Positions 1 to 64,000 of a DNA stretch of 64,000 nt are shown here, piece by piece. Source of the DNA: an uncultured virus (IMG/VR IMGVR_UViG_3300042377_000720) (lineage: Duplodnaviria; Heunggongvirae; Uroviricota; Caudoviricetes); the IMG/VR virus record IMGVR_UViG_3300042377_000720, one strand, 5' to 3'. Below the pieces are notes generated by a model, which was not told where the DNA came from, did no database searches, and saw nothing but the letters and a program-made list of their open reading frames with translations. Made by a program: the position numbers and the translations under genes. How positions within the stretch are numbered: the first letter of the stretch is position 1; each line of letters begins with the position of its first letter.

Positions 1-1
1 T

Positions 2-166
2 TGGGATAATACATATGGTGTTGAAGATAGATTTGTTGTTATGAACTATAATGGGGATGATACGGTTGAAGTTTATTTAGTTAGTGAAAATACTATAACA
101 TCAGTAACAACTCAAGATTATAGTAGTGAAGAATCTACGAATGATTGGATTTATCAAAATGACTAA
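2..166 (+). CDS. 3' end of a hypothetical protein running in from the window edge
   Basis: Open frame WDNTYGVEDRFVVMNY...WIYQND ending in TAA at 164-166; not in the ORF track. Confidence 0.6.
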   Translation, partial: WDNTYGVEDRFVVMNYNGDDTVEVYLVSENTITSVTTQDYSSEESTNDWIYQND

Positions 167-185
167 AAATTAAAAAAAATAGATT

Positions 186-428
186 ATGAAAATATTAGAT
201 ATTGATGTTAAAGTCATCAAAGACAAACAAAAAATTAAAAGGTTTCAAAAAACCTTTAACACTAATGAACCATTAACGGTTGAACACATTAAAGGTGTTA
301 TTAAAAATGAAATGGGATTTCCATTTGAAATAGTAAAAGAAGAATTTTACTGTAAGTCAAATGAATTAAAAAATGAAGATAACGCACCATTTAAATCAGG
401 TAACGAATTTATTTTAACAATTAAGTAA
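186..428 (+). CDS. hypothetical protein (80 aa)
   Basis: ATG..TAA; TAATG overlap couples it to the next gene. Confidence 0.7.
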   Translation: MKILDIDVKVIKDKQKIKRFQKTFNTNEPLTVEHIKGVIKNEMGFPFEIVKEEFYCKSNELKNEDNAPFKSGNEFILTIK

Positions 429-796
429 TGGAATTTTTTATCAGACAAGGGGCATCTGAACCCATATTGAAAATGAAACTAATTGATGATGGTAAAAATG
501 ATAAATCATCATTCAATGACTCATTGGAATTATGTGACATCACATTTGATATGTATGATGTGGTTACTGGTGAACCTGAGATTTTAAATTCCGATTGTCA
601 AATCACAACGAGAGACAAAAAATACAACCAAACAACTGACGAGTACTATATTGTTCATAGATTTACTGAATCTCAAACAATTAAACCCGGTAAGTACGAA
701 GGTAAAGTTACAATTCAATTCTTAAACACCAGTCTAAGTCCAACGACAAAGTTAATTTTACCCGTAAAGGAAAAATTATTTATTACCATTTTTTAA
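428..796 (+). CDS. BppU N-terminal-like virion structural protein
   Basis: MEFFIRQGASEPILKMKL...PGKYEGKVTIQF...LILP resembles the baseplate upper protein N-terminal Ig-like domain. Confidence 0.5.
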   Translation: MEFFIRQGASEPILKMKLIDDGKNDKSSFNDSLELCDITFDMYDVVTGEPEILNSDCQITTRDKKYNQTTDEYYIVHRFTESQTIKPGKYEGKVTIQFLNTSLSPTTKLILPVKEKLFITIF

Positions 797-814
797 TTTA
801 TCAATATATTTTTG

Positions 815-822
815 TATATTTG
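815..822 (+). promoter_or_regulatory. Bacteroidota-type sigma70 -7 element (TATATTTG) upstream of the DNA polymerase
   Basis: Exact TAnnTTTG match in the intergenic gap, 63 nt before the ATG. Confidence 0.5.
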
Positions 823-885
823 GCCCTAAGACAAACTATGACAATTCCGTCATAAGATAATGGGTCAACTAAAAAATATACAAAT

Positions 886-3783
886 ATGGCAGAAGTAATT
901 TCTCAAGAAACCATCGAGGGTTTCTTAAATGGTTGGGACCCCGAAGAATTCATAGTAGGGGTTGAGTATGACTACAGAACCAACAAAATCTACAAAATTA
1001 TCCAAGACCCCGAAAAGGGTAAAATCGTTAAACAGGACACAATTGTCCCCTTTCTTTGGGTTGGAGACCTAACGGGATTTAATTTCTATCAAAACAACAA
1101 GGCACTCCAAAAGAAAAAAATGGGGGAATACGGTATTCTGATTGAAAAATTGGAAACCCATGGTAATGAACGTCTTGAACTTGGTATGACCTACTTAGTT
1201 AAGTGCATGAAAGGGTACACCGAGTTAATTAACTTTTTTAAACAAGGTGGTATCGACCCATGGGGTGAAAAAACAAAACAGTTGTTTACCATTTTGAACC
1301 CCGCAGAACAATATTTGATTCAAAAGAAAAAAAGATTGTTTAAGGGTATTGAGGAGTATAGTGGTGTTCATCGATTCGTATTCGATATCGAGACCACAGG
1401 TTTAGACCCCGAAACTTGTAATATCATTTTGATTGGAGTTAAGGACAACCGTGGTGTAACTGAGACCATCTCTGCCTTTGGTGAAGATGGAGAAAAGAAA
1501 TGTATTGAGAGATTCTTTAATGTTATTAGAGAATTAAAACCAACTATTATTGGTGGATATAACTCAGCATTCTTTGACTGGCCGTTTATATTAAAACGTG
1601 CCGAAATATTAGATGTTGATGTGAGTTCTCTTACTCAAATCCTTACATCACAAGGAATCAAAGAGAAAAAGGGAATGTTAAAACTTGCGAATGAGCAAGA
1701 AGATTACACTCAACACGTAATTTGGGGATTTAACATTATTGACATTGCACACTCAGTTCGTAGAGCACAGGCAATCAACTCAGAAATTAAATCGTGGGGA
1801 TTGAAGTACATTACGAAGTATTTGGAAAAAGAAAAAGAGAATCGTGTTTACGTTGATGGTGCGTGGATTTCAAAGATTTATTTAGATAACGAAAGTTATT
1901 ATTTAAATCCAAAAACAGGAAAGTATAAAAAAATCGGTGATGTTGGAACTGAAGGTTTATTAGAGAAATATCCCGGTAAGTTTGAAATATGGACAGGTCG
2001 TAAAATCGTCGAACAATATCTTGACGATGACTTGTATGAAACTATGATTGTTGATGATTCATTCAGTCAATCTACGTTTCTACTTTCGAAAGTCGTACCC
2101 ACCACATATGAGAGAATCGCAACGATGGGTACCGCAACATTGTGGAAGATTATTATGTTGGCGTGGTCATACGAAAACAATTTAGCAATACCGGCAAAGG
2201 ACGAAAGACGTTCAATTACAGGAGGTTTATCTCGTTTATTGAATGTGGGTTATGCAAAGAACATTGTTAAGTTTGACTACTCGTCACTATATCCATCTAT
2301 TCAATTAGTATACGATGTGTTCCCCGATTGTGATGTTATGGGTGTACAGAAATCAATGTTAAAATACTTCCGTAACATTCGTATCAAATACAAACATCTT
2401 GCTGGTGAATTAAAATCAAGTGACCCCGTTGCATCTGAGATGTATGACCGTAAACAGTTACCGATTAAGATTTTTATCAACGCATACTTTGGTTCGTTAT
2501 CTGCACCACACGTATTCCCATGGGGTGACATGAATATGGGTGAAACGATTACATGTACAGGTCGTCAATGTTTACGTATGATGATTATGTTCTACATGAA
2601 GAAAGGGTATAAACCACTCGTAATGGATACGGACGGTGTAAACTTTGAGACCCCCGACAATATTAATGATACGGTTTATATAGGTAAGGGTTTAAATGAA
2701 TTAGTTATCGAAGGTAAGGAATATCGTGGGATTGAGGCGGACACCGCGGAGTTTAACGATATCTTTATGAGAAATGAAATGGGTTTAGATATTGATTATG
2801 TGGCACCTTCATGTCTTAATGTATCGAGAAAAAATTACATAATTAAATTAAATAAAAAAGGTAAAGAGGTTATTAAATTAACAGGTAACACCATTAAATC
2901 TAAAAAATTATCACAATATGTTGTTGACTTCTTAGATGAGGGATTAAAATACCTTTTAGATGGTGATGGTTTGTCTTTTGTAGAACTTTACTACAAATAT
3001 GTGGGGATGATTTATAATCAAGAAATTCCTTTGGCAAAAATTGCCAATAAATCTCGTGTTAAACAATCCGTAAATGAATATAGAAAACATATTCAGAAAA
3101 CAACTAAGTCAGGTTCGTTAATGTCAAGACAGGCCCACATGGAATTAATTCTTCAAAATGATTATCCCGCTGGTCTTGGTGAAACCATATACTATGTAAA
3201 CAATGGTTTTAAAAAATCAGATGGAGATGTTCAAAAGGTTACTAAGGCAACTAAAAAACAACAAGAGGATTTTTTAGCGAAACACGGAACAACAATCCCC
3301 GACAATTATATTCAAATCAATTGTTATATGATTCCTGAAAAGGAGATTATGGATAACCCCAATTTAACGGGTGAATATAATATTGCTCGATATCTTACCA
3401 ATTTTAACAAACGAGTGGAACCACTATTGGTTGCATTTAATCCATCTATTCGTGAGGATATTTTAATTGAGGACCCGAAGGACAGACAATACTTTACTAA
3501 AACACAATGTGAACTTGTGAGTGGTTTCCCATTAAAAGAAGAGGGTCAAGATAAGTTTGATGAAGTAATGACTTTATCTGATGGTGAGGTTATATTTTGG
3601 AATAGAGTACAACGAGACCCATTCTTTATGTATGTAGATAACAGTCTTGAATTGGTCGACCAATATTGGGTTGACCACAACAGAAAAGTTGTAAAACTAC
3701 AAGAGGCGAGTATCAAGAGTAATGAAGATGAAATAATCGAAACCAATGGAATCGATTATGCATTTCATGTAATTGAAAGTTAA
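886..3783 (+). CDS. polB: DNA polymerase family B with 3'-5' exonuclease
   Basis: Exo I FDIETTG, Exo II GYNSAFFDWPF, motif A DYSSLYPSI, motif B KIFINAYFG, motif C MDTDG. Confidence 0.95.
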   Translation: MAEVISQETIEGFLNGWDPEEFIVGVEYDYRTNKIYKIIQDPEKGKIVKQDTIVPFLWVGDLTGFNFYQNNKALQKKKMGEYGILIEKLETHGNERLELGMTYLVKCMKGYTELINFFKQGGIDPWGEKTKQLFTILNPAEQYLIQKKKRLFKGIEEYSGVHRFVFDIETTGLDPETCNIILIGVKDNRGVTETISAFGEDGEKKCIERFFNVIRELKPTIIGGYNSAFFDWPFILKRAEILDVDVSSLTQILTSQGIKEKKGMLKLANEQEDYTQHVIWGFNIIDIAHSVRRAQAINSEIKSWGLKYITKYLEKEKENRVYVDGAWISKIYLDNESYYLNPKTGKYKKIGDVGTEGLLEKYPGKFEIWTGRKIVEQYLDDDLYETMIVDDSFSQSTFLLSKVVPTTYERIATMGTATLWKIIMLAWSYENNLAIPAKDERRSITGGLSRLLNVGYAKNIVKFDYSSLYPSIQLVYDVFPDCDVMGVQKSMLKYFRNIRIKYKHLAGELKSSDPVASEMYDRKQLPIKIFINAYFGSLSAPHVFPWGDMNMGETITCTGRQCLRMMIMFYMKKGYKPLVMDTDGVNFETPDNINDTVYIGKGLNELVIEGKEYRGIEADTAEFNDIFMRNEMGLDIDYVAPSCLNVSRKNYIIKLNKKGKEVIKLTGNTIKSKKLSQYVVDFLDEGLKYLLDGDGLSFVELYYKYVGMIYNQEIPLAKIANKSRVKQSVNEYRKHIQKTTKSGSLMSRQAHMELILQNDYPAGLGETIYYVNNGFKKSDGDVQKVTKATKKQQEDFLAKHGTTIPDNYIQINCYMIPEKEIMDNPNLTGEYNIARYLTNFNKRVEPLLVAFNPSIREDILIEDPKDRQYFTKTQCELVSGFPLKEEGQDKFDEVMTLSDGEVIFWNRVQRDPFFMYVDNSLELVDQYWVDHNRKVVKLQEASIKSNEDEIIETNGIDYAFHVIES

Positions 3784-4902
3784 TTAGATTACGTTATACG
3801 GAGATTGGAAGGGTCTATACTTTAATGCCTTATTAAGGTTTTCTGCTTCATTCCCTTTTCTCTCAAGAATTTTGTCAGGACGAAGTCTTTCCAATCTCTG
3901 CATTAACTCTTCGATTAGTTTTAACTTTTCATCTTTACCTTCAGTTAACAATGAAGTGTAATCCAATTTAATTTGACTATCAGGTACTTGTATATCACCC
4001 GAGTACTTACCCCAAATTCTTCCTAACCCTTCTTTAGAATATGCAATAAGATATTTTCTAACCCAGTTTTGTGCTGGTTTATTTAACATATCCCACGTCA
4101 ATTGTTCAACGTCAACATCTGAAGGTAATTTGATGATATCTTTGTTTTTATCTAAACACGTATCTCTATCCATGGTGTCATAATACCAATACCAAACCTT
4201 ACTACGGTTGTTTTGAATAGAACCAAAATCGAATCTACCACCCGGTACATTATATAAGTGAACTACTTTGGTACTATTAGGTCCCGCCGTTATTCTATAG
4301 GTTAAATCACCACCGATTAATCGGTTTTTAAGATTTCTATCACCCATTCTTAATAAAAGGTCAAATGCGGGTAACATAAAGTAAGAACCCGATGTACCTT
4401 GTTGTGCAAAACCACCCACACCACCAAAACCAACACCACCAAGACCACCAAATCCCCCTAAAAACGGGTCAACGATAGAATCGGTTAATTCCGCTCTTGA
4501 GAACCATAATAATTCATTTATTTCTCTTCCTGCGGGAACAATATAGGTTTGTGTGTTTGCTGATAATTCAAAATAGTCTTTTTTAAGTTCAGAGTTTCCA
4601 CCTGTTTGTAAACCTACGATTTTAGAATATGCATGTGAAAATTGTGTTTCATAATCCAAACTTCTGGTTGTGAATGCACGAGTTAAAGATTGGGTATCAA
4701 CATCTATACCGATTAATGATGACCATTGTGACTCGATTAACCAATCGTTCACGTATTGTTCGTATTCAGAAAGTGACAATTCTAAAAACGTATCCATTTG
4801 TTCCTCAGTAAGTTCAATACCTCTAACAGGTAATCCTAATAAGTGGAATACTTGAGTGTATAACTTCTGTTTTTCAGGATTTGTAATAATCGTAGCAGAC
4901 AT
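3784..4902 (-). CDS. neck/head-completion protein, T4 gp13-like
   Basis: N-terminal LLGLPVRGIELTEEQMDTFLE and C-terminal WVRKY..A.SKEGLGRIWGKYSG match the gp13 pattern; late motif upstream. Confidence 0.7.
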   Translation of the reverse strand: MSATIITNPEKQKLYTQVFHLLGLPVRGIELTEEQMDTFLELSLSEYEQYVNDWLIESQWSSLIGIDVDTQSLTRAFTTRSLDYETQFSHAYSKIVGLQTGGNSELKKDYFELSANTQTYIVPAGREINELLWFSRAELTDSIVDPFLGGFGGLGGVGFGGVGGFAQQGTSGSYFMLPAFDLLLRMGDRNLKNRLIGGDLTYRITAGPNSTKVVHLYNVPGGRFDFGSIQNNRSKVWYWYYDTMDRDTCLDKNKDIIKLPSDVDVEQLTWDMLNKPAQNWVRKYLIAYSKEGLGRIWGKYSGDIQVPDSQIKLDYTSLLTEGKDEKLKLIEELMQRLERLRPDKILERKGNEAENLNKALKYRPFQSPYNVI

Positions 4903-4915
4903 ATTTTGTTTTATC

Positions 4916-4923
4916 TATAAATA
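4916..4923 (-). promoter_or_regulatory. putative late motif TATTTATA for the neck gene
   Basis: Same motif precedes most structural genes, always on the sense strand. Confidence 0.55.
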
Positions 4924-4927
4924 TTCG

Positions 4928-4935
4928 TATATTTG
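4928..4935 (+). promoter_or_regulatory. Bacteroidota-type -7 element (TATATTTG)
   Basis: TAnnTTTG 19 nt before the TTG start at 4955. Confidence 0.5.
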
Positions 4936-4954
4936 AGTTATTAATTGAAATGTT

Positions 4955-6148
4955 TTGAAACTAAGAAGTAATATTAAATATAAAGACGGTAAGTTTGTTT
5001 ACCTTTTAAAGAAAATATGTTCCGGAAATGGTCAATATAAGGAAGTTAAGAGGTATTTGAAGGTTAGTTGGGACGCCATTTATGTAAAATATTATACAAA
5101 ATATAATCAATACGGTACTTGTGTTCACAATGAAATGACCGGTGTTTTGACACCTTTCGGAGGTTGGTCGAGAATTAATCAATTCAACACTCACCCTACT
5201 TGTAATGAATATATTTCACAATATCTGAACCAACAGTTATCAAATGACTTCATTGCTAGAGGTATTGATGAGTTTGAAGGGAGAAAGGTTGAGTTAATAC
5301 AATTCGACAAAACAAACACAACGATTGAATACGCATTCAGTGAATTGGAAAAGTATTTCTTTTGGTTAAATCATTACGGAGATAAAATATTCAAAGACCA
5401 AAGTACTTTAACTGACAATGATTTCTTATCGATATTAATTGACAAATCAATAAGTACAATGGGTGTAGGGACATTAGCGGAGTTGTGTGTTGAGTATTTG
5501 TTTAGGTCTAAACTAATAAAATACAACGTATACCGAAGTTCCACCATTAAAGGTAATAAAGACGATTTCAATGGGGTCGATTTATACACCACCGAAAAAT
5601 CAGATGAGAGTATTGTAAAAAAATACCAAGTAAAGTCCGCTAAAATTTATGACGGTAATACAATCTACAGTCCAATCAATACGAAGTTCTACAACCAAAT
5701 GGGTGTTGATTACTTAGTAATAACAGAAATGAATATTAAGTATACCCCAAATGAAATTACAATAAACCCAACAAGGATGTTGTTTTTTAGAATGGACCCA
5801 AATTTATTTACTGAACAAAAACATTTAAACAGTGGAGACACATATACATTCGACCCAAAATCAATCATGATGGAAGAACCAATTAGCCAAATTTTTAAAT
5901 CGAAGATTTTTTACGAATTCTTCATGTACTGTACCAAACATGGATTACAATTCATAATGGATGTTGATGACACTACGTCGGCAACATACGATGAAAATAT
6001 GAAATCCGTAAGTATAAAATTACCTACTGACGACAAAAAATATGTCGACCAACCTATCATCGATGTGTGGAAGGAAATCATTAACAAAATAGAAACGGGT
6101 ACAAATATGGAAAATTCTCTAAAAGATTTAGAGAAGTTCCATAAGTAA
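4955..6148 (+). CDS. hypothetical protein with PD-(D/E)xK-like nuclease motif
   Basis: GTLAE..VE...DDFNGVDLY...YQVKS pattern in the middle of a 397-aa ORF; start codon uncertain. Confidence 0.5.
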   Translation: MKLRSNIKYKDGKFVYLLKKICSGNGQYKEVKRYLKVSWDAIYVKYYTKYNQYGTCVHNEMTGVLTPFGGWSRINQFNTHPTCNEYISQYLNQQLSNDFIARGIDEFEGRKVELIQFDKTNTTIEYAFSELEKYFFWLNHYGDKIFKDQSTLTDNDFLSILIDKSISTMGVGTLAELCVEYLFRSKLIKYNVYRSSTIKGNKDDFNGVDLYTTEKSDESIVKKYQVKSAKIYDGNTIYSPINTKFYNQMGVDYLVITEMNIKYTPNEITINPTRMLFFRMDPNLFTEQKHLNSGDTYTFDPKSIMMEEPISQIFKSKIFYEFFMYCTKHGLQFIMDVDDTTSATYDENMKSVSIKLPTDDKKYVDQPIIDVWKEIINKIETGTNMENSLKDLEKFHK

Positions 6149-7879
6149 TGATTGTGCAAAACTCTCAGAGTATTCACCATCACCCATAACTTGGTCAATA
6201 ATACCTTTCTTCTTTTGTAAGATATTATAAACGATTCTTTCAATAGTGTTCTCAAATACAGGATAGTAAACGAGGACACTATTTTTTTGCCCGTATCTAT
6301 ATGCCCTATCTTCCGCCTGTGAATGGTCAGAAGGAACAAACGATAAGTCATTCATAATAACAGTCTCCGCCGCAGTTAAGGTAATACCCACACCACCGGC
6401 CTTAATGTTAGATATGAAGATTTTAATCTTATCATCGTTTTGAAAACGGTCAACACTTTCCTGTCTTCTATCTTTTGACATTCTACCATCAAGAGTAACA
6501 GAGTTCTTCTTATACTTCTCATGTATCATATCGAGACTCATTGTGAAGTTTGTAAACACAATTACTTTCTTACCTTGTTCAATAAACTTTTCAATTAATT
6601 CACATGTATATGGTACTTTTTCATATGCAATAACCTGTCTAATTTTCATCAGACGATTAAGTGTTACCGTAATTGATTCTTTCTTTTGATTGTCTTTAGA
6701 AATTCTCATGAAATCCTCCAACTCTTCATCATAGAACGTACTCTTTAAATCTAAGAAAACAGGTGTGATAATTTTTTCAGGTAAATCGAGGATATCCGTT
6801 TTCATTCTTCTAAGAACAATGTTTTTAGTCATATCTCTTAATTCATCGAGATTACTTGCACCACTTGTGTTCCAAATCTTTTTACCTCCGACATTAAATT
6901 GATATCCGGCACAATATCTCCTAACAAAACTTTGCCAATTTAACGCGATTGGTGAATTAACTAATTTTAATAAATTATAATAATTAATTGGTCTCGATGT
7001 CATCGGAGTACCAGTTAACAACCACACTTTAGGTATTTGTTTGGCGATATCGTTGATTAATTTTGTTCTTTGTGCGGTTGGGTTCGAAACATAGTGTGCC
7101 TCGTCGATTATAACGAGGTCAAACCCTTCTTTAACTATTAATTGGTATGATTCACTATCTTCAGAGTTTTCGGTCGTGTGGTAGTTCTTAATGATGTCAT
7201 AGTTGATAATATAAAAATCAAATGTGGACCCCCATTTACGACCTTCAACAATTAACACCTTTTTATCGGTGTAGTTATCGATTTCACGTTGCCAGTTAAT
7301 CTTCAAAGATGCGGGACAGATAATTAATACTTTCTTTGCCCCACTCTCAAGTGATGCAATAATTGCTGATGTTGTTTTACCTAATCCCATATCATCGGCA
7401 AGTATGTATTTGTTATTTGCCAATAATTTTTCAATTGCCACCTTTTGGTGTTCCATTGGTGCTCTATGTGAGTATGGACTATAATCCACTTCTCTGTTTA
7501 GTTTCTTTTCTTCTTGAATAATTGACGACTTTGGTAACCATAATGAATAGTTCTTCTCAGTCTCAACTACTTTACCCCAAATGTGGTATGCCTTATCACT
7601 TTCACACAACAATTTCTCACACCATATCTTTTCAGGGACATAAGTGAGATGTTTACTTTCCATAATTGTACTCGCAAAGTTTTTAGAAATGTTTAGATAT
7701 TTTTTAGCAACACGAGGTACCGTCTCATGATATTTCAAGACGTATTCTGCCTGAGGTCGAGTCAATTGAAAGTTTTTAACTTTAGAAAACTTTTCTTTCC
7801 AATCCAACAACTGATTGTTGAATCCTTCGTAACTTAATAAGATATCCCTCGCCTCTATCTCGGGTATTTTATTCTGCAT
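6128..7879 (-). CDS. SNF2-family helicase/translocase (SMARCAL1/HARP-like)
   Basis: LADDMGLGKT, DEAH, LTGTP, GVGITLT, QAEDRAYRYGQ. ATG at 7879 preferred over the 7954 start, which overlaps the next gene. Confidence 0.9.
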   Translation of the reverse strand: MQNKIPEIEARDILLSYEGFNNQLLDWKEKFSKVKNFQLTRPQAEYVLKYHETVPRVAKKYLNISKNFASTIMESKHLTYVPEKIWCEKLLCESDKAYHIWGKVVETEKNYSLWLPKSSIIQEEKKLNREVDYSPYSHRAPMEHQKVAIEKLLANNKYILADDMGLGKTTSAIIASLESGAKKVLIICPASLKINWQREIDNYTDKKVLIVEGRKWGSTFDFYIINYDIIKNYHTTENSEDSESYQLIVKEGFDLVIIDEAHYVSNPTAQRTKLINDIAKQIPKVWLLTGTPMTSRPINYYNLLKLVNSPIALNWQSFVRRYCAGYQFNVGGKKIWNTSGASNLDELRDMTKNIVLRRMKTDILDLPEKIITPVFLDLKSTFYDEELEDFMRISKDNQKKESITVTLNRLMKIRQVIAYEKVPYTCELIEKFIEQGKKVIVFTNFTMSLDMIHEKYKKNSVTLDGRMSKDRRQESVDRFQNDDKIKIFISNIKAGGVGITLTAAETVIMNDLSFVPSDHSQAEDRAYRYGQKNSVLVYYPVFENTIERIVYNILQKKKGIIDQVMGDGEYSESFAQSLLMELL

Positions 7880-7929
7880 ATATTCTAAATATAAGAAATT
7901 AGAATGAATAATGGAACTATTTATTGGGT

Positions 7930-8442
7930 ATGAAACATAAGTTACCAATAACAAGACTTAGTAAATTTTTCTCTGAAACCGATTTTGATTTAAATGTTCA
8001 AATGGGTCAGGAATATTTGCATGGTGATTTGAATATGAAATTGGTTGTTTTTCGTGTCGATAGACAAAAGACAGATACCGATGAAGTATACGCTGAAGTT
8101 GGTAAAGACCAAATCAAATTTTTACCTCCTGTTGAGTTTAATGCATTGGTAAAAATTGAGGAACCAAAAAATACCACATATAAAGGTGGTTTAGGTAGAT
8201 ATTTGGAACCTGGTAATATGACTGTTTCTGTTTATATGAGACATTTAGAGGAACTCGAAATAGATATAAGATACGGAGATTACATTGGGTATCCTGAATC
8301 TGAAGAAAGAATTAGATATTATACCGTTACAAATGATGGTAAAGTAACCTCAGACAATAAACATAGTATGTTTGGATTCAAACCATATTATAGAACCATT
8401 CTTTGTGTTCCAACACAGGAATCAGAATTTCGTGGAATTTAA
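7930..8442 (+). CDS. putative neck/head-closure protein (gp14-like)
   Basis: Sits before the tail-terminator-like gene; VYAE..KDQIKF, YLEPGNM and GDYIGY patterns; TATTTAT 5 nt before the ATG. Confidence 0.5.
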   Translation: MKHKLPITRLSKFFSETDFDLNVQMGQEYLHGDLNMKLVVFRVDRQKTDTDEVYAEVGKDQIKFLPPVEFNALVKIEEPKNTTYKGGLGRYLEPGNMTVSVYMRHLEELEIDIRYGDYIGYPESEERIRYYTVTNDGKVTSDNKHSMFGFKPYYRTILCVPTQESEFRGI

Positions 8443-8444
8443 AC

Positions 8445-9698
8445 ATGGGAATACCTAAAAGAAAAAATAACATCCAAGTCTACGGAGTTAAATCCGATAT
8501 GAACGGACCCGATATTGTCGGCAGAAGAAAAGAGTTACTTGAGAGAATAACCAAGTCAGACACTTTTTTACCTGATTCGATTTTACACGAGGACCTTGAC
8601 TTAGGTATGCTCGATTTTGTTAAAGAACATTTTAAGATTATATCTGACGGAGACCAAATTCCGATTATCCCGAGAATATTAACAATTCAAAGATGGGGTG
8701 AGATGTCAAACAATTGGACATTTGCCGATGAGGATGGTAATATGAAACTACCATTTATGGCGGTTATTAGAAGACCCGACGTTCAACCCGGTACAAACCC
8801 TGTTGTTCAAAGAACAATTCCCGATAGGAGAGACTTTTTCTATGCATCGGTTCCAACATGGAACGGAACTCAAATGGGTGCGGACATATACAAGATACCT
8901 CAACCCGTGGCAATTGACATTACTTTTGATGTGACCATTGTTTGTACAAAGGTTAGAGACGTAAATAGATTTAATAAAATCGTTTTACAGAAGTTCTCTT
9001 CACGTCAATCGTACACAAGTGTAAAAGGACACTACATTCCGATTATATTGGATAGAATCGAAGATAACACACCAATGGACTCATTGGACGGTAGAAGGTT
9101 CTATATCCAAAACTACACATTTACAATGTTAGGGTTTTTAATTGACGACGAGGAGTTTGAAGTTAAACCAGCAATCAGTAGAATGTTTCTTTTGAATGAG
9201 TTTATCGCAAGTAATAACTTTGCGAAAAAATATATTAATAAAACCATTGAAATTACGGTGGCAACGTTCACCGCCGATGGTTTACAAACCGTTTTTAGTG
9301 TTGGTGAAAGTATTAATGTCCTCTTTACCGTTGCGATTAATGGTCTTGTACAAGTTAGAGATGATGATTATTACCACATCCCCGGAACGTCTAAAATAAC
9401 CTTTGCATCTCCACCTGATGAGAATGATGTTATTACCATCACATACTTTAAAGGTAGAAACGATACATTTATTGATACCTTCGGTAAACCATTACAAGTT
9501 ACAAATGAAACTTTTGTATATGATGGTTCCACATTGGAATTCACAACCTCATCACCAATAGATAGTATTGTCAGTTTAGACATCAACGGTCTTGTTGAAG
9601 ATGAAGGGTCGGGATTTGAAGTATCAGGTAACTATAAAGTTAAACTACTCGGAGCCCCTGTTATCGGTTCAAAAATTGGCGTGGTTTACCTAAGTTAA
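8445..9698 (+). CDS. tail terminator/sheath stabiliser (gp15-like) with two C-terminal beta-sandwich repeats
   Basis: LPFMAVIR and PQPVAIDITFDVTI resemble gp15; repeats FTADG...INGLVQ...ITF..PP...ITITY and FVYDG...INGLVE...P..GSKIGVVY. Confidence 0.55.
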   Translation: MGIPKRKNNIQVYGVKSDMNGPDIVGRRKELLERITKSDTFLPDSILHEDLDLGMLDFVKEHFKIISDGDQIPIIPRILTIQRWGEMSNNWTFADEDGNMKLPFMAVIRRPDVQPGTNPVVQRTIPDRRDFFYASVPTWNGTQMGADIYKIPQPVAIDITFDVTIVCTKVRDVNRFNKIVLQKFSSRQSYTSVKGHYIPIILDRIEDNTPMDSLDGRRFYIQNYTFTMLGFLIDDEEFEVKPAISRMFLLNEFIASNNFAKKYINKTIEITVATFTADGLQTVFSVGESINVLFTVAINGLVQVRDDDYYHIPGTSKITFASPPDENDVITITYFKGRNDTFIDTFGKPLQVTNETFVYDGSTLEFTTSSPIDSIVSLDINGLVEDEGSGFEVSGNYKVKLLGAPVIGSKIGVVYLS

Positions 9699-9853
9699 TC
9701 TCCATATAAATCTTTCTTTTTTGGTTTACAGGTCTCCTCAATCCATTTTTGGACAACCTTATAAATCTTCAATCCGTTTTTATCGCAATAATCTTTTAAC
9801 ATCTCATGGTGTTTCTCACTGACTTTGATGTTTTTTAAGTTTTCTTTTGTCAT
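9695..9853 (-). CDS. small ribbon-helix-helix DNA-binding protein (52 aa)
   Basis: MTKENLKNIKVSEKHHEMLKDYCDKNGLKIYKVVQKWIEETCKPKKKDLYGD*; RHH pattern; TATTTAT 4 nt upstream on the minus strand; below the ORF-track cutoff. Confidence 0.7.
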   Translation of the reverse strand: MTKENLKNIKVSEKHHEMLKDYCDKNGLKIYKVVQKWIEETCKPKKKDLYGD

Positions 9854-9931
9854 AAAGATAAATAATGATAAAAAAGGATTTTTAAATATCTTTTTTTAAA
9901 AAACTTACGAAATCTTTGCTAGAATCAAAGA

Positions 9932-9939
9932 TATTTATA
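9932..9939 (+). promoter_or_regulatory. putative late motif TATTTATA for the sheath gene
   Basis: Recurrent motif; abuts the inverted repeat ATCTTTG-N7-CAAAGAT. Confidence 0.6.
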
Positions 9940-9976
9940 GAATAACAAATAAAATAAATAAACCAAACAATTAAAA

Positions 9977-12814
9977 ATGGCAAATTCAAATAGAGTATTT
10001 GTATCTCCAGGTGTTTATACATCAGAAAAAGATTTAACATTCGTCGCACAAAGTGTAGGTGTTACTACATTAGGTTTGGTAGGTGAAACCTTAAAGGGTC
10101 CAGCCTTCGAACCAATCTTAGTTAAAGATTATGATGAGTTTAAATTGTACTTTGGAGGTTCATCACCAGCAAAAGACGGGGCGGGTAACCCAAAATATGA
10201 GTTACCTTATGTTGCTAAAGCATACCTTGAAGAATCGAATCAATTATTCGTAACAAGAATCCTAGGGTTAACAGGATATAAACCAGTGAAAACTTTCGCA
10301 ATTCAAACCCTTGGTGGTTTTGTTTTGGGGAGTATGACAACAGGTACCACAACAGGTATCACAATGGACCCAACACCATTAGCAACTTACACAGGAAGTA
10401 CAGTATACGCTGAACTTTCGGGTAAAACTGCATATGATGGTACATCTATTACAGATTACATCTACACAGAATTTAGTGGTTTCACAGGTGGTACAGGTAC
10501 ATGGTTCGTTATTGGTGCGGCGGATGCAACAGATGTTGCAGCTCAAGACCCAACTAAAGAAATGATTTCACCACTTACAGGTGACCTAAATGTAAATTCA
10601 TCTTGGAATAAAAATTGGTACAACACATTCAATAACGGTACAAATGAGGTTTATTCTTATTTATTCGTATGGAATGGTTCAACTAACCTATTCTCAGTAA
10701 CAAGATATGAGTACGATGCAACATTAACCAATGACGGTGAAGTTGTTGCGGCGTTCCGTTCAAGAGGTTCTTATTCAGGACAAACATTGTTACTTGAAGT
10801 TACAGGTAACACAAGTTTCAACATTTCAGGTTCTGATTTGTCAACAAATCCTTTCGCCGAGTTTACAGTTAATGTAACGGGTTCTACAAGTGGTGTAAAA
10901 TCATTCACTTGTTCAATGGATTTATCATCATCTAAGTATGTAACTAAAGTGTTAGGTACTGATGTATATGACAAACCTAAATCGGACATTCCGGTGTATG
11001 TTTACGAAACATATCCAAATTATTTAAAGACCGCATACGAACAAGGTTTAGTAAGAGGTATTAGTTTAACTGAACTTTATGTTTCTGAAGGTACAAACTT
11101 CGTTAGAGAGTGGGATACCCCAATTTCTCCAATGGTAGTATCTGAAGTACGTGGTGGTGAGGTTTCTGACCTATTTGAGACTATTACAATTTCAGATGGT
11201 GACGCAGCGAACGCACAAATCAAAATGTCTATCATCAATATCGATATCGAAACAGGTGAATTTGATTTAATTGTTCGTGACTTTAACGATACTGACGATA
11301 ATTTAGTTGCACTTGAGAAATTTACAAGATGTTCAATGAATCCAGACCTACCAGGTTATGTGGCTAAGAAAGTTGGTACTTCTGACGGTGAATACGAATT
11401 ACGTTCAAAATACATCATGTTGAATATGGCTGAAAACCACCCAACTGATGCGTTTCCAGCAGGATTTAAAGGATTTGTAGCAAACACAAACTTCTCAGGT
11501 TCTGTTTTGGGTTCAGTATTATATAAAACGGAATACTACACCGCAGGTGATGTTATCAGTTACAATGTTGATGGTTCTCCAGTTACATCTGCCGGTGATA
11601 AAATTAGAAAAGTAACTTTAGGTCTATCTTCACAAGTTGGACTTGACAAAGACTTATTCAAATATAAAGGAGCGGCGGCTGCGGGTTCAACAAGTGGTTT
11701 CCACTTATCAGTAAACGCATCTACTATTACAGGTACAACATTTACAACAACTCCTTACGATTTAGAAGGACAAACAGGTGTTGATAATCCATTAACAGCA
11801 ACAACTTACCGTAAATTCACATTTGCAGTTGGTGGTGGTTTCGATGGTTTTGACATTTATCGTCAAACTAAAACTTACGGAGACGGATATATCTTTGGTA
11901 AATCAACATATGTAAGTGGTCACACAACTAACGGTGGTGTATTCAGTACAACTGTTGGAAACTCTGATTATTATGCATACCTACAAGGTATTAACACATT
12001 CGCAAACCCTGAAGCGGTAGATATCAACATCTTCGCAACTCCGGGTATTAACTTCTACGACCATAGTTCATTAACTACACAGGCAATCGATATTATGGAA
12101 AACGATAGAGCGGATTCACTTTATGTTATTGCATCTCCAAACGTATCAACTGCGGACGAAGTAATTGACGCATTGGACGGTGTGGCATTGGATACTAACT
12201 ATTCAGCAACCTACTGGCCTTGGATTCAAGTTAGAGACCAAGACAACGCAACTCAATTATACATTCCACCTACAGGTGAGGTTGTAAGAAACATTGCGTT
12301 AACAGATAACGTATCATTCCCTTGGTTCGCAGTAGCGGGTTATTCAAGAGGTTTGGTTAAGGCAATCAAAGCGGTTAAAAAATTAACTCTTGACGAAAGA
12401 GATGATTTATATAAGGCAAGAATCAACCCAATCGCTACTTTCTCTGATACAGGTACCATTATTTGGGGTAACAAAACCCTTCAAGTAAGAGAATCTGCAT
12501 TGGATAGAATTAACGTAAGAAGATTATTGTTAAGAGCAAGAAAACTTATTTCAGCAGTTGCTGTAAGATTGTTGTTCGAACAAAATGACGAACAAGTTCG
12601 TAATGAATTCTTGAGATTAGTAAACCCAATTCTTGAAGCAATTAAGAGAGAAAGAGGTTTATATGAGTTCCGTGTAACTGTATCTAATGACCCTGAGGAC
12701 ATTGATGCAAACACACTTAGAGGTAAAATCTATGTAAAACCAACTCGTTCACTTGAATTTATCGATGTTGAGTTCATAATTACCCCAACAGGAGCATCAT
12801 TTGATAATATCTAA
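9977..12814 (+). CDS. contractile tail sheath protein
   Basis: VSPGVYTSEKD N-terminus; YWPW, PWFAVAG..RG, INPI, WGNKTL, RINVRRL, IYVKPTRSLEFI C-terminal core. Confidence 0.95.
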   Translation: MANSNRVFVSPGVYTSEKDLTFVAQSVGVTTLGLVGETLKGPAFEPILVKDYDEFKLYFGGSSPAKDGAGNPKYELPYVAKAYLEESNQLFVTRILGLTGYKPVKTFAIQTLGGFVLGSMTTGTTTGITMDPTPLATYTGSTVYAELSGKTAYDGTSITDYIYTEFSGFTGGTGTWFVIGAADATDVAAQDPTKEMISPLTGDLNVNSSWNKNWYNTFNNGTNEVYSYLFVWNGSTNLFSVTRYEYDATLTNDGEVVAAFRSRGSYSGQTLLLEVTGNTSFNISGSDLSTNPFAEFTVNVTGSTSGVKSFTCSMDLSSSKYVTKVLGTDVYDKPKSDIPVYVYETYPNYLKTAYEQGLVRGISLTELYVSEGTNFVREWDTPISPMVVSEVRGGEVSDLFETITISDGDAANAQIKMSIINIDIETGEFDLIVRDFNDTDDNLVALEKFTRCSMNPDLPGYVAKKVGTSDGEYELRSKYIMLNMAENHPTDAFPAGFKGFVANTNFSGSVLGSVLYKTEYYTAGDVISYNVDGSPVTSAGDKIRKVTLGLSSQVGLDKDLFKYKGAAAAGSTSGFHLSVNASTITGTTFTTTPYDLEGQTGVDNPLTATTYRKFTFAVGGGFDGFDIYRQTKTYGDGYIFGKSTYVSGHTTNGGVFSTTVGNSDYYAYLQGINTFANPEAVDINIFATPGINFYDHSSLTTQAIDIMENDRADSLYVIASPNVSTADEVIDALDGVALDTNYSATYWPWIQVRDQDNATQLYIPPTGEVVRNIALTDNVSFPWFAVAGYSRGLVKAIKAVKKLTLDERDDLYKARINPIATFSDTGTIIWGNKTLQVRESALDRINVRRLLLRARKLISAVAVRLLFEQNDEQVRNEFLRLVNPILEAIKRERGLYEFRVTVSNDPEDIDANTLRGKIYVKPTRSLEFIDVEFIITPTGASFDNI

Positions 12815-12825
12815 TGAAAATAAAG

Positions 12826-12851
12826 ATGGGAGGGGGTAACCTCTCCCATTT
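12826..12851 (+). terminator. stem-loop after the sheath gene
   Basis: ATGGGAGGGG-GTAA-CCTCTCCCAT, 10-bp stem with GNRA loop and a short T tract. Confidence 0.65.
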
Positions 12852-12854
12852 ATA

Positions 12855-12870
12855 TGTTCCACGAGGAACC
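12855..12870. promoter_or_regulatory. parS-like site TGTTCCACGAGGAACC
   Basis: 14/16 match to the parS palindrome TGTTCCACGTGGAACA; intergenic. Confidence 0.45.
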
Positions 12871-12900
12871 AAAAAGTATAAAAAAAATATTTGTATATTT

Positions 12901-13000
12901 TACCCAGTATTATATCTAGTATACTAGAACTAGTATTATATTTCTAGATTTATTTATTAAATCTTTAAATCCAGTTCCAGTATTTATACTAGTATAGGGA
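12901..13000. repeat. AT-rich cluster of (C/T)AGTAT repeats and CTAG palindromes; possible origin
   Basis: Perfect palindromes TCTAGTATACTAGA (12915-12928) and TATACTAGTATA (12985-12996); repeated CCAGTAT/CTAGTAT. Confidence 0.55.
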
Positions 13001-13068
13001 AAAAATACGAAAAAAAAACCAAATAAAAAAGGCCTACGTTGAAATTTTTTATTTTTTCAAGATAGGCA

Positions 13069-13076
13069 TATTTATA
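13069..13076 (+). promoter_or_regulatory. putative late motif TATTTATA for the tube gene
   Basis: Recurrent motif; preceded by an imperfect inverted repeat GCCTA..TTGAAA...TTTCAA..TAGGC. Confidence 0.6.
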
Positions 13077-13120
13077 AGTAAGAAGAATAACCAAAAAAAA
13101 ACTAAAACAAAAATATAGAC

Positions 13121-13609
13121 ATGGCAGATTTATTAATGAAAATGCCGGTTCCTTACGAACCGAAAAGAGTTAACCGATTCATACTTAGATTCCCTTCTTC
13201 ATTGGGTATCAACGAATGGTATGTGTCATCAGCGGCTAGACCAAGTGCAAAAATCAATTCAGTTGCGATTCCGTTCATCAATACCTCAACTTATGTTGCG
13301 GGACGTTTTGAGTGGAACGAATTAAGAGTAACGTTTAAAGACCCTATTGGTCCTTCTGCGTCACAGGCATTGATGGAATGGTTCCGTCTTCACGCTGAGT
13401 CTGTTACGGGTCGTATGGGTTACGCTGCGGGTTATAAGAAAGACATCGAATTGGAGATGTTAGACCCAACGGGTGTTGTGGTTGAAAAATGGATTCTTCA
13501 AGGTACATTCTTGACTGACTTGAACTTCAATGAACTTGATTACTCAAGAGACGATATCGCAACTATCACTGCGTCTTTACGTATGGATAGATGTATCCAA
13601 GTTTACTAA
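13121..13609 (+). CDS. tail tube protein (gp19-like)
   Basis: EPKRVNRF, YVAGRFEW, YKKDIELEMLDPTG..VEKWILQG..., LDYS; directly after the sheath gene. Confidence 0.9.
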   Translation: MADLLMKMPVPYEPKRVNRFILRFPSSLGINEWYVSSAARPSAKINSVAIPFINTSTYVAGRFEWNELRVTFKDPIGPSASQALMEWFRLHAESVTGRMGYAAGYKKDIELEMLDPTGVVVEKWILQGTFLTDLNFNELDYSRDDIATITASLRMDRCIQVY

Positions 13610-13641
13610 TAGAAATAAAAAATATAGAATCTGTCAATATG

Positions 13642-13674
13642 AAGGTCTCCTCACAAGGGAGACCTTTACTTTTT
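13642..13674 (+). terminator. intrinsic terminator after the tube gene
   Basis: AAGGTCTCC-N7-GGAGACCTT followed by a T-rich tail. Confidence 0.75.
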
Positions 13675-13718
13675 ATAATAAGTTTTGTATAATAGTATAG
13701 TTATAATAAAACACATTT

Positions 13719-14468
13719 ATGGAAGAATTTAGAATCGACCCAACAATATCATATGATGTTGTAGAATTACCTTCAAGAGGTATTCATTACCCAAGTGGTA
13801 AGAAATCATTAAGAATCGCGTATTTAACCGCATCTGATGAAAATATCCTATCATCGGCAAATTTACTGGCAAGTAATAAAATGCTCGAAGAACTACTCAA
13901 AAGAAAAGTTTTAGATAAAGACTTCAATACTGATGAATTATGTGAAGAAGATAAACAGGCGATATTAATTTTCTTACGAAATACCGCGTTCGGTTCAATA
14001 TACAAATACACAACAATCGACCCAAAAACAGAAAAAGAGTTTACTGTTGATATCGATTTAAGTGAATTAAAATATAAAGACTTTACGTTAGTTGCGGATT
14101 CAAATGGTGAATATCCATATCATATGGAAAAAAGTAAGGTTAATATTACTTTTAAATTTTTGACCTCAAAACAAGAAAAAGAATTAAAAGATATTGAAAC
14201 AAGTTGGAATGGTAATGGGGTTGCACCTATCATCACAAAAAAACTTGAGATGATGATTAAATCCGTTGAGGGAAATAAGGATTTAATGAATACTCACAAT
14301 TTTGTTGATAGATTACCAATCAAAGACTCTCAAGATTTTAGAAAGTTTGTAGAAGAAAATAAACCGGGTGTGAATTTAACCCAAACAATTAATACCCCGT
14401 CTGGAGATATTACCCAAATTGAAATTGGGTTCGGGGTTGGGTTTTTTCGCCCTTTCTACGGATTATAA
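13719..14468 (+). CDS. tail/baseplate hub assembly chaperone (gp26-like)
   Basis: VELPSRGIHY, LTASDENIL, DKQAILIFLR; lies between tube and tape measure. Confidence 0.75.
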   Translation: MEEFRIDPTISYDVVELPSRGIHYPSGKKSLRIAYLTASDENILSSANLLASNKMLEELLKRKVLDKDFNTDELCEEDKQAILIFLRNTAFGSIYKYTTIDPKTEKEFTVDIDLSELKYKDFTLVADSNGEYPYHMEKSKVNITFKFLTSKQEKELKDIETSWNGNGVAPIITKKLEMMIKSVEGNKDLMNTHNFVDRLPIKDSQDFRKFVEENKPGVNLTQTINTPSGDITQIEIGFGVGFFRPFYGL

Positions 14469-14598
14469 GAAAGGTCAGTTAGACGAAATTTTATTTTTAG
14501 TCAAAAGAGGGTTCTCTTATGGGGATATTATGGGTATGCCTATCTATGTTCGAAGATACTATATAAAGTATCTTATGGATATAGAAAATACAAATTAA
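14449..14598 (+). CDS. frameshift extension of the tail assembly chaperone
   Basis: +1-frame ORF ALSTDYKKGQLDEILFLVKRGFSYGDIMGMPIYVRRYYIKYLMDIENTN* with no 5' ATG, beginning at the TTTTTTC run (14442-14448). Confidence 0.7.
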   Translation, partial: ALSTDYKKGQLDEILFLVKRGFSYGDIMGMPIYVRRYYIKYLMDIENTN

Positions 14599-14611
14599 TC
14601 TATTTATAGGT

Positions 14612-16528
14612 ATGGCAACAATTGATTGGAAAAAAGTAGGTGAAGACTCAAGAAAGTTAAATCATTCTGATACTCAATCGGAGGCATATGCTAAAAAATT
14701 AAATGGAGGTAATCCATTGTCAAGTAGCGAGCAGTCTCAATTTGCCCAAGGTTTTATTGGTCGGGGTACTGGTTCTAATAGTGGTGGCGATAAATATAGT
14801 TTTGGTAAAGCCGCATCAAAAACAGGTGGCGATTTTGTTGAAAGATTAGCTGGTTCTCAAAGTCTACCCGCTTCAGCGTCATTGGCTGATAATGAAAAAC
14901 TTGAGGTTACTGATATTGTAAAAACAATTAGAGGTGGTCTGGGTGGAGGTATAACCTCATTACTCGGTGACTCAATTTTTAAATCCTTAGAATTTGCCGG
15001 TAAACAAATAACGGACGTTCTTACTAACGAAGTTAAATTAAGAAACGAAGTAAACGCCAAATTAGGAATGGCGGGCCAACTATCGAGAGATTATAGGGAT
15101 AATATTTTTGAAGCCATGCCCGCGGTTGCAGGTATGGGATATAGTTTCGATGAATTAGCGTCAACTACCATGCAAGTGTCACAAGACATGGGTAATATGG
15201 CGATGGTTGGTGCTGATGTTTTTGAAAAGGGGGCGGTTACATCAAGAGCGTTCATTGGTAACTTACAGGACCTTCCACAATATCTAAACAACTTCAATGA
15301 AATTGGTATAGGAGCGGGAGATGCGTTAGAACAAATTAACGAGGCGGGTAAATCATCTATGGTTTTAGGTTTAAACTCTAGAAAGGTTGTATCTGAGGTA
15401 AATACGAATTTATCTAAAATAAACCAATACGGTTTTCAAAATGGGGTTCAAGGTTTAACCAAAATGGTTCAACAATCAGTTCAATTCAAATTTAACATGC
15501 AGAATACCTTTGATTTGGCTGAAAAATTATTTGACCCAGACCAAGCAATTGATTTAACGGCAAATTTACAAGCAATAGGTGGTGCAATTGGTGATTTTAA
15601 CGACCCACTTAAAATGATGTATAACGCAACAAATGATGTTGGAGGAATACAGGATGCAATAATAGGCGCTGCAGGTTCATTAGCAACTTACAACCAAGAA
15701 CAAGGTCGTTTTGAAATAACAGGAGTTAATTTAAGAAAGGCAAAAGCGATGGCTGAGCAATTCGGAATGACAATGGAAGAATTAAGTAAAACTTCTATTA
15801 AGGCATCCGAAAGACAGTCCGCATCAACTGCTCTTATGTCAAAAGGATTTGCGTTAGATGAAAAAGAGAAAGAATTCTTAACCAACATCTCAAGAATGGA
15901 AGGTGGTAAAATGGTTATTGACGTTTCCTCTATATCAAAAGAATTTGGTGGAGCTCAGAGAATTGCTTTAGATACTCTAACCAAAGTTGAAGCGGATGCA
16001 TTATTGGCAAATCAAAAGGCATTTGAAGAAATGTCAACTGAACAAATCGCAAAAGAACAATTTACTCAAACTCAAAATATGGCGTTGAATGTCGCTGAAA
16101 TTTTAGGTATTTTGAGAGTTAGATTTGCTCGTGAAGCGAGAATTGCAGGTGCTGCCATTGATGCGGAAACAAAAGGTGTCTCAGATTACCTTTCAAAAAC
16201 TGCGAAAGAAATGAACGAGAGTTCAAAAACTGGTGCAAAAAACGCAAATATTGACGTGGTGGACAAAACAATTAAAATGGCAACTGACGTTGGAATGTAT
16301 GGTTCTAAATCAACACCACAACAATCAGTACCTGTTAACAATTCAACACCGACAACAAATACACCGGCAACAACAACTGAACCACAATCCAATAAAACAG
16401 AAGTTACACTTAATATTAAGAGTGATACGATTATGGATGAATGGTCAAGATATCTTGTTAGAAGACCCGAAGCAATTGACGAATTTTTAAATGGAACTAG
16501 TCCAAGAGATTATACTAGTCAATCATAA
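14612..16528 (+). CDS. tape measure protein (putative)
   Basis: Helical Ala/Gly/Gln/Met-rich protein directly after the chaperone pair. Confidence 0.65.
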   Translation: MATIDWKKVGEDSRKLNHSDTQSEAYAKKLNGGNPLSSSEQSQFAQGFIGRGTGSNSGGDKYSFGKAASKTGGDFVERLAGSQSLPASASLADNEKLEVTDIVKTIRGGLGGGITSLLGDSIFKSLEFAGKQITDVLTNEVKLRNEVNAKLGMAGQLSRDYRDNIFEAMPAVAGMGYSFDELASTTMQVSQDMGNMAMVGADVFEKGAVTSRAFIGNLQDLPQYLNNFNEIGIGAGDALEQINEAGKSSMVLGLNSRKVVSEVNTNLSKINQYGFQNGVQGLTKMVQQSVQFKFNMQNTFDLAEKLFDPDQAIDLTANLQAIGGAIGDFNDPLKMMYNATNDVGGIQDAIIGAAGSLATYNQEQGRFEITGVNLRKAKAMAEQFGMTMEELSKTSIKASERQSASTALMSKGFALDEKEKEFLTNISRMEGGKMVIDVSSISKEFGGAQRIALDTLTKVEADALLANQKAFEEMSTEQIAKEQFTQTQNMALNVAEILGILRVRFAREARIAGAAIDAETKGVSDYLSKTAKEMNESSKTGAKNANIDVVDKTIKMATDVGMYGSKSTPQQSVPVNNSTPTTNTPATTTEPQSNKTEVTLNIKSDTIMDEWSRYLVRRPEAIDEFLNGTSPRDYTSQS

Positions 16529-16568
16529 ACATAAAATAAGTAAATCTCTATTTATAGTAAAACAATAA

Positions 16569-19500
16569 ATGCCAAGTTATTTAGATTTTAGTAGTACATC
16601 GACATTCAGGGACTTCTTAATATCAAAGACGTTACAACGTCCATTTGGTCCCCAAACATTTACTGCGGCAAACTATAGTGTTCAGACTCTAAGTAATTTA
16701 GCCAATGTTGACCCAGGTGCGGTCGACACAAACCGTGCAAATGATTTATTACAGATTAAAAATACAAACATTTTTAAACCTGTAAGTTACTTTGTAACTG
16801 AAAATATTAATACAATACCAAGAAGTGCCAATTTAAATTTATACCCCTATTTTACAAGAGGAGATATAAGTAGTTTATTTGGTATTATGTCTAACAGTAA
16901 CTACGATAATGAATCGCAGTTAATGAAATTCGCGGCATTAAACATACGTGAAAATAGAGACGGTCCCGTTTTTGCGAGGATTACACAAAATTTAACTGCG
17001 GCCACATTAGGTAGAGTTAGAATTGCGGATGCAATAAATGGAAACACAGCAACGGCAATCAATATCGTTACAGGTAGAGAACCGTTAATTGAAAAGAATT
17101 ATAAAATTACGGTCGCCAAGACATTATTAGGTAAGGGGATAGATTTTCTACAAACCGTTGCGGGTGTCGAATTCCCGTTTAGTGAAATACCGGGTGATTA
17201 TTTATCTAACCCACAAAACCCAATTGAAAATAGACCAACACCAAGAACTGAAGGTGGGGCAATTCTACAAGATATTACAGGTGCGTTAGGTTCATTAATT
17301 GGAATTCAAAGAAGACCAAAGGTTTCAAGAAAACCTTCTGATTTGATGATTGAATATATGGGTGATGGTCAAAAACAAACTTTGTTTGACAACTTATCAT
17401 ATTCGAAATACGCACCAAACTACACGACTACTGCAAGGTCACAACAGTCTTCAAAACTTTTTAACAACATTAGTCAATTTGCTCAAGGAGTTAAATCTCT
17501 TTTAGGGTTAGAGGCACCAAAAGGTGTTGCATATATTGGTGATGATAGAAGTGAAGATGTTAAGATGACAATGTCTGACGCAAATAACAATATGGTAAAA
17601 GGTAGTTACTATATGGGTATGATGTTTGACCCTGTTCAGACATCTTTATTTGAAAGACAAAGAAATATAAGTGAAGGAGGTACACTAAGTACTAAACTAA
17701 CATGGATTAGTCGTAATTCAAAAGAATATAATTTATCACCAAATGAAACAAAAATTCCACGTACCGGTTTCTTTGGTGAAAGGTCGGAAACAACATATTC
17801 AAGAGAACAAACATCACATGTTGATTCTCTATCAACAAAATATGGTTTTAGAGAAGATTCGATTTTAGGTAAAACACAGGAACTCCTTGATTCTATGCCG
17901 AATGACGGCATGGCGTCTCGTACTCACGTTGGTAATGTTATTGACCAAACAAGTAGAGTGTTCAGAGAAGGTGAAACAATGTTATCAAGAGGTTCCGCAA
18001 TTCAATATGTTGACAAATACACAAAAGAAAACACCGGTATAGAATATTGTAGAGTGTGGACAAAAGATAGGTCTTACTTTAACTATTCAGATACCATGAA
18101 GAGAACGGGTAATATCCGTAAATTCGATGATAGTGTGATGTCAACCCCATGGAACTTGAACATTGCACCTATGTCAGATGGTGATAGAAATTTTGAAGGG
18201 GTTTCAACAAACATTAAAAAAGGACCTCCCGGAGATGGATTTTATGCAAAAAAATATATGTTCTCAATTGAGAACTTGGCATGGAAAACATCAAACACCC
18301 CTGGATTCACATATAATGATTTACCTTACTGTGAAAGAGGTAACAACGGAGGTAGAGTTATGTGGTTTCCACCATATGACTTAAAAATCAGTGAGCAGAA
18401 CTCAGCAAGATGGAGTGATAACACATTCTTAGGTCGACCTGAACCAATATATACGTACCAAGATACATCAAGAACGGGAACATTATCATTCAAAGTGGTT
18501 GTCGACCACCCTAGTATCTTAAACCTATTAGTTAGAGAACACTTTAAAAATATGAGTGACGAAGAGTCCGAAAATTACATCAACGCATTTTTTGCGGGAT
18601 GTGAGGAATTGGATTTCTATTCACTTATTAGAAGATACACTTATTTGGATTCTGATGACATCACTTTAATAAAGATGTTCTTAGAAAAAGGTAAAGACCC
18701 TGAAGTAATTAAGAAATACAAAACCATTATAGAACCCGTTGTTAATACGGACCAAAGTGGTGGTTCGGCAAACGCTAACAATGGTAAAAATGAAGGTTTT
18801 AAATGTGTTCTTAAATATGATAACGACATTCCGGGTCCACGTTTTCAATCCGTAGAAGTTGACACACCATACGGTCAATTGTTTGAACCGTTCTACATAC
18901 AAAAAACAGGACATACCGCGGCACTTGATACCGCATTAAGAAGTATTACTGGTATAACACAAACCGCACAAGTTTTAAAAGAGAGAGAATATGTTTTTGG
19001 TAAAACGGGAACTACAATTGATAATGCAGCCGTTCTTTATCAAACAAATTTACTTGATGGTTATTTTGAAACGGCAAAAAAAGAATATGAGAAGTTTACT
19101 GGTGGAACTGCAACACTTAAAGAAATGATTAGTGGGGGTACTGTACAAAGAATTTACTTAACAGTTGAATCGTCTTGTTCATCAGTTGCATCTGAACTAT
19201 ATAATGAAAACTTGGCACTTAGAAGAAGTTCAAGTATTATAAAAGAATTCTTTAAAAATATTTCAAAAGATGGAACTGTTCCTAAAGAATTTAAATGGGT
19301 TAAAAGTATTGGTATTGCTGAGAATAAAAACTTATCTGAAAATGATAAAGTTATCATTTCGAAAGGTAAACCAATAGTTATTAAAAAAGAATATAAATTA
19401 AGTGATTTTGGATGGACGGATAATACGGGTTCAGTTGTTATTGACTCGGCAAACTACGGTGAAAATTTTACAGGACCGTCACCCGATAGTCAATGTAGAG

Positions 19501-21377
19501 GAAAGGAATTTATTACTGTTAAGAGTTTAAAAATCCACGCACCAGTTGCATTTTTCTGTAGACAATCAACAGCGGAGGTTAAATACCATATTGAACCTGA
19601 AAAACCAAAACCAACACCTCCCCCAACAATCGTTACGAGAATTGAACCGGATGGTGAAACTACTTTATATCCACCAACTAAGAAACCTGCGATAGACCCA
19701 ATGAAGAGAATCATCATGAAAACTCTTTCAGAGTGTTTCTATTTCAAAAAACTTGAAGAGGATTCTCCAGTGGCGTTCAAATCATTAAAAGAAAAATTAA
19801 AATATTTCCATCCAGGTTTCCACTCAACAACTCCTGAAGGATTGAACTCTCGTTTGACCTTTATGTTACAATGTATAAGACCGGGTGACACAATACCTAT
19901 TAAGGGAATTGCGGATGATGCAGATTTAAATGCAAGAAATACTTCATTTGGTCCACCACCTGTTTGTGTTCTTAGAATTGGTGATTTTTACCATTCTAAA
20001 ATTATTATTCGTGATGTTAACATCACGTATGATGATTCACCATGGGATTTAAACCCTGAAGGTATTGGTGTACAACCAATGATTGCCAATATTACATGTC
20101 AAATTGCATTTATTGGAGGACAGGGATTGTCAAGACCTGTTGAGAGATTACAAAACGCTCTTTCATCAAATTTCTTTGCTAATACTGAAATGTACGATGA
20201 AAGGTCAATACCAACAAATGAGACAATCGGTGGTGTGGACGCAAAAGAATTTACAAAAGATTTCTTGGAGAAATTATTAAGTGATTTACCAAAACAAAAA
20301 GAAACCCCTGAAACTCAAAACACTAATGAAATTAGTGAAGGAAAATGGATTGGTACATTTATTACCCCATCATCAACGATGGACTTCACCCCATTACTTA
20401 AACCAGTATTTGATAATACTGACAATTATTTTAAAAAGTACGAAACTACCTATAACAAAATGATTAAAAGATATGGTCAAGACATTGGTACATTATTGTT
20501 TACTGACACGTATAGAACAATTAAACAATATGATGTTTACACAACCACTAGTACATCACCGGGAAAAACACTATCATTAGTTGGTCTTTATAAGAAAAAC
20601 AATGAATTACCAATCTTAATGAGGGGTGTTAAAAGTGCGATGATTGCACAATTAGATAATACCGACCTATCACTCATGTTTGGATTAGATAAAGTTTTAA
20701 CACCACCTAAATTAGCCAAGTCAAACGAATATCTTAAACCTTTGATTACTAAAATAGTTGAAGATAAATTAAACGAACTAATCGATACAAATCCATTCAG
20801 TGAATTTGAATCTGTGAGAGATTCGTTGATTAAGAGTTTAGACTACGTTAACTTCCTTGTTAAATTTGGTAAGGATACAATGGTAAAAGATGAAGATGTT
20901 ACTGAGGCTGTTTTATCGGGTTATACATATGATTTACTATATAATGAGTATAGTAGTTGTATTGACTACATTGAAAAGAACACACCAAAAATGTTTATTG
21001 ATTTAACATCAACAATTAATTTTAATACACCAACAATTGGTTCAATTGAATTTGAAAGAATTATGACCGTATTTCTTCAAGAAAAGGTTAATGAGATTGT
21101 TAAGGTTTATGAAAATGACCAAACAATATTTCCTGAGAACATTAGAAAGAAAATTAGAAATAAGATTGAAGATTTTGTTGAGGAACTTAAAGATAAGGAT
21201 TTTAAATTTTCAAAATTTAAAGATAGGAAGAACAGTAAAAAAATTACATTTTCTTTCACGACCACTAACTTATCTACAGATGCGACATTCAATGAAGAAT
21301 CTAAAAAAGTACATTCAGATAATGTTGAAGTGACAGACAAACTAAACTACTACAAAAGTAATAAAGATAAAAAGTAA
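16569..21377 (+). CDS. large baseplate/tube-initiator protein with OmpA-like insertion
   Basis: WFPPY...W....LGRPEPIYTY...R...LSF and PPVCVLRIGDFY...PMIANI halves flank YNENLALRRSSSI. Confidence 0.55.
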   Translation: MPSYLDFSSTSTFRDFLISKTLQRPFGPQTFTAANYSVQTLSNLANVDPGAVDTNRANDLLQIKNTNIFKPVSYFVTENINTIPRSANLNLYPYFTRGDISSLFGIMSNSNYDNESQLMKFAALNIRENRDGPVFARITQNLTAATLGRVRIADAINGNTATAINIVTGREPLIEKNYKITVAKTLLGKGIDFLQTVAGVEFPFSEIPGDYLSNPQNPIENRPTPRTEGGAILQDITGALGSLIGIQRRPKVSRKPSDLMIEYMGDGQKQTLFDNLSYSKYAPNYTTTARSQQSSKLFNNISQFAQGVKSLLGLEAPKGVAYIGDDRSEDVKMTMSDANNNMVKGSYYMGMMFDPVQTSLFERQRNISEGGTLSTKLTWISRNSKEYNLSPNETKIPRTGFFGERSETTYSREQTSHVDSLSTKYGFREDSILGKTQELLDSMPNDGMASRTHVGNVIDQTSRVFREGETMLSRGSAIQYVDKYTKENTGIEYCRVWTKDRSYFNYSDTMKRTGNIRKFDDSVMSTPWNLNIAPMSDGDRNFEGVSTNIKKGPPGDGFYAKKYMFSIENLAWKTSNTPGFTYNDLPYCERGNNGGRVMWFPPYDLKISEQNSARWSDNTFLGRPEPIYTYQDTSRTGTLSFKVVVDHPSILNLLVREHFKNMSDEESENYINAFFAGCEELDFYSLIRRYTYLDSDDITLIKMFLEKGKDPEVIKKYKTIIEPVVNTDQSGGSANANNGKNEGFKCVLKYDNDIPGPRFQSVEVDTPYGQLFEPFYIQKTGHTAALDTALRSITGITQTAQVLKEREYVFGKTGTTIDNAAVLYQTNLLDGYFETAKKEYEKFTGGTATLKEMISGGTVQRIYLTVESSCSSVASELYNENLALRRSSSIIKEFFKNISKDGTVPKEFKWVKSIGIAENKNLSENDKVIISKGKPIVIKKEYKLSDFGWTDNTGSVVIDSANYGENFTGPSPDSQCRGKEFITVKSLKIHAPVAFFCRQSTAEVKYHIEPEKPKPTPPPTIVTRIEPDGETTLYPPTKKPAIDPMKRIIMKTLSECFYFKKLEEDSPVAFKSLKEKLKYFHPGFHSTTPEGLNSRLTFMLQCIRPGDTIPIKGIADDADLNARNTSFGPPPVCVLRIGDFYHSKIIIRDVNITYDDSPWDLNPEGIGVQPMIANITCQIAFIGGQGLSRPVERLQNALSSNFFANTEMYDERSIPTNETIGGVDAKEFTKDFLEKLLSDLPKQKETPETQNTNEISEGKWIGTFITPSSTMDFTPLLKPVFDNTDNYFKKYETTYNKMIKRYGQDIGTLLFTDTYRTIKQYDVYTTTSTSPGKTLSLVGLYKKNNELPILMRGVKSAMIAQLDNTDLSLMFGLDKVLTPPKLAKSNEYLKPLITKIVEDKLNELIDTNPFSEFESVRDSLIKSLDYVNFLVKFGKDTMVKDEDVTEAVLSGYTYDLLYNEYSSCIDYIEKNTPKMFIDLTSTINFNTPTIGSIEFERIMTVFLQEKVNEIVKVYENDQTIFPENIRKKIRNKIEDFVEELKDKDFKFSKFKDRKNSKKITFSFTTTNLSTDATFNEESKKVHSDNVEVTDKLNYYKSNKDKK

Positions 21378-21700
21378 TGGCAAGGGATTATTTTAACAGA
21401 TATCAGTTTTTCATTGAGGACAGTGAATTTAAAATTGTTCCGGGTATTGAGATTCCGATTAAAGGAACCGACAAGTATACATTCTATAAGAAAGGAAAAG
21501 ATAGATTGGATAAAATCTCTCAAGAATATTATAATTCACCCGTTTTTGGTTGGGTTATTTTAATGGCAAATCCATTGGCCGGTAGTTTAGAGTTTGAAAT
21601 TCCGAACAATTCGTTAATTAGAGTACCATTTCCTTTAACTACGACTTTACAAGATTACAAAAGAAGTGTAGAATTGTATAATTTATATTATGGCGAGTAA
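21377..21700 (+). CDS. LysM-like baseplate protein (gp53/gpX-like)
   Basis: DRLDKISQEYYNSPVFGWVILMANP...IRVP. Confidence 0.75.
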   Translation: MARDYFNRYQFFIEDSEFKIVPGIEIPIKGTDKYTFYKKGKDRLDKISQEYYNSPVFGWVILMANPLAGSLEFEIPNNSLIRVPFPLTTTLQDYKRSVELYNLYYGE

Positions 21701-24700
21701 TAACGATTTATCAAATAGTGAAAACATACTTGTAAAAGTAGACCAAAACAATCTTATTTACATCGACCCGAATAGTATTGTCGATAATGACGGTAATATT
21801 CAACCAAGGGGTGTAAAACAAGAGAATTTGGTTATGTATGTTAACTTGGAAGCAGATATTATTCCGAGAACATCTCTTGTTGCCAAAGACCAAGGAAGTA
21901 CCTTAATTAGTATTGCTAAAGGTAATCTTAATTTTCTTAAAAATCAAACAGGTGATGGTAACTTTGATACATCGTGGACGGAGTCTTATTTGGGTAAACC
22001 CGAATTAAACACAGCTAACGATGCAAAAACCAAAGTAACGGATGATTATTACCTATCTGATTCTAGTGGTCAGAGTTTCGGTATGGATAGTATTAACATA
22101 ACAGTTAAAGGTGCAAATTTCACACCCCAAGTCACAATTAACTTTATTGACGTTAGAGGTAAGACACTATTTGAATCATCTGAAAATTCACCATACCGTG
22201 CATTTTTTCATATTCCATGGCCAATATTCTATTTGACGGTAAAGGGTTATTATGGTAAGGCGATAAGATATCGTTTACATATGACCAAGTTTTCATCTAA
22301 ATTTAATGATAGTAATGGTAATTTTGAAGTAACCACAACATTTGTTGGGTCAACGTATGCATATATGAATGACATACCTTTATCTGCAATTATCAACTGC
22401 CCATATATGTTTTTAACTGAGAATGTTGAGAACAAAAAGTTTAACGAAAAAGAAGGTAGGTACGAAAAGAAAATATCAAGAGGCTCAAGAGGATACCAAG
22501 TATTAAGGTCGATATATCAACAATACGAACAAAAAGGTTTAGTACCAAAAGGTACATTTATTAAAAACGACGGTAAACCTGTAAAGACATTAAAAGACTT
22601 AGGTTATATTGCCGAATCACTTGACAAAATCTTAGAGAGAAAAATCTTTAACGAGGTTGTTGATATGAAAGTATTCCAAGGAATTAAAGAACTTGAGGAT
22701 AACTTAAATAACTTTGAAAATTCCATTAAGGCGTGGTCAAAACAAAATTTATCTTCAAAAGAGTATGAAACCAAAACACCTACCGTTGTAAATCCGTTAG
22801 TTGAAAGTACAGATTATAATTGGTATTACTTAGTAAAAGATAAGAAAACTTTAGAAAAGATAACAGGACAAACCGAAGGAACTTTAGAAAGACTTATTAC
22901 AATTTACCCTGATGCGTTAAATAAATCAATTGATTTTACAAATAAATTGATGAATAAAACTTCTGCGGATTTTAAGAAAATTTCATTAAACACAATTAAA
23001 AACATTAAAAACTATTATGATGTAAAGAGTGATGGTTTTGTTTTGATTGGTATTGACACATTGTTCAAAGATATTTTTGAAATAAAGAAGTCATTTGATG
23101 AACAAAGAAAAAAACTCGAAGACGACGTTGAGAAAAAAATGAACGAGGTCATCAAAGACCCTTCTCAAGGATTTGGATTTGAACCAACAATCAGAAATAT
23201 ATTTGCAGTACTTTTAGCAAACGCGGAAGTTTACATCCGTTTAATGAAAGACACACACAACAGAGCGTTTGATTCTGCGAAAACCCGTGCTAAGTTATTA
23301 TCGGGTTTAACTGATGAACAAAAAGGAAAGGGTAGTGCAATATATCCATGGCCTGAAGTTAAAAAACCCATTTCAGGTGGTAAACAAAATGTTATTGCAT
23401 ATCCGGGTGAACCTGAATTAATAAATAAATTAAAATCAAACAATAACACCATTTGGCCTGAAGTTGACTTTGTTGAAGAATACATTAAAATTGTAACTAA
23501 CAAATTAGATACGGGTGTCACAAACGAACCAACGGTTAGTGATGTTAATTATATTTTTGAAACTGATTCTACTGAAAATAATTTAGACGATATAAGTGGT
23601 ATGGATGCCATGAATGAAGGGGTACCTTATGTTGATAGGGTATTTTCATCATTTGTTTATGAACTTTATGAAAGAATAAAATACACAACCCTATTCGATT
23701 CGTACAATAACAACTTATTGGATTTATTGGCAAAAGAAGAGGTGGAAAATATTAAAGAATCAATTAGTGAAGATGTTGATTTAGTTGACCTATGTCAAAA
23801 ATTAACAAATATTGATGCACTAATTAGATATAAATCAGCATCACCCTTACTAAATGATAACGGAACACCACAATTAGATTCAGAAGGTAAACCAAAAACC
23901 GTGACTCTTTTTGATGGATACCTCCCAAGTTCATCACCATATGAAAGGTTTCCATATTTTAGAGACCATTTACCAACAGTACCATACTTAAAAGATATTA
24001 TTGATTCTCCATTTAAGTTTGAAAAATACGGAACTGTTAATAGACAAAGAAAATCGTTTAAAGGAAAAGAAATAAACGCTGAGTTAGTGAAATACGTTCC
24101 TGAACCATATAGAACTAAAATATATCCATTCAATTCAGACATTTATTTAGATTATTTGAATAAGACCGAATTTACTGATGATAATTTTAAATTTAATGGA
24201 ATTTTACAAGTTAACCCATCACAAGCATTTGTGTGTTCACCGTTTAATGTGACTTCATGGGTTAAACCTGGGTACGATGAAAACATGTTTACACAAAAAC
24301 TTAAAAATGGTAACACATCCGTTAATATATTAAACACACCATATTTTCATAAACAGTTAAAATCTGATTTTGGTAAAACAACCAAATTTGGAAAGTATGT
24401 TGGGTCATCATATCTATTATTAAATTCGTTACCGTTTTTAGATTTAGAAGATACCATCACATTTACTGACACATTAGGTGTAATGTTTGGTCAAACTAAC
24501 AACAGTAAATCAATATTAATGTCTTCTTTATTCAGAGAAGTATCATCAACTCATTTTGTACCATATCACTTAATGTTAAAGTGGGGTGCGATGTATCATA
24601 GATATAAAAAACAAATTATCGACGGTGTTGATATTTTAAGTGGATTTGTAAATTCAAGTAACGTTACTCAACCAATAACCGGTAGTTCATTTTTTGATGG

Positions 24701-27533
24701 TGGATTCACAGGTACAACTTTTGAGACATTTACCGTAGGTGCAAATACTATTAACCATTCGTTGTCAAATAACGTAGGTTTAAATCCATATTATCAGTCA
24801 ATATTTCATCAAATTGTTAATGGGTATTCACATTATAATGTTTATTCGGGTAATACTGACTATACGGGTAAAACAAACACCAATAATATTATACACAAAC
24901 CACTTAAAGGAAATAATAATAACACTTATTGGAGTGTGTTGGTTGATAACTCAAAATATAAATCAACGGAACAATTTTATACATTATTACCGTCCCATGG
25001 TTTAAACCAATCGGATTTAGGTAATAAGAATTTAGAGACATTTGATTTTGCTGAACAATATACATTTAGAGGTTGGTGGATAGATGAGAGTGTAACTGAT
25101 GAATTTTCAGGTAAAACATTTGCATCATATTCCGAATACCCAAGAAACTACGTTTCGGGTTCAACCACGGATAACACATTTACGATTGACGCAAACTACA
25201 GAAAGGTAATTGATTTAATTGGAACTTTCAGTCCACAAATATTAGAATCGTTTGAAGGAATGTTCTTAGATTTTGCGTCTGAAAAAACTAATGATGAGAT
25301 ACCATTCCAAACATTTGACAACTTAAACTACGGTAAATTCCAAGACTTACTTAAAGAATTGGTGACCGTACCTAAAGAAACCACTGATAGTACGTCTAAT
25401 ACAATGTTCAACATTGTAAAAGATAGACAACTTGAAAAATCAAAATCGGTGAGTAACCGTTTGTTAAGTGTTAATAATATTATAAAATTCACATTGGCAA
25501 ATCCAAAAGAAATTGACCCATATACGTTTTACGGTATGACATCTTTTGATAATTACAATGTTTTTAGTGTTGCCACGTATAATAACAGTGACCTAACCCC
25601 AACAAATCAAAATTTTATTAAATTATACATTGGAGAGGATATCGACGGTTACTATCAAGATTTCTTTGGTGTTAATGACATAAAACTTACTGAAGAAAAT
25701 ATTATCAGATTTAGACCATTAGTACAAATCTATGCGGGATATAGAAAGTCAGGTGGAACCAACACAAAGGCGGCATTTAGGGAGTATCTTAGACTATCCG
25801 TGTTTCAGGGGCAAGGAAATAAGATTTATGCGAGTGGTTCTGACGTTAGATTAAAATATTTCTTAACTATAGTGTTAGGGGAAATTAGTAAAAAGGGTAA
25901 TATCGAAAGAAAAGACTCATCCACCGATATTAGAAGATACCAAGGATATAACACGAACGATACGAAGTTAGAATTGTATAATACCTTCAAATCATTTAAT
26001 GACAAATGGACCGCCGGTAACTCAATCGGTCAAAGATTATTACTTGAAGAATTTTTATTTTTAGATAAAGCGAATAGAGACATTGGGGATAAATTCTATA
26101 TGAATATAGATAGGATTACAAATTTATTACACCCAAATAACATGAAGCAAAGTTTATATGGGTCAATATCAATATTGATACAGGGAACGGGTCTCGATAT
26201 GAGGGCACTCCCCGCATATGTTAATTTCTATGGTACGAACTTAAAAAGTAAAACAAAGATTACACCATCTAAAAATGTTGCCAAAAATTTATTCGGTACC
26301 TTTTTAGAAGTTGATTATCAGGAATCGTCACCAAAGATTATTATTCAGTTAGTCGGAGCGTCATCAAAAAGACCTGACTTATCAAATAGTAAAGAATATA
26401 AGTTTGCGGATGATAGTTTTTACATTGGTAGCGTAAATAACAATCCATTAGTGATTACATCATTAGAAAGTTTTGCGGCAACTGATTTGAGTAAATCAAA
26501 TAAAGTAGTTGCATTCGAGGTAAGTTTTGGTGACCAAAACCAAGGTATTTTCAAGGGGGTACAATTAGACCAATCAACCTTAAAGAACACATCTGAATCA
26601 TTTGTGGTTTTAGAAAATTTGGCTAGGTCAGAATCAGGTGCGGGTGCATATAATGTGGATGTTAGTTTATTTGACTATTACAAACAAGCGTCATATAAAT
26701 GTGAAGTCACATGTATGGGTAATGTAATGATTCAACCAACAATGTACTTTTATTTAAAAAACATACCAATGTTTAAAGGTTCATATTGGATTACGGAAGT
26801 AAGTCACTCAATTAAGGGTAATACAATTACAACAACGTTTTCTGGTGCAAGAATTCCGTATACATCTTTACCTGACCCTAAAGACTCATTTATTTCAAGT
26901 TACCGTGTTTTATTTGATAGAATGGCATCAAAGGCTCAATCGATACTTAAACAAAACGAAAAACCTAGTGAATCAAAAGAAGAGGTTGTTACTTATGAAG
27001 GTATAGCATACTCAACAGATAGAGCAGGTAAAACAATACAAGGTGAAGAAATAACTAAGTCTGAACCAAAAGTGGGGGTTACTGAATTTGGAATACCATA
27101 TAATGGTTATAAAAACCAAAAAGACATTCAAAAAGTTGATAACAATGGAACATGGTTAAGAGCGGTGGTGGTAAAAATGGGTGGAGAAAAGTACCCAATT
27201 GACCCCGATACCACAATGGGAGTTGCTGACGGTATTAAATGGTCAAAAATCAGTGGAGCCAATTATAAGTTTTACAATACTACCTTTTTATCAAACATTG
27301 CGAGTTCGGAAAAAATTAGAACGGCAAAAACAGAATTTAAGAATCCTAAAAACGGTAAAACATATACATTGAACCCAAGTTATCAATTAGCGGAATCAAT
27401 AGGAACTATTGTAACCAATGGACCAGTAGGTAATGGACCAAATGTTTCAGGTTATGGAATGGGTATGTCACCGTCATTAATGTCCGAACTTGGATTATAT
27501 GATGGAGATGTGGTGTATTTTAAACTATCATAA
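21690..27533 (+). CDS. large baseplate hub protein (gp27/gpD-like)
   Basis: FGMDSINI..PQVTINFIDVRG N-terminus; CMGNVMIQP...GSYWITEVSHSI...TTTFSG hub motif. Confidence 0.6.
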   Translation: MASNNDLSNSENILVKVDQNNLIYIDPNSIVDNDGNIQPRGVKQENLVMYVNLEADIIPRTSLVAKDQGSTLISIAKGNLNFLKNQTGDGNFDTSWTESYLGKPELNTANDAKTKVTDDYYLSDSSGQSFGMDSINITVKGANFTPQVTINFIDVRGKTLFESSENSPYRAFFHIPWPIFYLTVKGYYGKAIRYRLHMTKFSSKFNDSNGNFEVTTTFVGSTYAYMNDIPLSAIINCPYMFLTENVENKKFNEKEGRYEKKISRGSRGYQVLRSIYQQYEQKGLVPKGTFIKNDGKPVKTLKDLGYIAESLDKILERKIFNEVVDMKVFQGIKELEDNLNNFENSIKAWSKQNLSSKEYETKTPTVVNPLVESTDYNWYYLVKDKKTLEKITGQTEGTLERLITIYPDALNKSIDFTNKLMNKTSADFKKISLNTIKNIKNYYDVKSDGFVLIGIDTLFKDIFEIKKSFDEQRKKLEDDVEKKMNEVIKDPSQGFGFEPTIRNIFAVLLANAEVYIRLMKDTHNRAFDSAKTRAKLLSGLTDEQKGKGSAIYPWPEVKKPISGGKQNVIAYPGEPELINKLKSNNNTIWPEVDFVEEYIKIVTNKLDTGVTNEPTVSDVNYIFETDSTENNLDDISGMDAMNEGVPYVDRVFSSFVYELYERIKYTTLFDSYNNNLLDLLAKEEVENIKESISEDVDLVDLCQKLTNIDALIRYKSASPLLNDNGTPQLDSEGKPKTVTLFDGYLPSSSPYERFPYFRDHLPTVPYLKDIIDSPFKFEKYGTVNRQRKSFKGKEINAELVKYVPEPYRTKIYPFNSDIYLDYLNKTEFTDDNFKFNGILQVNPSQAFVCSPFNVTSWVKPGYDENMFTQKLKNGNTSVNILNTPYFHKQLKSDFGKTTKFGKYVGSSYLLLNSLPFLDLEDTITFTDTLGVMFGQTNNSKSILMSSLFREVSSTHFVPYHLMLKWGAMYHRYKKQIIDGVDILSGFVNSSNVTQPITGSSFFDGGFTGTTFETFTVGANTINHSLSNNVGLNPYYQSIFHQIVNGYSHYNVYSGNTDYTGKTNTNNIIHKPLKGNNNNTYWSVLVDNSKYKSTEQFYTLLPSHGLNQSDLGNKNLETFDFAEQYTFRGWWIDESVTDEFSGKTFASYSEYPRNYVSGSTTDNTFTIDANYRKVIDLIGTFSPQILESFEGMFLDFASEKTNDEIPFQTFDNLNYGKFQDLLKELVTVPKETTDSTSNTMFNIVKDRQLEKSKSVSNRLLSVNNIIKFTLANPKEIDPYTFYGMTSFDNYNVFSVATYNNSDLTPTNQNFIKLYIGEDIDGYYQDFFGVNDIKLTEENIIRFRPLVQIYAGYRKSGGTNTKAAFREYLRLSVFQGQGNKIYASGSDVRLKYFLTIVLGEISKKGNIERKDSSTDIRRYQGYNTNDTKLELYNTFKSFNDKWTAGNSIGQRLLLEEFLFLDKANRDIGDKFYMNIDRITNLLHPNNMKQSLYGSISILIQGTGLDMRALPAYVNFYGTNLKSKTKITPSKNVAKNLFGTFLEVDYQESSPKIIIQLVGASSKRPDLSNSKEYKFADDSFYIGSVNNNPLVITSLESFAATDLSKSNKVVAFEVSFGDQNQGIFKGVQLDQSTLKNTSESFVVLENLARSESGAGAYNVDVSLFDYYKQASYKCEVTCMGNVMIQPTMYFYLKNIPMFKGSYWITEVSHSIKGNTITTTFSGARIPYTSLPDPKDSFISSYRVLFDRMASKAQSILKQNEKPSESKEEVVTYEGIAYSTDRAGKTIQGEEITKSEPKVGVTEFGIPYNGYKNQKDIQKVDNNGTWLRAVVVKMGGEKYPIDPDTTMGVADGIKWSKISGANYKFYNTTFLSNIASSEKIRTAKTEFKNPKNGKTYTLNPSYQLAESIGTIVTNGPVGNGPNVSGYGMGMSPSLMSELGLYDGDVVYFKLS

Positions 27534-27597
27534 CTTTTTATTAGTGGTTTAAACAACGAGTTTTCTCATTTCTATGATATTTATATAAAAAAATACT

Positions 27598-27801
27598 ATG
27601 AATAACGATAAATTAAACGATGCGCTTAACAACTACATTTCCCCTAAGATGGTAAGTAGTGTTTCTCAGGACGGAATGGAAAGAGAAGAGTGTGACCTAA
27701 GAACTGGTGAATGTTATGTTATCAGGTCTAAAGATGGTATTGTTGAAAGAATAAATAAAAAATTCATTACCGAAGACGGTAGACAACTTTTACAAGATTA
27801 A
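27598..27801 (+). CDS. hypothetical protein (67 aa)
   Basis: ATG..TAA; TATTTATA at 27578-27585. Confidence 0.7.
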   Translation: MNNDKLNDALNNYISPKMVSSVSQDGMEREECDLRTGECYVIRSKDGIVERINKKFITEDGRQLLQD

Positions 27802-27805
27802 TATC

Positions 27806-28462
27806 ATGAATAACTTAGAAAAACAATTAATAGAAGAGGTAGCAAGATTTAATGCTATTAATAAGTACACAACTAAACTTATGAACGAACAGGGAGTACC
27901 TGTTGAAGACCCTGCGGCAATTGAACCACCGGTAGAAGGTGGTGAATTACCTCCACCTCCAGCAGATATGGGAGCACCTGATGCTGAAATGCCAACAGAC
28001 GAACCGATACCAACAGATGTACCGGCGGAAGGTGGCGATACTGAAGAAATCGATATTACTGATTTGGTTAATATGACTAAGTCTATTAAACAAGACCTTG
28101 ACGATAGTAAATCGGAAAACGAAGGTGTTGTTAGTAAAATGGATGACGTATTCAGTAAGTTATCAGATTTAGAACAAAAATTAGCACAGATGGATGCGGT
28201 TATGAGTAAAATTGATGAACTTGGCAACAAGGTTGAAACGATGAGAGAAAAAACTCCTGAAGAGAAACTTGAAATGCGTTCATTTGATTCGTATCCATTT
28301 AATCAGAACCCACAACAATTCTTTGCACAAAAACAAGGTGAAATGAGACAAAGTGGTAAAAATGAATATGTTTTAACTAAACAAGACATTGACACTTATT
28401 CGCCCCAAACAATAAAAAACACATTTAATCCAGAACAACAGGAAGATGATTTTAAATTCTAA
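27806..28462 (+). CDS. hypothetical acidic Pro-rich/coiled-coil protein
   Basis: P/E/A-rich linker followed by heptad-like repeats. Confidence 0.75.
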   Translation: MNNLEKQLIEEVARFNAINKYTTKLMNEQGVPVEDPAAIEPPVEGGELPPPPADMGAPDAEMPTDEPIPTDVPAEGGDTEEIDITDLVNMTKSIKQDLDDSKSENEGVVSKMDDVFSKLSDLEQKLAQMDAVMSKIDELGNKVETMREKTPEEKLEMRSFDSYPFNQNPQQFFAQKQGEMRQSGKNEYVLTKQDIDTYSPQTIKNTFNPEQQEDDFKF

Positions 28463-28817
28463 TGTCAACCTTTTTTTAGGGTTACAAGCACAGTTAAGAA
28501 TATTTCATTGGCAGACAAAAGGTTATGCAAGACATAACGCATTTGGTGTGACATATGATACTTTAGAAGATTTAATTGATACCTTTGTTGAAGAAGCAAT
28601 GGGTAAGTACGGTAGATTCACATTAGATGACGAAACCAACACAATTCAATTAGCGAATTTGAAGGAACTTAAACCTGAGGCGATGTTAGATGTTATAATT
28701 TCTGCGTTGAATCAATTTTCAGAACAATTAGAAGAGTCTGATACTAATCTCTTAAATGTGAGAGACGAAATGTTGGGAGCAATCAATAAATTAAAATACT
28801 TATTAACACTAGAATAA
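28446..28817 (+). CDS. ferritin/Dps-like four-helix protein (DUF5856-like)
   Basis: HWQTKGYARHNAF...Y..LEDLIDTFVE; C-terminal RDEML..INKLKYLL. Confidence 0.7.
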   Translation: MILNSNVNLFLGLQAQLRIFHWQTKGYARHNAFGVTYDTLEDLIDTFVEEAMGKYGRFTLDDETNTIQLANLKELKPEAMLDVIISALNQFSEQLEESDTNLLNVRDEMLGAINKLKYLLTLE

Positions 28818-28818
28818 A

Positions 28819-29055
28819 ATGATATCAGGTTCAGCAGCGGTTATAGCGTCTAACACAACAACAGGTTCGTTATCGTACATTAATACTTTAATTACGGGAG
28901 CAACTTCACAAGGTTTATATGAGTTGAGTATACCACAACATTTTTTAAATGAGAACATGATTAGCGATTTGACTAACGTATACGGATATAAAGTTTATGC
29001 AAAGTCAAATTCATTTATGGGTACCAACAATGATTATGTTATCAAATGGAGATAA
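28819..29055 (+). CDS. hypothetical protein (78 aa)
   Basis: ATG..TAA, starts 1 nt after the previous stop. Confidence 0.65.
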   Translation: MISGSAAVIASNTTTGSLSYINTLITGATSQGLYELSIPQHFLNENMISDLTNVYGYKVYAKSNSFMGTNNDYVIKWR

Positions 29056-29118
29056 CAACAGTCCCAACTCCCATAGATTGGGATTTATAAGGGAAAACAA
29101 CTTTTTTGAAAATATTTG

Positions 29119-29147
29119 AAGTCGGATTTTGTAATTCGACTTTTTTT
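29119..29147 (+). terminator. intrinsic terminator
   Basis: AAGTCGGATT-TTGT-AATTCGACTT followed by a T run. Confidence 0.7.
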
Positions 29148-29186
29148 ATCTATATTTTACTATAAACAATTTAAAAACCAAGATTT

Positions 29187-30032
29187 ATGTCAACATTTGA
29201 TTCAGTACTAGCACAGTACAACAAGAATGCCACAAGTGGCAACCAAAACAGAGTGTCTCAAGAAGACCGATTAAAAAAGTACTTCACTACCCTTTTACCA
29301 AAAGGTGCTAGAAGTGGGGAAAAAAGAATCCGTATCATTCCTACGACTGACGGAAGTTCTCCATTTAAAGAAGCGTACTTCCACGAAGTTCAAGTTGATG
29401 GAAATTGGCTTAAACTTTATGACCCAAAACAAGAGGGCAAACGCTCTCCATTAAACGAAGTTTATGATGCGTTAATGATGACAGGTTTAGAATCTGACAA
29501 GGTTCTTGCTCGTCAGTACAGAGCACGTAAATTTTACATCGTTAAAGTGATTGACCGTGAAAACGAACAGGACGGACCAAAGTTCTGGCGTTTTAAACAC
29601 AACAGTAAGCAAGAAGGAATTCTTGACAAAATTTTCCCACTATTTAAAAACAAAGGAGATATTACCGATATCAATTCAGGACGTGACTTAATTGTTACTC
29701 TTGGTTTGAGTAAGGCAGGTAACGGTAGAGAATACACAACCATTAGTTCAATCATGTATGAGGATGCAAGTCCATTAAACAATGATGAAACGGTTTCACA
29801 ATCGTGGGTTAATGACGAATTAACATGGAACGATGTTTACTCTAAAAAACCTGAAGACTATTTGGAGATGATTGCTAAAGGTGAAGTTCCTAGATGGGAT
29901 TCAGAAACTAAGAAATTTGTTTCAAATTCTCAAGAAGAAACTCAAATAATGGCACCATCAACATCCACACCATCAGAACCAGTATACGATGCACAATCTG
30001 AAGCTGAATCTGACGACGATTTACCATTCTAA
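29187..30032 (+). CDS. single-stranded DNA-binding protein (gp32-like)
   Basis: IRIIP...SPF....H, VIDRENEQDGPKFW, DITD..SGRD; acidic tail ESDDDLPF. Confidence 0.8.
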   Translation: MSTFDSVLAQYNKNATSGNQNRVSQEDRLKKYFTTLLPKGARSGEKRIRIIPTTDGSSPFKEAYFHEVQVDGNWLKLYDPKQEGKRSPLNEVYDALMMTGLESDKVLARQYRARKFYIVKVIDRENEQDGPKFWRFKHNSKQEGILDKIFPLFKNKGDITDINSGRDLIVTLGLSKAGNGREYTTISSIMYEDASPLNNDETVSQSWVNDELTWNDVYSKKPEDYLEMIAKGEVPRWDSETKKFVSNSQEETQIMAPSTSTPSEPVYDAQSEAESDDDLPF

Positions 30033-30043
30033 TCTAACCCCCC

Positions 30044-30089
30044 AAGGACATTCTCACGGACTTTTTGTCTTTGAGGGTGTCCTTTTTTT
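30044..30089 (+). terminator. long hairpin terminator after SSB
   Basis: AAGGACATTCTCA...TGAGGGTGTCCTT followed by a T run. Confidence 0.75.
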
Positions 30090-30112
30090 AAAAAAAAACT
30101 TATATTATTAAT

Positions 30113-31135
30113 ATGGCAATAAAGAAACAAGACTTTTCGAGTGTTATCTCGAAGTATTCGAGTAAAATGACCTACAAACCTGATAGGTTCTTAGACCTTG
30201 GAGATGCGTTCTTGGATGCAACCGGTATTCCCGGTCCCGCACTTGGACACATCAATATGTTCTTAGGACATTCAGATACAGGTAAAACTACGGCACTTTT
30301 ATCTGCCGCCGCAGATGCAATCAAGAAAGAAATTCTTCCTGTCTTTATTATCACCGAACAAAAATTTGCATTTGAACACGCAGATATTATGGGTATTCCC
30401 GTAACTGAGGATTTAGACAAATCTACGGGTGAAATTACTTATTCGGGTCAATTCATTTTCAGAAATGATTTTGAATACATTGAACAAATTACTGATTTCA
30501 TTAATGAATTATTGGATGCACAAGAAAAAGGTACAATTCCTTATGATTTGTTATTCCTTTGGGATTCTGTTGGTTCTGTTCCATGTAAAATGACATTTGA
30601 AGGTAAAGGTGGTAAACAACATAATGCGTCAACATTGGCCGATAAAATCGGTATGGGTATTAACCAACGTATTTCAGGTTCAAGAAGAGCGGATAAAAAA
30701 CACACAAACACACTTATCATCGTAAACCAACCATGGGTTGAGTTACCTGATAATCCATACGGTCAACCAAAAATTAAAGCAAAAGGAGGAGAATCAATTT
30801 GGTTAAACTCAACATTAGTTTTCTTATTTGGTAACCAAAAAAATGCCGGTACTACTAAAATTGATATTACAAGAAAAGGTAGAAAGGCAAACATCGGAAG
30901 TAGAAGTAAAATTTCAGTAATGAAGAACCACGTAAATGGTATCTCATTCGCCGATGGAAAAATCATGGTCACATCACACGGTTTCATGAAAATGAGAGAC
31001 GCTGTTGAAGAAAAGAAGTCAAGAGAAGATTACTTGAAGAACAACTTAGAGTACATTGGAACAAGACTTTTCGGTGAAAAAATCACTGACATTGCAGGTA
31101 TCGAATTTGAAGTCGGATACGAAGACGAGGATTAA
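30113..31135 (+). CDS. RecA/UvsX-like recombinase
   Basis: Walker A GHSDTGKT, Walker B FLWDS, IIVNQ, KGGES. Confidence 0.85.
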   Translation: MAIKKQDFSSVISKYSSKMTYKPDRFLDLGDAFLDATGIPGPALGHINMFLGHSDTGKTTALLSAAADAIKKEILPVFIITEQKFAFEHADIMGIPVTEDLDKSTGEITYSGQFIFRNDFEYIEQITDFINELLDAQEKGTIPYDLLFLWDSVGSVPCKMTFEGKGGKQHNASTLADKIGMGINQRISGSRRADKKHTNTLIIVNQPWVELPDNPYGQPKIKAKGGESIWLNSTLVFLFGNQKNAGTTKIDITRKGRKANIGSRSKISVMKNHVNGISFADGKIMVTSHGFMKMRDAVEEKKSREDYLKNNLEYIGTRLFGEKITDIAGIEFEVGYEDED

Positions 31136-31174
31136 TTTTATTTTATTGTTTAACGTTTAATACGAAAAGACTAA

Positions 31175-32197
31175 ATGTCAAATGTTTTATTGGTTGATGG
31201 AGATAATTTATTGACCATTGGGTTTTTTGGACTTAAAAATCATTTCTACAAAGGGAATCATATTGGTGGTTTATATCACTTTATTAATACCCTTCGTAGA
31301 ATGGTTGAAATCCACCATTTAGACAAAATAGTCGTTTTTTGGGATGGTGAAGAGGGTTCTGCATCTCGCAAGAGATACTATCACCAATACAAAGAGAATA
31401 GAAAAAGTCGGATTAGAACAGAAGAAGAAGTAACCGCATACGGACAACAAAGAAACCGAGTAAAACAATATTTGGAAGAACTTTTTGTCCGTCAAGGTGA
31501 ATACGAATACTGTGAAACTGACGATTCTGTTGCATACTATTCACAAAACTCACCAAAGGAGAATATTATCATATTCTCATCAGATGGAGATTTAACACAA
31601 TTAGTTTCAGAAAACACAAAACTGTTTAATCCTTCACATAGTAAACTATATCAACCAAAAGATATGTTTGTTTATGACCACGAAGAGATTAGAATCGAGA
31701 ACATCAAATTAGTAAAGATGTTGTGTGGTGACCCGTCAGATAACATTGCAGGAATTAAAAACCTCGGCGTTAGAAGACTCTTATCAGTTGTCCCTGAACT
31801 AAAAACTGAAGAACTTACATTAGAATTCATTAGGAACCGTTTTAACGACTTATTCGAACAGGATAGGGATAATCGTCTAATCACCAATTTGCTCACGGGA
31901 GTGACCAAATATGGGGTACTGGGTGAAGAATTTTTTGATGTTAACAGTCGAATAGTAAGTTTAGATAACCCATTTCTAACAGATGAGGCAAAGGAGTCGG
32001 TTGAATCACTAATCCATGATAAAATGGACCCCGAAGGTCGTTCTTATAAAAACACGATGAAGATGATGATGGAAGATGGTATCTTCCTTCTCTTACCCAA
32101 ATCAGACGATGCGTGGATTAATTTTTTAAATCCATTCCTCCGATTAACAAGAAAAGAAAAAAATAAAAAAATAATAAAAATTAAAAACAATGAATAA
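31175..32197 (+). CDS. 5'-3' exonuclease/flap endonuclease (T4 RNase H-like)
   Basis: LLVDGDN, VFWDG, YKENR, ETDD, SSDGDLTQL, GDPSDNIAGI. Confidence 0.9.
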   Translation: MSNVLLVDGDNLLTIGFFGLKNHFYKGNHIGGLYHFINTLRRMVEIHHLDKIVVFWDGEEGSASRKRYYHQYKENRKSRIRTEEEVTAYGQQRNRVKQYLEELFVRQGEYEYCETDDSVAYYSQNSPKENIIIFSSDGDLTQLVSENTKLFNPSHSKLYQPKDMFVYDHEEIRIENIKLVKMLCGDPSDNIAGIKNLGVRRLLSVVPELKTEELTLEFIRNRFNDLFEQDRDNRLITNLLTGVTKYGVLGEEFFDVNSRIVSLDNPFLTDEAKESVESLIHDKMDPEGRSYKNTMKMMMEDGIFLLLPKSDDAWINFLNPFLRLTRKEKNKKIIKIKNNE

Positions 32198-32633
32198 TCA
32201 AGATGTAACCAAATTCGAATTCCTTTTAACTCTTGAAGGAAACATTATCTGCCAACGTTTTTTCAACGTAAGAGAGCATAACCCACAATCTAGACGTTCG
32301 ATGGATATACATGAGTACGTAAAAGAAATTTCAGACGAAATTTTTGATGGTTTGAGAATAAAAACTTCCGACTATCTCTATGAGAATCGTGAATATTTTT
32401 ATGGTTTGACCAATGTAGAGACCAGTGATAATGACGAAAAAGAACATTTCCTTCTTGAAATTAAGATGGGTGACGATGTATTTATTTCAAGAATCATTCC
32501 CGCATATTTCTTCCATCCAAAGGTGAGATATACGGTGGATATTCGTCCTAATCTAAAGAGATACTTGGCAGTGTTAACTGACATACTATCTACCGATGTA
32601 TTAGAAACAACTTATTTAAATTACCAACTTTAA
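32190..32633 (+). CDS. hypothetical protein (147 aa)
   Basis: Overlaps the upstream stop within the replication operon. Confidence 0.75.
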   Translation: MNNQDVTKFEFLLTLEGNIICQRFFNVREHNPQSRRSMDIHEYVKEISDEIFDGLRIKTSDYLYENREYFYGLTNVETSDNDEKEHFLLEIKMGDDVFISRIIPAYFFHPKVRYTVDIRPNLKRYLAVLTDILSTDVLETTYLNYQL

Positions 32634-32644
32634 AAATAAAAATA

Positions 32645-32652
32645 TAACTTTG
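32645..32652 (+). promoter_or_regulatory. Bacteroidota-type -7 element (TAACTTTG)
   Basis: TAnnTTTG 4 nt before the helicase ATG. Confidence 0.4.
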
Positions 32653-32656
32653 TAAC

Positions 32657-34030
32657 ATGACAGAAAAGAACTTTGGTCTTCTCGGAACATCATTCCAACA
32701 GGCACTAATTAAGGCGATAATTGAGGATAAGAAATATGGGGAAACAATTATTGATGTAATCGAGAGCAAGTACTTTGATAATAATTCTTTTAGATTCATC
32801 ACTCAACACATTAAGGAACTTTACACGAAATACGGTAAAATTCCCAATTATGATAGTTTAAGTCAAAAGATAGTACTTGAAATGGGCTCACAAGAGAGTG
32901 CCAGAATCCACCTCGATACTATCGAATCGATTAAAGAAAAAGAAGATACCGAACAATTGGTTAAAGATGAGGCGTTGAACTTTTGTAAACAACAAAACCT
33001 TAGAAAAGAACTAAAAAAGGTAAACACCATTATTGACAATGGTGCATTCCATGAGTATCAAACAATTGAAAGTATTATCCAAAAGGCATTACAAGTGGGT
33101 ATTCCACCTGAAGAGTCGATGGATGTGTTTCATGATATTGATGCCGCATTGGAAAAAGACAACCGACAAGCAATACCGACCGGAATCAACGGATTGGACA
33201 ATATGTTGAAAGGTGGTTTAGGAAGAGGTGAATTAGGAGTTGTATTGGCACCAACAGGTACCGGTAAAACCACTTTGTTAACCAAGTTCGCCAACTCTGC
33301 ATATGTTCACGATTTCCACGTACTTCAAATATTTTTTGAAGATAATCCGGCAAACATTAAAAGAAAACACTTCACTATTTGGACGGGTATTGAACCCGAT
33401 GAACAACCAGAAAGAAAAGAAGAGGTTAAAGAAATGGTTGAGGAACTTCAGGGTAGATGTAAGGGTTCACTTAGTATTATTAAATTACCAAGTGATTCTG
33501 TAACAATATCTGAAATTAAATCAAGAATTAGAAAACAAGTTTCAGAAGGAAAACAAATTGACATGTTACTTATTGATTATGTTGATTGTATCAGCCCTGA
33601 TAGGTCTAATTTTGGTGAAGAATGGAAAGGTGAGGGTTCTGTTATGAGAAGTCTTGAATCGATGACGACTGAATTCAACATCGCAATTTGGACGGCAACT
33701 CAGGGTAACAGAGAATCTATTTCATCAGAGGTGGTAACAACAGACCAAATGGGTGGCTCTATTAAGAAGGCACAAATTGGTCACGTAGTTTTATCAGTAG
33801 GTAAAACACTTGAACAGAAAGAACACAATTTAGCAACGATGACCTTACTGAAATCACGTATTGGTCAAGACGGTGTAATATGGAACAACTGTAAGTTCGA
33901 TAACAAATTCTTAATTATCGACACCGAGACTCAGACAACTCTACTTGGTCACCAAGAACAAACAGTGAAAACCAATGTCAATAGAGCAGCAGAAATGTTC
34001 AAGAAAAGACAAGAAACATTAAATCGTTAA
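32657..34030 (+). CDS. replicative DNA helicase (DnaB/gp41-like)
   Basis: IPTG...LD..LKGG, APTGTGKT, LLIDYVD, WTATQGNR, LKSR.G. Confidence 0.9.
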   Translation: MTEKNFGLLGTSFQQALIKAIIEDKKYGETIIDVIESKYFDNNSFRFITQHIKELYTKYGKIPNYDSLSQKIVLEMGSQESARIHLDTIESIKEKEDTEQLVKDEALNFCKQQNLRKELKKVNTIIDNGAFHEYQTIESIIQKALQVGIPPEESMDVFHDIDAALEKDNRQAIPTGINGLDNMLKGGLGRGELGVVLAPTGTGKTTLLTKFANSAYVHDFHVLQIFFEDNPANIKRKHFTIWTGIEPDEQPERKEEVKEMVEELQGRCKGSLSIIKLPSDSVTISEIKSRIRKQVSEGKQIDMLLIDYVDCISPDRSNFGEEWKGEGSVMRSLESMTTEFNIAIWTATQGNRESISSEVVTTDQMGGSIKKAQIGHVVLSVGKTLEQKEHNLATMTLLKSRIGQDGVIWNNCKFDNKFLIIDTETQTTLLGHQEQTVKTNVNRAAEMFKKRQETLNR

Positions 34031-34050
34031 TCAATTAAAAAATTTATACT

Positions 34051-35028
34051 ATGAGTGAAAAAATTCTTAAAGAGAATCCAGGCCGTTTTGTCATCTTTCC
34101 AATCGAACATCACGATATTTGGAAACTTTATAAACAACAAGAAACATGTTTTTGGACAGCAGAAGAAATTGACCTAGCCCAAGACATTAATGATTGGGAC
34201 AATAAACTAAATTCAGATGAACAACATTTTGTTAAGAATGTTTTGGCATTTTTTGCTGCGTCTGACGGTATCGTAAATGAAAACTTGGGTATTAACTTTT
34301 TAAATGAAGTTCAATATACCGAGGCAAAAATGTTCTATGGTTTCCAAATTATGATGGAAAACATTCATAGTGAAACATATTCATTATTAATTGATACATA
34401 CATTAAAGATAAGAACGAACAAAATCATTTGTTCAATGCAATTGATACGGTACCTGCCATCAAGAGGAAGGCAGAATGGGCAATCAAGTGGATTAACTCT
34501 GATTCTTTTGTTGAGAGATTAATTGCGTTTGCTGCGGTTGAAGGTATCTTCTTTAGTGGTTCGTTCTGTTCTATATTTTGGTTAAAGAAACGTGGTTTAA
34601 TGCCAGGTTTAACCTTTTCAAATGAACTTATTTCTCGTGATGAAGGAATGCATTGTGACTTTGCGTGTCATTTATATAATCACCACATTGAAAAGAAATT
34701 ATCAGATAAAAAAATTAAAGAGATAATCTGTGGGGCATTGGAAATTGAAAAAGAATTCATTTTAGAGGCATTACCTGTAAGATTAATTGGTATGAACTCT
34801 GATTTGATGAAACAATACCTTGAGTTTGTTGCCGATAGATTATTAATGTCATTGGGAGTTAATAAAGTTTATAACTCTACAAACCCATTTGATTTTATGG
34901 AGAACATTGCCATCCAAGGTAAAACCAATTTCTTTGAAAAAAGAGTTGCAGAATACCAAAAGGCAGGGGTAAATAATAATTCGTCTATAGAGGACCTAAA
35001 TACGAATTTTGACGAGATAGATTTCTAA
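34051..35028 (+). CDS. nrdB: ribonucleotide reductase class Ia beta subunit
   Basis: [46 protein letters not shown]. Confidence 0.97.
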
Positions 35029-35043
35029 AAAATAAAATAAACG

Positions 35044-37473
35044 ATGAAAGTAAAAAAGAGAGATGGCTCCTTAGAGGAGATGAGATATGACAAAATAACA
35101 AGGAGAATACAACATTTTTGTGATGATTTGAATATTGAATTTATTGACCCAACATTAGTTACATTAAAAGTAACACAGGGTATATATGACGGTATTTCAA
35201 CTGTGGAGTTGGATACATTGGCGGCAGAGACAGCCGCATCATTAGTAACCTCACATCCCGATTATGCGAAATTGGCCGGAAGACTTGCGGTTTCTAATTT
35301 ACATAAAACAACACCTAAAAAATTCTCTCAGTGTATTAAGGAGTTGCATCATTTCATTGAACCTAAAACAAATAAGGAATCCTCTTTGATTGATGATAAT
35401 GTTGCTAAATTTGTTCAACAAAACAAAGAAGTTTTAGATGGTGCTATTACCCAAGAAAGAGATTTTGATTTCGATTATTTTGGATTTAAAACATTGGAAC
35501 GTTCTTATCTATTGAAAATCAATAATCGTATTGTTGAAAGACCACAATATATGTACATGAGAGTTGCCGTTGGTATTTGTAATGGTGATTTAGAAATGGC
35601 GTTAAGAATATATGACGACCTTTCATTACATTTCTACACTCACGCAACTCCTACATTATTTAATGCCGGTACTCGTAGAGCACAAATGTCATCTTGTTTC
35701 TTAATCGGTAACAAAGGTGATGATATTGATGGTTTATTTGACACAATTAAAGATGTTGCTAAAATTTCTAAATGGGCCGGAGGTATCGGATTACACGTTC
35801 ATGATGTGAGAGCAAAGGGTTCTTACATTAGAGGAACAGGTGGAGAATCTGATGGTCTTCTTCCTATGATGAAAACATATAATGAAGTTGCTCGTTGGAT
35901 TAATCAAGGTGGTAAAAGAAAAGGTTCTTTTGCCGTTTATCTTGAACCATGGCATGCTGACGTTTTTGAATTTATTGATTTGAGAAAGAATCATGGTAAA
36001 GAAGAAATGAGAGCAAGAGATTTATTCTTGGCAATGTGGACTCCTGATTTATTCATGGAGAGAGTTGAGAAAGATTTGGATTGGTCTTTGTTCTCACCTG
36101 ATGAGGCGCCGGGTTTATCTGATATATACGATACACCTGAAGATAAATCTTTTACTCGTTTATATGAACAATACGAACAAGAAGGTAGGGCTCGTAAAAC
36201 TGTTAAGGCAAGAAAATTAATGGATGCAATTCTAACTGCACAAATTGAAACAGGAACGCCTTACATGTTATATAAAGACCCAGCAAACTACAAATCAAAT
36301 CAAAAGAACTTAGGTACGATTAAATCTTCAAACTTATGTACGGAGATTATCGAATACTCAAGTCCCGAAGAACAGGCGGTTTGTAACTTAGCGTCAATTG
36401 CATTACCAAAATACATCTTGGATAATGAATTCAATCATGATTTATTATATGATTACACATACCAAGTTGTAAAGAACTTAAACAACGTTATCGATTTGAA
36501 CTTCTATCCTACTGAGGAAACAAAACGTTCAAATATGAGACACAGACCGGTTGGTTTAGGAGTTCAAGGTTTAGCCGATGTATTTTGTATGTTAAATCTA
36601 CCTTTCGAAAGTGACGCGGCAGATGTTCTACAAACGGAGATTTTTGAAACCATTTATTTTGCGGCATTGACTTCTTCAAAAGATTTGGCAAAAGAAAACG
36701 GAGCGTATGAAACATTCCAAGGGTCACCTTTATCTGAAGGTATCTTCCAATATGAAATGTGGGGTAAAACAGATAAAGACACAAGTAAGAAATGGGATTG
36801 GAAGTCTTTAAGAAAAGAAGTTGTTAAGTACGGTGTAAGAAACTCATTGTTAGTAGCACCTATGCCGACAGCATCGACAGCACAAATTTTAGGAAATAAC
36901 GAAGCGTTTGAACCATTTACATCTAATCTATTTTCAAGAAGAACATTAGGTGGTGAATTCGTGGTAGTTAATAAACACCTTGTTAAAACATTACTTGAAA
37001 AGGGTATTTGGTCAGACGAAATTAAAAAGAAACTTATCATGGAGAATGGTTCGGTTCAAAATATCCCTGAAATACCAACTGAGGTAAAAGAAGTTTACAA
37101 AACCGTATGGGAAATGTCTCAAAAGAGAATTTTATCTATGGCGGCGAATCGTTCTATTTACATCGACCAATCTCAGTCGTTGAATTTATTCATCGCAAAT
37201 GCAAGTAAACAGAAAGTATTAGCGGCACACCTTTACGGATGGAAACTCGGTCTTAAAACCGGTATGTACTATCTAAGAACCAAATCCGCGGTTGACCCAC
37301 TTAAAGGGTTAGGTATCGACATGTCCACAACAAAACCAAATAGTGAAACCCAAGAGGTTCCAAGTACAAATAACCTTATCCAAGATAATTCAGAAGAAAT
37401 GAAATTAATGGAAATGGTTATGAGTTCAAGACCAACTGATTCACCGTTTGAATGTGAGGGATGTGGTTCCTAA
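35044..37473 (+). CDS. nrdA: ribonucleotide reductase class Ia alpha subunit with ATP-cone
   Basis: VKKRDG ATP-cone, ATPTLFN, SSCFL, SNLCTEI, PMPTAST, KTGMYY, C-terminal CEGCGS. Confidence 0.97.
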   Translation: MKVKKRDGSLEEMRYDKITRRIQHFCDDLNIEFIDPTLVTLKVTQGIYDGISTVELDTLAAETAASLVTSHPDYAKLAGRLAVSNLHKTTPKKFSQCIKELHHFIEPKTNKESSLIDDNVAKFVQQNKEVLDGAITQERDFDFDYFGFKTLERSYLLKINNRIVERPQYMYMRVAVGICNGDLEMALRIYDDLSLHFYTHATPTLFNAGTRRAQMSSCFLIGNKGDDIDGLFDTIKDVAKISKWAGGIGLHVHDVRAKGSYIRGTGGESDGLLPMMKTYNEVARWINQGGKRKGSFAVYLEPWHADVFEFIDLRKNHGKEEMRARDLFLAMWTPDLFMERVEKDLDWSLFSPDEAPGLSDIYDTPEDKSFTRLYEQYEQEGRARKTVKARKLMDAILTAQIETGTPYMLYKDPANYKSNQKNLGTIKSSNLCTEIIEYSSPEEQAVCNLASIALPKYILDNEFNHDLLYDYTYQVVKNLNNVIDLNFYPTEETKRSNMRHRPVGLGVQGLADVFCMLNLPFESDAADVLQTEIFETIYFAALTSSKDLAKENGAYETFQGSPLSEGIFQYEMWGKTDKDTSKKWDWKSLRKEVVKYGVRNSLLVAPMPTASTAQILGNNEAFEPFTSNLFSRRTLGGEFVVVNKHLVKTLLEKGIWSDEIKKKLIMENGSVQNIPEIPTEVKEVYKTVWEMSQKRILSMAANRSIYIDQSQSLNLFIANASKQKVLAAHLYGWKLGLKTGMYYLRTKSAVDPLKGLGIDMSTTKPNSETQEVPSTNNLIQDNSEEMKLMEMVMSSRPTDSPFECEGCGS

Positions 37474-37475
37474 AA

Positions 37476-37559
37476 AAAGTGGGTGGCTCCCTTAATGGTT
37501 CGCGGCCGACCGCAAGCATCTATTTTGTTTAGTTATACAGGGGGCGAAAAACTAAACAA
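37476..37559 (+). ncRNA. candidate pseudoknotted structured RNA
   Basis: GC-rich island with three stems and a 7-bp loop pairing GCTCCCT/AGGGGGC; family not recognised. Confidence 0.5.
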
Positions 37560-37568
37560 CATATACTC

Positions 37569-37598
37569 AATCCCAATCTGAAAAGGTTGGGATTTTTT
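37569..37598 (+). terminator. intrinsic terminator
   Basis: AATCCCAATC-TGAAAA-GGTTGGGATT followed by a T run. Confidence 0.75.
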
Positions 37599-37635
37599 AT
37601 TTACTAGTATTCTTATATTGTTTATATTTATTTGT

Positions 37636-38085
37636 ATGGCGACATATGGTATAGACTTCCCATTTAGACAAAGTTCAAAAGGTAGTTTCCTGAACATGAC
37701 GGAAATACCTGAAAGGGAAATTAGAGCAAATTTGATTCATTTAATTTTAACCAGAAGGGGTACTAGATATTATATGCCCGATTTTGGGACAAGATTATAT
37801 GAGTTCATCTTTGAACCAAATGATGCAGTTACGTTTCAACTTATTGAAGATGAGATAAGAACCACAGTAAAGAAGTACATACCTAATTTGGATATTAAAT
37901 CAATTAGAATAACCCCTGCGGATATGGACCCCGAGCAACCTTCAAGTGTGAGTGAACAAGATGATGAAAGATTATTTAGAGTATCAGATAATTCAACAAA
38001 ACCATACACTGCCAAGGTTAGAATCGATTACGACATTAATAATGAACCATTTAGTTCGTCAGACTTTATAATTATTAACATATAA
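37636..38085 (+). CDS. baseplate wedge/sheath initiator (gp25/GPW-like)
   Basis: GIDFPF, LILTRRGTRYYMPDFGTRLYEFIFEP; TATTTAT 4 nt before the ATG at 37636. Confidence 0.9.
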   Translation: MATYGIDFPFRQSSKGSFLNMTEIPEREIRANLIHLILTRRGTRYYMPDFGTRLYEFIFEPNDAVTFQLIEDEIRTTVKKYIPNLDIKSIRITPADMDPEQPSSVSEQDDERLFRVSDNSTKPYTAKVRIDYDINNEPFSSSDFIIINI

Positions 38086-38086
38086 T

Positions 38087-39919
38087 ATGGCTAAAAAGAT
38101 ATCATACGCAACAAGAGACTTTGCGGGATTAAGACAGGAGTTAGTTAACTTAACGAAAGAATACTATCCAGACTTAGTAAAGAATACCAACGACGCATCA
38201 ATATATTCAGTTCTATTGGACTTAAATGCTGCGGTTACAGATAACCTTCACTTCCACATCGATAGAGTGTGGCAAGAAACTATGTTGGACTTTGCACAAC
38301 AAAGACAATCTCTTTATCATATTGCGAAAACATATGGTGTTAGACTACCGGGTAATAGACCATCGGTTGCATTGTGTGATTTCTCAATCAATGTACCCAT
38401 TAGGGGTGACAAAGAGGATGAACGTTATTTAGGTACAATCAAAGGTGGAGCCCAAATATCGGGCGGTGGACAAGTATTCGAAACAATTGAAGATATTGAT
38501 TTTTCCAACCCTTTCAATAGTAAAGGTGAACCAAATAGGTTAAAAATACCAAATTTTGATGGTAATAATAGATTGATTTCATATACAATCTTAAAAAGAG
38601 AAGCGGTAGTTAACGGTGTAACAAGAATTTTCAGAAAAGTAATCACGGAACTTGACCAAAAACCTTTCTTTAAACTTTACCTACCTGAACAAAACGTTTT
38701 GGGTATAACATCAATAATTCATAAAGATGGTACCTCATTTGCTGGTAATCCAACTAACTCAGAATTCTTAGAGGCAACTAATAAGTGGTACGAAGTTAAA
38801 TCATTAGTACAAGATAAGGTTTTCGTAGAAGACCCGACCACGGCATCAGATAGAGATAACTTTAAGGCTGGAAATTATATTAGTGTTGCCAATAAATTCA
38901 TTACTGAATACACTCCTGAGGGGTATTTCTCGGTAACTTTTGGTTCGGGTAATGTCGACCCAATGGATAACTTAGACAATTACATCGATGGTAATCTTAA
39001 AGTTAACTTGGGAACCTATCTTAATAACATGTCTTTAGGTGCGTTACCAAAAATTGGTACCACATTATTCATCAAATATAGAATTGGTGGAGGTAAAGAC
39101 ACAAACCTTGGAGTTAATGTTATTACAAGTATTGATGATGTTGATTTTGTTATAACAGGTCCAAACGGAGCAACCAATACACAAGTAACCCAATCACTTA
39201 TTGTAACGAATATAACACCAGCAATCGGTGGTTCTGATTTACCGGGAATTGAAGAAGTTAGAAATATGATTGCGTACAATTTTGCGGCACAGAACAGAGC
39301 GGTTACCTTAAATGACTATAAATCGTTAATAGAGACCATGCCTTCGACTTACGGAGCACCTGCGAAGGTAAACGTCATGGAAGAAGACAACAAGGTTAAA
39401 ATCAAGTTATTGTCATATGATGAAAATGGTAATCTTTCAAACACCATTTCAACGACTTTAAAAGATAACATCTTAAATTATCTATCTGAATACAGAATGA
39501 TTAATGACTTTGTTGATATTGAAAGTGGACAGGTAATTGACATGGGACTTGAGATTGATTTGGTAATAGATAAAAACGGTAATCAAACAGAAATTATTAA
39601 GACAACAATTGAAGATATTGTTGATTATTTTGCCATCGAGAAACGAAAAATGGGTGACCCACTATTTGTTGGTGATTTAAATAGATTAATAGGACAAGTA
39701 ACGGGAGTGATTAACGTAGTTGATGTACGCGCCTACAACTTAACAGGTGGTGAATATTCATCTGCGGAGGTTGCACAATCATATGTTGACACATCAACAA
39801 AAGAAATACAACAGTCTGATATGACTGTATATATGAAGTCAAACCAGATTTTCCAAATTAGATTCCCTAATAAAGATATTAAAATCAGGGTTAAAACTTT
39901 AGGTTCGACTACCTTCTAA
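38087..39919 (+). CDS. baseplate wedge protein (gp6/gpJ-like)
   Basis: YATRDF, ETMLDFAQQR, FGSG, YRIGGG..TN, AQNRAVTLNDY. Confidence 0.88.
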   Translation: MAKKISYATRDFAGLRQELVNLTKEYYPDLVKNTNDASIYSVLLDLNAAVTDNLHFHIDRVWQETMLDFAQQRQSLYHIAKTYGVRLPGNRPSVALCDFSINVPIRGDKEDERYLGTIKGGAQISGGGQVFETIEDIDFSNPFNSKGEPNRLKIPNFDGNNRLISYTILKREAVVNGVTRIFRKVITELDQKPFFKLYLPEQNVLGITSIIHKDGTSFAGNPTNSEFLEATNKWYEVKSLVQDKVFVEDPTTASDRDNFKAGNYISVANKFITEYTPEGYFSVTFGSGNVDPMDNLDNYIDGNLKVNLGTYLNNMSLGALPKIGTTLFIKYRIGGGKDTNLGVNVITSIDDVDFVITGPNGATNTQVTQSLIVTNITPAIGGSDLPGIEEVRNMIAYNFAAQNRAVTLNDYKSLIETMPSTYGAPAKVNVMEEDNKVKIKLLSYDENGNLSNTISTTLKDNILNYLSEYRMINDFVDIESGQVIDMGLEIDLVIDKNGNQTEIIKTTIEDIVDYFAIEKRKMGDPLFVGDLNRLIGQVTGVINVVDVRAYNLTGGEYSSAEVAQSYVDTSTKEIQQSDMTVYMKSNQIFQIRFPNKDIKIRVKTLGSTTF

Positions 39920-39972
39920 TTTTATTTTTCCTTATTTTTCTGGAAAATAGATAAATTTCTATTTATAGTAGA

Positions 39973-42900
39973 ATGATACAGAAACATAGAATTTCCACGA
40001 ATATAGGTAGAGACCAAAAGGTTACTGTCGAGTTAAAACAAGACTATGACCTTTTAGAGATTTTATCCTTAAAATTTACTCAAGTTGATGCATATTCTTC
40101 AATGTGCTCCGACTATGGTGTTGTTGTGGGTAGAATTTCTGTAAATAATGGATTTGGTGTCCCGAACGCAAGGATTTCAATATTCATACCCATCACAGAG
40201 GAAGATTCAAACGACCCTGTAATATCTGCACTATATCCATTCACAACCGTTACAGACAAGAATGAAGACGGTTATAGATACAATCTTTTACCGAGTAGAC
40301 AACAACACGGAGGACATGCCCCTACGGGAACATTTCCTGACCAAAAAGATGTTTTAAATCGAGAAGAGATTCTTGAAGTTTACGAAAAATATTACAAATA
40401 CACTACTAAGACAAACGATGCGGGTGACTTCATGATTTGGGGGGTACCACTTGGTACACAAACAATCCATGTTGATGTAGATTTATCCGATATCAGTTGT
40501 TTTTCATTAAGACCTGATGATTTTATCCGTCAAGGTATGGGTGTTGATTCATTTAAAAATGAATACACTTACAAAGGGTCTCAAGATATTGATTCATTAC
40601 CTCAAATTGTATCGTTTAATCAAACAATTGAAGTTTACCCGTTTTGGGGAAATGAAGATTTATGTGAAATAGGAATCACAAGAACCGACTTTGATTTATC
40701 AGATAAAGGTGTTCGTATTGAACCTAAGGCGTATATCCTTGGAGGTACGTTTGCCGATACAGGTAAGAGTTCGGTGAACAAGAACTGTACCCCAAGAAAA
40801 AAAATGGGTAGAAAATGTGACCTCGAATCAAGAAAAGGTAAGATTGAGGCGATTCGATTCAGTAGTAAAAAAGACAATAAATTCAGACCAATATTGGAAA
40901 ATGTCGATATCAATGAAGATATTGATGAGGATGGTTCATTCATTCTTCCAGTTGTGATGAATATGGATTATCAATTTACCAATGAGTTTGGTGAAAATGA
41001 ATATACCAATGACCCAAATAAGGGTATCCCAACATCCGCATGTTATCGTTTTAGATTTAGTCTTTCAGATGACGGAATGGAAAGAGTTAGGAGAAATGCC
41101 GATTATTTGGTACCAAATATTAGAGAATACTCCGATAGTAATTTAAACACGGATAAATCATACGCATTTTCAACTAACTATGATGATTACCCAACACATG
41201 CGGTTAATAATTATATTTTAAATAATACTGATGGATTTTATTATCCTGAAGATTATTTTTATCGAGTAACCTTTAATAAAGTTTATACCGTATCATCATT
41301 TCAAGGGTCATATTTTAAAGGTAGTACATTCACTAGAGACAGATTTTTAGGTCTAAAAGAATTAGTACCATCGGAAGAGGAGGATTGTTCTGGAAGTGCG
41401 GTTACTCCACCTGTTAATTTTGGTTTTAAAAATTATACATTTCAATTGTTGATTGCGGATGTTCTTTTATTGTTTGAACACTTAATAAATCTATTTACGT
41501 TTTTCTTAACAAATGTCGTTGCATATTTTTTACACGGATTAGCGGACGGTGTTAATTTTTGGCCGATTAGGAGGTTATCAGTAAGAATTAGAAGGGGGGC
41601 ATATAGTTTTCAAAATGCAACACAGAGAAAATTATATTTAATCAATTACCCCGAATGCGAAGAATGTAACGGTGAAAGTGAATTTGGTACCTCATTAGGG
41701 GGTGGTGTTGTCGATTATTGCAGTGTAGGTGAAGTTGATATTACGGGTACTAGTGATGAATTAAATAGGGTATTGGTAGTTTCGAATGATATATATTATC
41801 CAACAAACCCATACACCCCACCAACTTGTACGGGGTCAACACTCATATGGGACACAGACCAAAACATTAGTGCAAATAATTTTATAAGCACCCAAACAAA
41901 CTATGTTTTAGTTTATACAACAACTGGAGGTACGGTCAATGTTATTGAATTGAATCCATCTGGTTCTGAATATTTTACAATTACCAATGAATATGATGCA
42001 ACCGACCCACTTAACCTAATTCTAACCGGATATTCATTAACATTTACCGACAATTTGGGTATCTTCAGTGATACCAATGGGGGAATCCCATTTAGTTGTT
42101 TAATTAAAGATAAAAATGAACCGGTATCGAGTTCATCATCAACAACCGCAATTGAAGGGGGGTGTGATTTATACGACGTACCATATAACGAAAACATTGT
42201 GGACACGTACTATGTGGGTACCGGTTCCGGTCGAGTTGGATATACCTATAGTACATTACCTCCCGGTTCGGACGTTAGTGCAACTAAATTATCGGACCAA
42301 GGAAATTATTATTTACCAACGGGATATGAAGGTGACACATACACACCAAATACGTTAGGTGGGGCAACGGAATTTAGTAATGGTGTTTTTTATTACACAC
42401 CCGGAACCCAAACTGCAACAAGAATTTTTGATATATTAAAAGAATATAGAAGAAGAAAGAGAGTGGGTACCATGTTTTGTGGTGGTATTGTAAATTATAG
42501 TTTCATTGATAACTGGTTAAGTGGTTCATTATATTTCTTCCTATTCAAAGCAAAAGTTAGATGGGACAACGAAGAGGAATTAGATTTAAATGTCGCACGT
42601 ACAAATTATTGTGAAGATTTAGTTTACTTTAAAGTTAGTGAGTCAGTTAGTGGAACTGCGGTTAAAAGATTTTATTATCGTTCAACAAAATCATCGGGAC
42701 TTGGGGTTTTTACGGGGCAAAGATATACCCCATCAGTTCAAAGATTACCGGTGCCGATTGATGGAGACGAACAAATACGATTGGGTCACCCTACGACCAT
42801 GGTTGATTTAGGTCCAAGAGATGAATTCATAAAAGAAATTTGTACTGACCCAACACTTGACCCAAATTGTTCTGTTGTTAGGTCAATAGGGCCAACATCA

Positions 42901-43854
42901 TTCCAAAGTTTTGGTGAACTACTTGGTTTAGTTATTAATTATAGATTAGATACCGAAGCAAATGATGAATTTAGTTTAAATGAGTTTTTCGATAACGATG
43001 GATTCAATAAATCTGGTTACGGAAAGAAAGTTCTAGATGGTGACATTTTACAATTAATATCAATCAACAATGAGGTGGGAATTGAGGAGTTTAATTTACA
43101 AAGTCCAAAGTACCTTGGATATTCATACCAAAAACTAGACCCTGAAACTTACCCTGCGGTGTTTAAAAACGGAACATCAGTTTGGGGACCAACACCAATC
43201 ACTTTGGAACTTGATTTAGACGGACAACGAGTTCGAGTATGTTTAAATGAACCGGGTAGATTAACAGAATCATCACAAAATATTCCATTCTTCTTATGGG
43301 ATAAAAAAGGGACGGGATTTGGACCATATAATGATGCAACCAAAGACAACCAATCTTGGGAGTATAGATACATTGAATCTCAACCACTACAAGGTATGAC
43401 TTATGGTTATACGTTAACAGGTGGAACTAATGACCCATCCGACAAATATCTTTTGTTACCGATGACATACACTTTTAGTGGTTTAACAATAACAGGGGAT
43501 ACAACTGATTTTGTTGAATTTGATGTGGTTTCAACCACACCATTGACAATACCGGGAATTTATGATGACCAATATCCCGGATTTACTTATTTACATGTAA
43601 CATCAGGAACGATTGCCTCACCAATTTCAGGAACACTTTATACGAGATACGGAACCGCAGGAACTTGGCACACATTATCGTGGAATAATACAATGGATTT
43701 CATAATAAGAAAAACACAAGATTATTACTCGAGTCAAAAACAAATACTATCAACACCATTCCAATTCTATTTTGGTTTAAGACCGGGTAACACTGGAGTG
43801 GATAAATTTATTAAAAGGTTCGGACCATTAGGTGCGTTCCCATCGGCAGAATAA
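39973..43854 (+). CDS. large structural protein with carboxypeptidase-regulatory-like domain and a hydrophobic segment
   Basis: GRISVNNGFGVPNARISIF...TNDAGDFMIWGVPLGTQTIHV; late motif at 39960-39967. Confidence 0.55.
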   Translation: MIQKHRISTNIGRDQKVTVELKQDYDLLEILSLKFTQVDAYSSMCSDYGVVVGRISVNNGFGVPNARISIFIPITEEDSNDPVISALYPFTTVTDKNEDGYRYNLLPSRQQHGGHAPTGTFPDQKDVLNREEILEVYEKYYKYTTKTNDAGDFMIWGVPLGTQTIHVDVDLSDISCFSLRPDDFIRQGMGVDSFKNEYTYKGSQDIDSLPQIVSFNQTIEVYPFWGNEDLCEIGITRTDFDLSDKGVRIEPKAYILGGTFADTGKSSVNKNCTPRKKMGRKCDLESRKGKIEAIRFSSKKDNKFRPILENVDINEDIDEDGSFILPVVMNMDYQFTNEFGENEYTNDPNKGIPTSACYRFRFSLSDDGMERVRRNADYLVPNIREYSDSNLNTDKSYAFSTNYDDYPTHAVNNYILNNTDGFYYPEDYFYRVTFNKVYTVSSFQGSYFKGSTFTRDRFLGLKELVPSEEEDCSGSAVTPPVNFGFKNYTFQLLIADVLLLFEHLINLFTFFLTNVVAYFLHGLADGVNFWPIRRLSVRIRRGAYSFQNATQRKLYLINYPECEECNGESEFGTSLGGGVVDYCSVGEVDITGTSDELNRVLVVSNDIYYPTNPYTPPTCTGSTLIWDTDQNISANNFISTQTNYVLVYTTTGGTVNVIELNPSGSEYFTITNEYDATDPLNLILTGYSLTFTDNLGIFSDTNGGIPFSCLIKDKNEPVSSSSSTTAIEGGCDLYDVPYNENIVDTYYVGTGSGRVGYTYSTLPPGSDVSATKLSDQGNYYLPTGYEGDTYTPNTLGGATEFSNGVFYYTPGTQTATRIFDILKEYRRRKRVGTMFCGGIVNYSFIDNWLSGSLYFFLFKAKVRWDNEEELDLNVARTNYCEDLVYFKVSESVSGTAVKRFYYRSTKSSGLGVFTGQRYTPSVQRLPVPIDGDEQIRLGHPTTMVDLGPRDEFIKEICTDPTLDPNCSVVRSIGPTSFQSFGELLGLVINYRLDTEANDEFSLNEFFDNDGFNKSGYGKKVLDGDILQLISINNEVGIEEFNLQSPKYLGYSYQKLDPETYPAVFKNGTSVWGPTPITLELDLDGQRVRVCLNEPGRLTESSQNIPFFLWDKKGTGFGPYNDATKDNQSWEYRYIESQPLQGMTYGYTLTGGTNDPSDKYLLLPMTYTFSGLTITGDTTDFVEFDVVSTTPLTIPGIYDDQYPGFTYLHVTSGTIASPISGTLYTRYGTAGTWHTLSWNNTMDFIIRKTQDYYSSQKQILSTPFQFYFGLRPGNTGVDKFIKRFGPLGAFPSAE

Positions 43855-45596
43855 TGGATAAGAAAAGAATCATATTACCCAAAAAGAAATTCTTCGGAGC
43901 GATTGATGAAGATTTAAGTCTAAAAATAAATTTAGATGAATCTAAAAACTTGCTCAGAGAAGGAGATAGGACTGTTATTCTTGATATGTCGGTATTATTC
44001 GCCAAAGAAAGAAACGAAAGTCCAAACTATAAGATACATGGAAAACTAAGAATGGTTTTTAGAAACATGTATAGTGGTTCGACAACATATGACCCATTAT
44101 CTACATCTATTTATGTTGTGGACGATACGGGTACCAACTTCGATGGATTTTTACCGTACAATGAGTTTGCATTTTTAAGAGAAGATGTTATAAGGGAAAA
44201 AAATGACCCATACTCAACAACAATATTGAGTGCGTTTACACCAAACATTGTTGTTACGGGATTAACAAACCATATTGATATCTCAACCATAACTGCACCA
44301 TATCATAATTGGAATATTTCTTTATCATATGTTTATTCGGGTGATACAAAACACCCAATGAAATATACTTTAACGGGTAATACTGTTTATAGTTTCAAAG
44401 CCGAAGATGGAATTCCATTTAGAGTTACAAATAATGGTTCAACCTATAAATTAACAAGTCCTGTTGAACACGGAATTAAAAAGGGTGAATACATTGTAAT
44501 ATCGGGTGGAACATTAAACAATACCGTACCTGAAACGGGGAGAACCTTTTCTGTTATTTCTGTTGGAGATTCATATTTTAATTCTGAAAATTATGTTTTG
44601 GAAATCTCAAAATCTGAGTTGCCATCGGGTACAACATTATCAACGGTTGTGTTCGGTAAAAGATGCGTTGATAGAAATAGATTATCTGAGACCATTTCAA
44701 CTTACTACGTCCACAAACACAAAGTCTTAACATCGGGTGACGGATACATTTTAGATAAAATGGGATTCGAGTCATCTATTTGGGAAACCGAAAAGAAACT
44801 TGTATTTGAAAACAGTGCTCAAGAAAATGATGTATTGGTTGTCAGAAATAAAATGGAAACATTGGTTTATGACTTTAAAGAACCATTTGTTTTGACGGGA
44901 TTAACAAATAATTTAGGATACCTTCCAACTGATGTTTATGTTTCTATAATTTTTAGAAACGGTAACGGTTATTTTGATTATCCACACAAAGTGGGTTATA
45001 AATTTAATTTTCATGACACATGGATTGACCAACATTTTAGTGGTACAACATCCGTTGAATCAACATTACCTCATGGAACATTTACAAATTCGGGGTATAC
45101 ATTTATTACCGGAGCAACAATACCTGTGGACACGGTATTAACGGGTGCATTTATTGAATATAATCGTTCAGAGTTAAAAGAAAGAGTTGTCAGTGAGGCG
45201 TTTAATAAATTAACATCACCGTCAGCCATTTTTGACCACCAACAAGACGATATGGATTATTATTCGGGAGCATCGGTGAACAATAAAGTCGGTTTATATT
45301 ACCAACCACATCATCGAGTTAAACTTAGACAACTCTCCCCATATATTGAGACATCAAACACAAGTCAAGTTTATGGTTTACCTCAGAATGCAAAATATTT
45401 TGAAGATGAACTATTATGGAAATGGCATGACGTATATGACCATGGATTTATTGACCCCGAAGGATTTGGGACAAATTATTCATTCATTAATAATATTCAC
45501 TATGTAAAAAATGATATTAATTTCTATTTACGTAATGAACAACAATACACCAATAAAACTGATGCGATTAAAAAGGTGATTAAAATAATTTGTTAA
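43854..45596 (+). CDS. putative baseplate/virion structural protein
   Basis: TAATG-coupled in the structural operon; rich in [ST]GxT. Confidence 0.55.
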   Translation: MDKKRIILPKKKFFGAIDEDLSLKINLDESKNLLREGDRTVILDMSVLFAKERNESPNYKIHGKLRMVFRNMYSGSTTYDPLSTSIYVVDDTGTNFDGFLPYNEFAFLREDVIREKNDPYSTTILSAFTPNIVVTGLTNHIDISTITAPYHNWNISLSYVYSGDTKHPMKYTLTGNTVYSFKAEDGIPFRVTNNGSTYKLTSPVEHGIKKGEYIVISGGTLNNTVPETGRTFSVISVGDSYFNSENYVLEISKSELPSGTTLSTVVFGKRCVDRNRLSETISTYYVHKHKVLTSGDGYILDKMGFESSIWETEKKLVFENSAQENDVLVVRNKMETLVYDFKEPFVLTGLTNNLGYLPTDVYVSIIFRNGNGYFDYPHKVGYKFNFHDTWIDQHFSGTTSVESTLPHGTFTNSGYTFITGATIPVDTVLTGAFIEYNRSELKERVVSEAFNKLTSPSAIFDHQQDDMDYYSGASVNNKVGLYYQPHHRVKLRQLSPYIETSNTSQVYGLPQNAKYFEDELLWKWHDVYDHGFIDPEGFGTNYSFINNIHYVKNDINFYLRNEQQYTNKTDAIKKVIKIIC

Positions 45597-45597
45597 A

Positions 45598-46458
45598 ATG
45601 GAAATATTAAGAAAGACCACAAATCAAAACATTATATTAAACACCGAACAAACATTTAAAACTGATTTAGGATGGACGGAGAATGCGGAAGTATTTGAAA
45701 AAGAAATTCTTTATGAGATAATCAATCCAACGGAAAATTATGAGACTGTAAGATACATTCATCAACCTTATGGTGTAACAAAAAGTGGTACGACGTTTCA
45801 ACAAACAGACATATGGTTCTATTTCTATTTTAATCGATATTCATATAACATGTCCAACCCATTGAATCCGATATTGACGGGAGTTACAAGGGAACAAGAT
45901 TATCAATTGGTTGATTTCACATTACAGGAAAATGCGTTAATGTTAAAACAATCCACTGAAAGTTTTTTTAGGTTAGAATTTTATAAAACACCGAATGACG
46001 AGGCTCCGAATAACGCAAATCGAAGAATGGTCTTTGCTAAAAATTTGGCACTACCATTGGGTGAAAAAATTTTCTATACAGGAACTACATCGGGTTCTAC
46101 GGTTCCACTTAATGATTATATATACTTTCCTGTATTTACGGGTTCGAATTATAGAAATAAAGAAAATATGTATTTCTTTTGGTTTACCGATGATTCACCT
46201 TTTAGTGAGACAACCATTACTGGTAATACTTTTTATATGACCGCAAAATTTTATAATGCAAAAGATGGGTCAGTGATTGATTTTACAAACAAAAACGTAC
46301 CATTCACCAATGGGATTGTGGAGGAAGACGATATGTACTATAAAGTGATTATTGATAGGACTAATTTTTCTTATCAAATATTTGAATTTAATGGAAGTAT
46401 CGGACCAAGAATAGGTCAAACAGGAGACCCAATAGATTTTTACGAAAAAATTAGATAA
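45598..46458 (+). CDS. putative virion structural protein
   Basis: In the structural operon; aromatic-rich, with beta-strand-like patterning. Confidence 0.55.
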   Translation: MEILRKTTNQNIILNTEQTFKTDLGWTENAEVFEKEILYEIINPTENYETVRYIHQPYGVTKSGTTFQQTDIWFYFYFNRYSYNMSNPLNPILTGVTREQDYQLVDFTLQENALMLKQSTESFFRLEFYKTPNDEAPNNANRRMVFAKNLALPLGEKIFYTGTTSGSTVPLNDYIYFPVFTGSNYRNKENMYFFWFTDDSPFSETTITGNTFYMTAKFYNAKDGSVIDFTNKNVPFTNGIVEEDDMYYKVIIDRTNFSYQIFEFNGSIGPRIGQTGDPIDFYEKIR

Positions 46459-47564
46459 TGGAAAAGAACACATATAAAATATTAAGAAAAAACATACCTA
46501 ATGTGAGATTACACTCATTATCGGGTCAGTTTTGGTATGATTATTTTGGTAATTGGGTTCCATGGTCGGGAGATACGACTTTACCCCCATCGATTGGATA
46601 TGTGGTTTATAACGTATCGGGAGATGTTTCCGTTGGTTATTATAAATGGTCAGGTTCGGTTTGGACTTCGATTAGTGAATCCGTTGCTGTCGGTAGTTAT
46701 GATGTTCCATTATTTTTAGAAAGTTCGGTCGATGAAATGGGGGTTATGGTTGGTTTTGATGGTAAAATGGAACAGGTTGAACAAATCTGTAATTTTTCAT
46801 ATACCCAAACAGGAAATACCGTACAGGTTTACAATACCGTAGATTCAACTAAAGTGTCTGAAATTCACGTAATTAATTTTACGGTGGATTGGGGTGATGG
46901 TACAACAGGTACCTTAACAACACACACTGGAACCACTTTAAATTCGATTTCTAAGACTTTCTCAACCACAGGTGTGAAAACCATCGCAATCTCAATTGAT
47001 ACCCCGTGGATGAACTTTAAAACACAAAAGAAAGTAACAGTACCTTCAAATATAACAGTTGCAGACCCAATGGGTACATTTAGTGGTTTTACTATACCAT
47101 ACACAACAATTACGGGTCAAACCCTTGATTATTTGAATGATTTAGATTACACTAATAACACAGGTAATACTATTTTTAACTATGCTGCAATGGGTAGAAG
47201 TAGAATTGATGAGAAAAAACTCTATGGTTCAAACACATACTTAGGAATAACAACAGGAACAACATCGGGAATTGTTTACAGTGCCTACACTATCGATAAT
47301 TTATATTATCAAGATTTTGCGGACGGAGTAACAACAATTACGGGTGCAACCTCAGGGTTCACAAAAGAAGAAGTTTTCAATTTAGTACTCACTAGAAACG
47401 AACATTTCTTGGGTTTTATTGATGAACCAACCATTTATTCTGACATATTCGTTGAAAGAGGAAAACAAGGAGTTTTAGAAAAAACTTTACGATTATCTGA
47501 AATTGATAACACCGGAGAAATAGAAATCTACGGAAATGGATATTTTAACATAAGAAAACAATAA
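46458..47564 (+). CDS. putative virion protein with PKD-like domain
   Basis: FTVDWGDGTT...SKTFSTTGVKTI. Confidence 0.55.
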   Translation: MEKNTYKILRKNIPNVRLHSLSGQFWYDYFGNWVPWSGDTTLPPSIGYVVYNVSGDVSVGYYKWSGSVWTSISESVAVGSYDVPLFLESSVDEMGVMVGFDGKMEQVEQICNFSYTQTGNTVQVYNTVDSTKVSEIHVINFTVDWGDGTTGTLTTHTGTTLNSISKTFSTTGVKTIAISIDTPWMNFKTQKKVTVPSNITVADPMGTFSGFTIPYTTITGQTLDYLNDLDYTNNTGNTIFNYAAMGRSRIDEKKLYGSNTYLGITTGTTSGIVYSAYTIDNLYYQDFADGVTTITGATSGFTKEEVFNLVLTRNEHFLGFIDEPTIYSDIFVERGKQGVLEKTLRLSEIDNTGEIEIYGNGYFNIRKQ

Positions 47565-47589
47565 AAATTATATTTATTAATAAAAAAAC

Positions 47590-48507
47590 ATGGCAGTAGG
47601 AAGTTACGGAATTATAAGACCCGCGGACGTTTCTCCAGAAGATGTGGAAATTTACTTCCACTATGTATCGGGAAGAACGAGTGATGCAACTGCGACTTTA
47701 AAAAGACTTAGTACTAATGATGTACTAACACCTGTATTCCATAATACGGATACAACAGACGATACGAGTGCTCCCGATGTGGAAATTTTGGGTGGTTTGT
47801 ACAATTTAAAATTAACCGCTGCAGATTTTTCTGATTTAGGTATCTATACTTTACACATCAGACCTAAACAAATTCGCACAACAATTACTGATTGTGGTAT
47901 TTTAGCGTCGTTACCATCCGTTAGAGGATTGGTTATCGATTTAAGTAATGTACCATCGGCTGATAGAAATAAATTTACCCCACAAGGGTTGGTTGGTTAT
48001 AGAGTTGAGTATATTAACTCATCAGACAATAAGAAGGTGTCTAACTTTTATAGAATCGTTACGTCGTCTTTCTATTGTACACCAATTGTATCAAACTTAA
48101 CTAGTACTTCACAAAAGTCTATTAGATATCAATACAGTGAACAGGCTACGAACTTGATGTTCTTAACGGTAACACCATCTTCGGCACCTTCGAATAAACC
48201 AAACACGGTTCCATTCATTGGTACTCCATCACAAAAAATTATTTTATCTAACACCTACTTCAACCCAACAACTGTTGAGATTGAAATGGTTGAACATGAC
48301 GCAACTACGTTAGCACACGCATTATACGGTAATCAAAGTAAGGCGATTTCTCAAGGTATCTACACGATATACGATAATAACAATAACATCTATAGACAAT
48401 ACAATCTTTACGAAGTTAAGGACGAGTTTAATGAAACATTATACGAAGTTCGTGAAGAGAGAACAGATATTGATGAAACCTTAAATTTTGATACGATTAC
48501 TGTATAA
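47590..48507 (+). CDS. putative virion structural protein
   Basis: TATTTAT at 47571-47577; coupled to the 2703-aa gene. Confidence 0.55.
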   Translation: MAVGSYGIIRPADVSPEDVEIYFHYVSGRTSDATATLKRLSTNDVLTPVFHNTDTTDDTSAPDVEILGGLYNLKLTAADFSDLGIYTLHIRPKQIRTTITDCGILASLPSVRGLVIDLSNVPSADRNKFTPQGLVGYRVEYINSSDNKKVSNFYRIVTSSFYCTPIVSNLTSTSQKSIRYQYSEQATNLMFLTVTPSSAPSNKPNTVPFIGTPSQKIILSNTYFNPTTVEIEMVEHDATTLAHALYGNQSKAISQGIYTIYDNNNNIYRQYNLYEVKDEFNETLYEVREERTDIDETLNFDTITV

Positions 48508-51500
48508 TGGCAACAACAAAGGTACCGAGTCAGGCAGCGAACGGTGGGCAAACATTTAGCGATAACTTAGTTGGTAGACAAATCACCAACGGAAGTTCCG
48601 CGCTGACTAATACCAGTTTTGATATTGATAAAACGATACCTTCAAAGGATGCAAAAAATTTCAAAAACAACCCATTTTCAGATTTTTTAACTTTAGATAA
48701 TTTAAAAGAAGAAACATCTGCTGTTGTTACCCAAAATAAAACAGCACAGGAAAAGAAATCCTCAATTCGTTTTAAAAGTAATAAGAAAAACGCCGACAAA
48801 TCTTTATTCGGTTCATTAAAAGACAGAATTTTAGTATCGGTTACTCGTATTATCAATAAGTTTCCCGGTGGTTTAAGTGTTGAGGGTGGTGGACCCATTG
48901 GAAGTAATTCATATACCGCATTCAATGCGTCTTATGATATTAATCTTAATAGAACAACATTCTATGTTGAAAGAGCAAAACTCTTTAACCCATTTGATGT
49001 TTCACTTATTGAACCAAACAGTGCAATTAAACCTACAACTGAAAACGAGATAAGAAACTTATACTCATCATATAGTAAGTACGTTGCGGTTTTTAGTGGT
49101 AACACATACCCTGTCATTGAATACACACAACCGAATTCGGCAAACGAAATTAAGTTTGTTGTCTTAGGTAATCCACTTAGTGGGTCTACAACATATTCAT
49201 CTAATTTTTTACTTAGACCAAATGACGGTATCGTTGAAGAGTTCTTCAATGGTTTGGATGATTTGGAAGAGGCGTTATTAAATAGAGAAACAAATCCTAT
49301 TTACACTGCAAGTTTCCAAATACCAATGGATAACAGTGATGGTTCAAGAACCACATTACAAAACGTTGAATATACTTGGCCGTTATCGTCAGATAATTGG
49401 AACATCAGAATTGCAGGACTTGACTACGAATCATATGTTGAAAATCTGAGTGATATCTCAGACCAAATAGATGACTACAAATCTAACTTAATGGTTAGAT
49501 TCTTAGCGTCTCCACAATTATTTGAATTTGACACTGAAGACCAAAAGGCGGAAAGTGTTTTCCAATTATATGGACAAAGTTTCGATAAGGTAAAAAAATA
49601 CATTGACAACATTGCTTACATGAGAAATGTAAGTTATGATGGTATCAACAATTTACCCGACGTATTATTAAAAAACTTATCACAAAATTTAGGTTTATCG
49701 TCAATTAATTTATTTGATGAAAAATCATTAGAGGATGTTTTATATTCAAGACAAGACTCAAGTTATGGGGGTGTTTCCAAAGGATTCAACCTTATTGATG
49801 CCGAATATGAATTCTATAGAAGACTTTTAGTAAACTTGGCGTTTATCTTTAAATCAAAAGGTACAAGAGCGGGTATTGAGTTTTTCTTAAAATTCTTAGG
49901 TGCACCTGAACCATTAATAAAACTTGACGAGTACATTTACCGAGTTGAATCTATTCCGGGAAGTTTTGATTTGGAACAAGACATCTACGATGTCATCCAA
50001 GGTGAAAAAACATACACAACTGCGACATTTAACCTTACAGGTTACACATACGAAACATCAACAGTAACGGGAACAACAAATTTCGATAGAGATGGTTACC
50101 CTGTTGACCCCGATACCTTATTACCAAGAAGGGCATTCAACCAAACGGACGAAATATTCTTTGAAAAGGGTTCAGGTTGGTACGACATTACGTTAGACCA
50201 CCGTACACCAACGATATTGGATACTGAAAACTCAATTCTAACTGGATTAACAAAAACAATCAAAACAAAAAACAAACCATACACTTATGGTGAAAATTAT
50301 TTTGATGTTTTTAGAACGTTACCGGGGTTAGATACGGGTTATGGTCTTAAAACAGAAATCGATAACAAGAAAACACATTCTGTTGAAGATGATTCATTAT
50401 TAATTTTAAACAGAAAAAACATTAATGTTCATATCTCCCCATCAAAAGGTATTGATTATGACATATATAGAAGAGGTAGAAACTTAAATCTATCTTTTGG
50501 TACTAATAATAATTTGGTACCACAAACAGGTGTAACATTTGCCGAATTCGTAGATAAATTTATACATGGTACAATAAAAAATTCTAATACGATTAGATAT
50601 AAGAAAAATTATATTGTTCTCGAAGACATTTATAGAGATTATATTTCCCAAGTTGGATTTAGTCCTTATGGTTTCATCGATGTAAATGAATTTGTTGATA
50701 AAATCACACCATATTGGGTCCAACTAATTGAACAATTAGTTCCGGCAACAACATTGTGGACGGGTGGTAATCTAATAGAAAATAATCTATTTGGAAGACC
50801 AAAATACCCTTACATATTCGATTGCCAACCAATGGAGTTTGTTGAAAATTTATATCCCGATTTCGAAACCGCAATTGAGGAAGATTTAGAAACCTTACTT
50901 GGTGAAGAAAGTAACTTCAGGGGGTTAATCAATTTAACTGGTGTAACATATTACCCCACAATTGAAATTGATGGTATTGTTTACGGTGGTCCGTCATTTA
51001 GTGATTTAACATCAGCAATGACAGTGGTTGTTAGTGGGACAACTAACACAACAAATAGTGCACAATTGTACAATCCATTCCCAATGGATGACTGTACGGA
51101 TTTAACAAGTAATGATGCCGTTAATTTGGCTCTTATTTGTGATTATAAAGATTATTTAGAACCTGATATTGTTAAGATTAAACAATTATGGTTAAGTGCA
51201 TTATCTGAACTTATTAGTGTTATCACTATAACAAGATATACTGCGGGATATGAAGACTATGACCCATTCTTAGGTGCAACAGGTCAAACATATACAACTG
51301 AAGAAGTACCAATGGTTAGTTATGAACTGTTTACTGATGTAAATGGTGAAGAGATGATTAGATTCTCTTCAATTAAGTACGGTATTGGAGATTGTTCGGT
51401 AAAAGATTATTTTGATTATCGATTTGAGGCGGATTATGAGACAACAAAGAATGTTGTTGAAATGAGTGTCGAGGTAAGAGGAGATGGTCAATACTATTGT

Positions 51501-54500
51501 AATGAACCGGTGGATTGTTTATTAGTTTCCGATTTATACATTGAGGTTATTGGACACAAATCAGGCGTTCAAAATCCTAGTGGAGAATGGCCATTTTACA
51601 TTTACGCAAACTGTGTGTCTGGTTATAACCAAAATGCGGACATATACATTGAGAGAGTACCGGGTGAAGACTGTGTCTTTAAATTAACTGGAATAACTCA
51701 AAATGAAATTATCGATTTTGACATTATTGACGGTGCAAATAAAGAAGTTAAATTTAGAATAGAAGGTTTACAGGCCAAAGTTGAACATGACCCATGTCCA
51801 TTACCAAGTGGTAAAAGTCACGTTGAATTGTTCGAACTAATAGGTTTCCAAGGAACTTCAGGAAATAGTATATCATCCATATCAGGTGCCACATTCTGTG
51901 ACAATTATACGGGACATACAATTCACCCTAAAGTTGAATATAGAAGTAATTTCAATTATGGTTTAAAATGTGATACGGATGTTTTAGTTGTCACAACGGG
52001 AATAACAATTAACAGCGGTACCACAAGTATTGATGTTGAAACTTTTATTTCAAACGGAGATATAATTAAAAAAAGTGTTTGTGACCTTCTTGTTGATGAT
52101 TACATTTTATCTGCTGAATACAAAGATTGTAACCAATTATCAAATCAACAATTCCAAGACGCACCTGAAAATGGTTATTCGTTCACATATGAATATGTTA
52201 AATTAAAAGTTACCGATAAAGATTGTCTTGCTTCTGTTAAGAAGAGTGTCATTACGGGTTTAACCAATAATGGAATTTATGAAGTATTTGAAGTTTTACC
52301 AACAACCCAACTTAGAGTTTATACAAATAAGTTTATTGAGAATTTTGGAAATGTAACAAATGGTAACTATCACTTTGATGATAGATTTCCTGAAGAATTA
52401 CAAAGTAAACCAATAGATTTCATTGAACCATGCTGTGACCACCCAAAAGAGTTATATAATCATGGAGATTATTTAATTAATCAATATGGGTACCCAATCG
52501 AAGTGATTGCTGTCGATTTAAATTACTGTGAATCAAACCTATATTTTAATTTAAATGTTGAGAAGGACGGCACACCATTAGGTGATGATAGTTTCTTAGT
52601 AGTATTCAATGGTAACTCAAATGAACAATTACTAATGAAACACACATATAGTGTTCATCCGGGTCTTGACTTTAAATTAGGTCAATATTATATTGACCCT
52701 GAACATTGTCCAACTGAACCAACAAATGAAGAATTAGAGATTTCGGTTTTTGGTGAGTGTATAGATTGTGATTTTGATATCGATGTGAACATATTAGATT
52801 GTAATTTTGATATCGATGTTGATGTTATATTTAACGAGACAACACCAACGCCAACATCAACTAGTACACCTACTGTAACACCAACGGAAACTCCCACAGG
52901 AACGGTAACAAATACACCAACTAGTACGGTAACCCCAACTAGCACTGTAACACCAACAGCAACTCCGACAGAGACACCAACTAGTACTCCTACTGCAACG
53001 GAAACGCCAACAATTACGCCGACAGTAACTCCTACAGGAACAGCAACACCTACTGCAACTCCTACTGAGACACCAACCACAACTCCGACTGAAACGCCGA
53101 CAGGAACCAGTACACCAACTATTACTGATACACCAACAATAACACCTACGGGAACTAGTACACCAACAGAGACTCCTACGGAAACGCCAACCGCAACTCC
53201 AACAGCAACTCCTACGGAAACGCCAACGGCAACTCCTACGGATACACCAACTACAACACCAACGGGAACATCAACTCCTACAGGCACTGCGACACCCACA
53301 GAAACGCCAACTAGTACTCCAACAGGAACCAGTACTCCTACAGAGACGCCAACTAGTACACCGACTAATACGGAAACGCCAACAATTACCCCAACAGGAA
53401 CAGCAACTCCAACTAGTACTCCAACAGCAACTCCTACGGAAACGCCAACTAGTACTCCTACGGAAACACCAACAGGAACTAATACTCCGACAGAGACATC
53501 AACAGCAACTCCTACGGAAACACCAACAGGAACGCCGACTATTACACCAACGGAAACGCCAACACAAACGGCAACTCCGACTGAAACCCCTACTGAGACA
53601 CCAACGGCAACGCCGACTAGTACGCCAACGGCAACTCCGACTGAAACACCAACTGAAACTCCTACGGAAACGCCAACGGCAACTCCGACAGGAACCAGTA
53701 CGCCGACTATTACTGATACACCAACTATTACACCTACAGGAACGGCAACTCCTACGGAAACACCAACAGTGACTCCTACGATTACACAGTCACCAACTGA
53801 TACCCCAACTGTAACACCAACTACAACATGTACTTTGGTTACAACTCAATACTTGGAGGTAAAATTACTTGGATGTACTAATTTTAGTTTGAAATTATTT
53901 GATAATCCTAATTTAACGGGTAACGCAAATGCCATTTGTGATTATGTGGTATCAGGAACCGCATATGGGGATTTAGGTACGGTATATAATGGAACAGAAA
54001 CAATCGCATACAACGACCATACACATTCGTTCAATTTGAATCCTGTTTTACAACAGGGAGAATGTGTTAGTAGTTTTACCGTTAATTCTGTCCAACCTGT
54101 ATGTTCATGTGTTGAGGTAATTTATGTTCAAACAACACCAACACCAACTAGTACCGCAACACCTACAATAACACCCACTGGAACTAGCACAGAGACGCCG
54201 ACAGCAACTCCTACAGGAACTAATACTCCTACGGAAACACCTACGGGAACCGCAACTAATACACCTACTGAGACGCCGACAGTAACACCAACAGGAACCA
54301 ATACTCCAACAGAGACACCAACGGCAACTCCAACAGGAACTAGTACACCAACTCCAACGGAAACGCCAACAGCGACCCCAACTAATACGGAAACGCCAAC
54401 ATCAACTCCTACAGGAACGGCAACTCCTACCGGAACTAGTACTCCTACGGAAACACCAACAGCAACCCCAACAGGAACCATTACACCAACTAATACAGAA

Positions 54501-56618
54501 ACACCAACTAGTACACCTACGGCAACTCCTACGGGAACTAGTACACCAACAGCAACTCCGACTGAAACTCCTACGGCAACTCCGACAGGAACTAGTACAC
54601 CTACGGAAACGCCAACCGCGACACCGACAGGAACTAGTACACCTACTGCAACTCCTACGGAAACGCCAACAGAGACACCAACGGAAACGCCAACAGCAAC
54701 TCCTACAGGAACAGCAACTCCTACGGGAACAGCAACTCCTACTGAGACGCCAACAGCAACCCCTACGGGAACTGCAACTCCTACGGAAACACCAACTAGC
54801 ACACCTACTGCAACTCCGACAGGAACAGCAACCCCAACAGGAACCATTACACCAACTAATACAGAAACGCCGACATCGACACCGACAGGAACTAGTACAC
54901 CTACTGCAACTCCTACGGAAACACCAACTATAACCCCTACAGGAACTGCAACACCTACCGCAACTCCTACGGAAACGCCAACCGCAACTCCTACGGGAAC
55001 TGCAACTCCGACAGCAACTCCTACGGAAACACCAACTGCGACACCAACTATAACCCCAACACCTACGGAAACGCCGACAGCGACGCCAACTGCAACTCCT
55101 ACGGAAACACCAACCGCAACTCCAACAGGAACAGCAACTCCAACAGGAACTGCAACACCAACAGAGACGCCAACAGCAACTCCAACAGAGACACCTACGG
55201 AAACGCCGACAGCGACGCCAACTGCAACTCCTACGGAAACACCAACCGCAACTCCAACAGGAACAGCAACTCCAACAGGAACAGCAACTCCAACAGGAAC
55301 AGCAACTCCAACAGGAACTGCAACACCAACAGAGACGCCAACAGCAACTCCAACAGGAACAGCAACTCCAACAGGAACAGCAACTCCAACAGGAACTGCA
55401 ACACCAACAGAGACGCCAACAGCAACTCCAACAGAGACACCTACGGAAACGCCAACATCAACACCACCTATTAATCTTATTCTTACATCATGTTGTGATG
55501 TAAGTCAATTTAAGTATGTAACGGTAGATGCTGGTGCATATGCAATAGATACTAATTTAACAACAAGTATTTTTGGATGTTGTTACCATTTAACCGACAT
55601 TGGTGGTAATGGTTCAGATGGATATTATCCTGGAACCACTTTATTTGATTTTACCACATGTGAAGATTGTTTGATTGAGAATCCGGGGTTATATGTGAAT
55701 GTTAATTTAGACTCTTGTTGTCCTGAAAATCCTACAGTTAATAAACTTGATATTGGGGTGGGATGCTCAACAGAATATACTTTACCAATCGTTGGTCAGA
55801 TTATTAATTACTATGGATATTGTTACACAATAACAAGCGTAGGGTCAACAAATGAAGGATGTGCACCAATATATCAATATTATAACACATGTTCAGATTG
55901 TGGACCATGCATAACACCTACACCGACAGTAACACCAACTAGTACGGCAACCCCTACAGGAACACCAACACCGACAGTAACACCAACCAGTACTGCAACA
56001 CCAACTAGTACTGCAACCCCTACAGGAACACCAACTCCTACTGTAACACCAACAGCAACCCCTACAGCAACCTTGGCGGTTGAATGTTACAACATAGGAC
56101 CATCATATACGGGTGGTTGGATTTATTATATTAACTGTACAGGTGGAACGCAAGAACAGTATTTCAACCCGGGAGAAACGGGCACATTATGTATTGACGA
56201 ATTACTTACTGACACTAATAACATTGCGGTACCAACAGGTGTACAGTGTTATGACTGCACCCCTTGTCCACCATATAACCCGGCACCATTAATTTGTACG
56301 TGTCATGAAATAACAATTAGTCAAGAGGATATAGATAATGCGACAGGTAACAACAACCCTGTTACCATAAATGGGGCATACTACCCAAGTGCAAATGGAA
56401 AAGTATTCTTTAAATATTTTGAGTGCGGTTATGGTAATGAACCAAGGTTAACGATGTTTGGTGTTGCAGGAATATATAACATATGTATTTGGAGTGCAGA
56501 TACTCGTTACTCACCTGCATTGGTTTACTTCCAAGGTGACGTTCAACTGACAGCTCCAACTTCTAGTTATGTAAACAGTTTAGTACCATGTAATAAACCC
56601 GAGGATTGTGATAGATAA
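48507..56618 (+). CDS. giant baseplate wedge/fibre protein (P2 gpI/gp7-like motif) with mucin-like Thr/Pro tracts and Cys-rich modules
   Basis: [14 protein letters not shown]...[19 protein letters not shown] wedge motif; about 830 aa of T-x-T-P repeats. Confidence 0.7.
52839..53828 (+). repeat. coding Thr/Pro tandem repeat tract 1 (330 codons)
   Basis: Degenerate 12/18-bp units encoding [14 protein letters not shown]. Confidence 0.95.
54132..55469 (+). repeat. coding Thr/Pro tandem repeat tract 2 (446 codons)
   Basis: Same units; exact DNA duplications toward the 3' end. Confidence 0.95.
55914..56072 (+). repeat. coding Thr/Pro tandem repeat tract 3 (53 codons)
   Basis: [16 protein letters not shown] units. 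Confidence 0.9.
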
Positions 56619-56660
56619 AATAAAGAATAAAAGTATTTATAAAATAACAAGAAAAGACAT

Positions 56661-57686
56661 ATGTTTATAACATTTACAATACCATCAGGATATACCGCAA
56701 CAGATGCGGGACCATTTAATATTTCGGGATTAACCGATACGTTTGATGTTGTTCTTTTAGCAACAGGTATCACAAAATCTCAATTATTAACGGGTTATAC
56801 TGTTGACACCACACCATACACAATTGTAAGTGGAACAGTTGCTAGTGTTGGATTATGTACAAATGAAGTTAATTATGTTATTAGTTCTACCACACCAACA
56901 CCTACTGTAACACCAACGGGAACTAGTACTCCTACAGTAACACCAACGGGAACTAGTACTCCTACGGGAACACCAACGGAAACCATTACCCCCACACCAA
57001 CAGGAACTAATACCCCAACTGAAACGCCGACAACAACACCTACTACGACACCAACAAGTACTAACACACCAACAGTGGTAACACCAACAGAAACACCAAT
57101 CCTATTTTGTTATGGTTATAACATCGAAGGTGCCGCATCTATTGATGTTGAATGGTTAGAGTGTGATGGAACACCAAATTCTGCAACAGTAACAAGTGCA
57201 ATAGTTGTTTGTGCTCAAAATGGTTCAGTATTTCAAACCGGAGGTGAGGGTAACATAACACAACTAGGGGAATGTGAAACGATTACACCAATGGAAACTC
57301 CAACACCGACAGGTACTAATACACCAACATCAACACCAACGGGTACTAATACACCAACATCAACACCAACAATAACTGTTACACCTACATTCACACCTGA
57401 ACCAATAGGAACATCCGCATATGAGGCGGAAGAATGGTCATGTGAATACGATTCAGGAGGAGTAGCAACAGGATGTACAATGATAAATGATAACGTAATT
57501 GTTGAGATGCCAACATCAACGTCTCCTGTATTTGGTAGATTCTACATTGAAAATGTTGGGGCGTGTACTGGAAGTATTTTTAAAATTACAGGTAACACTA
57601 TAAGTGGTGGACCTAACTTAATACTTTACGGAACAACAGGTCATGGCGTGTGTACGAATGCATGTCAAGAAAATTGTCAATTATAA
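56661..57686 (+). CDS. Thr/Pro-linker, Cys-rich putative fibre protein
   Basis: DAGPFNI N-terminal domain, two TP tracts, Cys modules; late motif at 56634-56641. Confidence 0.65.
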   Translation: MFITFTIPSGYTATDAGPFNISGLTDTFDVVLLATGITKSQLLTGYTVDTTPYTIVSGTVASVGLCTNEVNYVISSTTPTPTVTPTGTSTPTVTPTGTSTPTGTPTETITPTPTGTNTPTETPTTTPTTTPTSTNTPTVVTPTETPILFCYGYNIEGAASIDVEWLECDGTPNSATVTSAIVVCAQNGSVFQTGGEGNITQLGECETITPMETPTPTGTNTPTSTPTGTNTPTSTPTITVTPTFTPEPIGTSAYEAEEWSCEYDSGGVATGCTMINDNVIVEMPTSTSPVFGRFYIENVGACTGSIFKITGNTISGGPNLILYGTTGHGVCTNACQENCQL

Positions 57687-57690
57687 TTAA

Positions 57691-59382
57691 ATGGGACTAA
57701 ACGTAAGAATATATAATATAATCTCAAATGGTAATTACACGATTCGTTATAAGTCGGGTAATAATCCATACCCCGTTGAAACTAATTCAACTTTTACGTT
57801 ATTGGGTTCATATACTCCGTCAACAACTGAAATAACAATTTCAGGTTTAACATTCGATACTCAGTATTGGATTAAAATGACGGACAATGCAACGGGTAGA
57901 TATATTGTTCAAAATATCTTTACTCACGATAGTAAGGCGTTCCCATGTTATGACACAATCTGTTTTAGTATCGATGTGACATGTGAAAACCAATCAACAC
58001 CTACACCAACGATAACTCCAACTCCAACCATAACGACAACCCCAACATCAACATCAACGGGAACTATAACAACTACCCCGACATCAACTACTTGTAGTGA
58101 CGATATTGTAAGAACATTGAACAGTCCATCAGTGTATAACAGACCTTCCGGTATGGTGTATAACCCAAATAATAATGAAATTTATGCACTTAACGTTGGT
58201 GCGGCATATTACATTAGTAGAGTTATACCAAACTCATCAACACAATCCATATTTGGGACATTTACGACCAGTGTAAACACATCTATTATAGGTATGAATA
58301 CCGTAACAAATAAAGTTTATGGGGTTGACGTAGGTGGCACTATACGTATGCAAAATACAACAATTCCACAAACCGAAACATATTTAGGAAATGGACCAAC
58401 AAATCCAAAGGCGTTTGAATTTAATTCGGGAGATAATGTAATGTATCTTTCCTCATATACTGGAACGAGTTCAGGTGAAATATCGGTAATAGATGGTTCT
58501 TCTGAAACATTTATTACACAAGTTACTGGTTTACCAATTAATAGTACGAGTTATACATTAAGTTATAACTCAATTAACGATACTCTTTATCTTCCGGGTA
58601 CGGGTACAACTGTTCAAAGATTTTCTACGATATCATATACAATAGTTGGGAGTATTGCGGTCAGTGGAACGGTTCGTTCATTATCATATAAATCATCAAC
58701 TAATCAATTATTTGTAATCCATACAGGGGGTTATGATGTAATCGATTGTTCAACAAATAGTGTTACAAATTCATATAGTATTTCACTTGGGTTGACGATT
58801 TATAACTCTGTATATAACAGTGTAAACAATAAATTATACATCCCAATTTTTGATGGTGGAGTTGTTAAAGTTATTGATGTATCAACGGGTACACTATCAG
58901 ATACAATAACAATACCGGATTCAACACCATTTGATGTGGTATTTTATCCACCAACAAACACAATTTATGTGTCCGACCCCAAAACAACAACATTTAAAAT
59001 TGTTGAGATATGTGGTTCAATTGGAGCAACACCAACCCCAACGGTAACACCTACATCAACGACAACCCCAACAATAACTCCAACATCAACGGGAACTATA
59101 ACAACAACCCCAACTTCAACACCAACAATAACTCCAACTTCAACACCTATGGAATTTTACTATTTTATTAGGGCAGTAAGTAACTGTGATACGGGCGCAG
59201 CGAGCGGCCCAACGTACATAGCGAAGTCCCTTGTTTCGTTATCAATAGGGACATTTGTAAATATGAGTAGTTTACCAAATCCTAATTGTGCTTGGAAAAT
59301 AATAAGTGAAACCGTCGGTCCCGAGGACGACATAATAAGCGGAAGTTGTGGAACAAGTATACCTGTGGGTTGCTGTTGTTAA
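57691..59382 (+). CDS. putative fibre/adhesin with FN3-like N-terminus, TP linkers and YncE/YVTN-like beta-propeller
   Basis: ITISGLTFDTQYWI; repeated YNP.NNEIY, YNSVNNKLY, VIDVST blades. Confidence 0.7.
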   Translation: MGLNVRIYNIISNGNYTIRYKSGNNPYPVETNSTFTLLGSYTPSTTEITISGLTFDTQYWIKMTDNATGRYIVQNIFTHDSKAFPCYDTICFSIDVTCENQSTPTPTITPTPTITTTPTSTSTGTITTTPTSTTCSDDIVRTLNSPSVYNRPSGMVYNPNNNEIYALNVGAAYYISRVIPNSSTQSIFGTFTTSVNTSIIGMNTVTNKVYGVDVGGTIRMQNTTIPQTETYLGNGPTNPKAFEFNSGDNVMYLSSYTGTSSGEISVIDGSSETFITQVTGLPINSTSYTLSYNSINDTLYLPGTGTTVQRFSTISYTIVGSIAVSGTVRSLSYKSSTNQLFVIHTGGYDVIDCSTNSVTNSYSISLGLTIYNSVYNSVNNKLYIPIFDGGVVKVIDVSTGTLSDTITIPDSTPFDVVFYPPTNTIYVSDPKTTTFKIVEICGSIGATPTPTVTPTSTTTPTITPTSTGTITTTPTSTPTITPTSTPMEFYYFIRAVSNCDTGAASGPTYIAKSLVSLSIGTFVNMSSLPNPNCAWKIISETVGPEDDIISGSCGTSIPVGCCC

Positions 59383-59417
59383 AAAAATAATAAAAAATAG
59401 ATTCATATTTAATATAG

Positions 59418-60857
59418 ATGCCAACTTCAAGTTATGAAATAACAGTTTCCAATTTTAATGGTACAACACCATGTGAAAGTTATTCAGTTTATACTGGAAT
59501 AACTCACGACATTGATGACGCTGATTATGTGGAAGACGTTAACGTACCCGTTTCGGGATACACTTTAAGTTTGAATGTTGATAGTTCATATGATAATGTT
59601 TATTTATTTATTGAACATTGTGATGGACACATTAACTCGGTGCCAACGTCAACACCTAAATTACAAGGTGGTTATCAATTGGTTTTTGTTGATTTAAGAT
59701 GTGACGATTGTATTTCACAAATAATCCCAACACCAACCCCCACGGGGACTAACACACCAACGGTAACACCAACACCCACAACAACTAGTACTGATGTTAC
59801 ACCAACACCAACAATAACCCCAACTCCCACTGTGACCCCCACAGGAACTAGTACACCTACGGCAACCCCTACAGGAACTCCAACAGGAACCAGTACCATA
59901 ACACCAACACCGGCAGAAGGATGTTATTGTTATGAATTCAATATTGATGAACGTGAATTTGGAGAATACGGAGGGCCAATACTTCAATATTTAGATTGTA
60001 GTTTAACACCTCAAAGTATAGGATTTAGTGGTGTTGGGGGATTTTCAGGATATTGCATATCCTCAATAACAGATTGGTATAGATATAATGGACCGGAAGA
60101 GTCTGATATCGTTCCGATTGAGTTTTCAACATATACTAATACATTAAACCCATGTACTATAGATGGTGATTGTATTGTAACGGGTGAACCAACACCAACA
60201 CCTACATTAACCCCTACGGCGACACCAACAATAACACCGACCCCTACTTTAACTCCAACAGGAACTAGTACACCTACTTTAACTCCTACAGGAACTAATA
60301 CACCTACAGCAACTCCTACGGGAACTAGTACTCCAACGGCGACGACAACGGAACAATCAACACCTACACCTACAGAATCAAGACCATGTAATTGTTACAC
60401 TGTTGAATGTTCGAATCCGGAAGGATGTTCGGTAACATATGAAGATTGTAACGGTGTGTTATTTGTAGACTCAATTTCGGGCTCAACAACCATAAATCTT
60501 TGTGGTAATATAGTCAATTTAGACCAACCTAATTTAATAATTACAAATACAGGAAACGCATGTGTATTTGACGGTGAAATATACTCGTGTTTAACTGAGT
60601 GTCAATGCGCGAACATTTACATCGATGAAAGAGATTTAATTGCATCAGATGACGGTATTGTTTATGTTAGTATGATTAAATGTGACGGAACGGAAATTAT
60701 AACCCAATACAATTCTCCTGCAACATATGTTGCGTGTGTACAAGTAATTAATAGTATTTACATTTTAAAATTAGGAATCCAAAGTGCTCCGTCGTATAGT
60801 ACTGCAACGATAATACCTGGTAGTAACTGTACAGTGGATAATGATTGTATGAGTTAA
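59418..60857 (+). CDS. Thr/Pro-linker, Cys-rich putative fibre protein
   Basis: Two TP tracts and three CxC...C modules. Confidence 0.65.
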   Translation: MPTSSYEITVSNFNGTTPCESYSVYTGITHDIDDADYVEDVNVPVSGYTLSLNVDSSYDNVYLFIEHCDGHINSVPTSTPKLQGGYQLVFVDLRCDDCISQIIPTPTPTGTNTPTVTPTPTTTSTDVTPTPTITPTPTVTPTGTSTPTATPTGTPTGTSTITPTPAEGCYCYEFNIDEREFGEYGGPILQYLDCSLTPQSIGFSGVGGFSGYCISSITDWYRYNGPEESDIVPIEFSTYTNTLNPCTIDGDCIVTGEPTPTPTLTPTATPTITPTPTLTPTGTSTPTLTPTGTNTPTATPTGTSTPTATTTEQSTPTPTESRPCNCYTVECSNPEGCSVTYEDCNGVLFVDSISGSTTINLCGNIVNLDQPNLIITNTGNACVFDGEIYSCLTECQCANIYIDERDLIASDDGIVYVSMIKCDGTEIITQYNSPATYVACVQVINSIYILKLGIQSAPSYSTATIIPGSNCTVDNDCMS

Positions 60858-60907
60858 TACCATTTAAAATTTACTTTCTAATATTTATCTGATATATTAG
60901 ATACTAA

Positions 60908-61807
60908 ATGGCATGTACTCCAGATACAGTAACCCCAAAAGGTGTTACAATTAATTTAAATTCGGGTTCAGATTACACAAATTGTACTGTTTATACGGGT
61001 CTAACGGACTCTACGGTTACGGGGACAACTAATTGTGTAAATATAACTGGGACAACATGTACCTTAACAGGTTTGTCTGCAACATTAATGGAAGTTTTTG
61101 TTAAAATTGACTGTGAAGGGTGTTGTTCAAATACATTTAGAGTTAATTTAGATGAATGTTGTGGAGATATAGTATCGACACCAACGCCCACCCCAACAGT
61201 AACTCCTACGGGAACTAGTACTCCTACGGTAACATCCACCTCGACACCAACATCTTCCGTATGTGAATGTAACACGTATAGAATTACATATATTTCTTAT
61301 TGTGGAGAATTTATAAATTGGACTGATTGTAACACAAACACACCGATGTCCGAACGGGGTGATTATTTTGGATTACCTACCCCCCAATTCACTATGGGAA
61401 CGGTGTTAGATTTATGTTCTTGCTCTTTACCAACAACAGATTGTACTTTAGTAACAATAAGTTTAGTTACTACTGGATGTACACTTGAAGGTGGATTTAT
61501 TACAACCACCTCAACTATAACCCCAACCCCAACACCAACATCATCTAATATACAATTTACAGTTCAAACAGGTGATACTCTATGTAATGGTGGGACCTGC
61601 CAATTAAATGGTAATATTGGTAACTCAACAATTTACATGGGTTTAAGTGATTCGTTTGTTGATTCAACAATCGTTTTCTCGGATGCGGGACTGACAACAT
61701 ATTTCCCAGATACCAACGCAATTAATCCCGGCGCTTCATATCCGAATTTATATTATGTACTTAGTGGGGTGTTATATATAGATTGTTTAAAAGGTAGTGG
61801 ATGTTAA
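60908..61807 (+). CDS. Thr/Pro-linker, Cys-rich putative fibre protein
   Basis: N-terminal domain resembles that of the 59418 ORF (VYTGxT...L.V...C.G); TATTTAT at 60882-60888. Confidence 0.65.
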   Translation: MACTPDTVTPKGVTINLNSGSDYTNCTVYTGLTDSTVTGTTNCVNITGTTCTLTGLSATLMEVFVKIDCEGCCSNTFRVNLDECCGDIVSTPTPTPTVTPTGTSTPTVTSTSTPTSSVCECNTYRITYISYCGEFINWTDCNTNTPMSERGDYFGLPTPQFTMGTVLDLCSCSLPTTDCTLVTISLVTTGCTLEGGFITTTSTITPTPTPTSSNIQFTVQTGDTLCNGGTCQLNGNIGNSTIYMGLSDSFVDSTIVFSDAGLTTYFPDTNAINPGASYPNLYYVLSGVLYIDCLKGSGC

Positions 61808-61835
61808 TAAAATTAATTAAAAGTATTTATATCAT

Positions 61836-64000
61836 ATGAGTTTTCTAAGTAAAAATAATTCGGAGTTCCTATCAGCAAGAATAACCCAAAAGGGAAGAAA
61901 TTCTATTGCCAAAGGAAATTTTGTAATATCATATTTCCAAATTGGGGATTCTGAGTTTGATTACACAAATCCATTCACAGGATTAACGGGTTTAGGTGGT
62001 GTTCAACACCAATCAGTATTCTCACCATTTGATAAAGAAGGTGGGGTAAAATACCCATATAAAATAGATTCATCTGATACCTCAACAACGTATGGTATTC
62101 CTATTGATATGTCAGTAACTGACATTTTAAGAAATGTAATGGGACCTGCGGGATTCGTTAGTAATTACGAAGAATATGATAGTGTTGCATGTACAGGAAC
62201 AACAATCCAATGTACAACACAATCAATCCCATTATCGGGAATTACAGGAACAACAAGTATAATTGTACCAACAGGTTCAAGTTTTAGTGACTGTGAATAT
62301 ATTACGGTGGTTTTCAATCAGTTCGGAGGTACCGACCCTAACTATCCTGTTATCACAGGACAAGCGTCAAGTTTAATTTATCAAGTAATCAGTGTAAGTG
62401 GAAACACAATCACGGTGGATAGAAATTTACCTAACTTCTCAGGATGTTCGGGTAATGTTCAGGTTATTTGTAATTCGTGTGAAAATGAATATCCTATAGA
62501 TGCGGGAATTAGTCCGTATTGTAGTCCAAATGATATCGACCCATCACAACAATTAAATTCGTGGACAATGAATATTGTATGGGATAAAAAACCAACCGGA
62601 TTTGATGTTAATGGTTTAGATGAAAATCTAACTGGTTTCACAAGTAACAAACACGTATCAACAAAACAATTTTTAGGTTATACCACAACAAGTGGTCAAA
62701 CATGGGTAAACAGTACAGGTGGAACAATTACGGGTGTTACATCTTATTACAATTCATTTGACGAGAAAATTATTGTTTCTCCCGAAGAACAAAGAACAAT
62801 TGCGATTATTCATTATTCAGAATTGGGAGATTTAGTTAATGACCCTGAAAGATTTTATAAGTACGATGATTACATCTCAACAAATAATGTTGAAGGTGAT
62901 GCGTTATTGGAAGATGCCGATGAGAACACAATTACCGATTTAGAATATTTTGAGGTTTATATTCCGTTTGTTCAATATCACAGAAATACTGGAACCACAG
63001 TTGGTGCGTTATTTACAATGGATACTACCGATTACTATATGAAATCAAGTATTAACCCAACTCAATTATTATTGTTCAGATATTTGTTAGATGAACAAGG
63101 TTATAAAGTTGGTAAGATTTACGTTAACAACAAAACAATTGTTTTTGACGACCAAGAACTTATTGCGGTACTTGACTATAAATCAAATAGAAAATACACA
63201 TTACCAGCACCTAAAATTAGTTTAATTCCGAGTGACACATCTACAGGAGAATCATTCTTCACAGGTTCAACAACAGGACAAACTATTTGGGTAACATACA
63301 TGTTCAATTACACAGGTGACACACAATTAAATGGATTACCATGTAATTATTATTCTAAAATTGAAGTATTTGATGGTGACGAATGTTTAAAAAACCCATC
63401 TCAATTATTTGTTAAATTTGGAGAAGATAGTTTCCCATTCATGAATAACACAAACGTGTGTTCAGGAGCGTCATCAGGATTCATCGCAAACCAATTCCAA
63501 ATTTTGGTACAAGTTACTGATACAGGTGAACTACCGATTCATGATAACTGGACAAGAATCAATTACACATCACACATTTCGGGACATACGGTTGGACAAT
63601 TAATTGACCCATTAGATATCACTAATGTTTCAATGAAAGTTACAAACGCAATGTATACAAGTGGTACATTATATGATATTGAAAGTTATTTAGGTTTAGT
63701 TCCCAATGAATCTGATTCATTAACCGAACCTGGATTACCACAATTTGGTGATGAACAACCATTTCCGGGAAGTATTAGATTGGTTAGAGCAACTGACATA
63801 GAAAGAATGACATTTATGGTAAACTTACCATCATCTCAGTTCACAACAACACAAAATCCTACTTACCCATCAGGTGCGGATAAAAGAATTACTGAAGTTG
63901 CCTTATTGAACAGTAATAAGGAAGTTATGGTGATTGCTAAAACCGCAAAACCAATTAAAAGAATTGGCACACAAGTGTTTGGAGTAAGATTAGACTTCTA
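61836..64000 (+). CDS. tail-collar/fibre-attachment-like structural protein (about 721 aa, stop cut by window edge)
   Basis: MSFL...ITQKGR...ISYFQIGDSE N-terminus; ITEVALLNSNKEVMVIAK..KPI..RLDF C-terminus; ends TTC TA. Missing from the ORF track. Confidence 0.7.
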   Translation, partial: MSFLSKNNSEFLSARITQKGRNSIAKGNFVISYFQIGDSEFDYTNPFTGLTGLGGVQHQSVFSPFDKEGGVKYPYKIDSSDTSTTYGIPIDMSVTDILRNVMGPAGFVSNYEEYDSVACTGTTIQCTTQSIPLSGITGTTSIIVPTGSSFSDCEYITVVFNQFGGTDPNYPVITGQASSLIYQVISVSGNTITVDRNLPNFSGCSGNVQVICNSCENEYPIDAGISPYCSPNDIDPSQQLNSWTMNIVWDKKPTGFDVNGLDENLTGFTSNKHVSTKQFLGYTTTSGQTWVNSTGGTITGVTSYYNSFDEKIIVSPEEQRTIAIIHYSELGDLVNDPERFYKYDDYISTNNVEGDALLEDADENTITDLEYFEVYIPFVQYHRNTGTTVGALFTMDTTDYYMKSSINPTQLLLFRYLLDEQGYKVGKIYVNNKTIVFDDQELIAVLDYKSNRKYTLPAPKISLIPSDTSTGESFFTGSTTGQTIWVTYMFNYTGDTQLNGLPCNYYSKIEVFDGDECLKNPSQLFVKFGEDSFPFMNNTNVCSGASSGFIANQFQILVQVTDTGELPIHDNWTRINYTSHISGHTVGQLIDPLDITNVSMKVTNAMYTSGTLYDIESYLGLVPNESDSLTEPGLPQFGDEQPFPGSIRLVRATDIERMTFMVNLPSSQFTTTQNPTYPSGADKRITEVALLNSNKEVMVIAKTAKPIKRIGTQVFGVRLDF

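What the first reader, a model, noticed from the sequence alone, without database searches (positions are those of the whole stretch)
9977..64000. Virion-wide [S/T]-G-x-T motif: candidate post-translational modification sequon on surface proteins
Seen (manual counts): 11 copies in the sheath (TGTT, TGIT, TGST, SGKT, SGFT, TGGT, SGQT, TGNT, TGST, TGTT, SGHT), all outside its conserved C-terminal core. There are 11 in the 580-aa ORF 43854, where 11 of about 15 SG/TG dipeptides are followed by xT. ORF 46458 has 9 in 368 aa, ORF 61836 has at least a dozen, and many more occur in ORFs 16569, 21690, 39973, 45598, 48507 and 56661-61807. In contrast PolB has 1 among about 11 SG/TG dipeptides, and NrdA and NrdB have none. 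The buried tail parts (tube, tape measure, gp25, gp6) also have none. The copies sit in unrelated folds and use varied codons, so this is not a DNA repeat. Inference: convergent installation of a recognition sequon, most plausibly for O-glycosylation or another Ser/Thr modification that coats the virion. It differs from the known Bacteroidota O-glycosylation sequon D-[S/T]-[A/I/L/V/M/T]. No modifying enzyme lies in this window.
Basis: partly seen in the sequence, partly recalled or inferred. Interest (0 to 1): 0.9.

Follow-up and report, generated by a model that had tools for sequence, protein, structure and literature searches.

The report
Ser/Thr-Gly-x-Thr tag on phage tails
The outer tail and baseplate proteins of this uncultured 310-kb phage and its relatives carry the short pattern Ser/Thr-Gly-x-Thr far more often than chance, which looks like an address tag, perhaps for sugar attachment, but no modification has been shown.

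Summary
Over ORFs 9977-64000 there are 107 [ST]GxT against 31-38 in shuffles (z 12-14). Without the five Thr-rich ORFs the count is 74 against 12.4 (z 18). Among 4,307 a-b-x-c patterns, TGxT and SGxT are the two top outliers.

The motif is sharp: S/T, then G only, any residue, T only, with a hydrophobic residue before it in 66% of copies. It is not a DNA effect, not paralogy and not generic. T4, Mel-JY01, a Flavobacteriales genome and T9SS cargo give 1.0-1.5x. Orthologous sheaths of Mel-JY01 and T4 have none.

It is not virion-wide. The Thr-rich fibres, the lectin-like array and the inner parts are not enriched.

The genome has 12 ORFs with glycosyltransferase-family hits outside the window. 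One GT2-like gene is shared by all five fully analysed motif-rich genomes and is missing from three motif-poor phages.

No chemistry exists and both structure models were poor. A glycosylation tag is therefore the leading reading but is unproven (about 0.4). The scan had already noted this motif on four related genomes (AI notes).

The parts
9977..12814 (+). Tail sheath, 945 aa. It has 11 [ST]GxT copies, at residues 122, 126, 139, 148, 167, 170, 267, 276, 301, 585 and 647.
   Evidence: PHROG 23 tail sheath at 1.7e-59 and Pfam sheath domains at 659-935. 11 observed against 1.65 (global shuffle) or 2.75 (local shuffle), and no shuffle of 2,000 reached 11. The 45 homologues at 66-93% identity carry 4-14 copies each.
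16569..21377 (+). 1602-aa ORF of no known family. It has 6 copies, five of them clustered at residues 780-855 in a K/E/L-rich context.
   Evidence: 6 against 1.44, p 0.004. No Pfam or PHROG family. The ESM Atlas gave only 'hypothetical protein' clusters.
21690..27533 (+). 1947-aa ORF of no known family, with 9 copies.
   Evidence: 9 against 1.5 or 1.9; no shuffle of 2,000 reached 9.
39973..43854 (+). 1293-aa ORF downstream of the gp6-like wedge gene. It has 5 copies, a marginal excess.
   Evidence: 5 against 1.7 or 2.2, p 0.03-0.06.
43854..45596 (+). 580-aa ORF with 11 copies among 15 [ST]G dipeptides.
   Evidence: 11 against 0.58 or 0.90. 1,051 homologues, all unnamed. Sites 74, 174, 217, 228, 258 and 348 are kept in 25-30 of 31 family members. 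Residues 184-277 model as a small beta-barrel, Z 7.2, a common arrangement only.
45598..46458 (+). 286-aa ORF with 5 copies.
   Evidence: 5 against 0.25; no shuffle reached 5.
46458..47564 (+). 368-aa ORF with 9 copies.
   Evidence: 9 against 1.04; no shuffle reached 9. No PDB relative at E below 0.2.
61836..64000 (+). 721-aa ORF whose stop codon lies just past the window end. It has 14 copies.
   Evidence: 14 against 1.19 or 1.81; no shuffle reached 14. No PDB or PHROG match.
48507..61807 (+). Five Thr-rich ORFs (19-26% Thr) with (T-P-T-x)n mucin-like repeats. [ST]GxT is not clearly enriched here once composition is controlled.
   Evidence: 33 against 18.8 expected, 1.76x. Per ORF, p 0.03-0.4. 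PTxT occurs 255 times against 21.9 expected. Repeats are listed.
1..166 (+). C-terminal end of a 702-aa ORF (genome C1:250203-252311) that lies mostly upstream of the window. It has 12 copies.
   Evidence: 12 against 1.86, Poisson p 6.6e-7. No Pfam or PHROG family.

Best explanation
Hydrophobic-[Ser/Thr]-Gly-x-Thr is a lineage-specific recognition tag. It has been installed many times independently on the non-core, probably outward-facing parts of the sheath, baseplate-distal and other large tail proteins of a broad clade of uncultured T4-like jumbo phages. Some clade-specific factor reads it in the infected cell's cytoplasm.

The most likely reader is a phage-encoded glycosyltransferase that O-glycosylates one of the two hydroxyl residues before or during assembly, giving the tail a glycan coat. 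The best candidate enzyme by co-occurrence is the 259-aa GT2-like protein at genome C1:265470-266249, which lies outside the window.

Shown: the enrichment, its sharpness, its restriction to certain virion proteins, its absence from orthologues outside the clade, its turnover, and the gene inventory. Inferred: that a reader exists, that it is a glycosyltransferase, and which one it is.
For: 1. Size. 74 observed against 12.4 (z 18) in the tail ORFs without the Thr-rich ones. With the hydrophobic residue in front, 49 against 4.2 (z 22).
2. Unbiased scan. TGxT (z 15.2) and SGxT (z 9.3) are first and second of 4,307 patterns; the next has z 5.4.
3. Sharpness, measured in 11 ORFs picked after the fact for their enrichment. 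Position 1 is G at 7.8x (A 1.3x). Position 0 is S at 7.1x or T at 8.4x. Position 3 is T at 7.8x (S 1.4x, A 1.0x, V 1.3x). Spacing x1 gives 90 copies, against 14-32 for other spacings.
4. Not required by the fold. Sheath copies over expectation are 11/1.6 here, 0/0.7 in Mel-JY01 (31% identity over 692 aa) and 0/0.7 in T4.
5. Not generic. Ratios are T4 1.35, Mel-JY01 1.03, a Flavobacteriales 400-kb sample 1.46, 30 T9SS cargo fragments 1.11, and this genome's 171 early ORFs 1.47.
6. Not paralogy or DNA. There is no BLAST similarity among the strongly enriched ORFs. hhalign between the ORF 43854 and sheath families gives probability 0.04%. The NCG codon bias at position 0 holds for all [ST]G dipeptides.
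7. Turnover. The target has 4 fixed, 15 polymorphic and 11 rare columns in the sheath family, and 6, 11 and 22 in the ORF 43854 family. The 16 control patterns reach at most 1, 7 and 19.
8. Breadth. Genome-wide ratios are G005 2.56, G009 (360 kb, terminal repeats) 2.40 and G010 (519 kb, terminal repeats) 2.44, although only 88 and 73 of 341 ORFs of this genome have a hit in G009 and G010. Over 150 sheath representatives the ratio is 4.2x in the nearest 15 and falls to 1.4x at ranks 136-150.
9. Enzymes. 12 ORFs have glycosyltransferase-family hits, and there is also UDP-galactopyranose mutase, a UDP-sugar dehydrogenase and a carbamoyltransferase.
10. Co-occurrence. The GT2-like 259-aa family is found in G000, G001, G005, G006, G009, G010, G011, G012 and G013. 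It is not found in Mel-JY01, immuto or T4.
Against: - There is no chemical evidence of any modification.
- The co-occurrence of the GT2-like gene with the motif is confounded by descent: one clade against three outgroups. The gene was not found in three fragmentary clade members, G004, G007 and G008 (50-75% complete).
- Motif S/T residues are only slightly better conserved than other S/T (0.82 vs 0.69, p 0.10; 0.85 vs 0.67, p 0.02). Motif G is no better conserved than other G.
- Hydrophobic residues at -1 (65%) and +4 (47%), with alternating hydrophobicity upstream, fit a strand-turn-strand element.
- The Thr-rich fibres and the lectin-like array are the most obvious surface parts, yet they are not enriched.
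- The strong preference for T over S at +3 is not what most known O-glycosyltransferases require of a flanking position.
- A jumbo-phage review reads such glycosyltransferase clusters as capsular-polysaccharide modification systems (PMC7824862, passages seen).
- The other candidate enzymes are not universal. PF11397 is absent from complete G009 and G010, and GT2_5 is absent from G010.
Confidence: 0.4

Rival explanations
1. The motif is a structural element. It would be a tight turn or strand cap in which the Ser/Thr hydroxyl caps the backbone, Gly takes a positive phi angle and the beta-branched Thr starts the next strand. This phage lineage would use it heavily in the beta-rich insertion domains of its tail proteins. 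Nothing reads it.
For: - Hydrophobic residues at -1 (65% against 32% background) and +4 (47%), with alternating hydrophobic positions upstream.
- In the two models, 11 of 14 sites in regions with block pLDDT of 57 or more sit at strand or helix boundaries or in loops. At sheath site 267 the pattern is a clean two-residue hairpin (E--E).
- Many sites are position-conserved in the families.
Against: - Beta-rich proteins elsewhere do not show it: T4 1.35x, T9SS cargo 1.11x, and this genome's own ConA-like lectin array 1.24x.
- Orthologous sheaths keep the fold without it.
- A turn element would tolerate S, V or A at +3 and N or D at position 1, which is not seen.
- Modelled contexts are mixed: EEEE at 3 sites, loops at 3, strand ends at 3. 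The models are poor, with mean pLDDT 55.8 and 42.4.
- It leaves unexplained why unrelated proteins of one lineage converge on the motif.
Confidence: 0.3
2. The motif is a tag read by something other than a glycosyltransferase. Candidates are a clade-specific assembly chaperone, a decoration or fibre-docking protein, or another Ser/Thr-modifying enzyme.
For: The same sharpness, clade restriction and turnover as in the main reading. The genome also encodes a cyclophilin, three Methyltransf_24 proteins, a SET-domain protein, a GNAT and about 14 lectin-like paralogues that could dock on virions.
Against: No Ser/Thr kinase, Fic or ADP-ribosyltransferase family was found among the 338 ORFs scanned against Pfam. 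No candidate reader was identified. Glycosyltransferases are by far the most numerous modifying enzymes in the genome.
Confidence: 0.15
3. The excess is inherited rather than selected. On this reading, old domain duplications too diverged for BLAST, or local composition, carry the motif along.
For: Local 30-residue shuffles raise the expectation somewhat, from 31.2 to 37.9. Some copies resemble the FN3-like 'TGLT-N' or fibre repeats. In Flavobacterium phage immuto, a 1.74x excess comes from repeats such as GDGSGLTGIT.
Against: - z stays at 12 with local shuffles.
- There is no BLAST or profile similarity between the enriched families.
- Only 10 of 107 copies have Leu at x, and there are no FN3 hits in Pfam.
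- Many columns are polymorphic or rare, which points to gains as well as losses.
Confidence: 0.1

Closest known systems
Virion O-glycosylation of mycobacteriophages by phage-encoded glycosyltransferases (Freeman et al. 2023, Cell Host Microbe; recalled, not read here; only lists papers that use the term)
   Same: A tailed phage carries its own glycosyltransferases, and outer virion proteins are the proposed substrates.
   Different: As recalled, sugars there sit on C-terminal extensions of capsid and tail-tube proteins, no short sequon is defined, and the chemistry was measured. Here the candidate sites are a sharp four-residue motif spread through sheath and baseplate proteins, and nothing has been measured.
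Bacteroidota general O-glycosylation sequon D-[S/T]-[A/I/L/V/M/T]
   Same: A three- or four-residue Ser/Thr motif marks the sites, and the probable host phylum is the same (Por_Secre_tail domain in a phage protein).
   Different: That motif is not enriched here: 42 observed against 47.9. That system acts outside the cytoplasm (recalled), where phage proteins are not made.
Chlorovirus PBCV-1 major capsid protein glycosylation by virus-encoded enzymes at atypical sequons (recalled; an earlier scan note cites review PMC9614988, not read here)
   Same: A large virus with many glycosyltransferases of its own decorates its particle in the cytoplasm at non-canonical short motifs.
   Different: That case is N-linked on Asn, on a eukaryotic virus capsid. 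Here the candidate residues are Ser or Thr on a phage tail.
Autotransporter heptosyltransferases (BAHT: Aah, TibC) acting on AIDA-I and TibA (recalled)
   Same: A cytoplasmic enzyme glycosylates Ser/Thr at many sites defined by a short strand-loop-strand element in beta-rich surface proteins.
   Different: No BAHT-family hit was seen in the Pfam scans. The substrates there are repeats of one beta-helix, not unrelated proteins.
Collagen-like G-x-T glycosylation (SgtA with BclA3 of Clostridioides difficile; taken from earlier scan notes e1-5684479 and e1-6057779, not checked in print)
   Same: The motif here contains Gly-x-Thr.
   Different: G-x-T without a preceding Ser or Thr is not enriched here: P(T at +3) is 0.09 after other xG, against 0.34 after [ST]G. 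The enriched ORFs have no collagen repeats.

Membership tests
Bacteroidota O-glycosylation sequon D-[ST]-[AILVMT] | Excess of the motif in the candidate substrate proteins | tested here: not met
   42 observed against 47.9 in shuffles, z -0.9.
N-glycosylation sequon N-x-[ST] | Excess of N-x-[ST] (x not Pro) | tested here: not met
   132 observed against 133.2, z -0.1.
Collagen-like G-x-T glycosylation substrates | Gly-x-Thr enriched on its own, or in runs of triplets | tested here: not met
   T at +3 follows 9% of non-[ST] xG dipeptides, against a Thr background of 11.5%. The overall G.T excess (140 against 74.6) matches the [ST]G.T excess in size (74 against 12.4).
Glycosaminoglycan attachment site S-G-x-G (recalled PROSITE pattern) | Gly at position +3 | tested here: not met
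   [ST]-G-x-G is 1.2x expectation in the enriched set.
Fibronectin type III E-F loop 'TGL-x-P/A-x-T-x-Y' | Leu at x, and FN3 domains detectable | tested here: not met
   Leu at x in 10 of 107 copies. No FN3 family among the Pfam hits of the 35 window ORFs.
Phage virion glycosylation system (mycobacteriophage type) | Phage-encoded glycosyltransferase genes | tested here: met
   12 ORFs with glycosyltransferase-family Pfam hits. Three of them fall below Pfam's curated cut-off (GT1 at 26.0 and 23.9 bits against 26.4; GT2_4 at 25.9 against 27.5).
Phage virion glycosylation system (mycobacteriophage type) | Sugars demonstrated on virion proteins | not testable with these tools
   This needs mass spectrometry or glycan staining of virions or of co-expressed proteins.
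The mapping to CAZy GT60 polypeptide alpha-GlcNAc transferases is recalled; GT60's role was seen in a passage of PMC8724618. | Present in every motif-rich genome | tested here: not met
   Present in G000 (6.2e-46), G001, G005 and G011. Absent from complete G009 and G010, and not found in G012 and G013.
   The alignment keeps an N-terminal (I/V)LP(I/V) strand and an acidic E-x-[DE]-D stretch. Pfam GT2 matches 4 of 5 members. Found in 9 clade genomes and not in Mel-JY01, immuto or T4. The contrast is one clade against outgroups, so it is not independent. The family is not found in 3 fragmentary members. The best PDB matches are generic GT2 at E 2e-4.
Two-residue beta-hairpin turn as the sole explanation | One shared local geometry at most sites | tested here: inconclusive
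   DSSP strings at 14 modelled sites are EEE-, ---E, EE--, HHHE and ---- in ORF 43854, and EEEE, EEEE, ---H, ---E, ----, ----, E--E, EEEE and EE-- in the sheath. Model confidence is low.

The most novel reading that the evidence does not exclude
[ST]-G-x-T, with a hydrophobic residue in front, is a true sequon. A clade-specific cytoplasmic GT2-like enzyme O-glycosylates it on folded or folding tail proteins. On this reading a very large, globally distributed clade of uncultured jumbo phages (200-520 kb) carries a sequence-encoded glycan coat on sheath and baseplate, and its sites can be read straight from genomes. The (T-P-T-x)n mucin-like fibres would be a second, separate substrate class for the other glycosyltransferases in the genome.
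Probability: 0.3. Interest if true: 0.85.

Novelty: new variant of a known kind. Interest (0 to 1): 0.62.

Why it matters
Phage particles are usually treated as bare protein. As far as I recall, virion glycosylation has been shown chemically only for a few mycobacteriophages, and without a sequon. A short, sharply defined motif that marks sites on sheath and baseplate proteins across a clade with over a thousand relatives in public data would make phage glycan coats predictable from sequence. It would give a simple test: co-express one small enzyme with one tail fragment and weigh the product. It would also bear on how these abundant lake and ocean phages resist proteases, avoid sticking, or recognise hosts. 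If the motif turns out to be structural, it is still an unusual case of unrelated proteins in one lineage converging on one tetrapeptide.

Tried and rejected
- **DNA-level cause.** Rejected. The NCG codon bias at position 0 is shared by all [ST]G dipeptides, and 102 of 107 twelve-mers are distinct.
- **Paralogy.** No BLAST hits among the strongly enriched ORFs. hhalign of A1 against A2 gave probability 0.04%.
- **Host-proteome or surface-protein bias.** A Flavobacteriales sample gave 1.46x and T9SS cargo 1.11x.
- **Structure mapping.**
  - Both AlphaFold jobs gave poor models, with mean pLDDT 55.8 and 42.4. Exposure could therefore not be measured.
  - The fold search found only a common small beta-barrel at Z 7.2.
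- **PDB sequence searches.** The ORF 43854 family, ORF 61836 and ORF 46458 gave nothing below E 0.2.
- **Motif-poor close relatives with genome context, for a within-clade contrast.**
  - P0140 found nothing in IMG/VR.
  - Of the 80 loci found with alignment A3, every sheath ORF longer than 700 aa had at least 2 copies.
  - No such contrast could therefore be made.
- **Cultured phages with the GT2-like gene.** 0 usable matches in 50,697 GenBank phage records with three family members; there were two weak partial hits at E of 1e-4 or worse.
- **Host assignment from a ClpC-like gene.** Bacteroidota hits at 53-54% identity were barely above Firmicutes and Melainabacteria at 51-52%. The T9SS-domain protein found no genomic relative.
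- **ESM Atlas for ORF 16569.** Only unnamed clusters.
- **Papers.**
  - Five searches found none that describes this motif or this clade's glycosylation.
  - The motif string itself cannot be searched as text, so this is weak evidence of absence.
- **A 43-kb stretch of LR756508 around its sheath genes.** 5 observed against 3.8 expected, not enriched. This covers only part of that genome.
Full report
**What the window is**

The window is C1:186369-250368 (minus strand) of a single 310,691-bp virus record. Pfam and PHROGs mark these genes:
- family-B DNA polymerase (886-3783);
- SNF2 helicase;
- tail sheath (9977-12814);
- tail tube (13121-13609);
- a T4 hub-type protein (13719-14468);
- gp32-, UvsX- and DnaB-like genes;
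- NrdB and NrdA (34051-37473);
- gp25 (37618-38085) and a gp6/Baseplate_J-like wedge protein (38087-39919).

The ORFs after the wedge gene (39973 to the window end) and the giant ORFs 16569 and 21690 match no family. Outside the window lie gp23-type capsid, portal and terminase genes. This is a T4-like jumbo phage.

The nearest GenBank phage by sheath is Microcystis phage Mel-JY01, at only 32% identity. IMG/VR and the protein collections hold many relatives: 694 sheath loci matched, and 1,051 homologues of ORF 43854 were found, all unnamed. A 634-aa phage protein carries a Por_Secre_tail domain (32.9 bits, cut-off 27). That points to a Bacteroidota host, but a ClpC-like gene did not settle it.

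With 2,000 shuffles per ORF, the ORFs from 9977 onward hold 107 [ST]GxT against 31.2 (whole-protein shuffles) or 37.9 (30-residue local shuffles), z 13.9 and 12.3.

No shuffle reached the observed number for these six ORFs:

| ORF | observed | expected (global shuffle) |
|---|---|---|
| sheath | 11 | 1.65 |
| 21690 | 9 | 1.5 |
| 43854 | 11 | 0.58 |
| 45598 | 5 | 0.25 |
| 46458 | 9 | 1.04 |
| 61836 | 14 | 1.19 |

ORF 16569 (6 against 1.44) and ORF 39973 (5 against 1.7) are weaker. The five Thr-rich ORFs 48507-61807 are not clearly enriched once composition is controlled: 33 against 18.8, 1.76x. Without those five, the tail ORFs have 74 against 12.4 (z 18). With a hydrophobic residue in front the count is 49 against 4.2 (z 22).

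In an unbiased scan of all 4,307 a-b-x-c patterns with an expectation of at least 1, TGxT (46 against 6.7, z 15.2) and SGxT (28 against 5.8, z 9.3) rank first and second. The third has z 5.4.

**How the motif is defined**

- After [ST]G, Thr stands at +3 in 34% of cases, against 9% after any other xG and a Thr background of 11.5%.
- In 11 ORFs picked after the fact for their enrichment, only G is favoured at position 1 (7.8x; A 1.3x). Only S and T are favoured at position 0 (7.1x and 8.4x), and only T at position 3 (7.8x; S 1.4x, A 1.0x, V 1.3x). Only a one-residue spacer is favoured (90 copies, against 14-32 for other spacings).
- Because those 11 ORFs were chosen for being enriched, the fold values are inflated, but the selectivity between residues is not.
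- Position -1 is hydrophobic in 65-66% of copies (background 32-34%) and +4 in 47%. The x position is free, but E, M and W never occur there and P occurs once.

**Trivial causes excluded**

- DNA. Codons vary (102 distinct 12-mers of 107). The NCG preference at position 0 is shared by all [ST]G dipeptides in the genome.
- Paralogy. The strongly enriched ORFs have no BLAST similarity to each other. A profile-profile comparison of the ORF 43854 and sheath families gives probability 0.04%.
- A general property of proteins. The same count gives 1.35x in T4, 1.03x in Mel-JY01, 1.46x in 348 ORFs of a Flavobacteriales genome and 1.11x in 30 T9SS cargo fragments. Within this genome it gives 1.47x in the 171 early and metabolic ORFs and 1.24x in the beta-rich ConA-like lectin array. 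The two tail blocks of the window give 4.7x and 7.1x.
- Flavobacterium phage immuto gives 1.74x, which traces to fibre repeats such as GDGSGLTGIT.
- The known sequons D-[ST]-[AILVMT] and N-x-[ST] are at expectation.

**Where the motif sits, and where it does not**

All 11 sheath sites lie at or before residue 647, outside the Pfam sheath domains (659-935). Only site 647 falls in the part that aligns with T4 gp18 (from about 626).

The capsid protein has 4 copies against 0.55 expected. Three of them lie in a stretch that aligns poorly with T4 gp23, and only one is kept in two relatives.

Tube, gp25, gp6, the hub protein and ORF 14612 together expect about 1.4 copies, so zero is not informative. 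ORF 16569 carries 5 of its 6 copies in a K/E/L-rich stretch like that of a 1006-aa ORF beside the hub gene of phage immuto. If it is tape-measure-like, an inner part does carry the motif. The motif is thus a feature of a subset of tail proteins, not of the whole virion.

**Evolution of the sites**

- In 31 members of the ORF 43854 family (51-94% identity), six sites are kept in 25-30 members. S and T swap at position 0, x is free at several sites, and +3 is T or sometimes S. One site present in 17 members is absent here.
- In 45 distinct sheath homologues (66-93% identity) each protein has 4-14 copies. Five sites are near-fixed and about 14 are polymorphic.
- Against 16 control patterns of similar make-up, the target has many more fixed, polymorphic and rare columns. 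It scores 4, 15 and 11 in the sheath family and 6, 11 and 22 in the ORF 43854 family, where controls reach at most 1, 7 and 19. The motif is therefore both kept and repeatedly gained or lost.
- Its S/T residues are only modestly more conserved than other S/T (p 0.10 and 0.02), and its Gly is no more conserved than other Gly.
- Outside the clade the motif is gone. The Mel-JY01 sheath (31% identity over 692 aa) and T4 gp18 have 0 copies.
- Over 150 sheath representatives the excess is 4.2x among the nearest 15 and declines to 1.4x at ranks 136-150. 35 of the 150 are individually significant at p below 0.01.
- Whole genomes of relatives are also enriched:

| genome | notes | ratio |
|---|---|---|
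| G001 | 70% complete | 1.54 |
| G005 | 92% complete | 2.56 |
| G009 | 360 kb, terminal repeats | 2.40 |
| G010 | 519 kb, terminal repeats | 2.44 |

  One 2885-aa ORF of G009 has 75 copies against 14.3 expected. Only 88 and 73 of this genome's 341 ORFs have a hit in G009 and G010.

**Structure**

Both AlphaFold models were poor, with mean pLDDT 55.8 and 42.4, because the alignments held only close relatives. Fourteen sites fall in the better parts. Of those, 11 lie at strand or helix boundaries or in loops and 3 lie inside strands. Only one (sheath 267) is a clean two-residue hairpin. Residues 184-277 of ORF 43854 look like a common small beta-barrel (Z 7.2). Exposure could not be measured. 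This leaves the structural rival open.

**Candidate enzymes**

Scanning 300 further ORFs of the genome found 12 with glycosyltransferase-family hits, three of them just under Pfam's cut-offs:
- a 798-aa fusion of PF11397 'GlcNAc' (6.2e-46) with a GT7 galactosyltransferase domain;
- two GT7 domains fused to ConA-like lectin domains;
- a GT1-GT1-GT2-methyltransferase-UDP-galactopyranose mutase-GT2 block;
- a block with carbamoyltransferase, a UDP-sugar dehydrogenase and a radical-SAM gene.

From memory, PF11397 corresponds to CAZy GT60. A review passage describes GT60 enzymes as polypeptide alpha-GlcNAc transferases that start mucin-type O-glycans in protists (PMC8724618).

Comparison of genomes narrows the field:
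- The GT1/GLF block is shared with Mel-JY01 and immuto, which lack the strong excess, and has no match in G005.
- PF11397 is absent from complete G009 and G010.
- GT2_5 is absent from G010.
- Only the 259-aa GT2-like gene at C1:265470-266249 was found in all five fully analysed motif-rich genomes, and also in G006, G011, G012 and G013. It was not found in Mel-JY01, immuto or T4.
- Its family keeps an N-terminal (I/V)LP(I/V) strand and an acidic E-x-[DE]-D stretch of the GT-A type. It matches Pfam GT2 in 4 of 5 members.
- It has no usable match in 50,697 GenBank phage records.

This is co-occurrence within one clade and is not independent evidence. The gene was also not found in three fragmentary members. 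A jumbo-phage review reads such clusters as systems that alter the host's capsule (PMC7824862). That remains possible for most of these genes.

**Verdict**

The enrichment is real, strong, sharply defined, specific to a clade and specific to certain proteins. It behaves like a tag that something reads. A sugar-attachment site is the most economical reading given the gene content, but it rests on inference only, so I put it at about 0.4. The structural reading stands at about 0.3.

Earlier AI notes of this scan reported the same motif, written there as [ST]-[GA]-x-T, on four related genomes. Here Ala at position 1 is not favoured. Those notes were used as leads, not as support.

Noticed in passing
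window 52800-56100 (ORF 48507-56618, residues about 1445-1800, 1900-2320 and 2500-2525); shorter runs in ORFs 56661, 57691, 59418 and 60908: There are about 800 residues of (T-P-T-x)n mucin-like repeats, 50% Thr and 22% Pro. PTxT occurs 255 times against 21.9 expected. These repeats cause the raised G+C and the negative GC skew at 52-56 kb. They are a classic type of O-glycosylation substrate and a separate candidate target for the genome's glycosyltransferases.
   Followed up: partly
genome C1:13589-15985 (outside the window; L095:13589-15985, minus strand): A 798-aa fusion of a PF11397 'GlcNAc' glycosyltransferase domain (6.2e-46) with a GT7 domain. The best solved relative of the GT7 domain is beta-4-galactosyltransferase 7 (1.5e-7). 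A P4H-like 2OG-Fe(II) oxygenase lies at C1:74788-75657. Together these recall the hydroxyproline-GlcNAc pathway of Skp1 (recalled).
   Followed up: partly
genome C1:147214-161491, plus C1:38640, C1:118219 and C1:252384 (outside the window): An array of about 14 paralogous proteins with a C-terminal Laminin_G_3 (ConA-like lectin) domain. Two further copies of that domain are fused to GT7 glycosyltransferase domains (C1:142172 and C1:143599). They may be interchangeable fibre tips or glycan binders.
   Followed up: no
genome C1:300500-302404 (outside the window): A 634-aa phage protein ends in a Por_Secre_tail (T9SS sorting) domain (8.3e-8, 32.9 bits). This suggests a Bacteroidota host and possibly export of a phage protein by the host's type IX system.
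   Followed up: partly
window 16569-21377, residues 780-855: Five [ST]GxT copies sit in a K/E/L-rich, helix-like stretch (for example '...KEYEKF TGGT ATLKEMI SGGT...'). The context resembles that in a 1006-aa ORF next to the hub gene of Flavobacterium phage immuto. The ORF may be tape-measure-like, which would put the motif on an inner part.
   Followed up: no
genome C1:61900-63324, C1:1100-1525 and C1:100058-100354 (outside the window): The phage also encodes a TnpB/Cas12f-like protein (Cas12f1-like_TNB, 1.4e-14), an SmpB homologue (1.2e-40) and a 98-aa SET-domain protein (4.1e-11).
   Followed up: no
G009:C1:317411-326068 (a relative, 360-kb complete record): A 2885-aa ORF with 75 [ST]GxT copies against 14.3 expected (Poisson p 1.6e-29).
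   Followed up: no

What the first reader, a model, noticed from the sequence alone, without database searches (positions are those of the whole stretch)
37476..37598. Compact pseudoknotted RNA immediately after the nrdA stop codon
Seen: an 84-nt GC-rich island in AT-rich DNA. P1 is AGTGGGTG (37478-85) with CATCTATT (37517-24), including G-U pairs. It encloses the hairpin GCGG-CCGA-CCGC (37502-13). A perfect 10-bp stem TTGTTTAGTT (37525-34)/AACTAAACAA (37550-59) has a loop AGGGGGC (37539-45) that can pair with GCTCCCT (37486-92). A separate terminator follows, so termination does not explain the structure. The G-U pairs favour the + strand. Inference: an unrecognised ncRNA, such as a self-cleaving ribozyme, a nuclease-blocking element or a nucleotide-sensing aptamer tied to the RNR transcript.
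Basis: partly seen in the sequence, partly recalled or inferred. Interest (0 to 1): 0.72.

Follow-up and report, generated by a model that had tools for sequence, protein, structure and literature searches.

The report
Double-knotted phage RNA that hitchhikes
The small folded RNA behind this lake phage's ribonucleotide reductase gene is real and belongs to an uncatalogued family of about 70-letter double-knotted RNAs, usually one copy per phage genome, that also sits between tRNAs and even inside tmRNA and RNase P RNA, which suggests it does its own job wherever it is made in quantity rather than controlling the gene next to it.

Summary
The structure is confirmed and extended. Covariation supports P1, P2 and the 7-bp pseudoknot and reveals a second, 2-bp pseudoknot (208 of 209 cores at each pair). 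There is no Rfam match, and none of my paper searches describes it; Fremin 2023's sequence files could not be searched. The tie to nrdA fails. Among 236 distinct copies, 41 follow nrdA, 39 precede tmRNA-like genes, 26 flank tRNAs, 19 lie inside tmRNA and 4 inside RNase P RNA. Of 36 records with a match, 35 hold one copy, and related phages that carry it elsewhere have an empty nrdA slot. A second subtype has coupled core changes, and two related phages carry both subtypes. Best reading (0.5): an autonomous, trans-acting binding RNA, either a nucleotide sponge or a protein decoy, riding on abundant transcripts. Rivals: self-cleaving ribozyme (0.2), cis stabiliser (0.13). Function is untested. 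This scan had not reported the motif; one other window holds a look-alike that was reported for other genes.

The parts
35044..37473 (+). nrdA, class Ia ribonucleotide reductase large subunit with ATP cone; the carrier transcript here, not a required partner
   Evidence: Pfam PF02867, PF00317, PF03477
37478..37559 (+). Whole RNA module, hinged form (type A); conserved core 37481-37549
37478..37485 (+). P1 5' strand (conserved part 37481-85); U37484 is one of three positions that change together in subtype II
37486..37492 (+). Pseudoknot PK1 5' strand, continuous with P1
   Evidence: 100% of cells paired, 2 pairs with two-sided change
37493..37498 (+). Joining strand: conserved YAA, then the 5' strand of mini-pseudoknot PK2 (G37497, G37498); an extra hairpin is inserted here in some copies
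37499..37515 (+). P2, 6 bp with bulged C37501; tetraloop 37506-09, whose first two bases form PK2
   Evidence: 6 of 6 pairs show two-sided change; PK2 208 of 209 at each pair
37517..37524 (+). P1 3' strand (conserved part 37517-21); A37518 is the second coupled position
37525..37559 (+). P3 (37525-34/37550-59; sequence free, pairing kept) with loop AUAC (37535-38; C37538 is the third coupled position), PK1 3' strand (37539-45) and GAAA (37546-49)
37569..37598 (+). Intrinsic terminator, independent of the module
   Evidence: also present in relatives without the module
37636..38085 (+). gp25-like baseplate wedge gene downstream; no evidence that the module controls it
   Evidence: Pfam PF04965

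Best explanation
An autonomous RNA module of about 70 nt that acts in trans by binding something in a tightly built pocket, and needs only to be abundant and stable. Shown: two subdomains (P1/P2 and a loop carrying AUAC and GAAA) locked by a 7-bp pseudoknot, plus a 2-bp pseudoknot; interchangeable junction forms (hinged, or closed by a terminal stem with an optional fourth hairpin); about one copy per genome; many carriers, including operon 3' ends, tRNA arrays, tmRNA leaders, the PK2 site of tmRNA and the P3 or P12 site of RNase P RNA. Inferred: the near-invariant core forms a binding pocket where P1 and PK1 stack. The three coupled positions (U-A-C in subtype I, G-G/A-U in subtype II) line that pocket and may set what it binds. 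The phage uses it to soak up a host nucleotide signal or to occupy a host protein during infection. I split the target about evenly between a small nucleotide ligand and a protein. In this phage nrdA mRNA is only the vehicle.
For: Context spread over 236 distinct copies. tmRNA and RNase P matches span the motif. One copy in the 311-kb own record, in 35 of 36 records with a match and in 17 of 20. Reciprocal empty slots: this phage's tmRNA leader lacks it, and G001, G005, G011 and G022 lack it between RNR and gp25 while holding it elsewhere. 58 of 236 copies lie just behind a TAnnTTTG box, 37 of them at 13 nt (reading the box as a Bacteroidota promoter is recalled), so there the RNA would start the transcript. 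All 12 hits with AUAU have G instead of U in P1. The only records with two full copies, G009 and G485, hold one subtype II copy plus a high-scoring second copy. The topology matches the ZTP aptamer's two subdomains joined by a pseudoknot (PMC10687018, passages). The same single-copy, any-context argument was used for the trans-acting raiA RNA (PMC10861870, passages).
Against: No ligand, partner or expression level was measured. The coupled positions could equally be a purely structural base triple, and the 12 subtype II hits come from only about six lineages (judged by eye); G009 and G485 are near relatives. The invariance of the core is partly imposed by my search patterns. The module is dispensable: lost cleanly at least twice at the nrdA slot, and four records of 202-288 kb hold only a degenerate 24-bit copy. 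Degenerate nrdA copies keep P1, five PK1 pairs and P3 while losing P2/PK2, which hints at a residual cis role. No shared protein partner was found; only TROVE was tested (3 weak partial hits in 24).
Confidence: 0.5

Rival explanations
1. A new class of small self-cleaving ribozyme that processes multi-tRNA transcripts, trims leaders and mRNA ends, and nicks tmRNA and RNase P RNA into two-piece forms held together by pairing.
For: Nested double pseudoknot with an optional fourth hairpin, as in HDV-like ribozymes (PMC10879173, passages). Context independence; 11 of 18 copies with a tRNA within 60 nt upstream start 4-10 nt behind it. The PK2 crossing has no linker nucleotide, so the backbone may be strained (inference).
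Against: No circularly permuted copy in viral contigs (0 hits). The tRNA spacing is not fixed (4-41 nt). The C before PK1 is replaced by U or A in 11 of 209 cores. About one copy per genome. It sits inside RNAs that normally work uncut. No known ribozyme family was found beside it at Rfam's gathering scores in the 40 loci.
Confidence: 0.2
2. A cis-acting stabiliser or exonuclease road-block that protects the transcript it sits in.
For: Very compact knot. Often at transcript ends: between stop codon and terminator here, or first behind a promoter-like box. Degenerate nrdA copies keep the outer knot in 11 of 11 examined.
Against: Copies in the middle of tmRNA and RNase P RNA have no end to protect. 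A cis tag should occur on several transcripts per genome, but it is single-copy. The inner P2/PK2 domain and the subtype switch are not explained.
Confidence: 0.13
3. A trans-acting catalyst, or a building block that pairs between molecules (PK1 or PK2 formed intermolecularly) to make dimers or rings.
For: PK2 needs a zero-nucleotide crossing of a 6-bp stem, which is hard within one molecule (inference). Single-copy gene behaviour.
Against: PK2 is only 2-3 bp. Insertion in large scaffolds would hinder rings. No substrate-guide segment varies with the host.
Confidence: 0.08
4. A nucleotide-sensing cis regulator of the RNR transcript or of read-through into the baseplate genes.
For: It lies 4 nt after the nrdA stop, and it keeps this slot when the upstream RNR is of another type (phrog_367 in L086 and L400).
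Against: 195 of 236 distinct copies were not classed as directly following an nrdA stop. The terminator is separate and persists without the module. 16 of 80 relatives lack it cleanly.
Confidence: 0.04
5. A selfish or functionless passenger spread by neighbouring homing endonucleases.
For: Patchy presence; several copies lie near GIY-YIG/HNH-type genes (L098, L337, L347, L361).
Against: Single copy per genome, strict covariation, and near-identical cores in a lake phage, tRNA arrays and CPR bacteria.
Confidence: 0.05

Closest known systems
ZTP (pfl) riboswitch aptamer (PMC10687018, passages read)
   Same: Two subdomains, P1/P2 and P3, joined by a pseudoknot between J1/2 and L3, with conserved loop bases flanking the knot.
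   Different: No Rfam match even at E 10. The knot is 7 bp, there is a second pseudoknot and a closed four-way form. There is no expression platform and no link to purine genes.
HDV-like and theta ribozymes (PMC10879173, passages read)
   Same: Nested double pseudoknot, dispensable P4, phage origin, next to tRNAs.
   Different: Inner stem of 6 bp whose loop pairs upstream, not with the strand after P1 (HDV layout recalled). No invariant C at the start of J4/2, no fixed distance to the tRNA end, a conserved GAAA 3' of the knot.
raiA motif RNA (PMC10861870, passages read)
   Same: Highly conserved, two pseudoknots, single copy in varied contexts, proposed to act in trans; an earlier scan note reports one in a phage tRNA array (unchecked).
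   Different: No Rfam match. This module has far fewer helices (raiA has six major paired regions; its length of about 200 nt is recalled), is mainly viral, and is found inside other ncRNAs.
Orphan phage RNAs in tRNA clusters (wcaG, GOLLD, ROOL; recalled) and the candidate list of Fremin et al. 2023 (PMC10690425)
   Same: Phage-borne structured RNAs of unknown function near tRNAs.
   Different: Only one chance-level wcaG match (20 bits against a gathering score of 42). Whether the motif is one of Fremin's 10,006 unnamed candidates is open, because the files with sequences could not be searched.
tmRNA PK2
   Same: The module occupies the PK2 position between the tag-frame helix and PK3 in some phage tmRNAs, and Rfam's model aligns its PK1 strands to PK2's first helix.
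   Different: It has extra domains and a fixed sequence, and most copies are outside tmRNA. An origin from PK2 is neither shown nor excluded.

Membership tests
Any Rfam 15 family | Covariance-model score at or above the gathering threshold | tested here: not met
   0 hits in the window; 9 sub-threshold matches at E<=10, none a ribozyme or ligand-binding riboswitch; in 16 other carrier loci only an enclosing tmRNA and three chance-level matches
HDV-like / theta ribozyme | Nested double pseudoknot | tested here: met
   PK1 and PK2 by covariation, but PK2 joins different strands than P1.1 (P1.1 layout recalled)
HDV-like / theta ribozyme | Invariant catalytic C at the first position of J4/2 | tested here: not met
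   The equivalent strand is AUAC with C last; U in 8 and A in 3 of 209 cores
HDV-like / theta ribozyme | P1 begins at the cleavage site directly behind the tRNA 3' end | tested here: not met
   Spacing 4-41 nt in 18 copies; P1 extends by a variable length
HDV-like / theta ribozyme | Mg2+-dependent self-scission | not testable with these tools
   RNA runs were low-depth contigs only
ZTP (pfl) riboswitch | P1/P2 and P3 subdomains joined by a J1/2-L3 pseudoknot | tested here: met
   Type A form, about 47 of 110 cores by a rough classifier
ZTP (pfl) riboswitch | Conserved ZMP-pocket sequence (Rfam match) | tested here: not met
Riboswitch (any) | Lies upstream of a consistent gene class with an overlapping expression platform | tested here: not met
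   Downstream genes are inconsistent; the terminator here is separate and persists without the module
Hammerhead / twister | Catalytic core sequence and natural circular permutations | tested here: not met
   No Rfam match; 0 permuted copies with the pattern
Y RNA / YrlA | Co-occurs with Ro60 (TROVE) | tested here: not met
   3 of 24 carriers have weak partial TROVE matches; none in the own record
Exonuclease-resistant RNA (xrRNA) | Blocks a processive exonuclease at a fixed position | not testable with these tools
   Needs a decay assay; position after a stop codon fits, positions inside tmRNA and RNase P RNA do not
Recoding signal (read-through or frameshift) | Conserved open frame or slippery site across the nrdA stop | tested here: not met
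   The stop-to-motif distance takes all three frames among 15 relatives, and most frames close early

The most novel reading that the evidence does not exclude
It is a free-standing aptamer that phages and CPR bacteria use as an RNA sponge for a host nucleotide signal (an alarmone or an anti-phage second messenger). They raise its dose by grafting it onto their most abundant stable RNAs, and the C-to-U subtype switch changes the preferred base from guanine to adenine. My searches found no natural RNA described in that role.
Probability: 0.2. Interest if true: 0.93.

Novelty: categorically new. Interest (0 to 1): 0.8.

Why it matters
Whatever it does, this is a compact, strongly covarying RNA family outside Rfam, with two natural subtypes, and it has repeatedly been grafted into tmRNA and RNase P RNA, much as engineers display aptamers on scaffolds. 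At about 70 nt it can be tested in days. A ligand would define a new aptamer class and possibly an RNA-based counter-defence. Cleavage would define a new ribozyme class and a route to two-piece tmRNA and RNase P RNA. It also bears on the open question of what the non-tRNA RNAs in phage tRNA clusters are for. The 'categorically new' rating refers to the fold and the hitchhiking habit; the function is not shown.

Tried and rejected
Single-sequence folding did not separate the strands. Rfam: nothing. Sequenced phage collection: only the uncultured huge phage LR756504.1 holds the core; the closed form found nothing in phages or plasmids. Circular permutation: 0 hits. Read-through or frameshift: not conserved. 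Ro60 partner: not supported. RNA runs: four runs of low-depth contigs; one contig spans 37359-37634 across the module and terminator, and two others stop at 37478 and 37537. This says nothing on cleavage, strand or level, and DNA may be present. Rows dropped as chance or mis-parsed: L202, L205, L229, L247, L259, L287 (no 3' half), L457, L494, L495, and four rows. The PK2 tallies and the terminator pair list were out of register and are not used. The type A/B classifier is rough (9 of 110 unassigned, some misassigned). Paper searches found no description of the motif. In PMC10690425 the two zip supplements and three larger files could not be searched; the other four held none of the motif strings. 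bioRxiv supplements are closed. R-scape and RNA 3D modelling were not available.

Full report
Setting. The window lies in a 311-kb virus record with 25 tRNAs and a tmRNA. nrdA (35044-37473) is followed by the element, an intrinsic terminator (37569-98) and a gp25-like baseplate gene. A Bacteroidota host is suggested by a TAnnTTTG box before its tmRNA (the meaning of the box is recalled).

Observation. Folding alone is weak evidence (z -2.3 on +, -2.7 on -). Rfam has no match at gathering scores in the window and only chance-level matches locally.

Homologues. An nrdA search kept the best 80 of 562 related loci. A covariance model built from 65 diverse copies scores 33 of these 80 at 60 bits or more, 28 at 19-38 bits and 19 not at all; by eye 16 are cleanly empty, with the terminator kept. 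An nrdA tree of 39 rows places the empty slots in at least two places among carriers. Model searches found it sporadically in CPR bacteria: 4 of 151, 2 of 151, 2 of 151, 4 of 101 and 2 of 101 genomes, each count including the seed genome and one of the first four a probable chance hit. In a planctomycete order it was in 1 of 151, the seed alone. CPR copies lie among ordinary bacterial genes, often near tRNAs.

Structure. On the 65-sequence alignment, 98.8% of cells pair for P1, PK1 and P2, with 123 two-sided changes against 28.5 shuffled, and slid controls reach at most 58%. Relatedness inflates such tests, and four P1 pairs and four PK1 pairs never vary, partly because the patterns fixed them. 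A second pseudoknot joins the two bases before P2 to the first two loop bases: 208 of 209 distinct cores pair at each position, with A-U 110, C-G 50, G-C 45 and U-A 2 at one of them (shuffled mean 105, maximum 122). The outer junction comes in a hinged form, as here, and a form closed by a terminal stem with an optional fourth hairpin. No circular permutation was found.

Contexts. Of 236 distinct copies, 41 directly follow nrdA, 39 lie just upstream of a tmRNA-like 5' end, 26 are within 60 nt and 12 within 400 nt of a same-strand tRNA or tmRNA, 19 are inside tmRNA (3 more by pattern only), 4 inside RNase P RNA, and 92 elsewhere; none had an opposite-strand tRNA gene within 400 nt. Two further tmRNA-internal copies appear. 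In tmRNA the module takes the PK2 position behind the tag-frame helix. In RNase P RNA it replaces P12 in L468 (162 bits) and, read by eye, P3 in L402, L424 and L429 (below gathering score, E 4e-12 to 6e-23). Passages of the 2025 tmRNA database paper (PMC11915505) mention group I introns in tmRNA and a tRNA in an intervening sequence, not this insert.

Copy number and movement. The own record has one copy. Of 39 records searched, chosen as carriers or nrdA relatives, 36 match and 35 of these once; in a second set 17 of 20 match once. Phages sharing this phage's baseplate gene (39-75% identity) but carrying the module elsewhere have none between RNR and gp25 (G001, G005, G011, G022), and this phage has none before its tmRNA. 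Position changes while copy number stays near one, which is how a gene behaves and not how a cis tag does (inference). Most records are incomplete, so absence is not proven.

Subtypes. Targeted scans found 17 hits with A-U in place of the P1 G-U pair and a subtype II in which the P1 U-A pair becomes G-G (once G-A) while AUAC becomes AUAU: 10 of 10 hits selected on P1 have AUAU, and 12 of 12 selected on AUAU have the G. Subtype II also occurs inside tmRNA. G009 and G485 each carry a subtype II copy and a second, high-scoring copy, read as subtype I in G009. This is either a base triple or a specificity switch like that of purine riboswitches (recalled). Three copies have AUAA.

Mechanism. Shown: a conserved double-pseudoknot RNA, independent of context, about one copy per genome, in two subtypes. 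Inferred: a binding pocket, action in trans, and carriers chosen for abundance and stability. I give 0.5 to a trans-acting binder (nucleotide sponge or protein decoy), 0.2 to self-cleavage, 0.13 to cis stabilisation, 0.08 to a trans catalyst or multimer, 0.05 to a selfish passenger and 0.04 to an nrdA sensor. Against my reading: the module is dispensable, degenerate nrdA copies keep the outer knot in 11 of 11 examined, and no partner or expression data were obtained.

Comparison and novelty. It is built like a ZTP aptamer (PMC10687018, passages) and, in nesting, like HDV/theta ribozymes (PMC10879173, passages), and it is distributed like raiA RNA (PMC10861870, passages), but it fails the membership tests for each. 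I read the abstract and introduction of PMC10085705 and part 2 of 5 of PMC10690425; neither part describes it. Searches found no description; other papers were seen as listings only. The sequence-bearing supplements of PMC10690425 could not be searched, so the motif may be among its unnamed candidates. Earlier scan notes did not report it.

Verdict. Real, new as a family, function open; interest 0.8.

Noticed in passing
window 37474-37583: The frame after the nrdA stop stays open for 36 codons and starts with a run resembling a slippery site; neither is conserved in relatives.
   Followed up: yes
L034, L041, L046, L053-L056, L058, L062-L064, just after nrdA: Degenerate copies keep P1, five PK1 pairs and P3 but scramble the inner domain; possibly a reduced element with a cis role.
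   Followed up: partly
L086 3-1337, L138, L400, L458: Within this phage clade the RNR gene at this locus is swapped for a different RNR type (phrog_367 in L086 and L400), followed by a short gap before the same slot.
   Followed up: partly
L468 614-1056 (-): The phage RNase P RNA also carries a 74-nt insert in P3, besides the module in P12.
   Followed up: no
L402, L424, L429, L390: Divergent RNase P RNAs below Rfam's gathering score, three of them next to tRNA genes.
   Followed up: partly
L115 1358-1475, L092 1096-1214, L426 107-231: tRNA-like genes of about 120 nt with an insert in the anticodon arm, near the module.
   Followed up: no
L484 1040-1267: A group I intron lies about 180 nt behind a subtype II copy, possibly within a tmRNA.
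   Followed up: no
L483 1305-1607 (-): A weak manA RNA match (29 bits) upstream of a tmRNA that holds subtype II.
   Followed up: no
L204 near 2810-2980: A tRNA-Val followed by a repeat of its 3' end, like an integration scar, lies just before the module in a CPR genome.
   Followed up: no
L038, just after nrdA: The terminator and the start of the gp25 gene appear deleted, or misassembled, behind the degenerate module.
   Followed up: no
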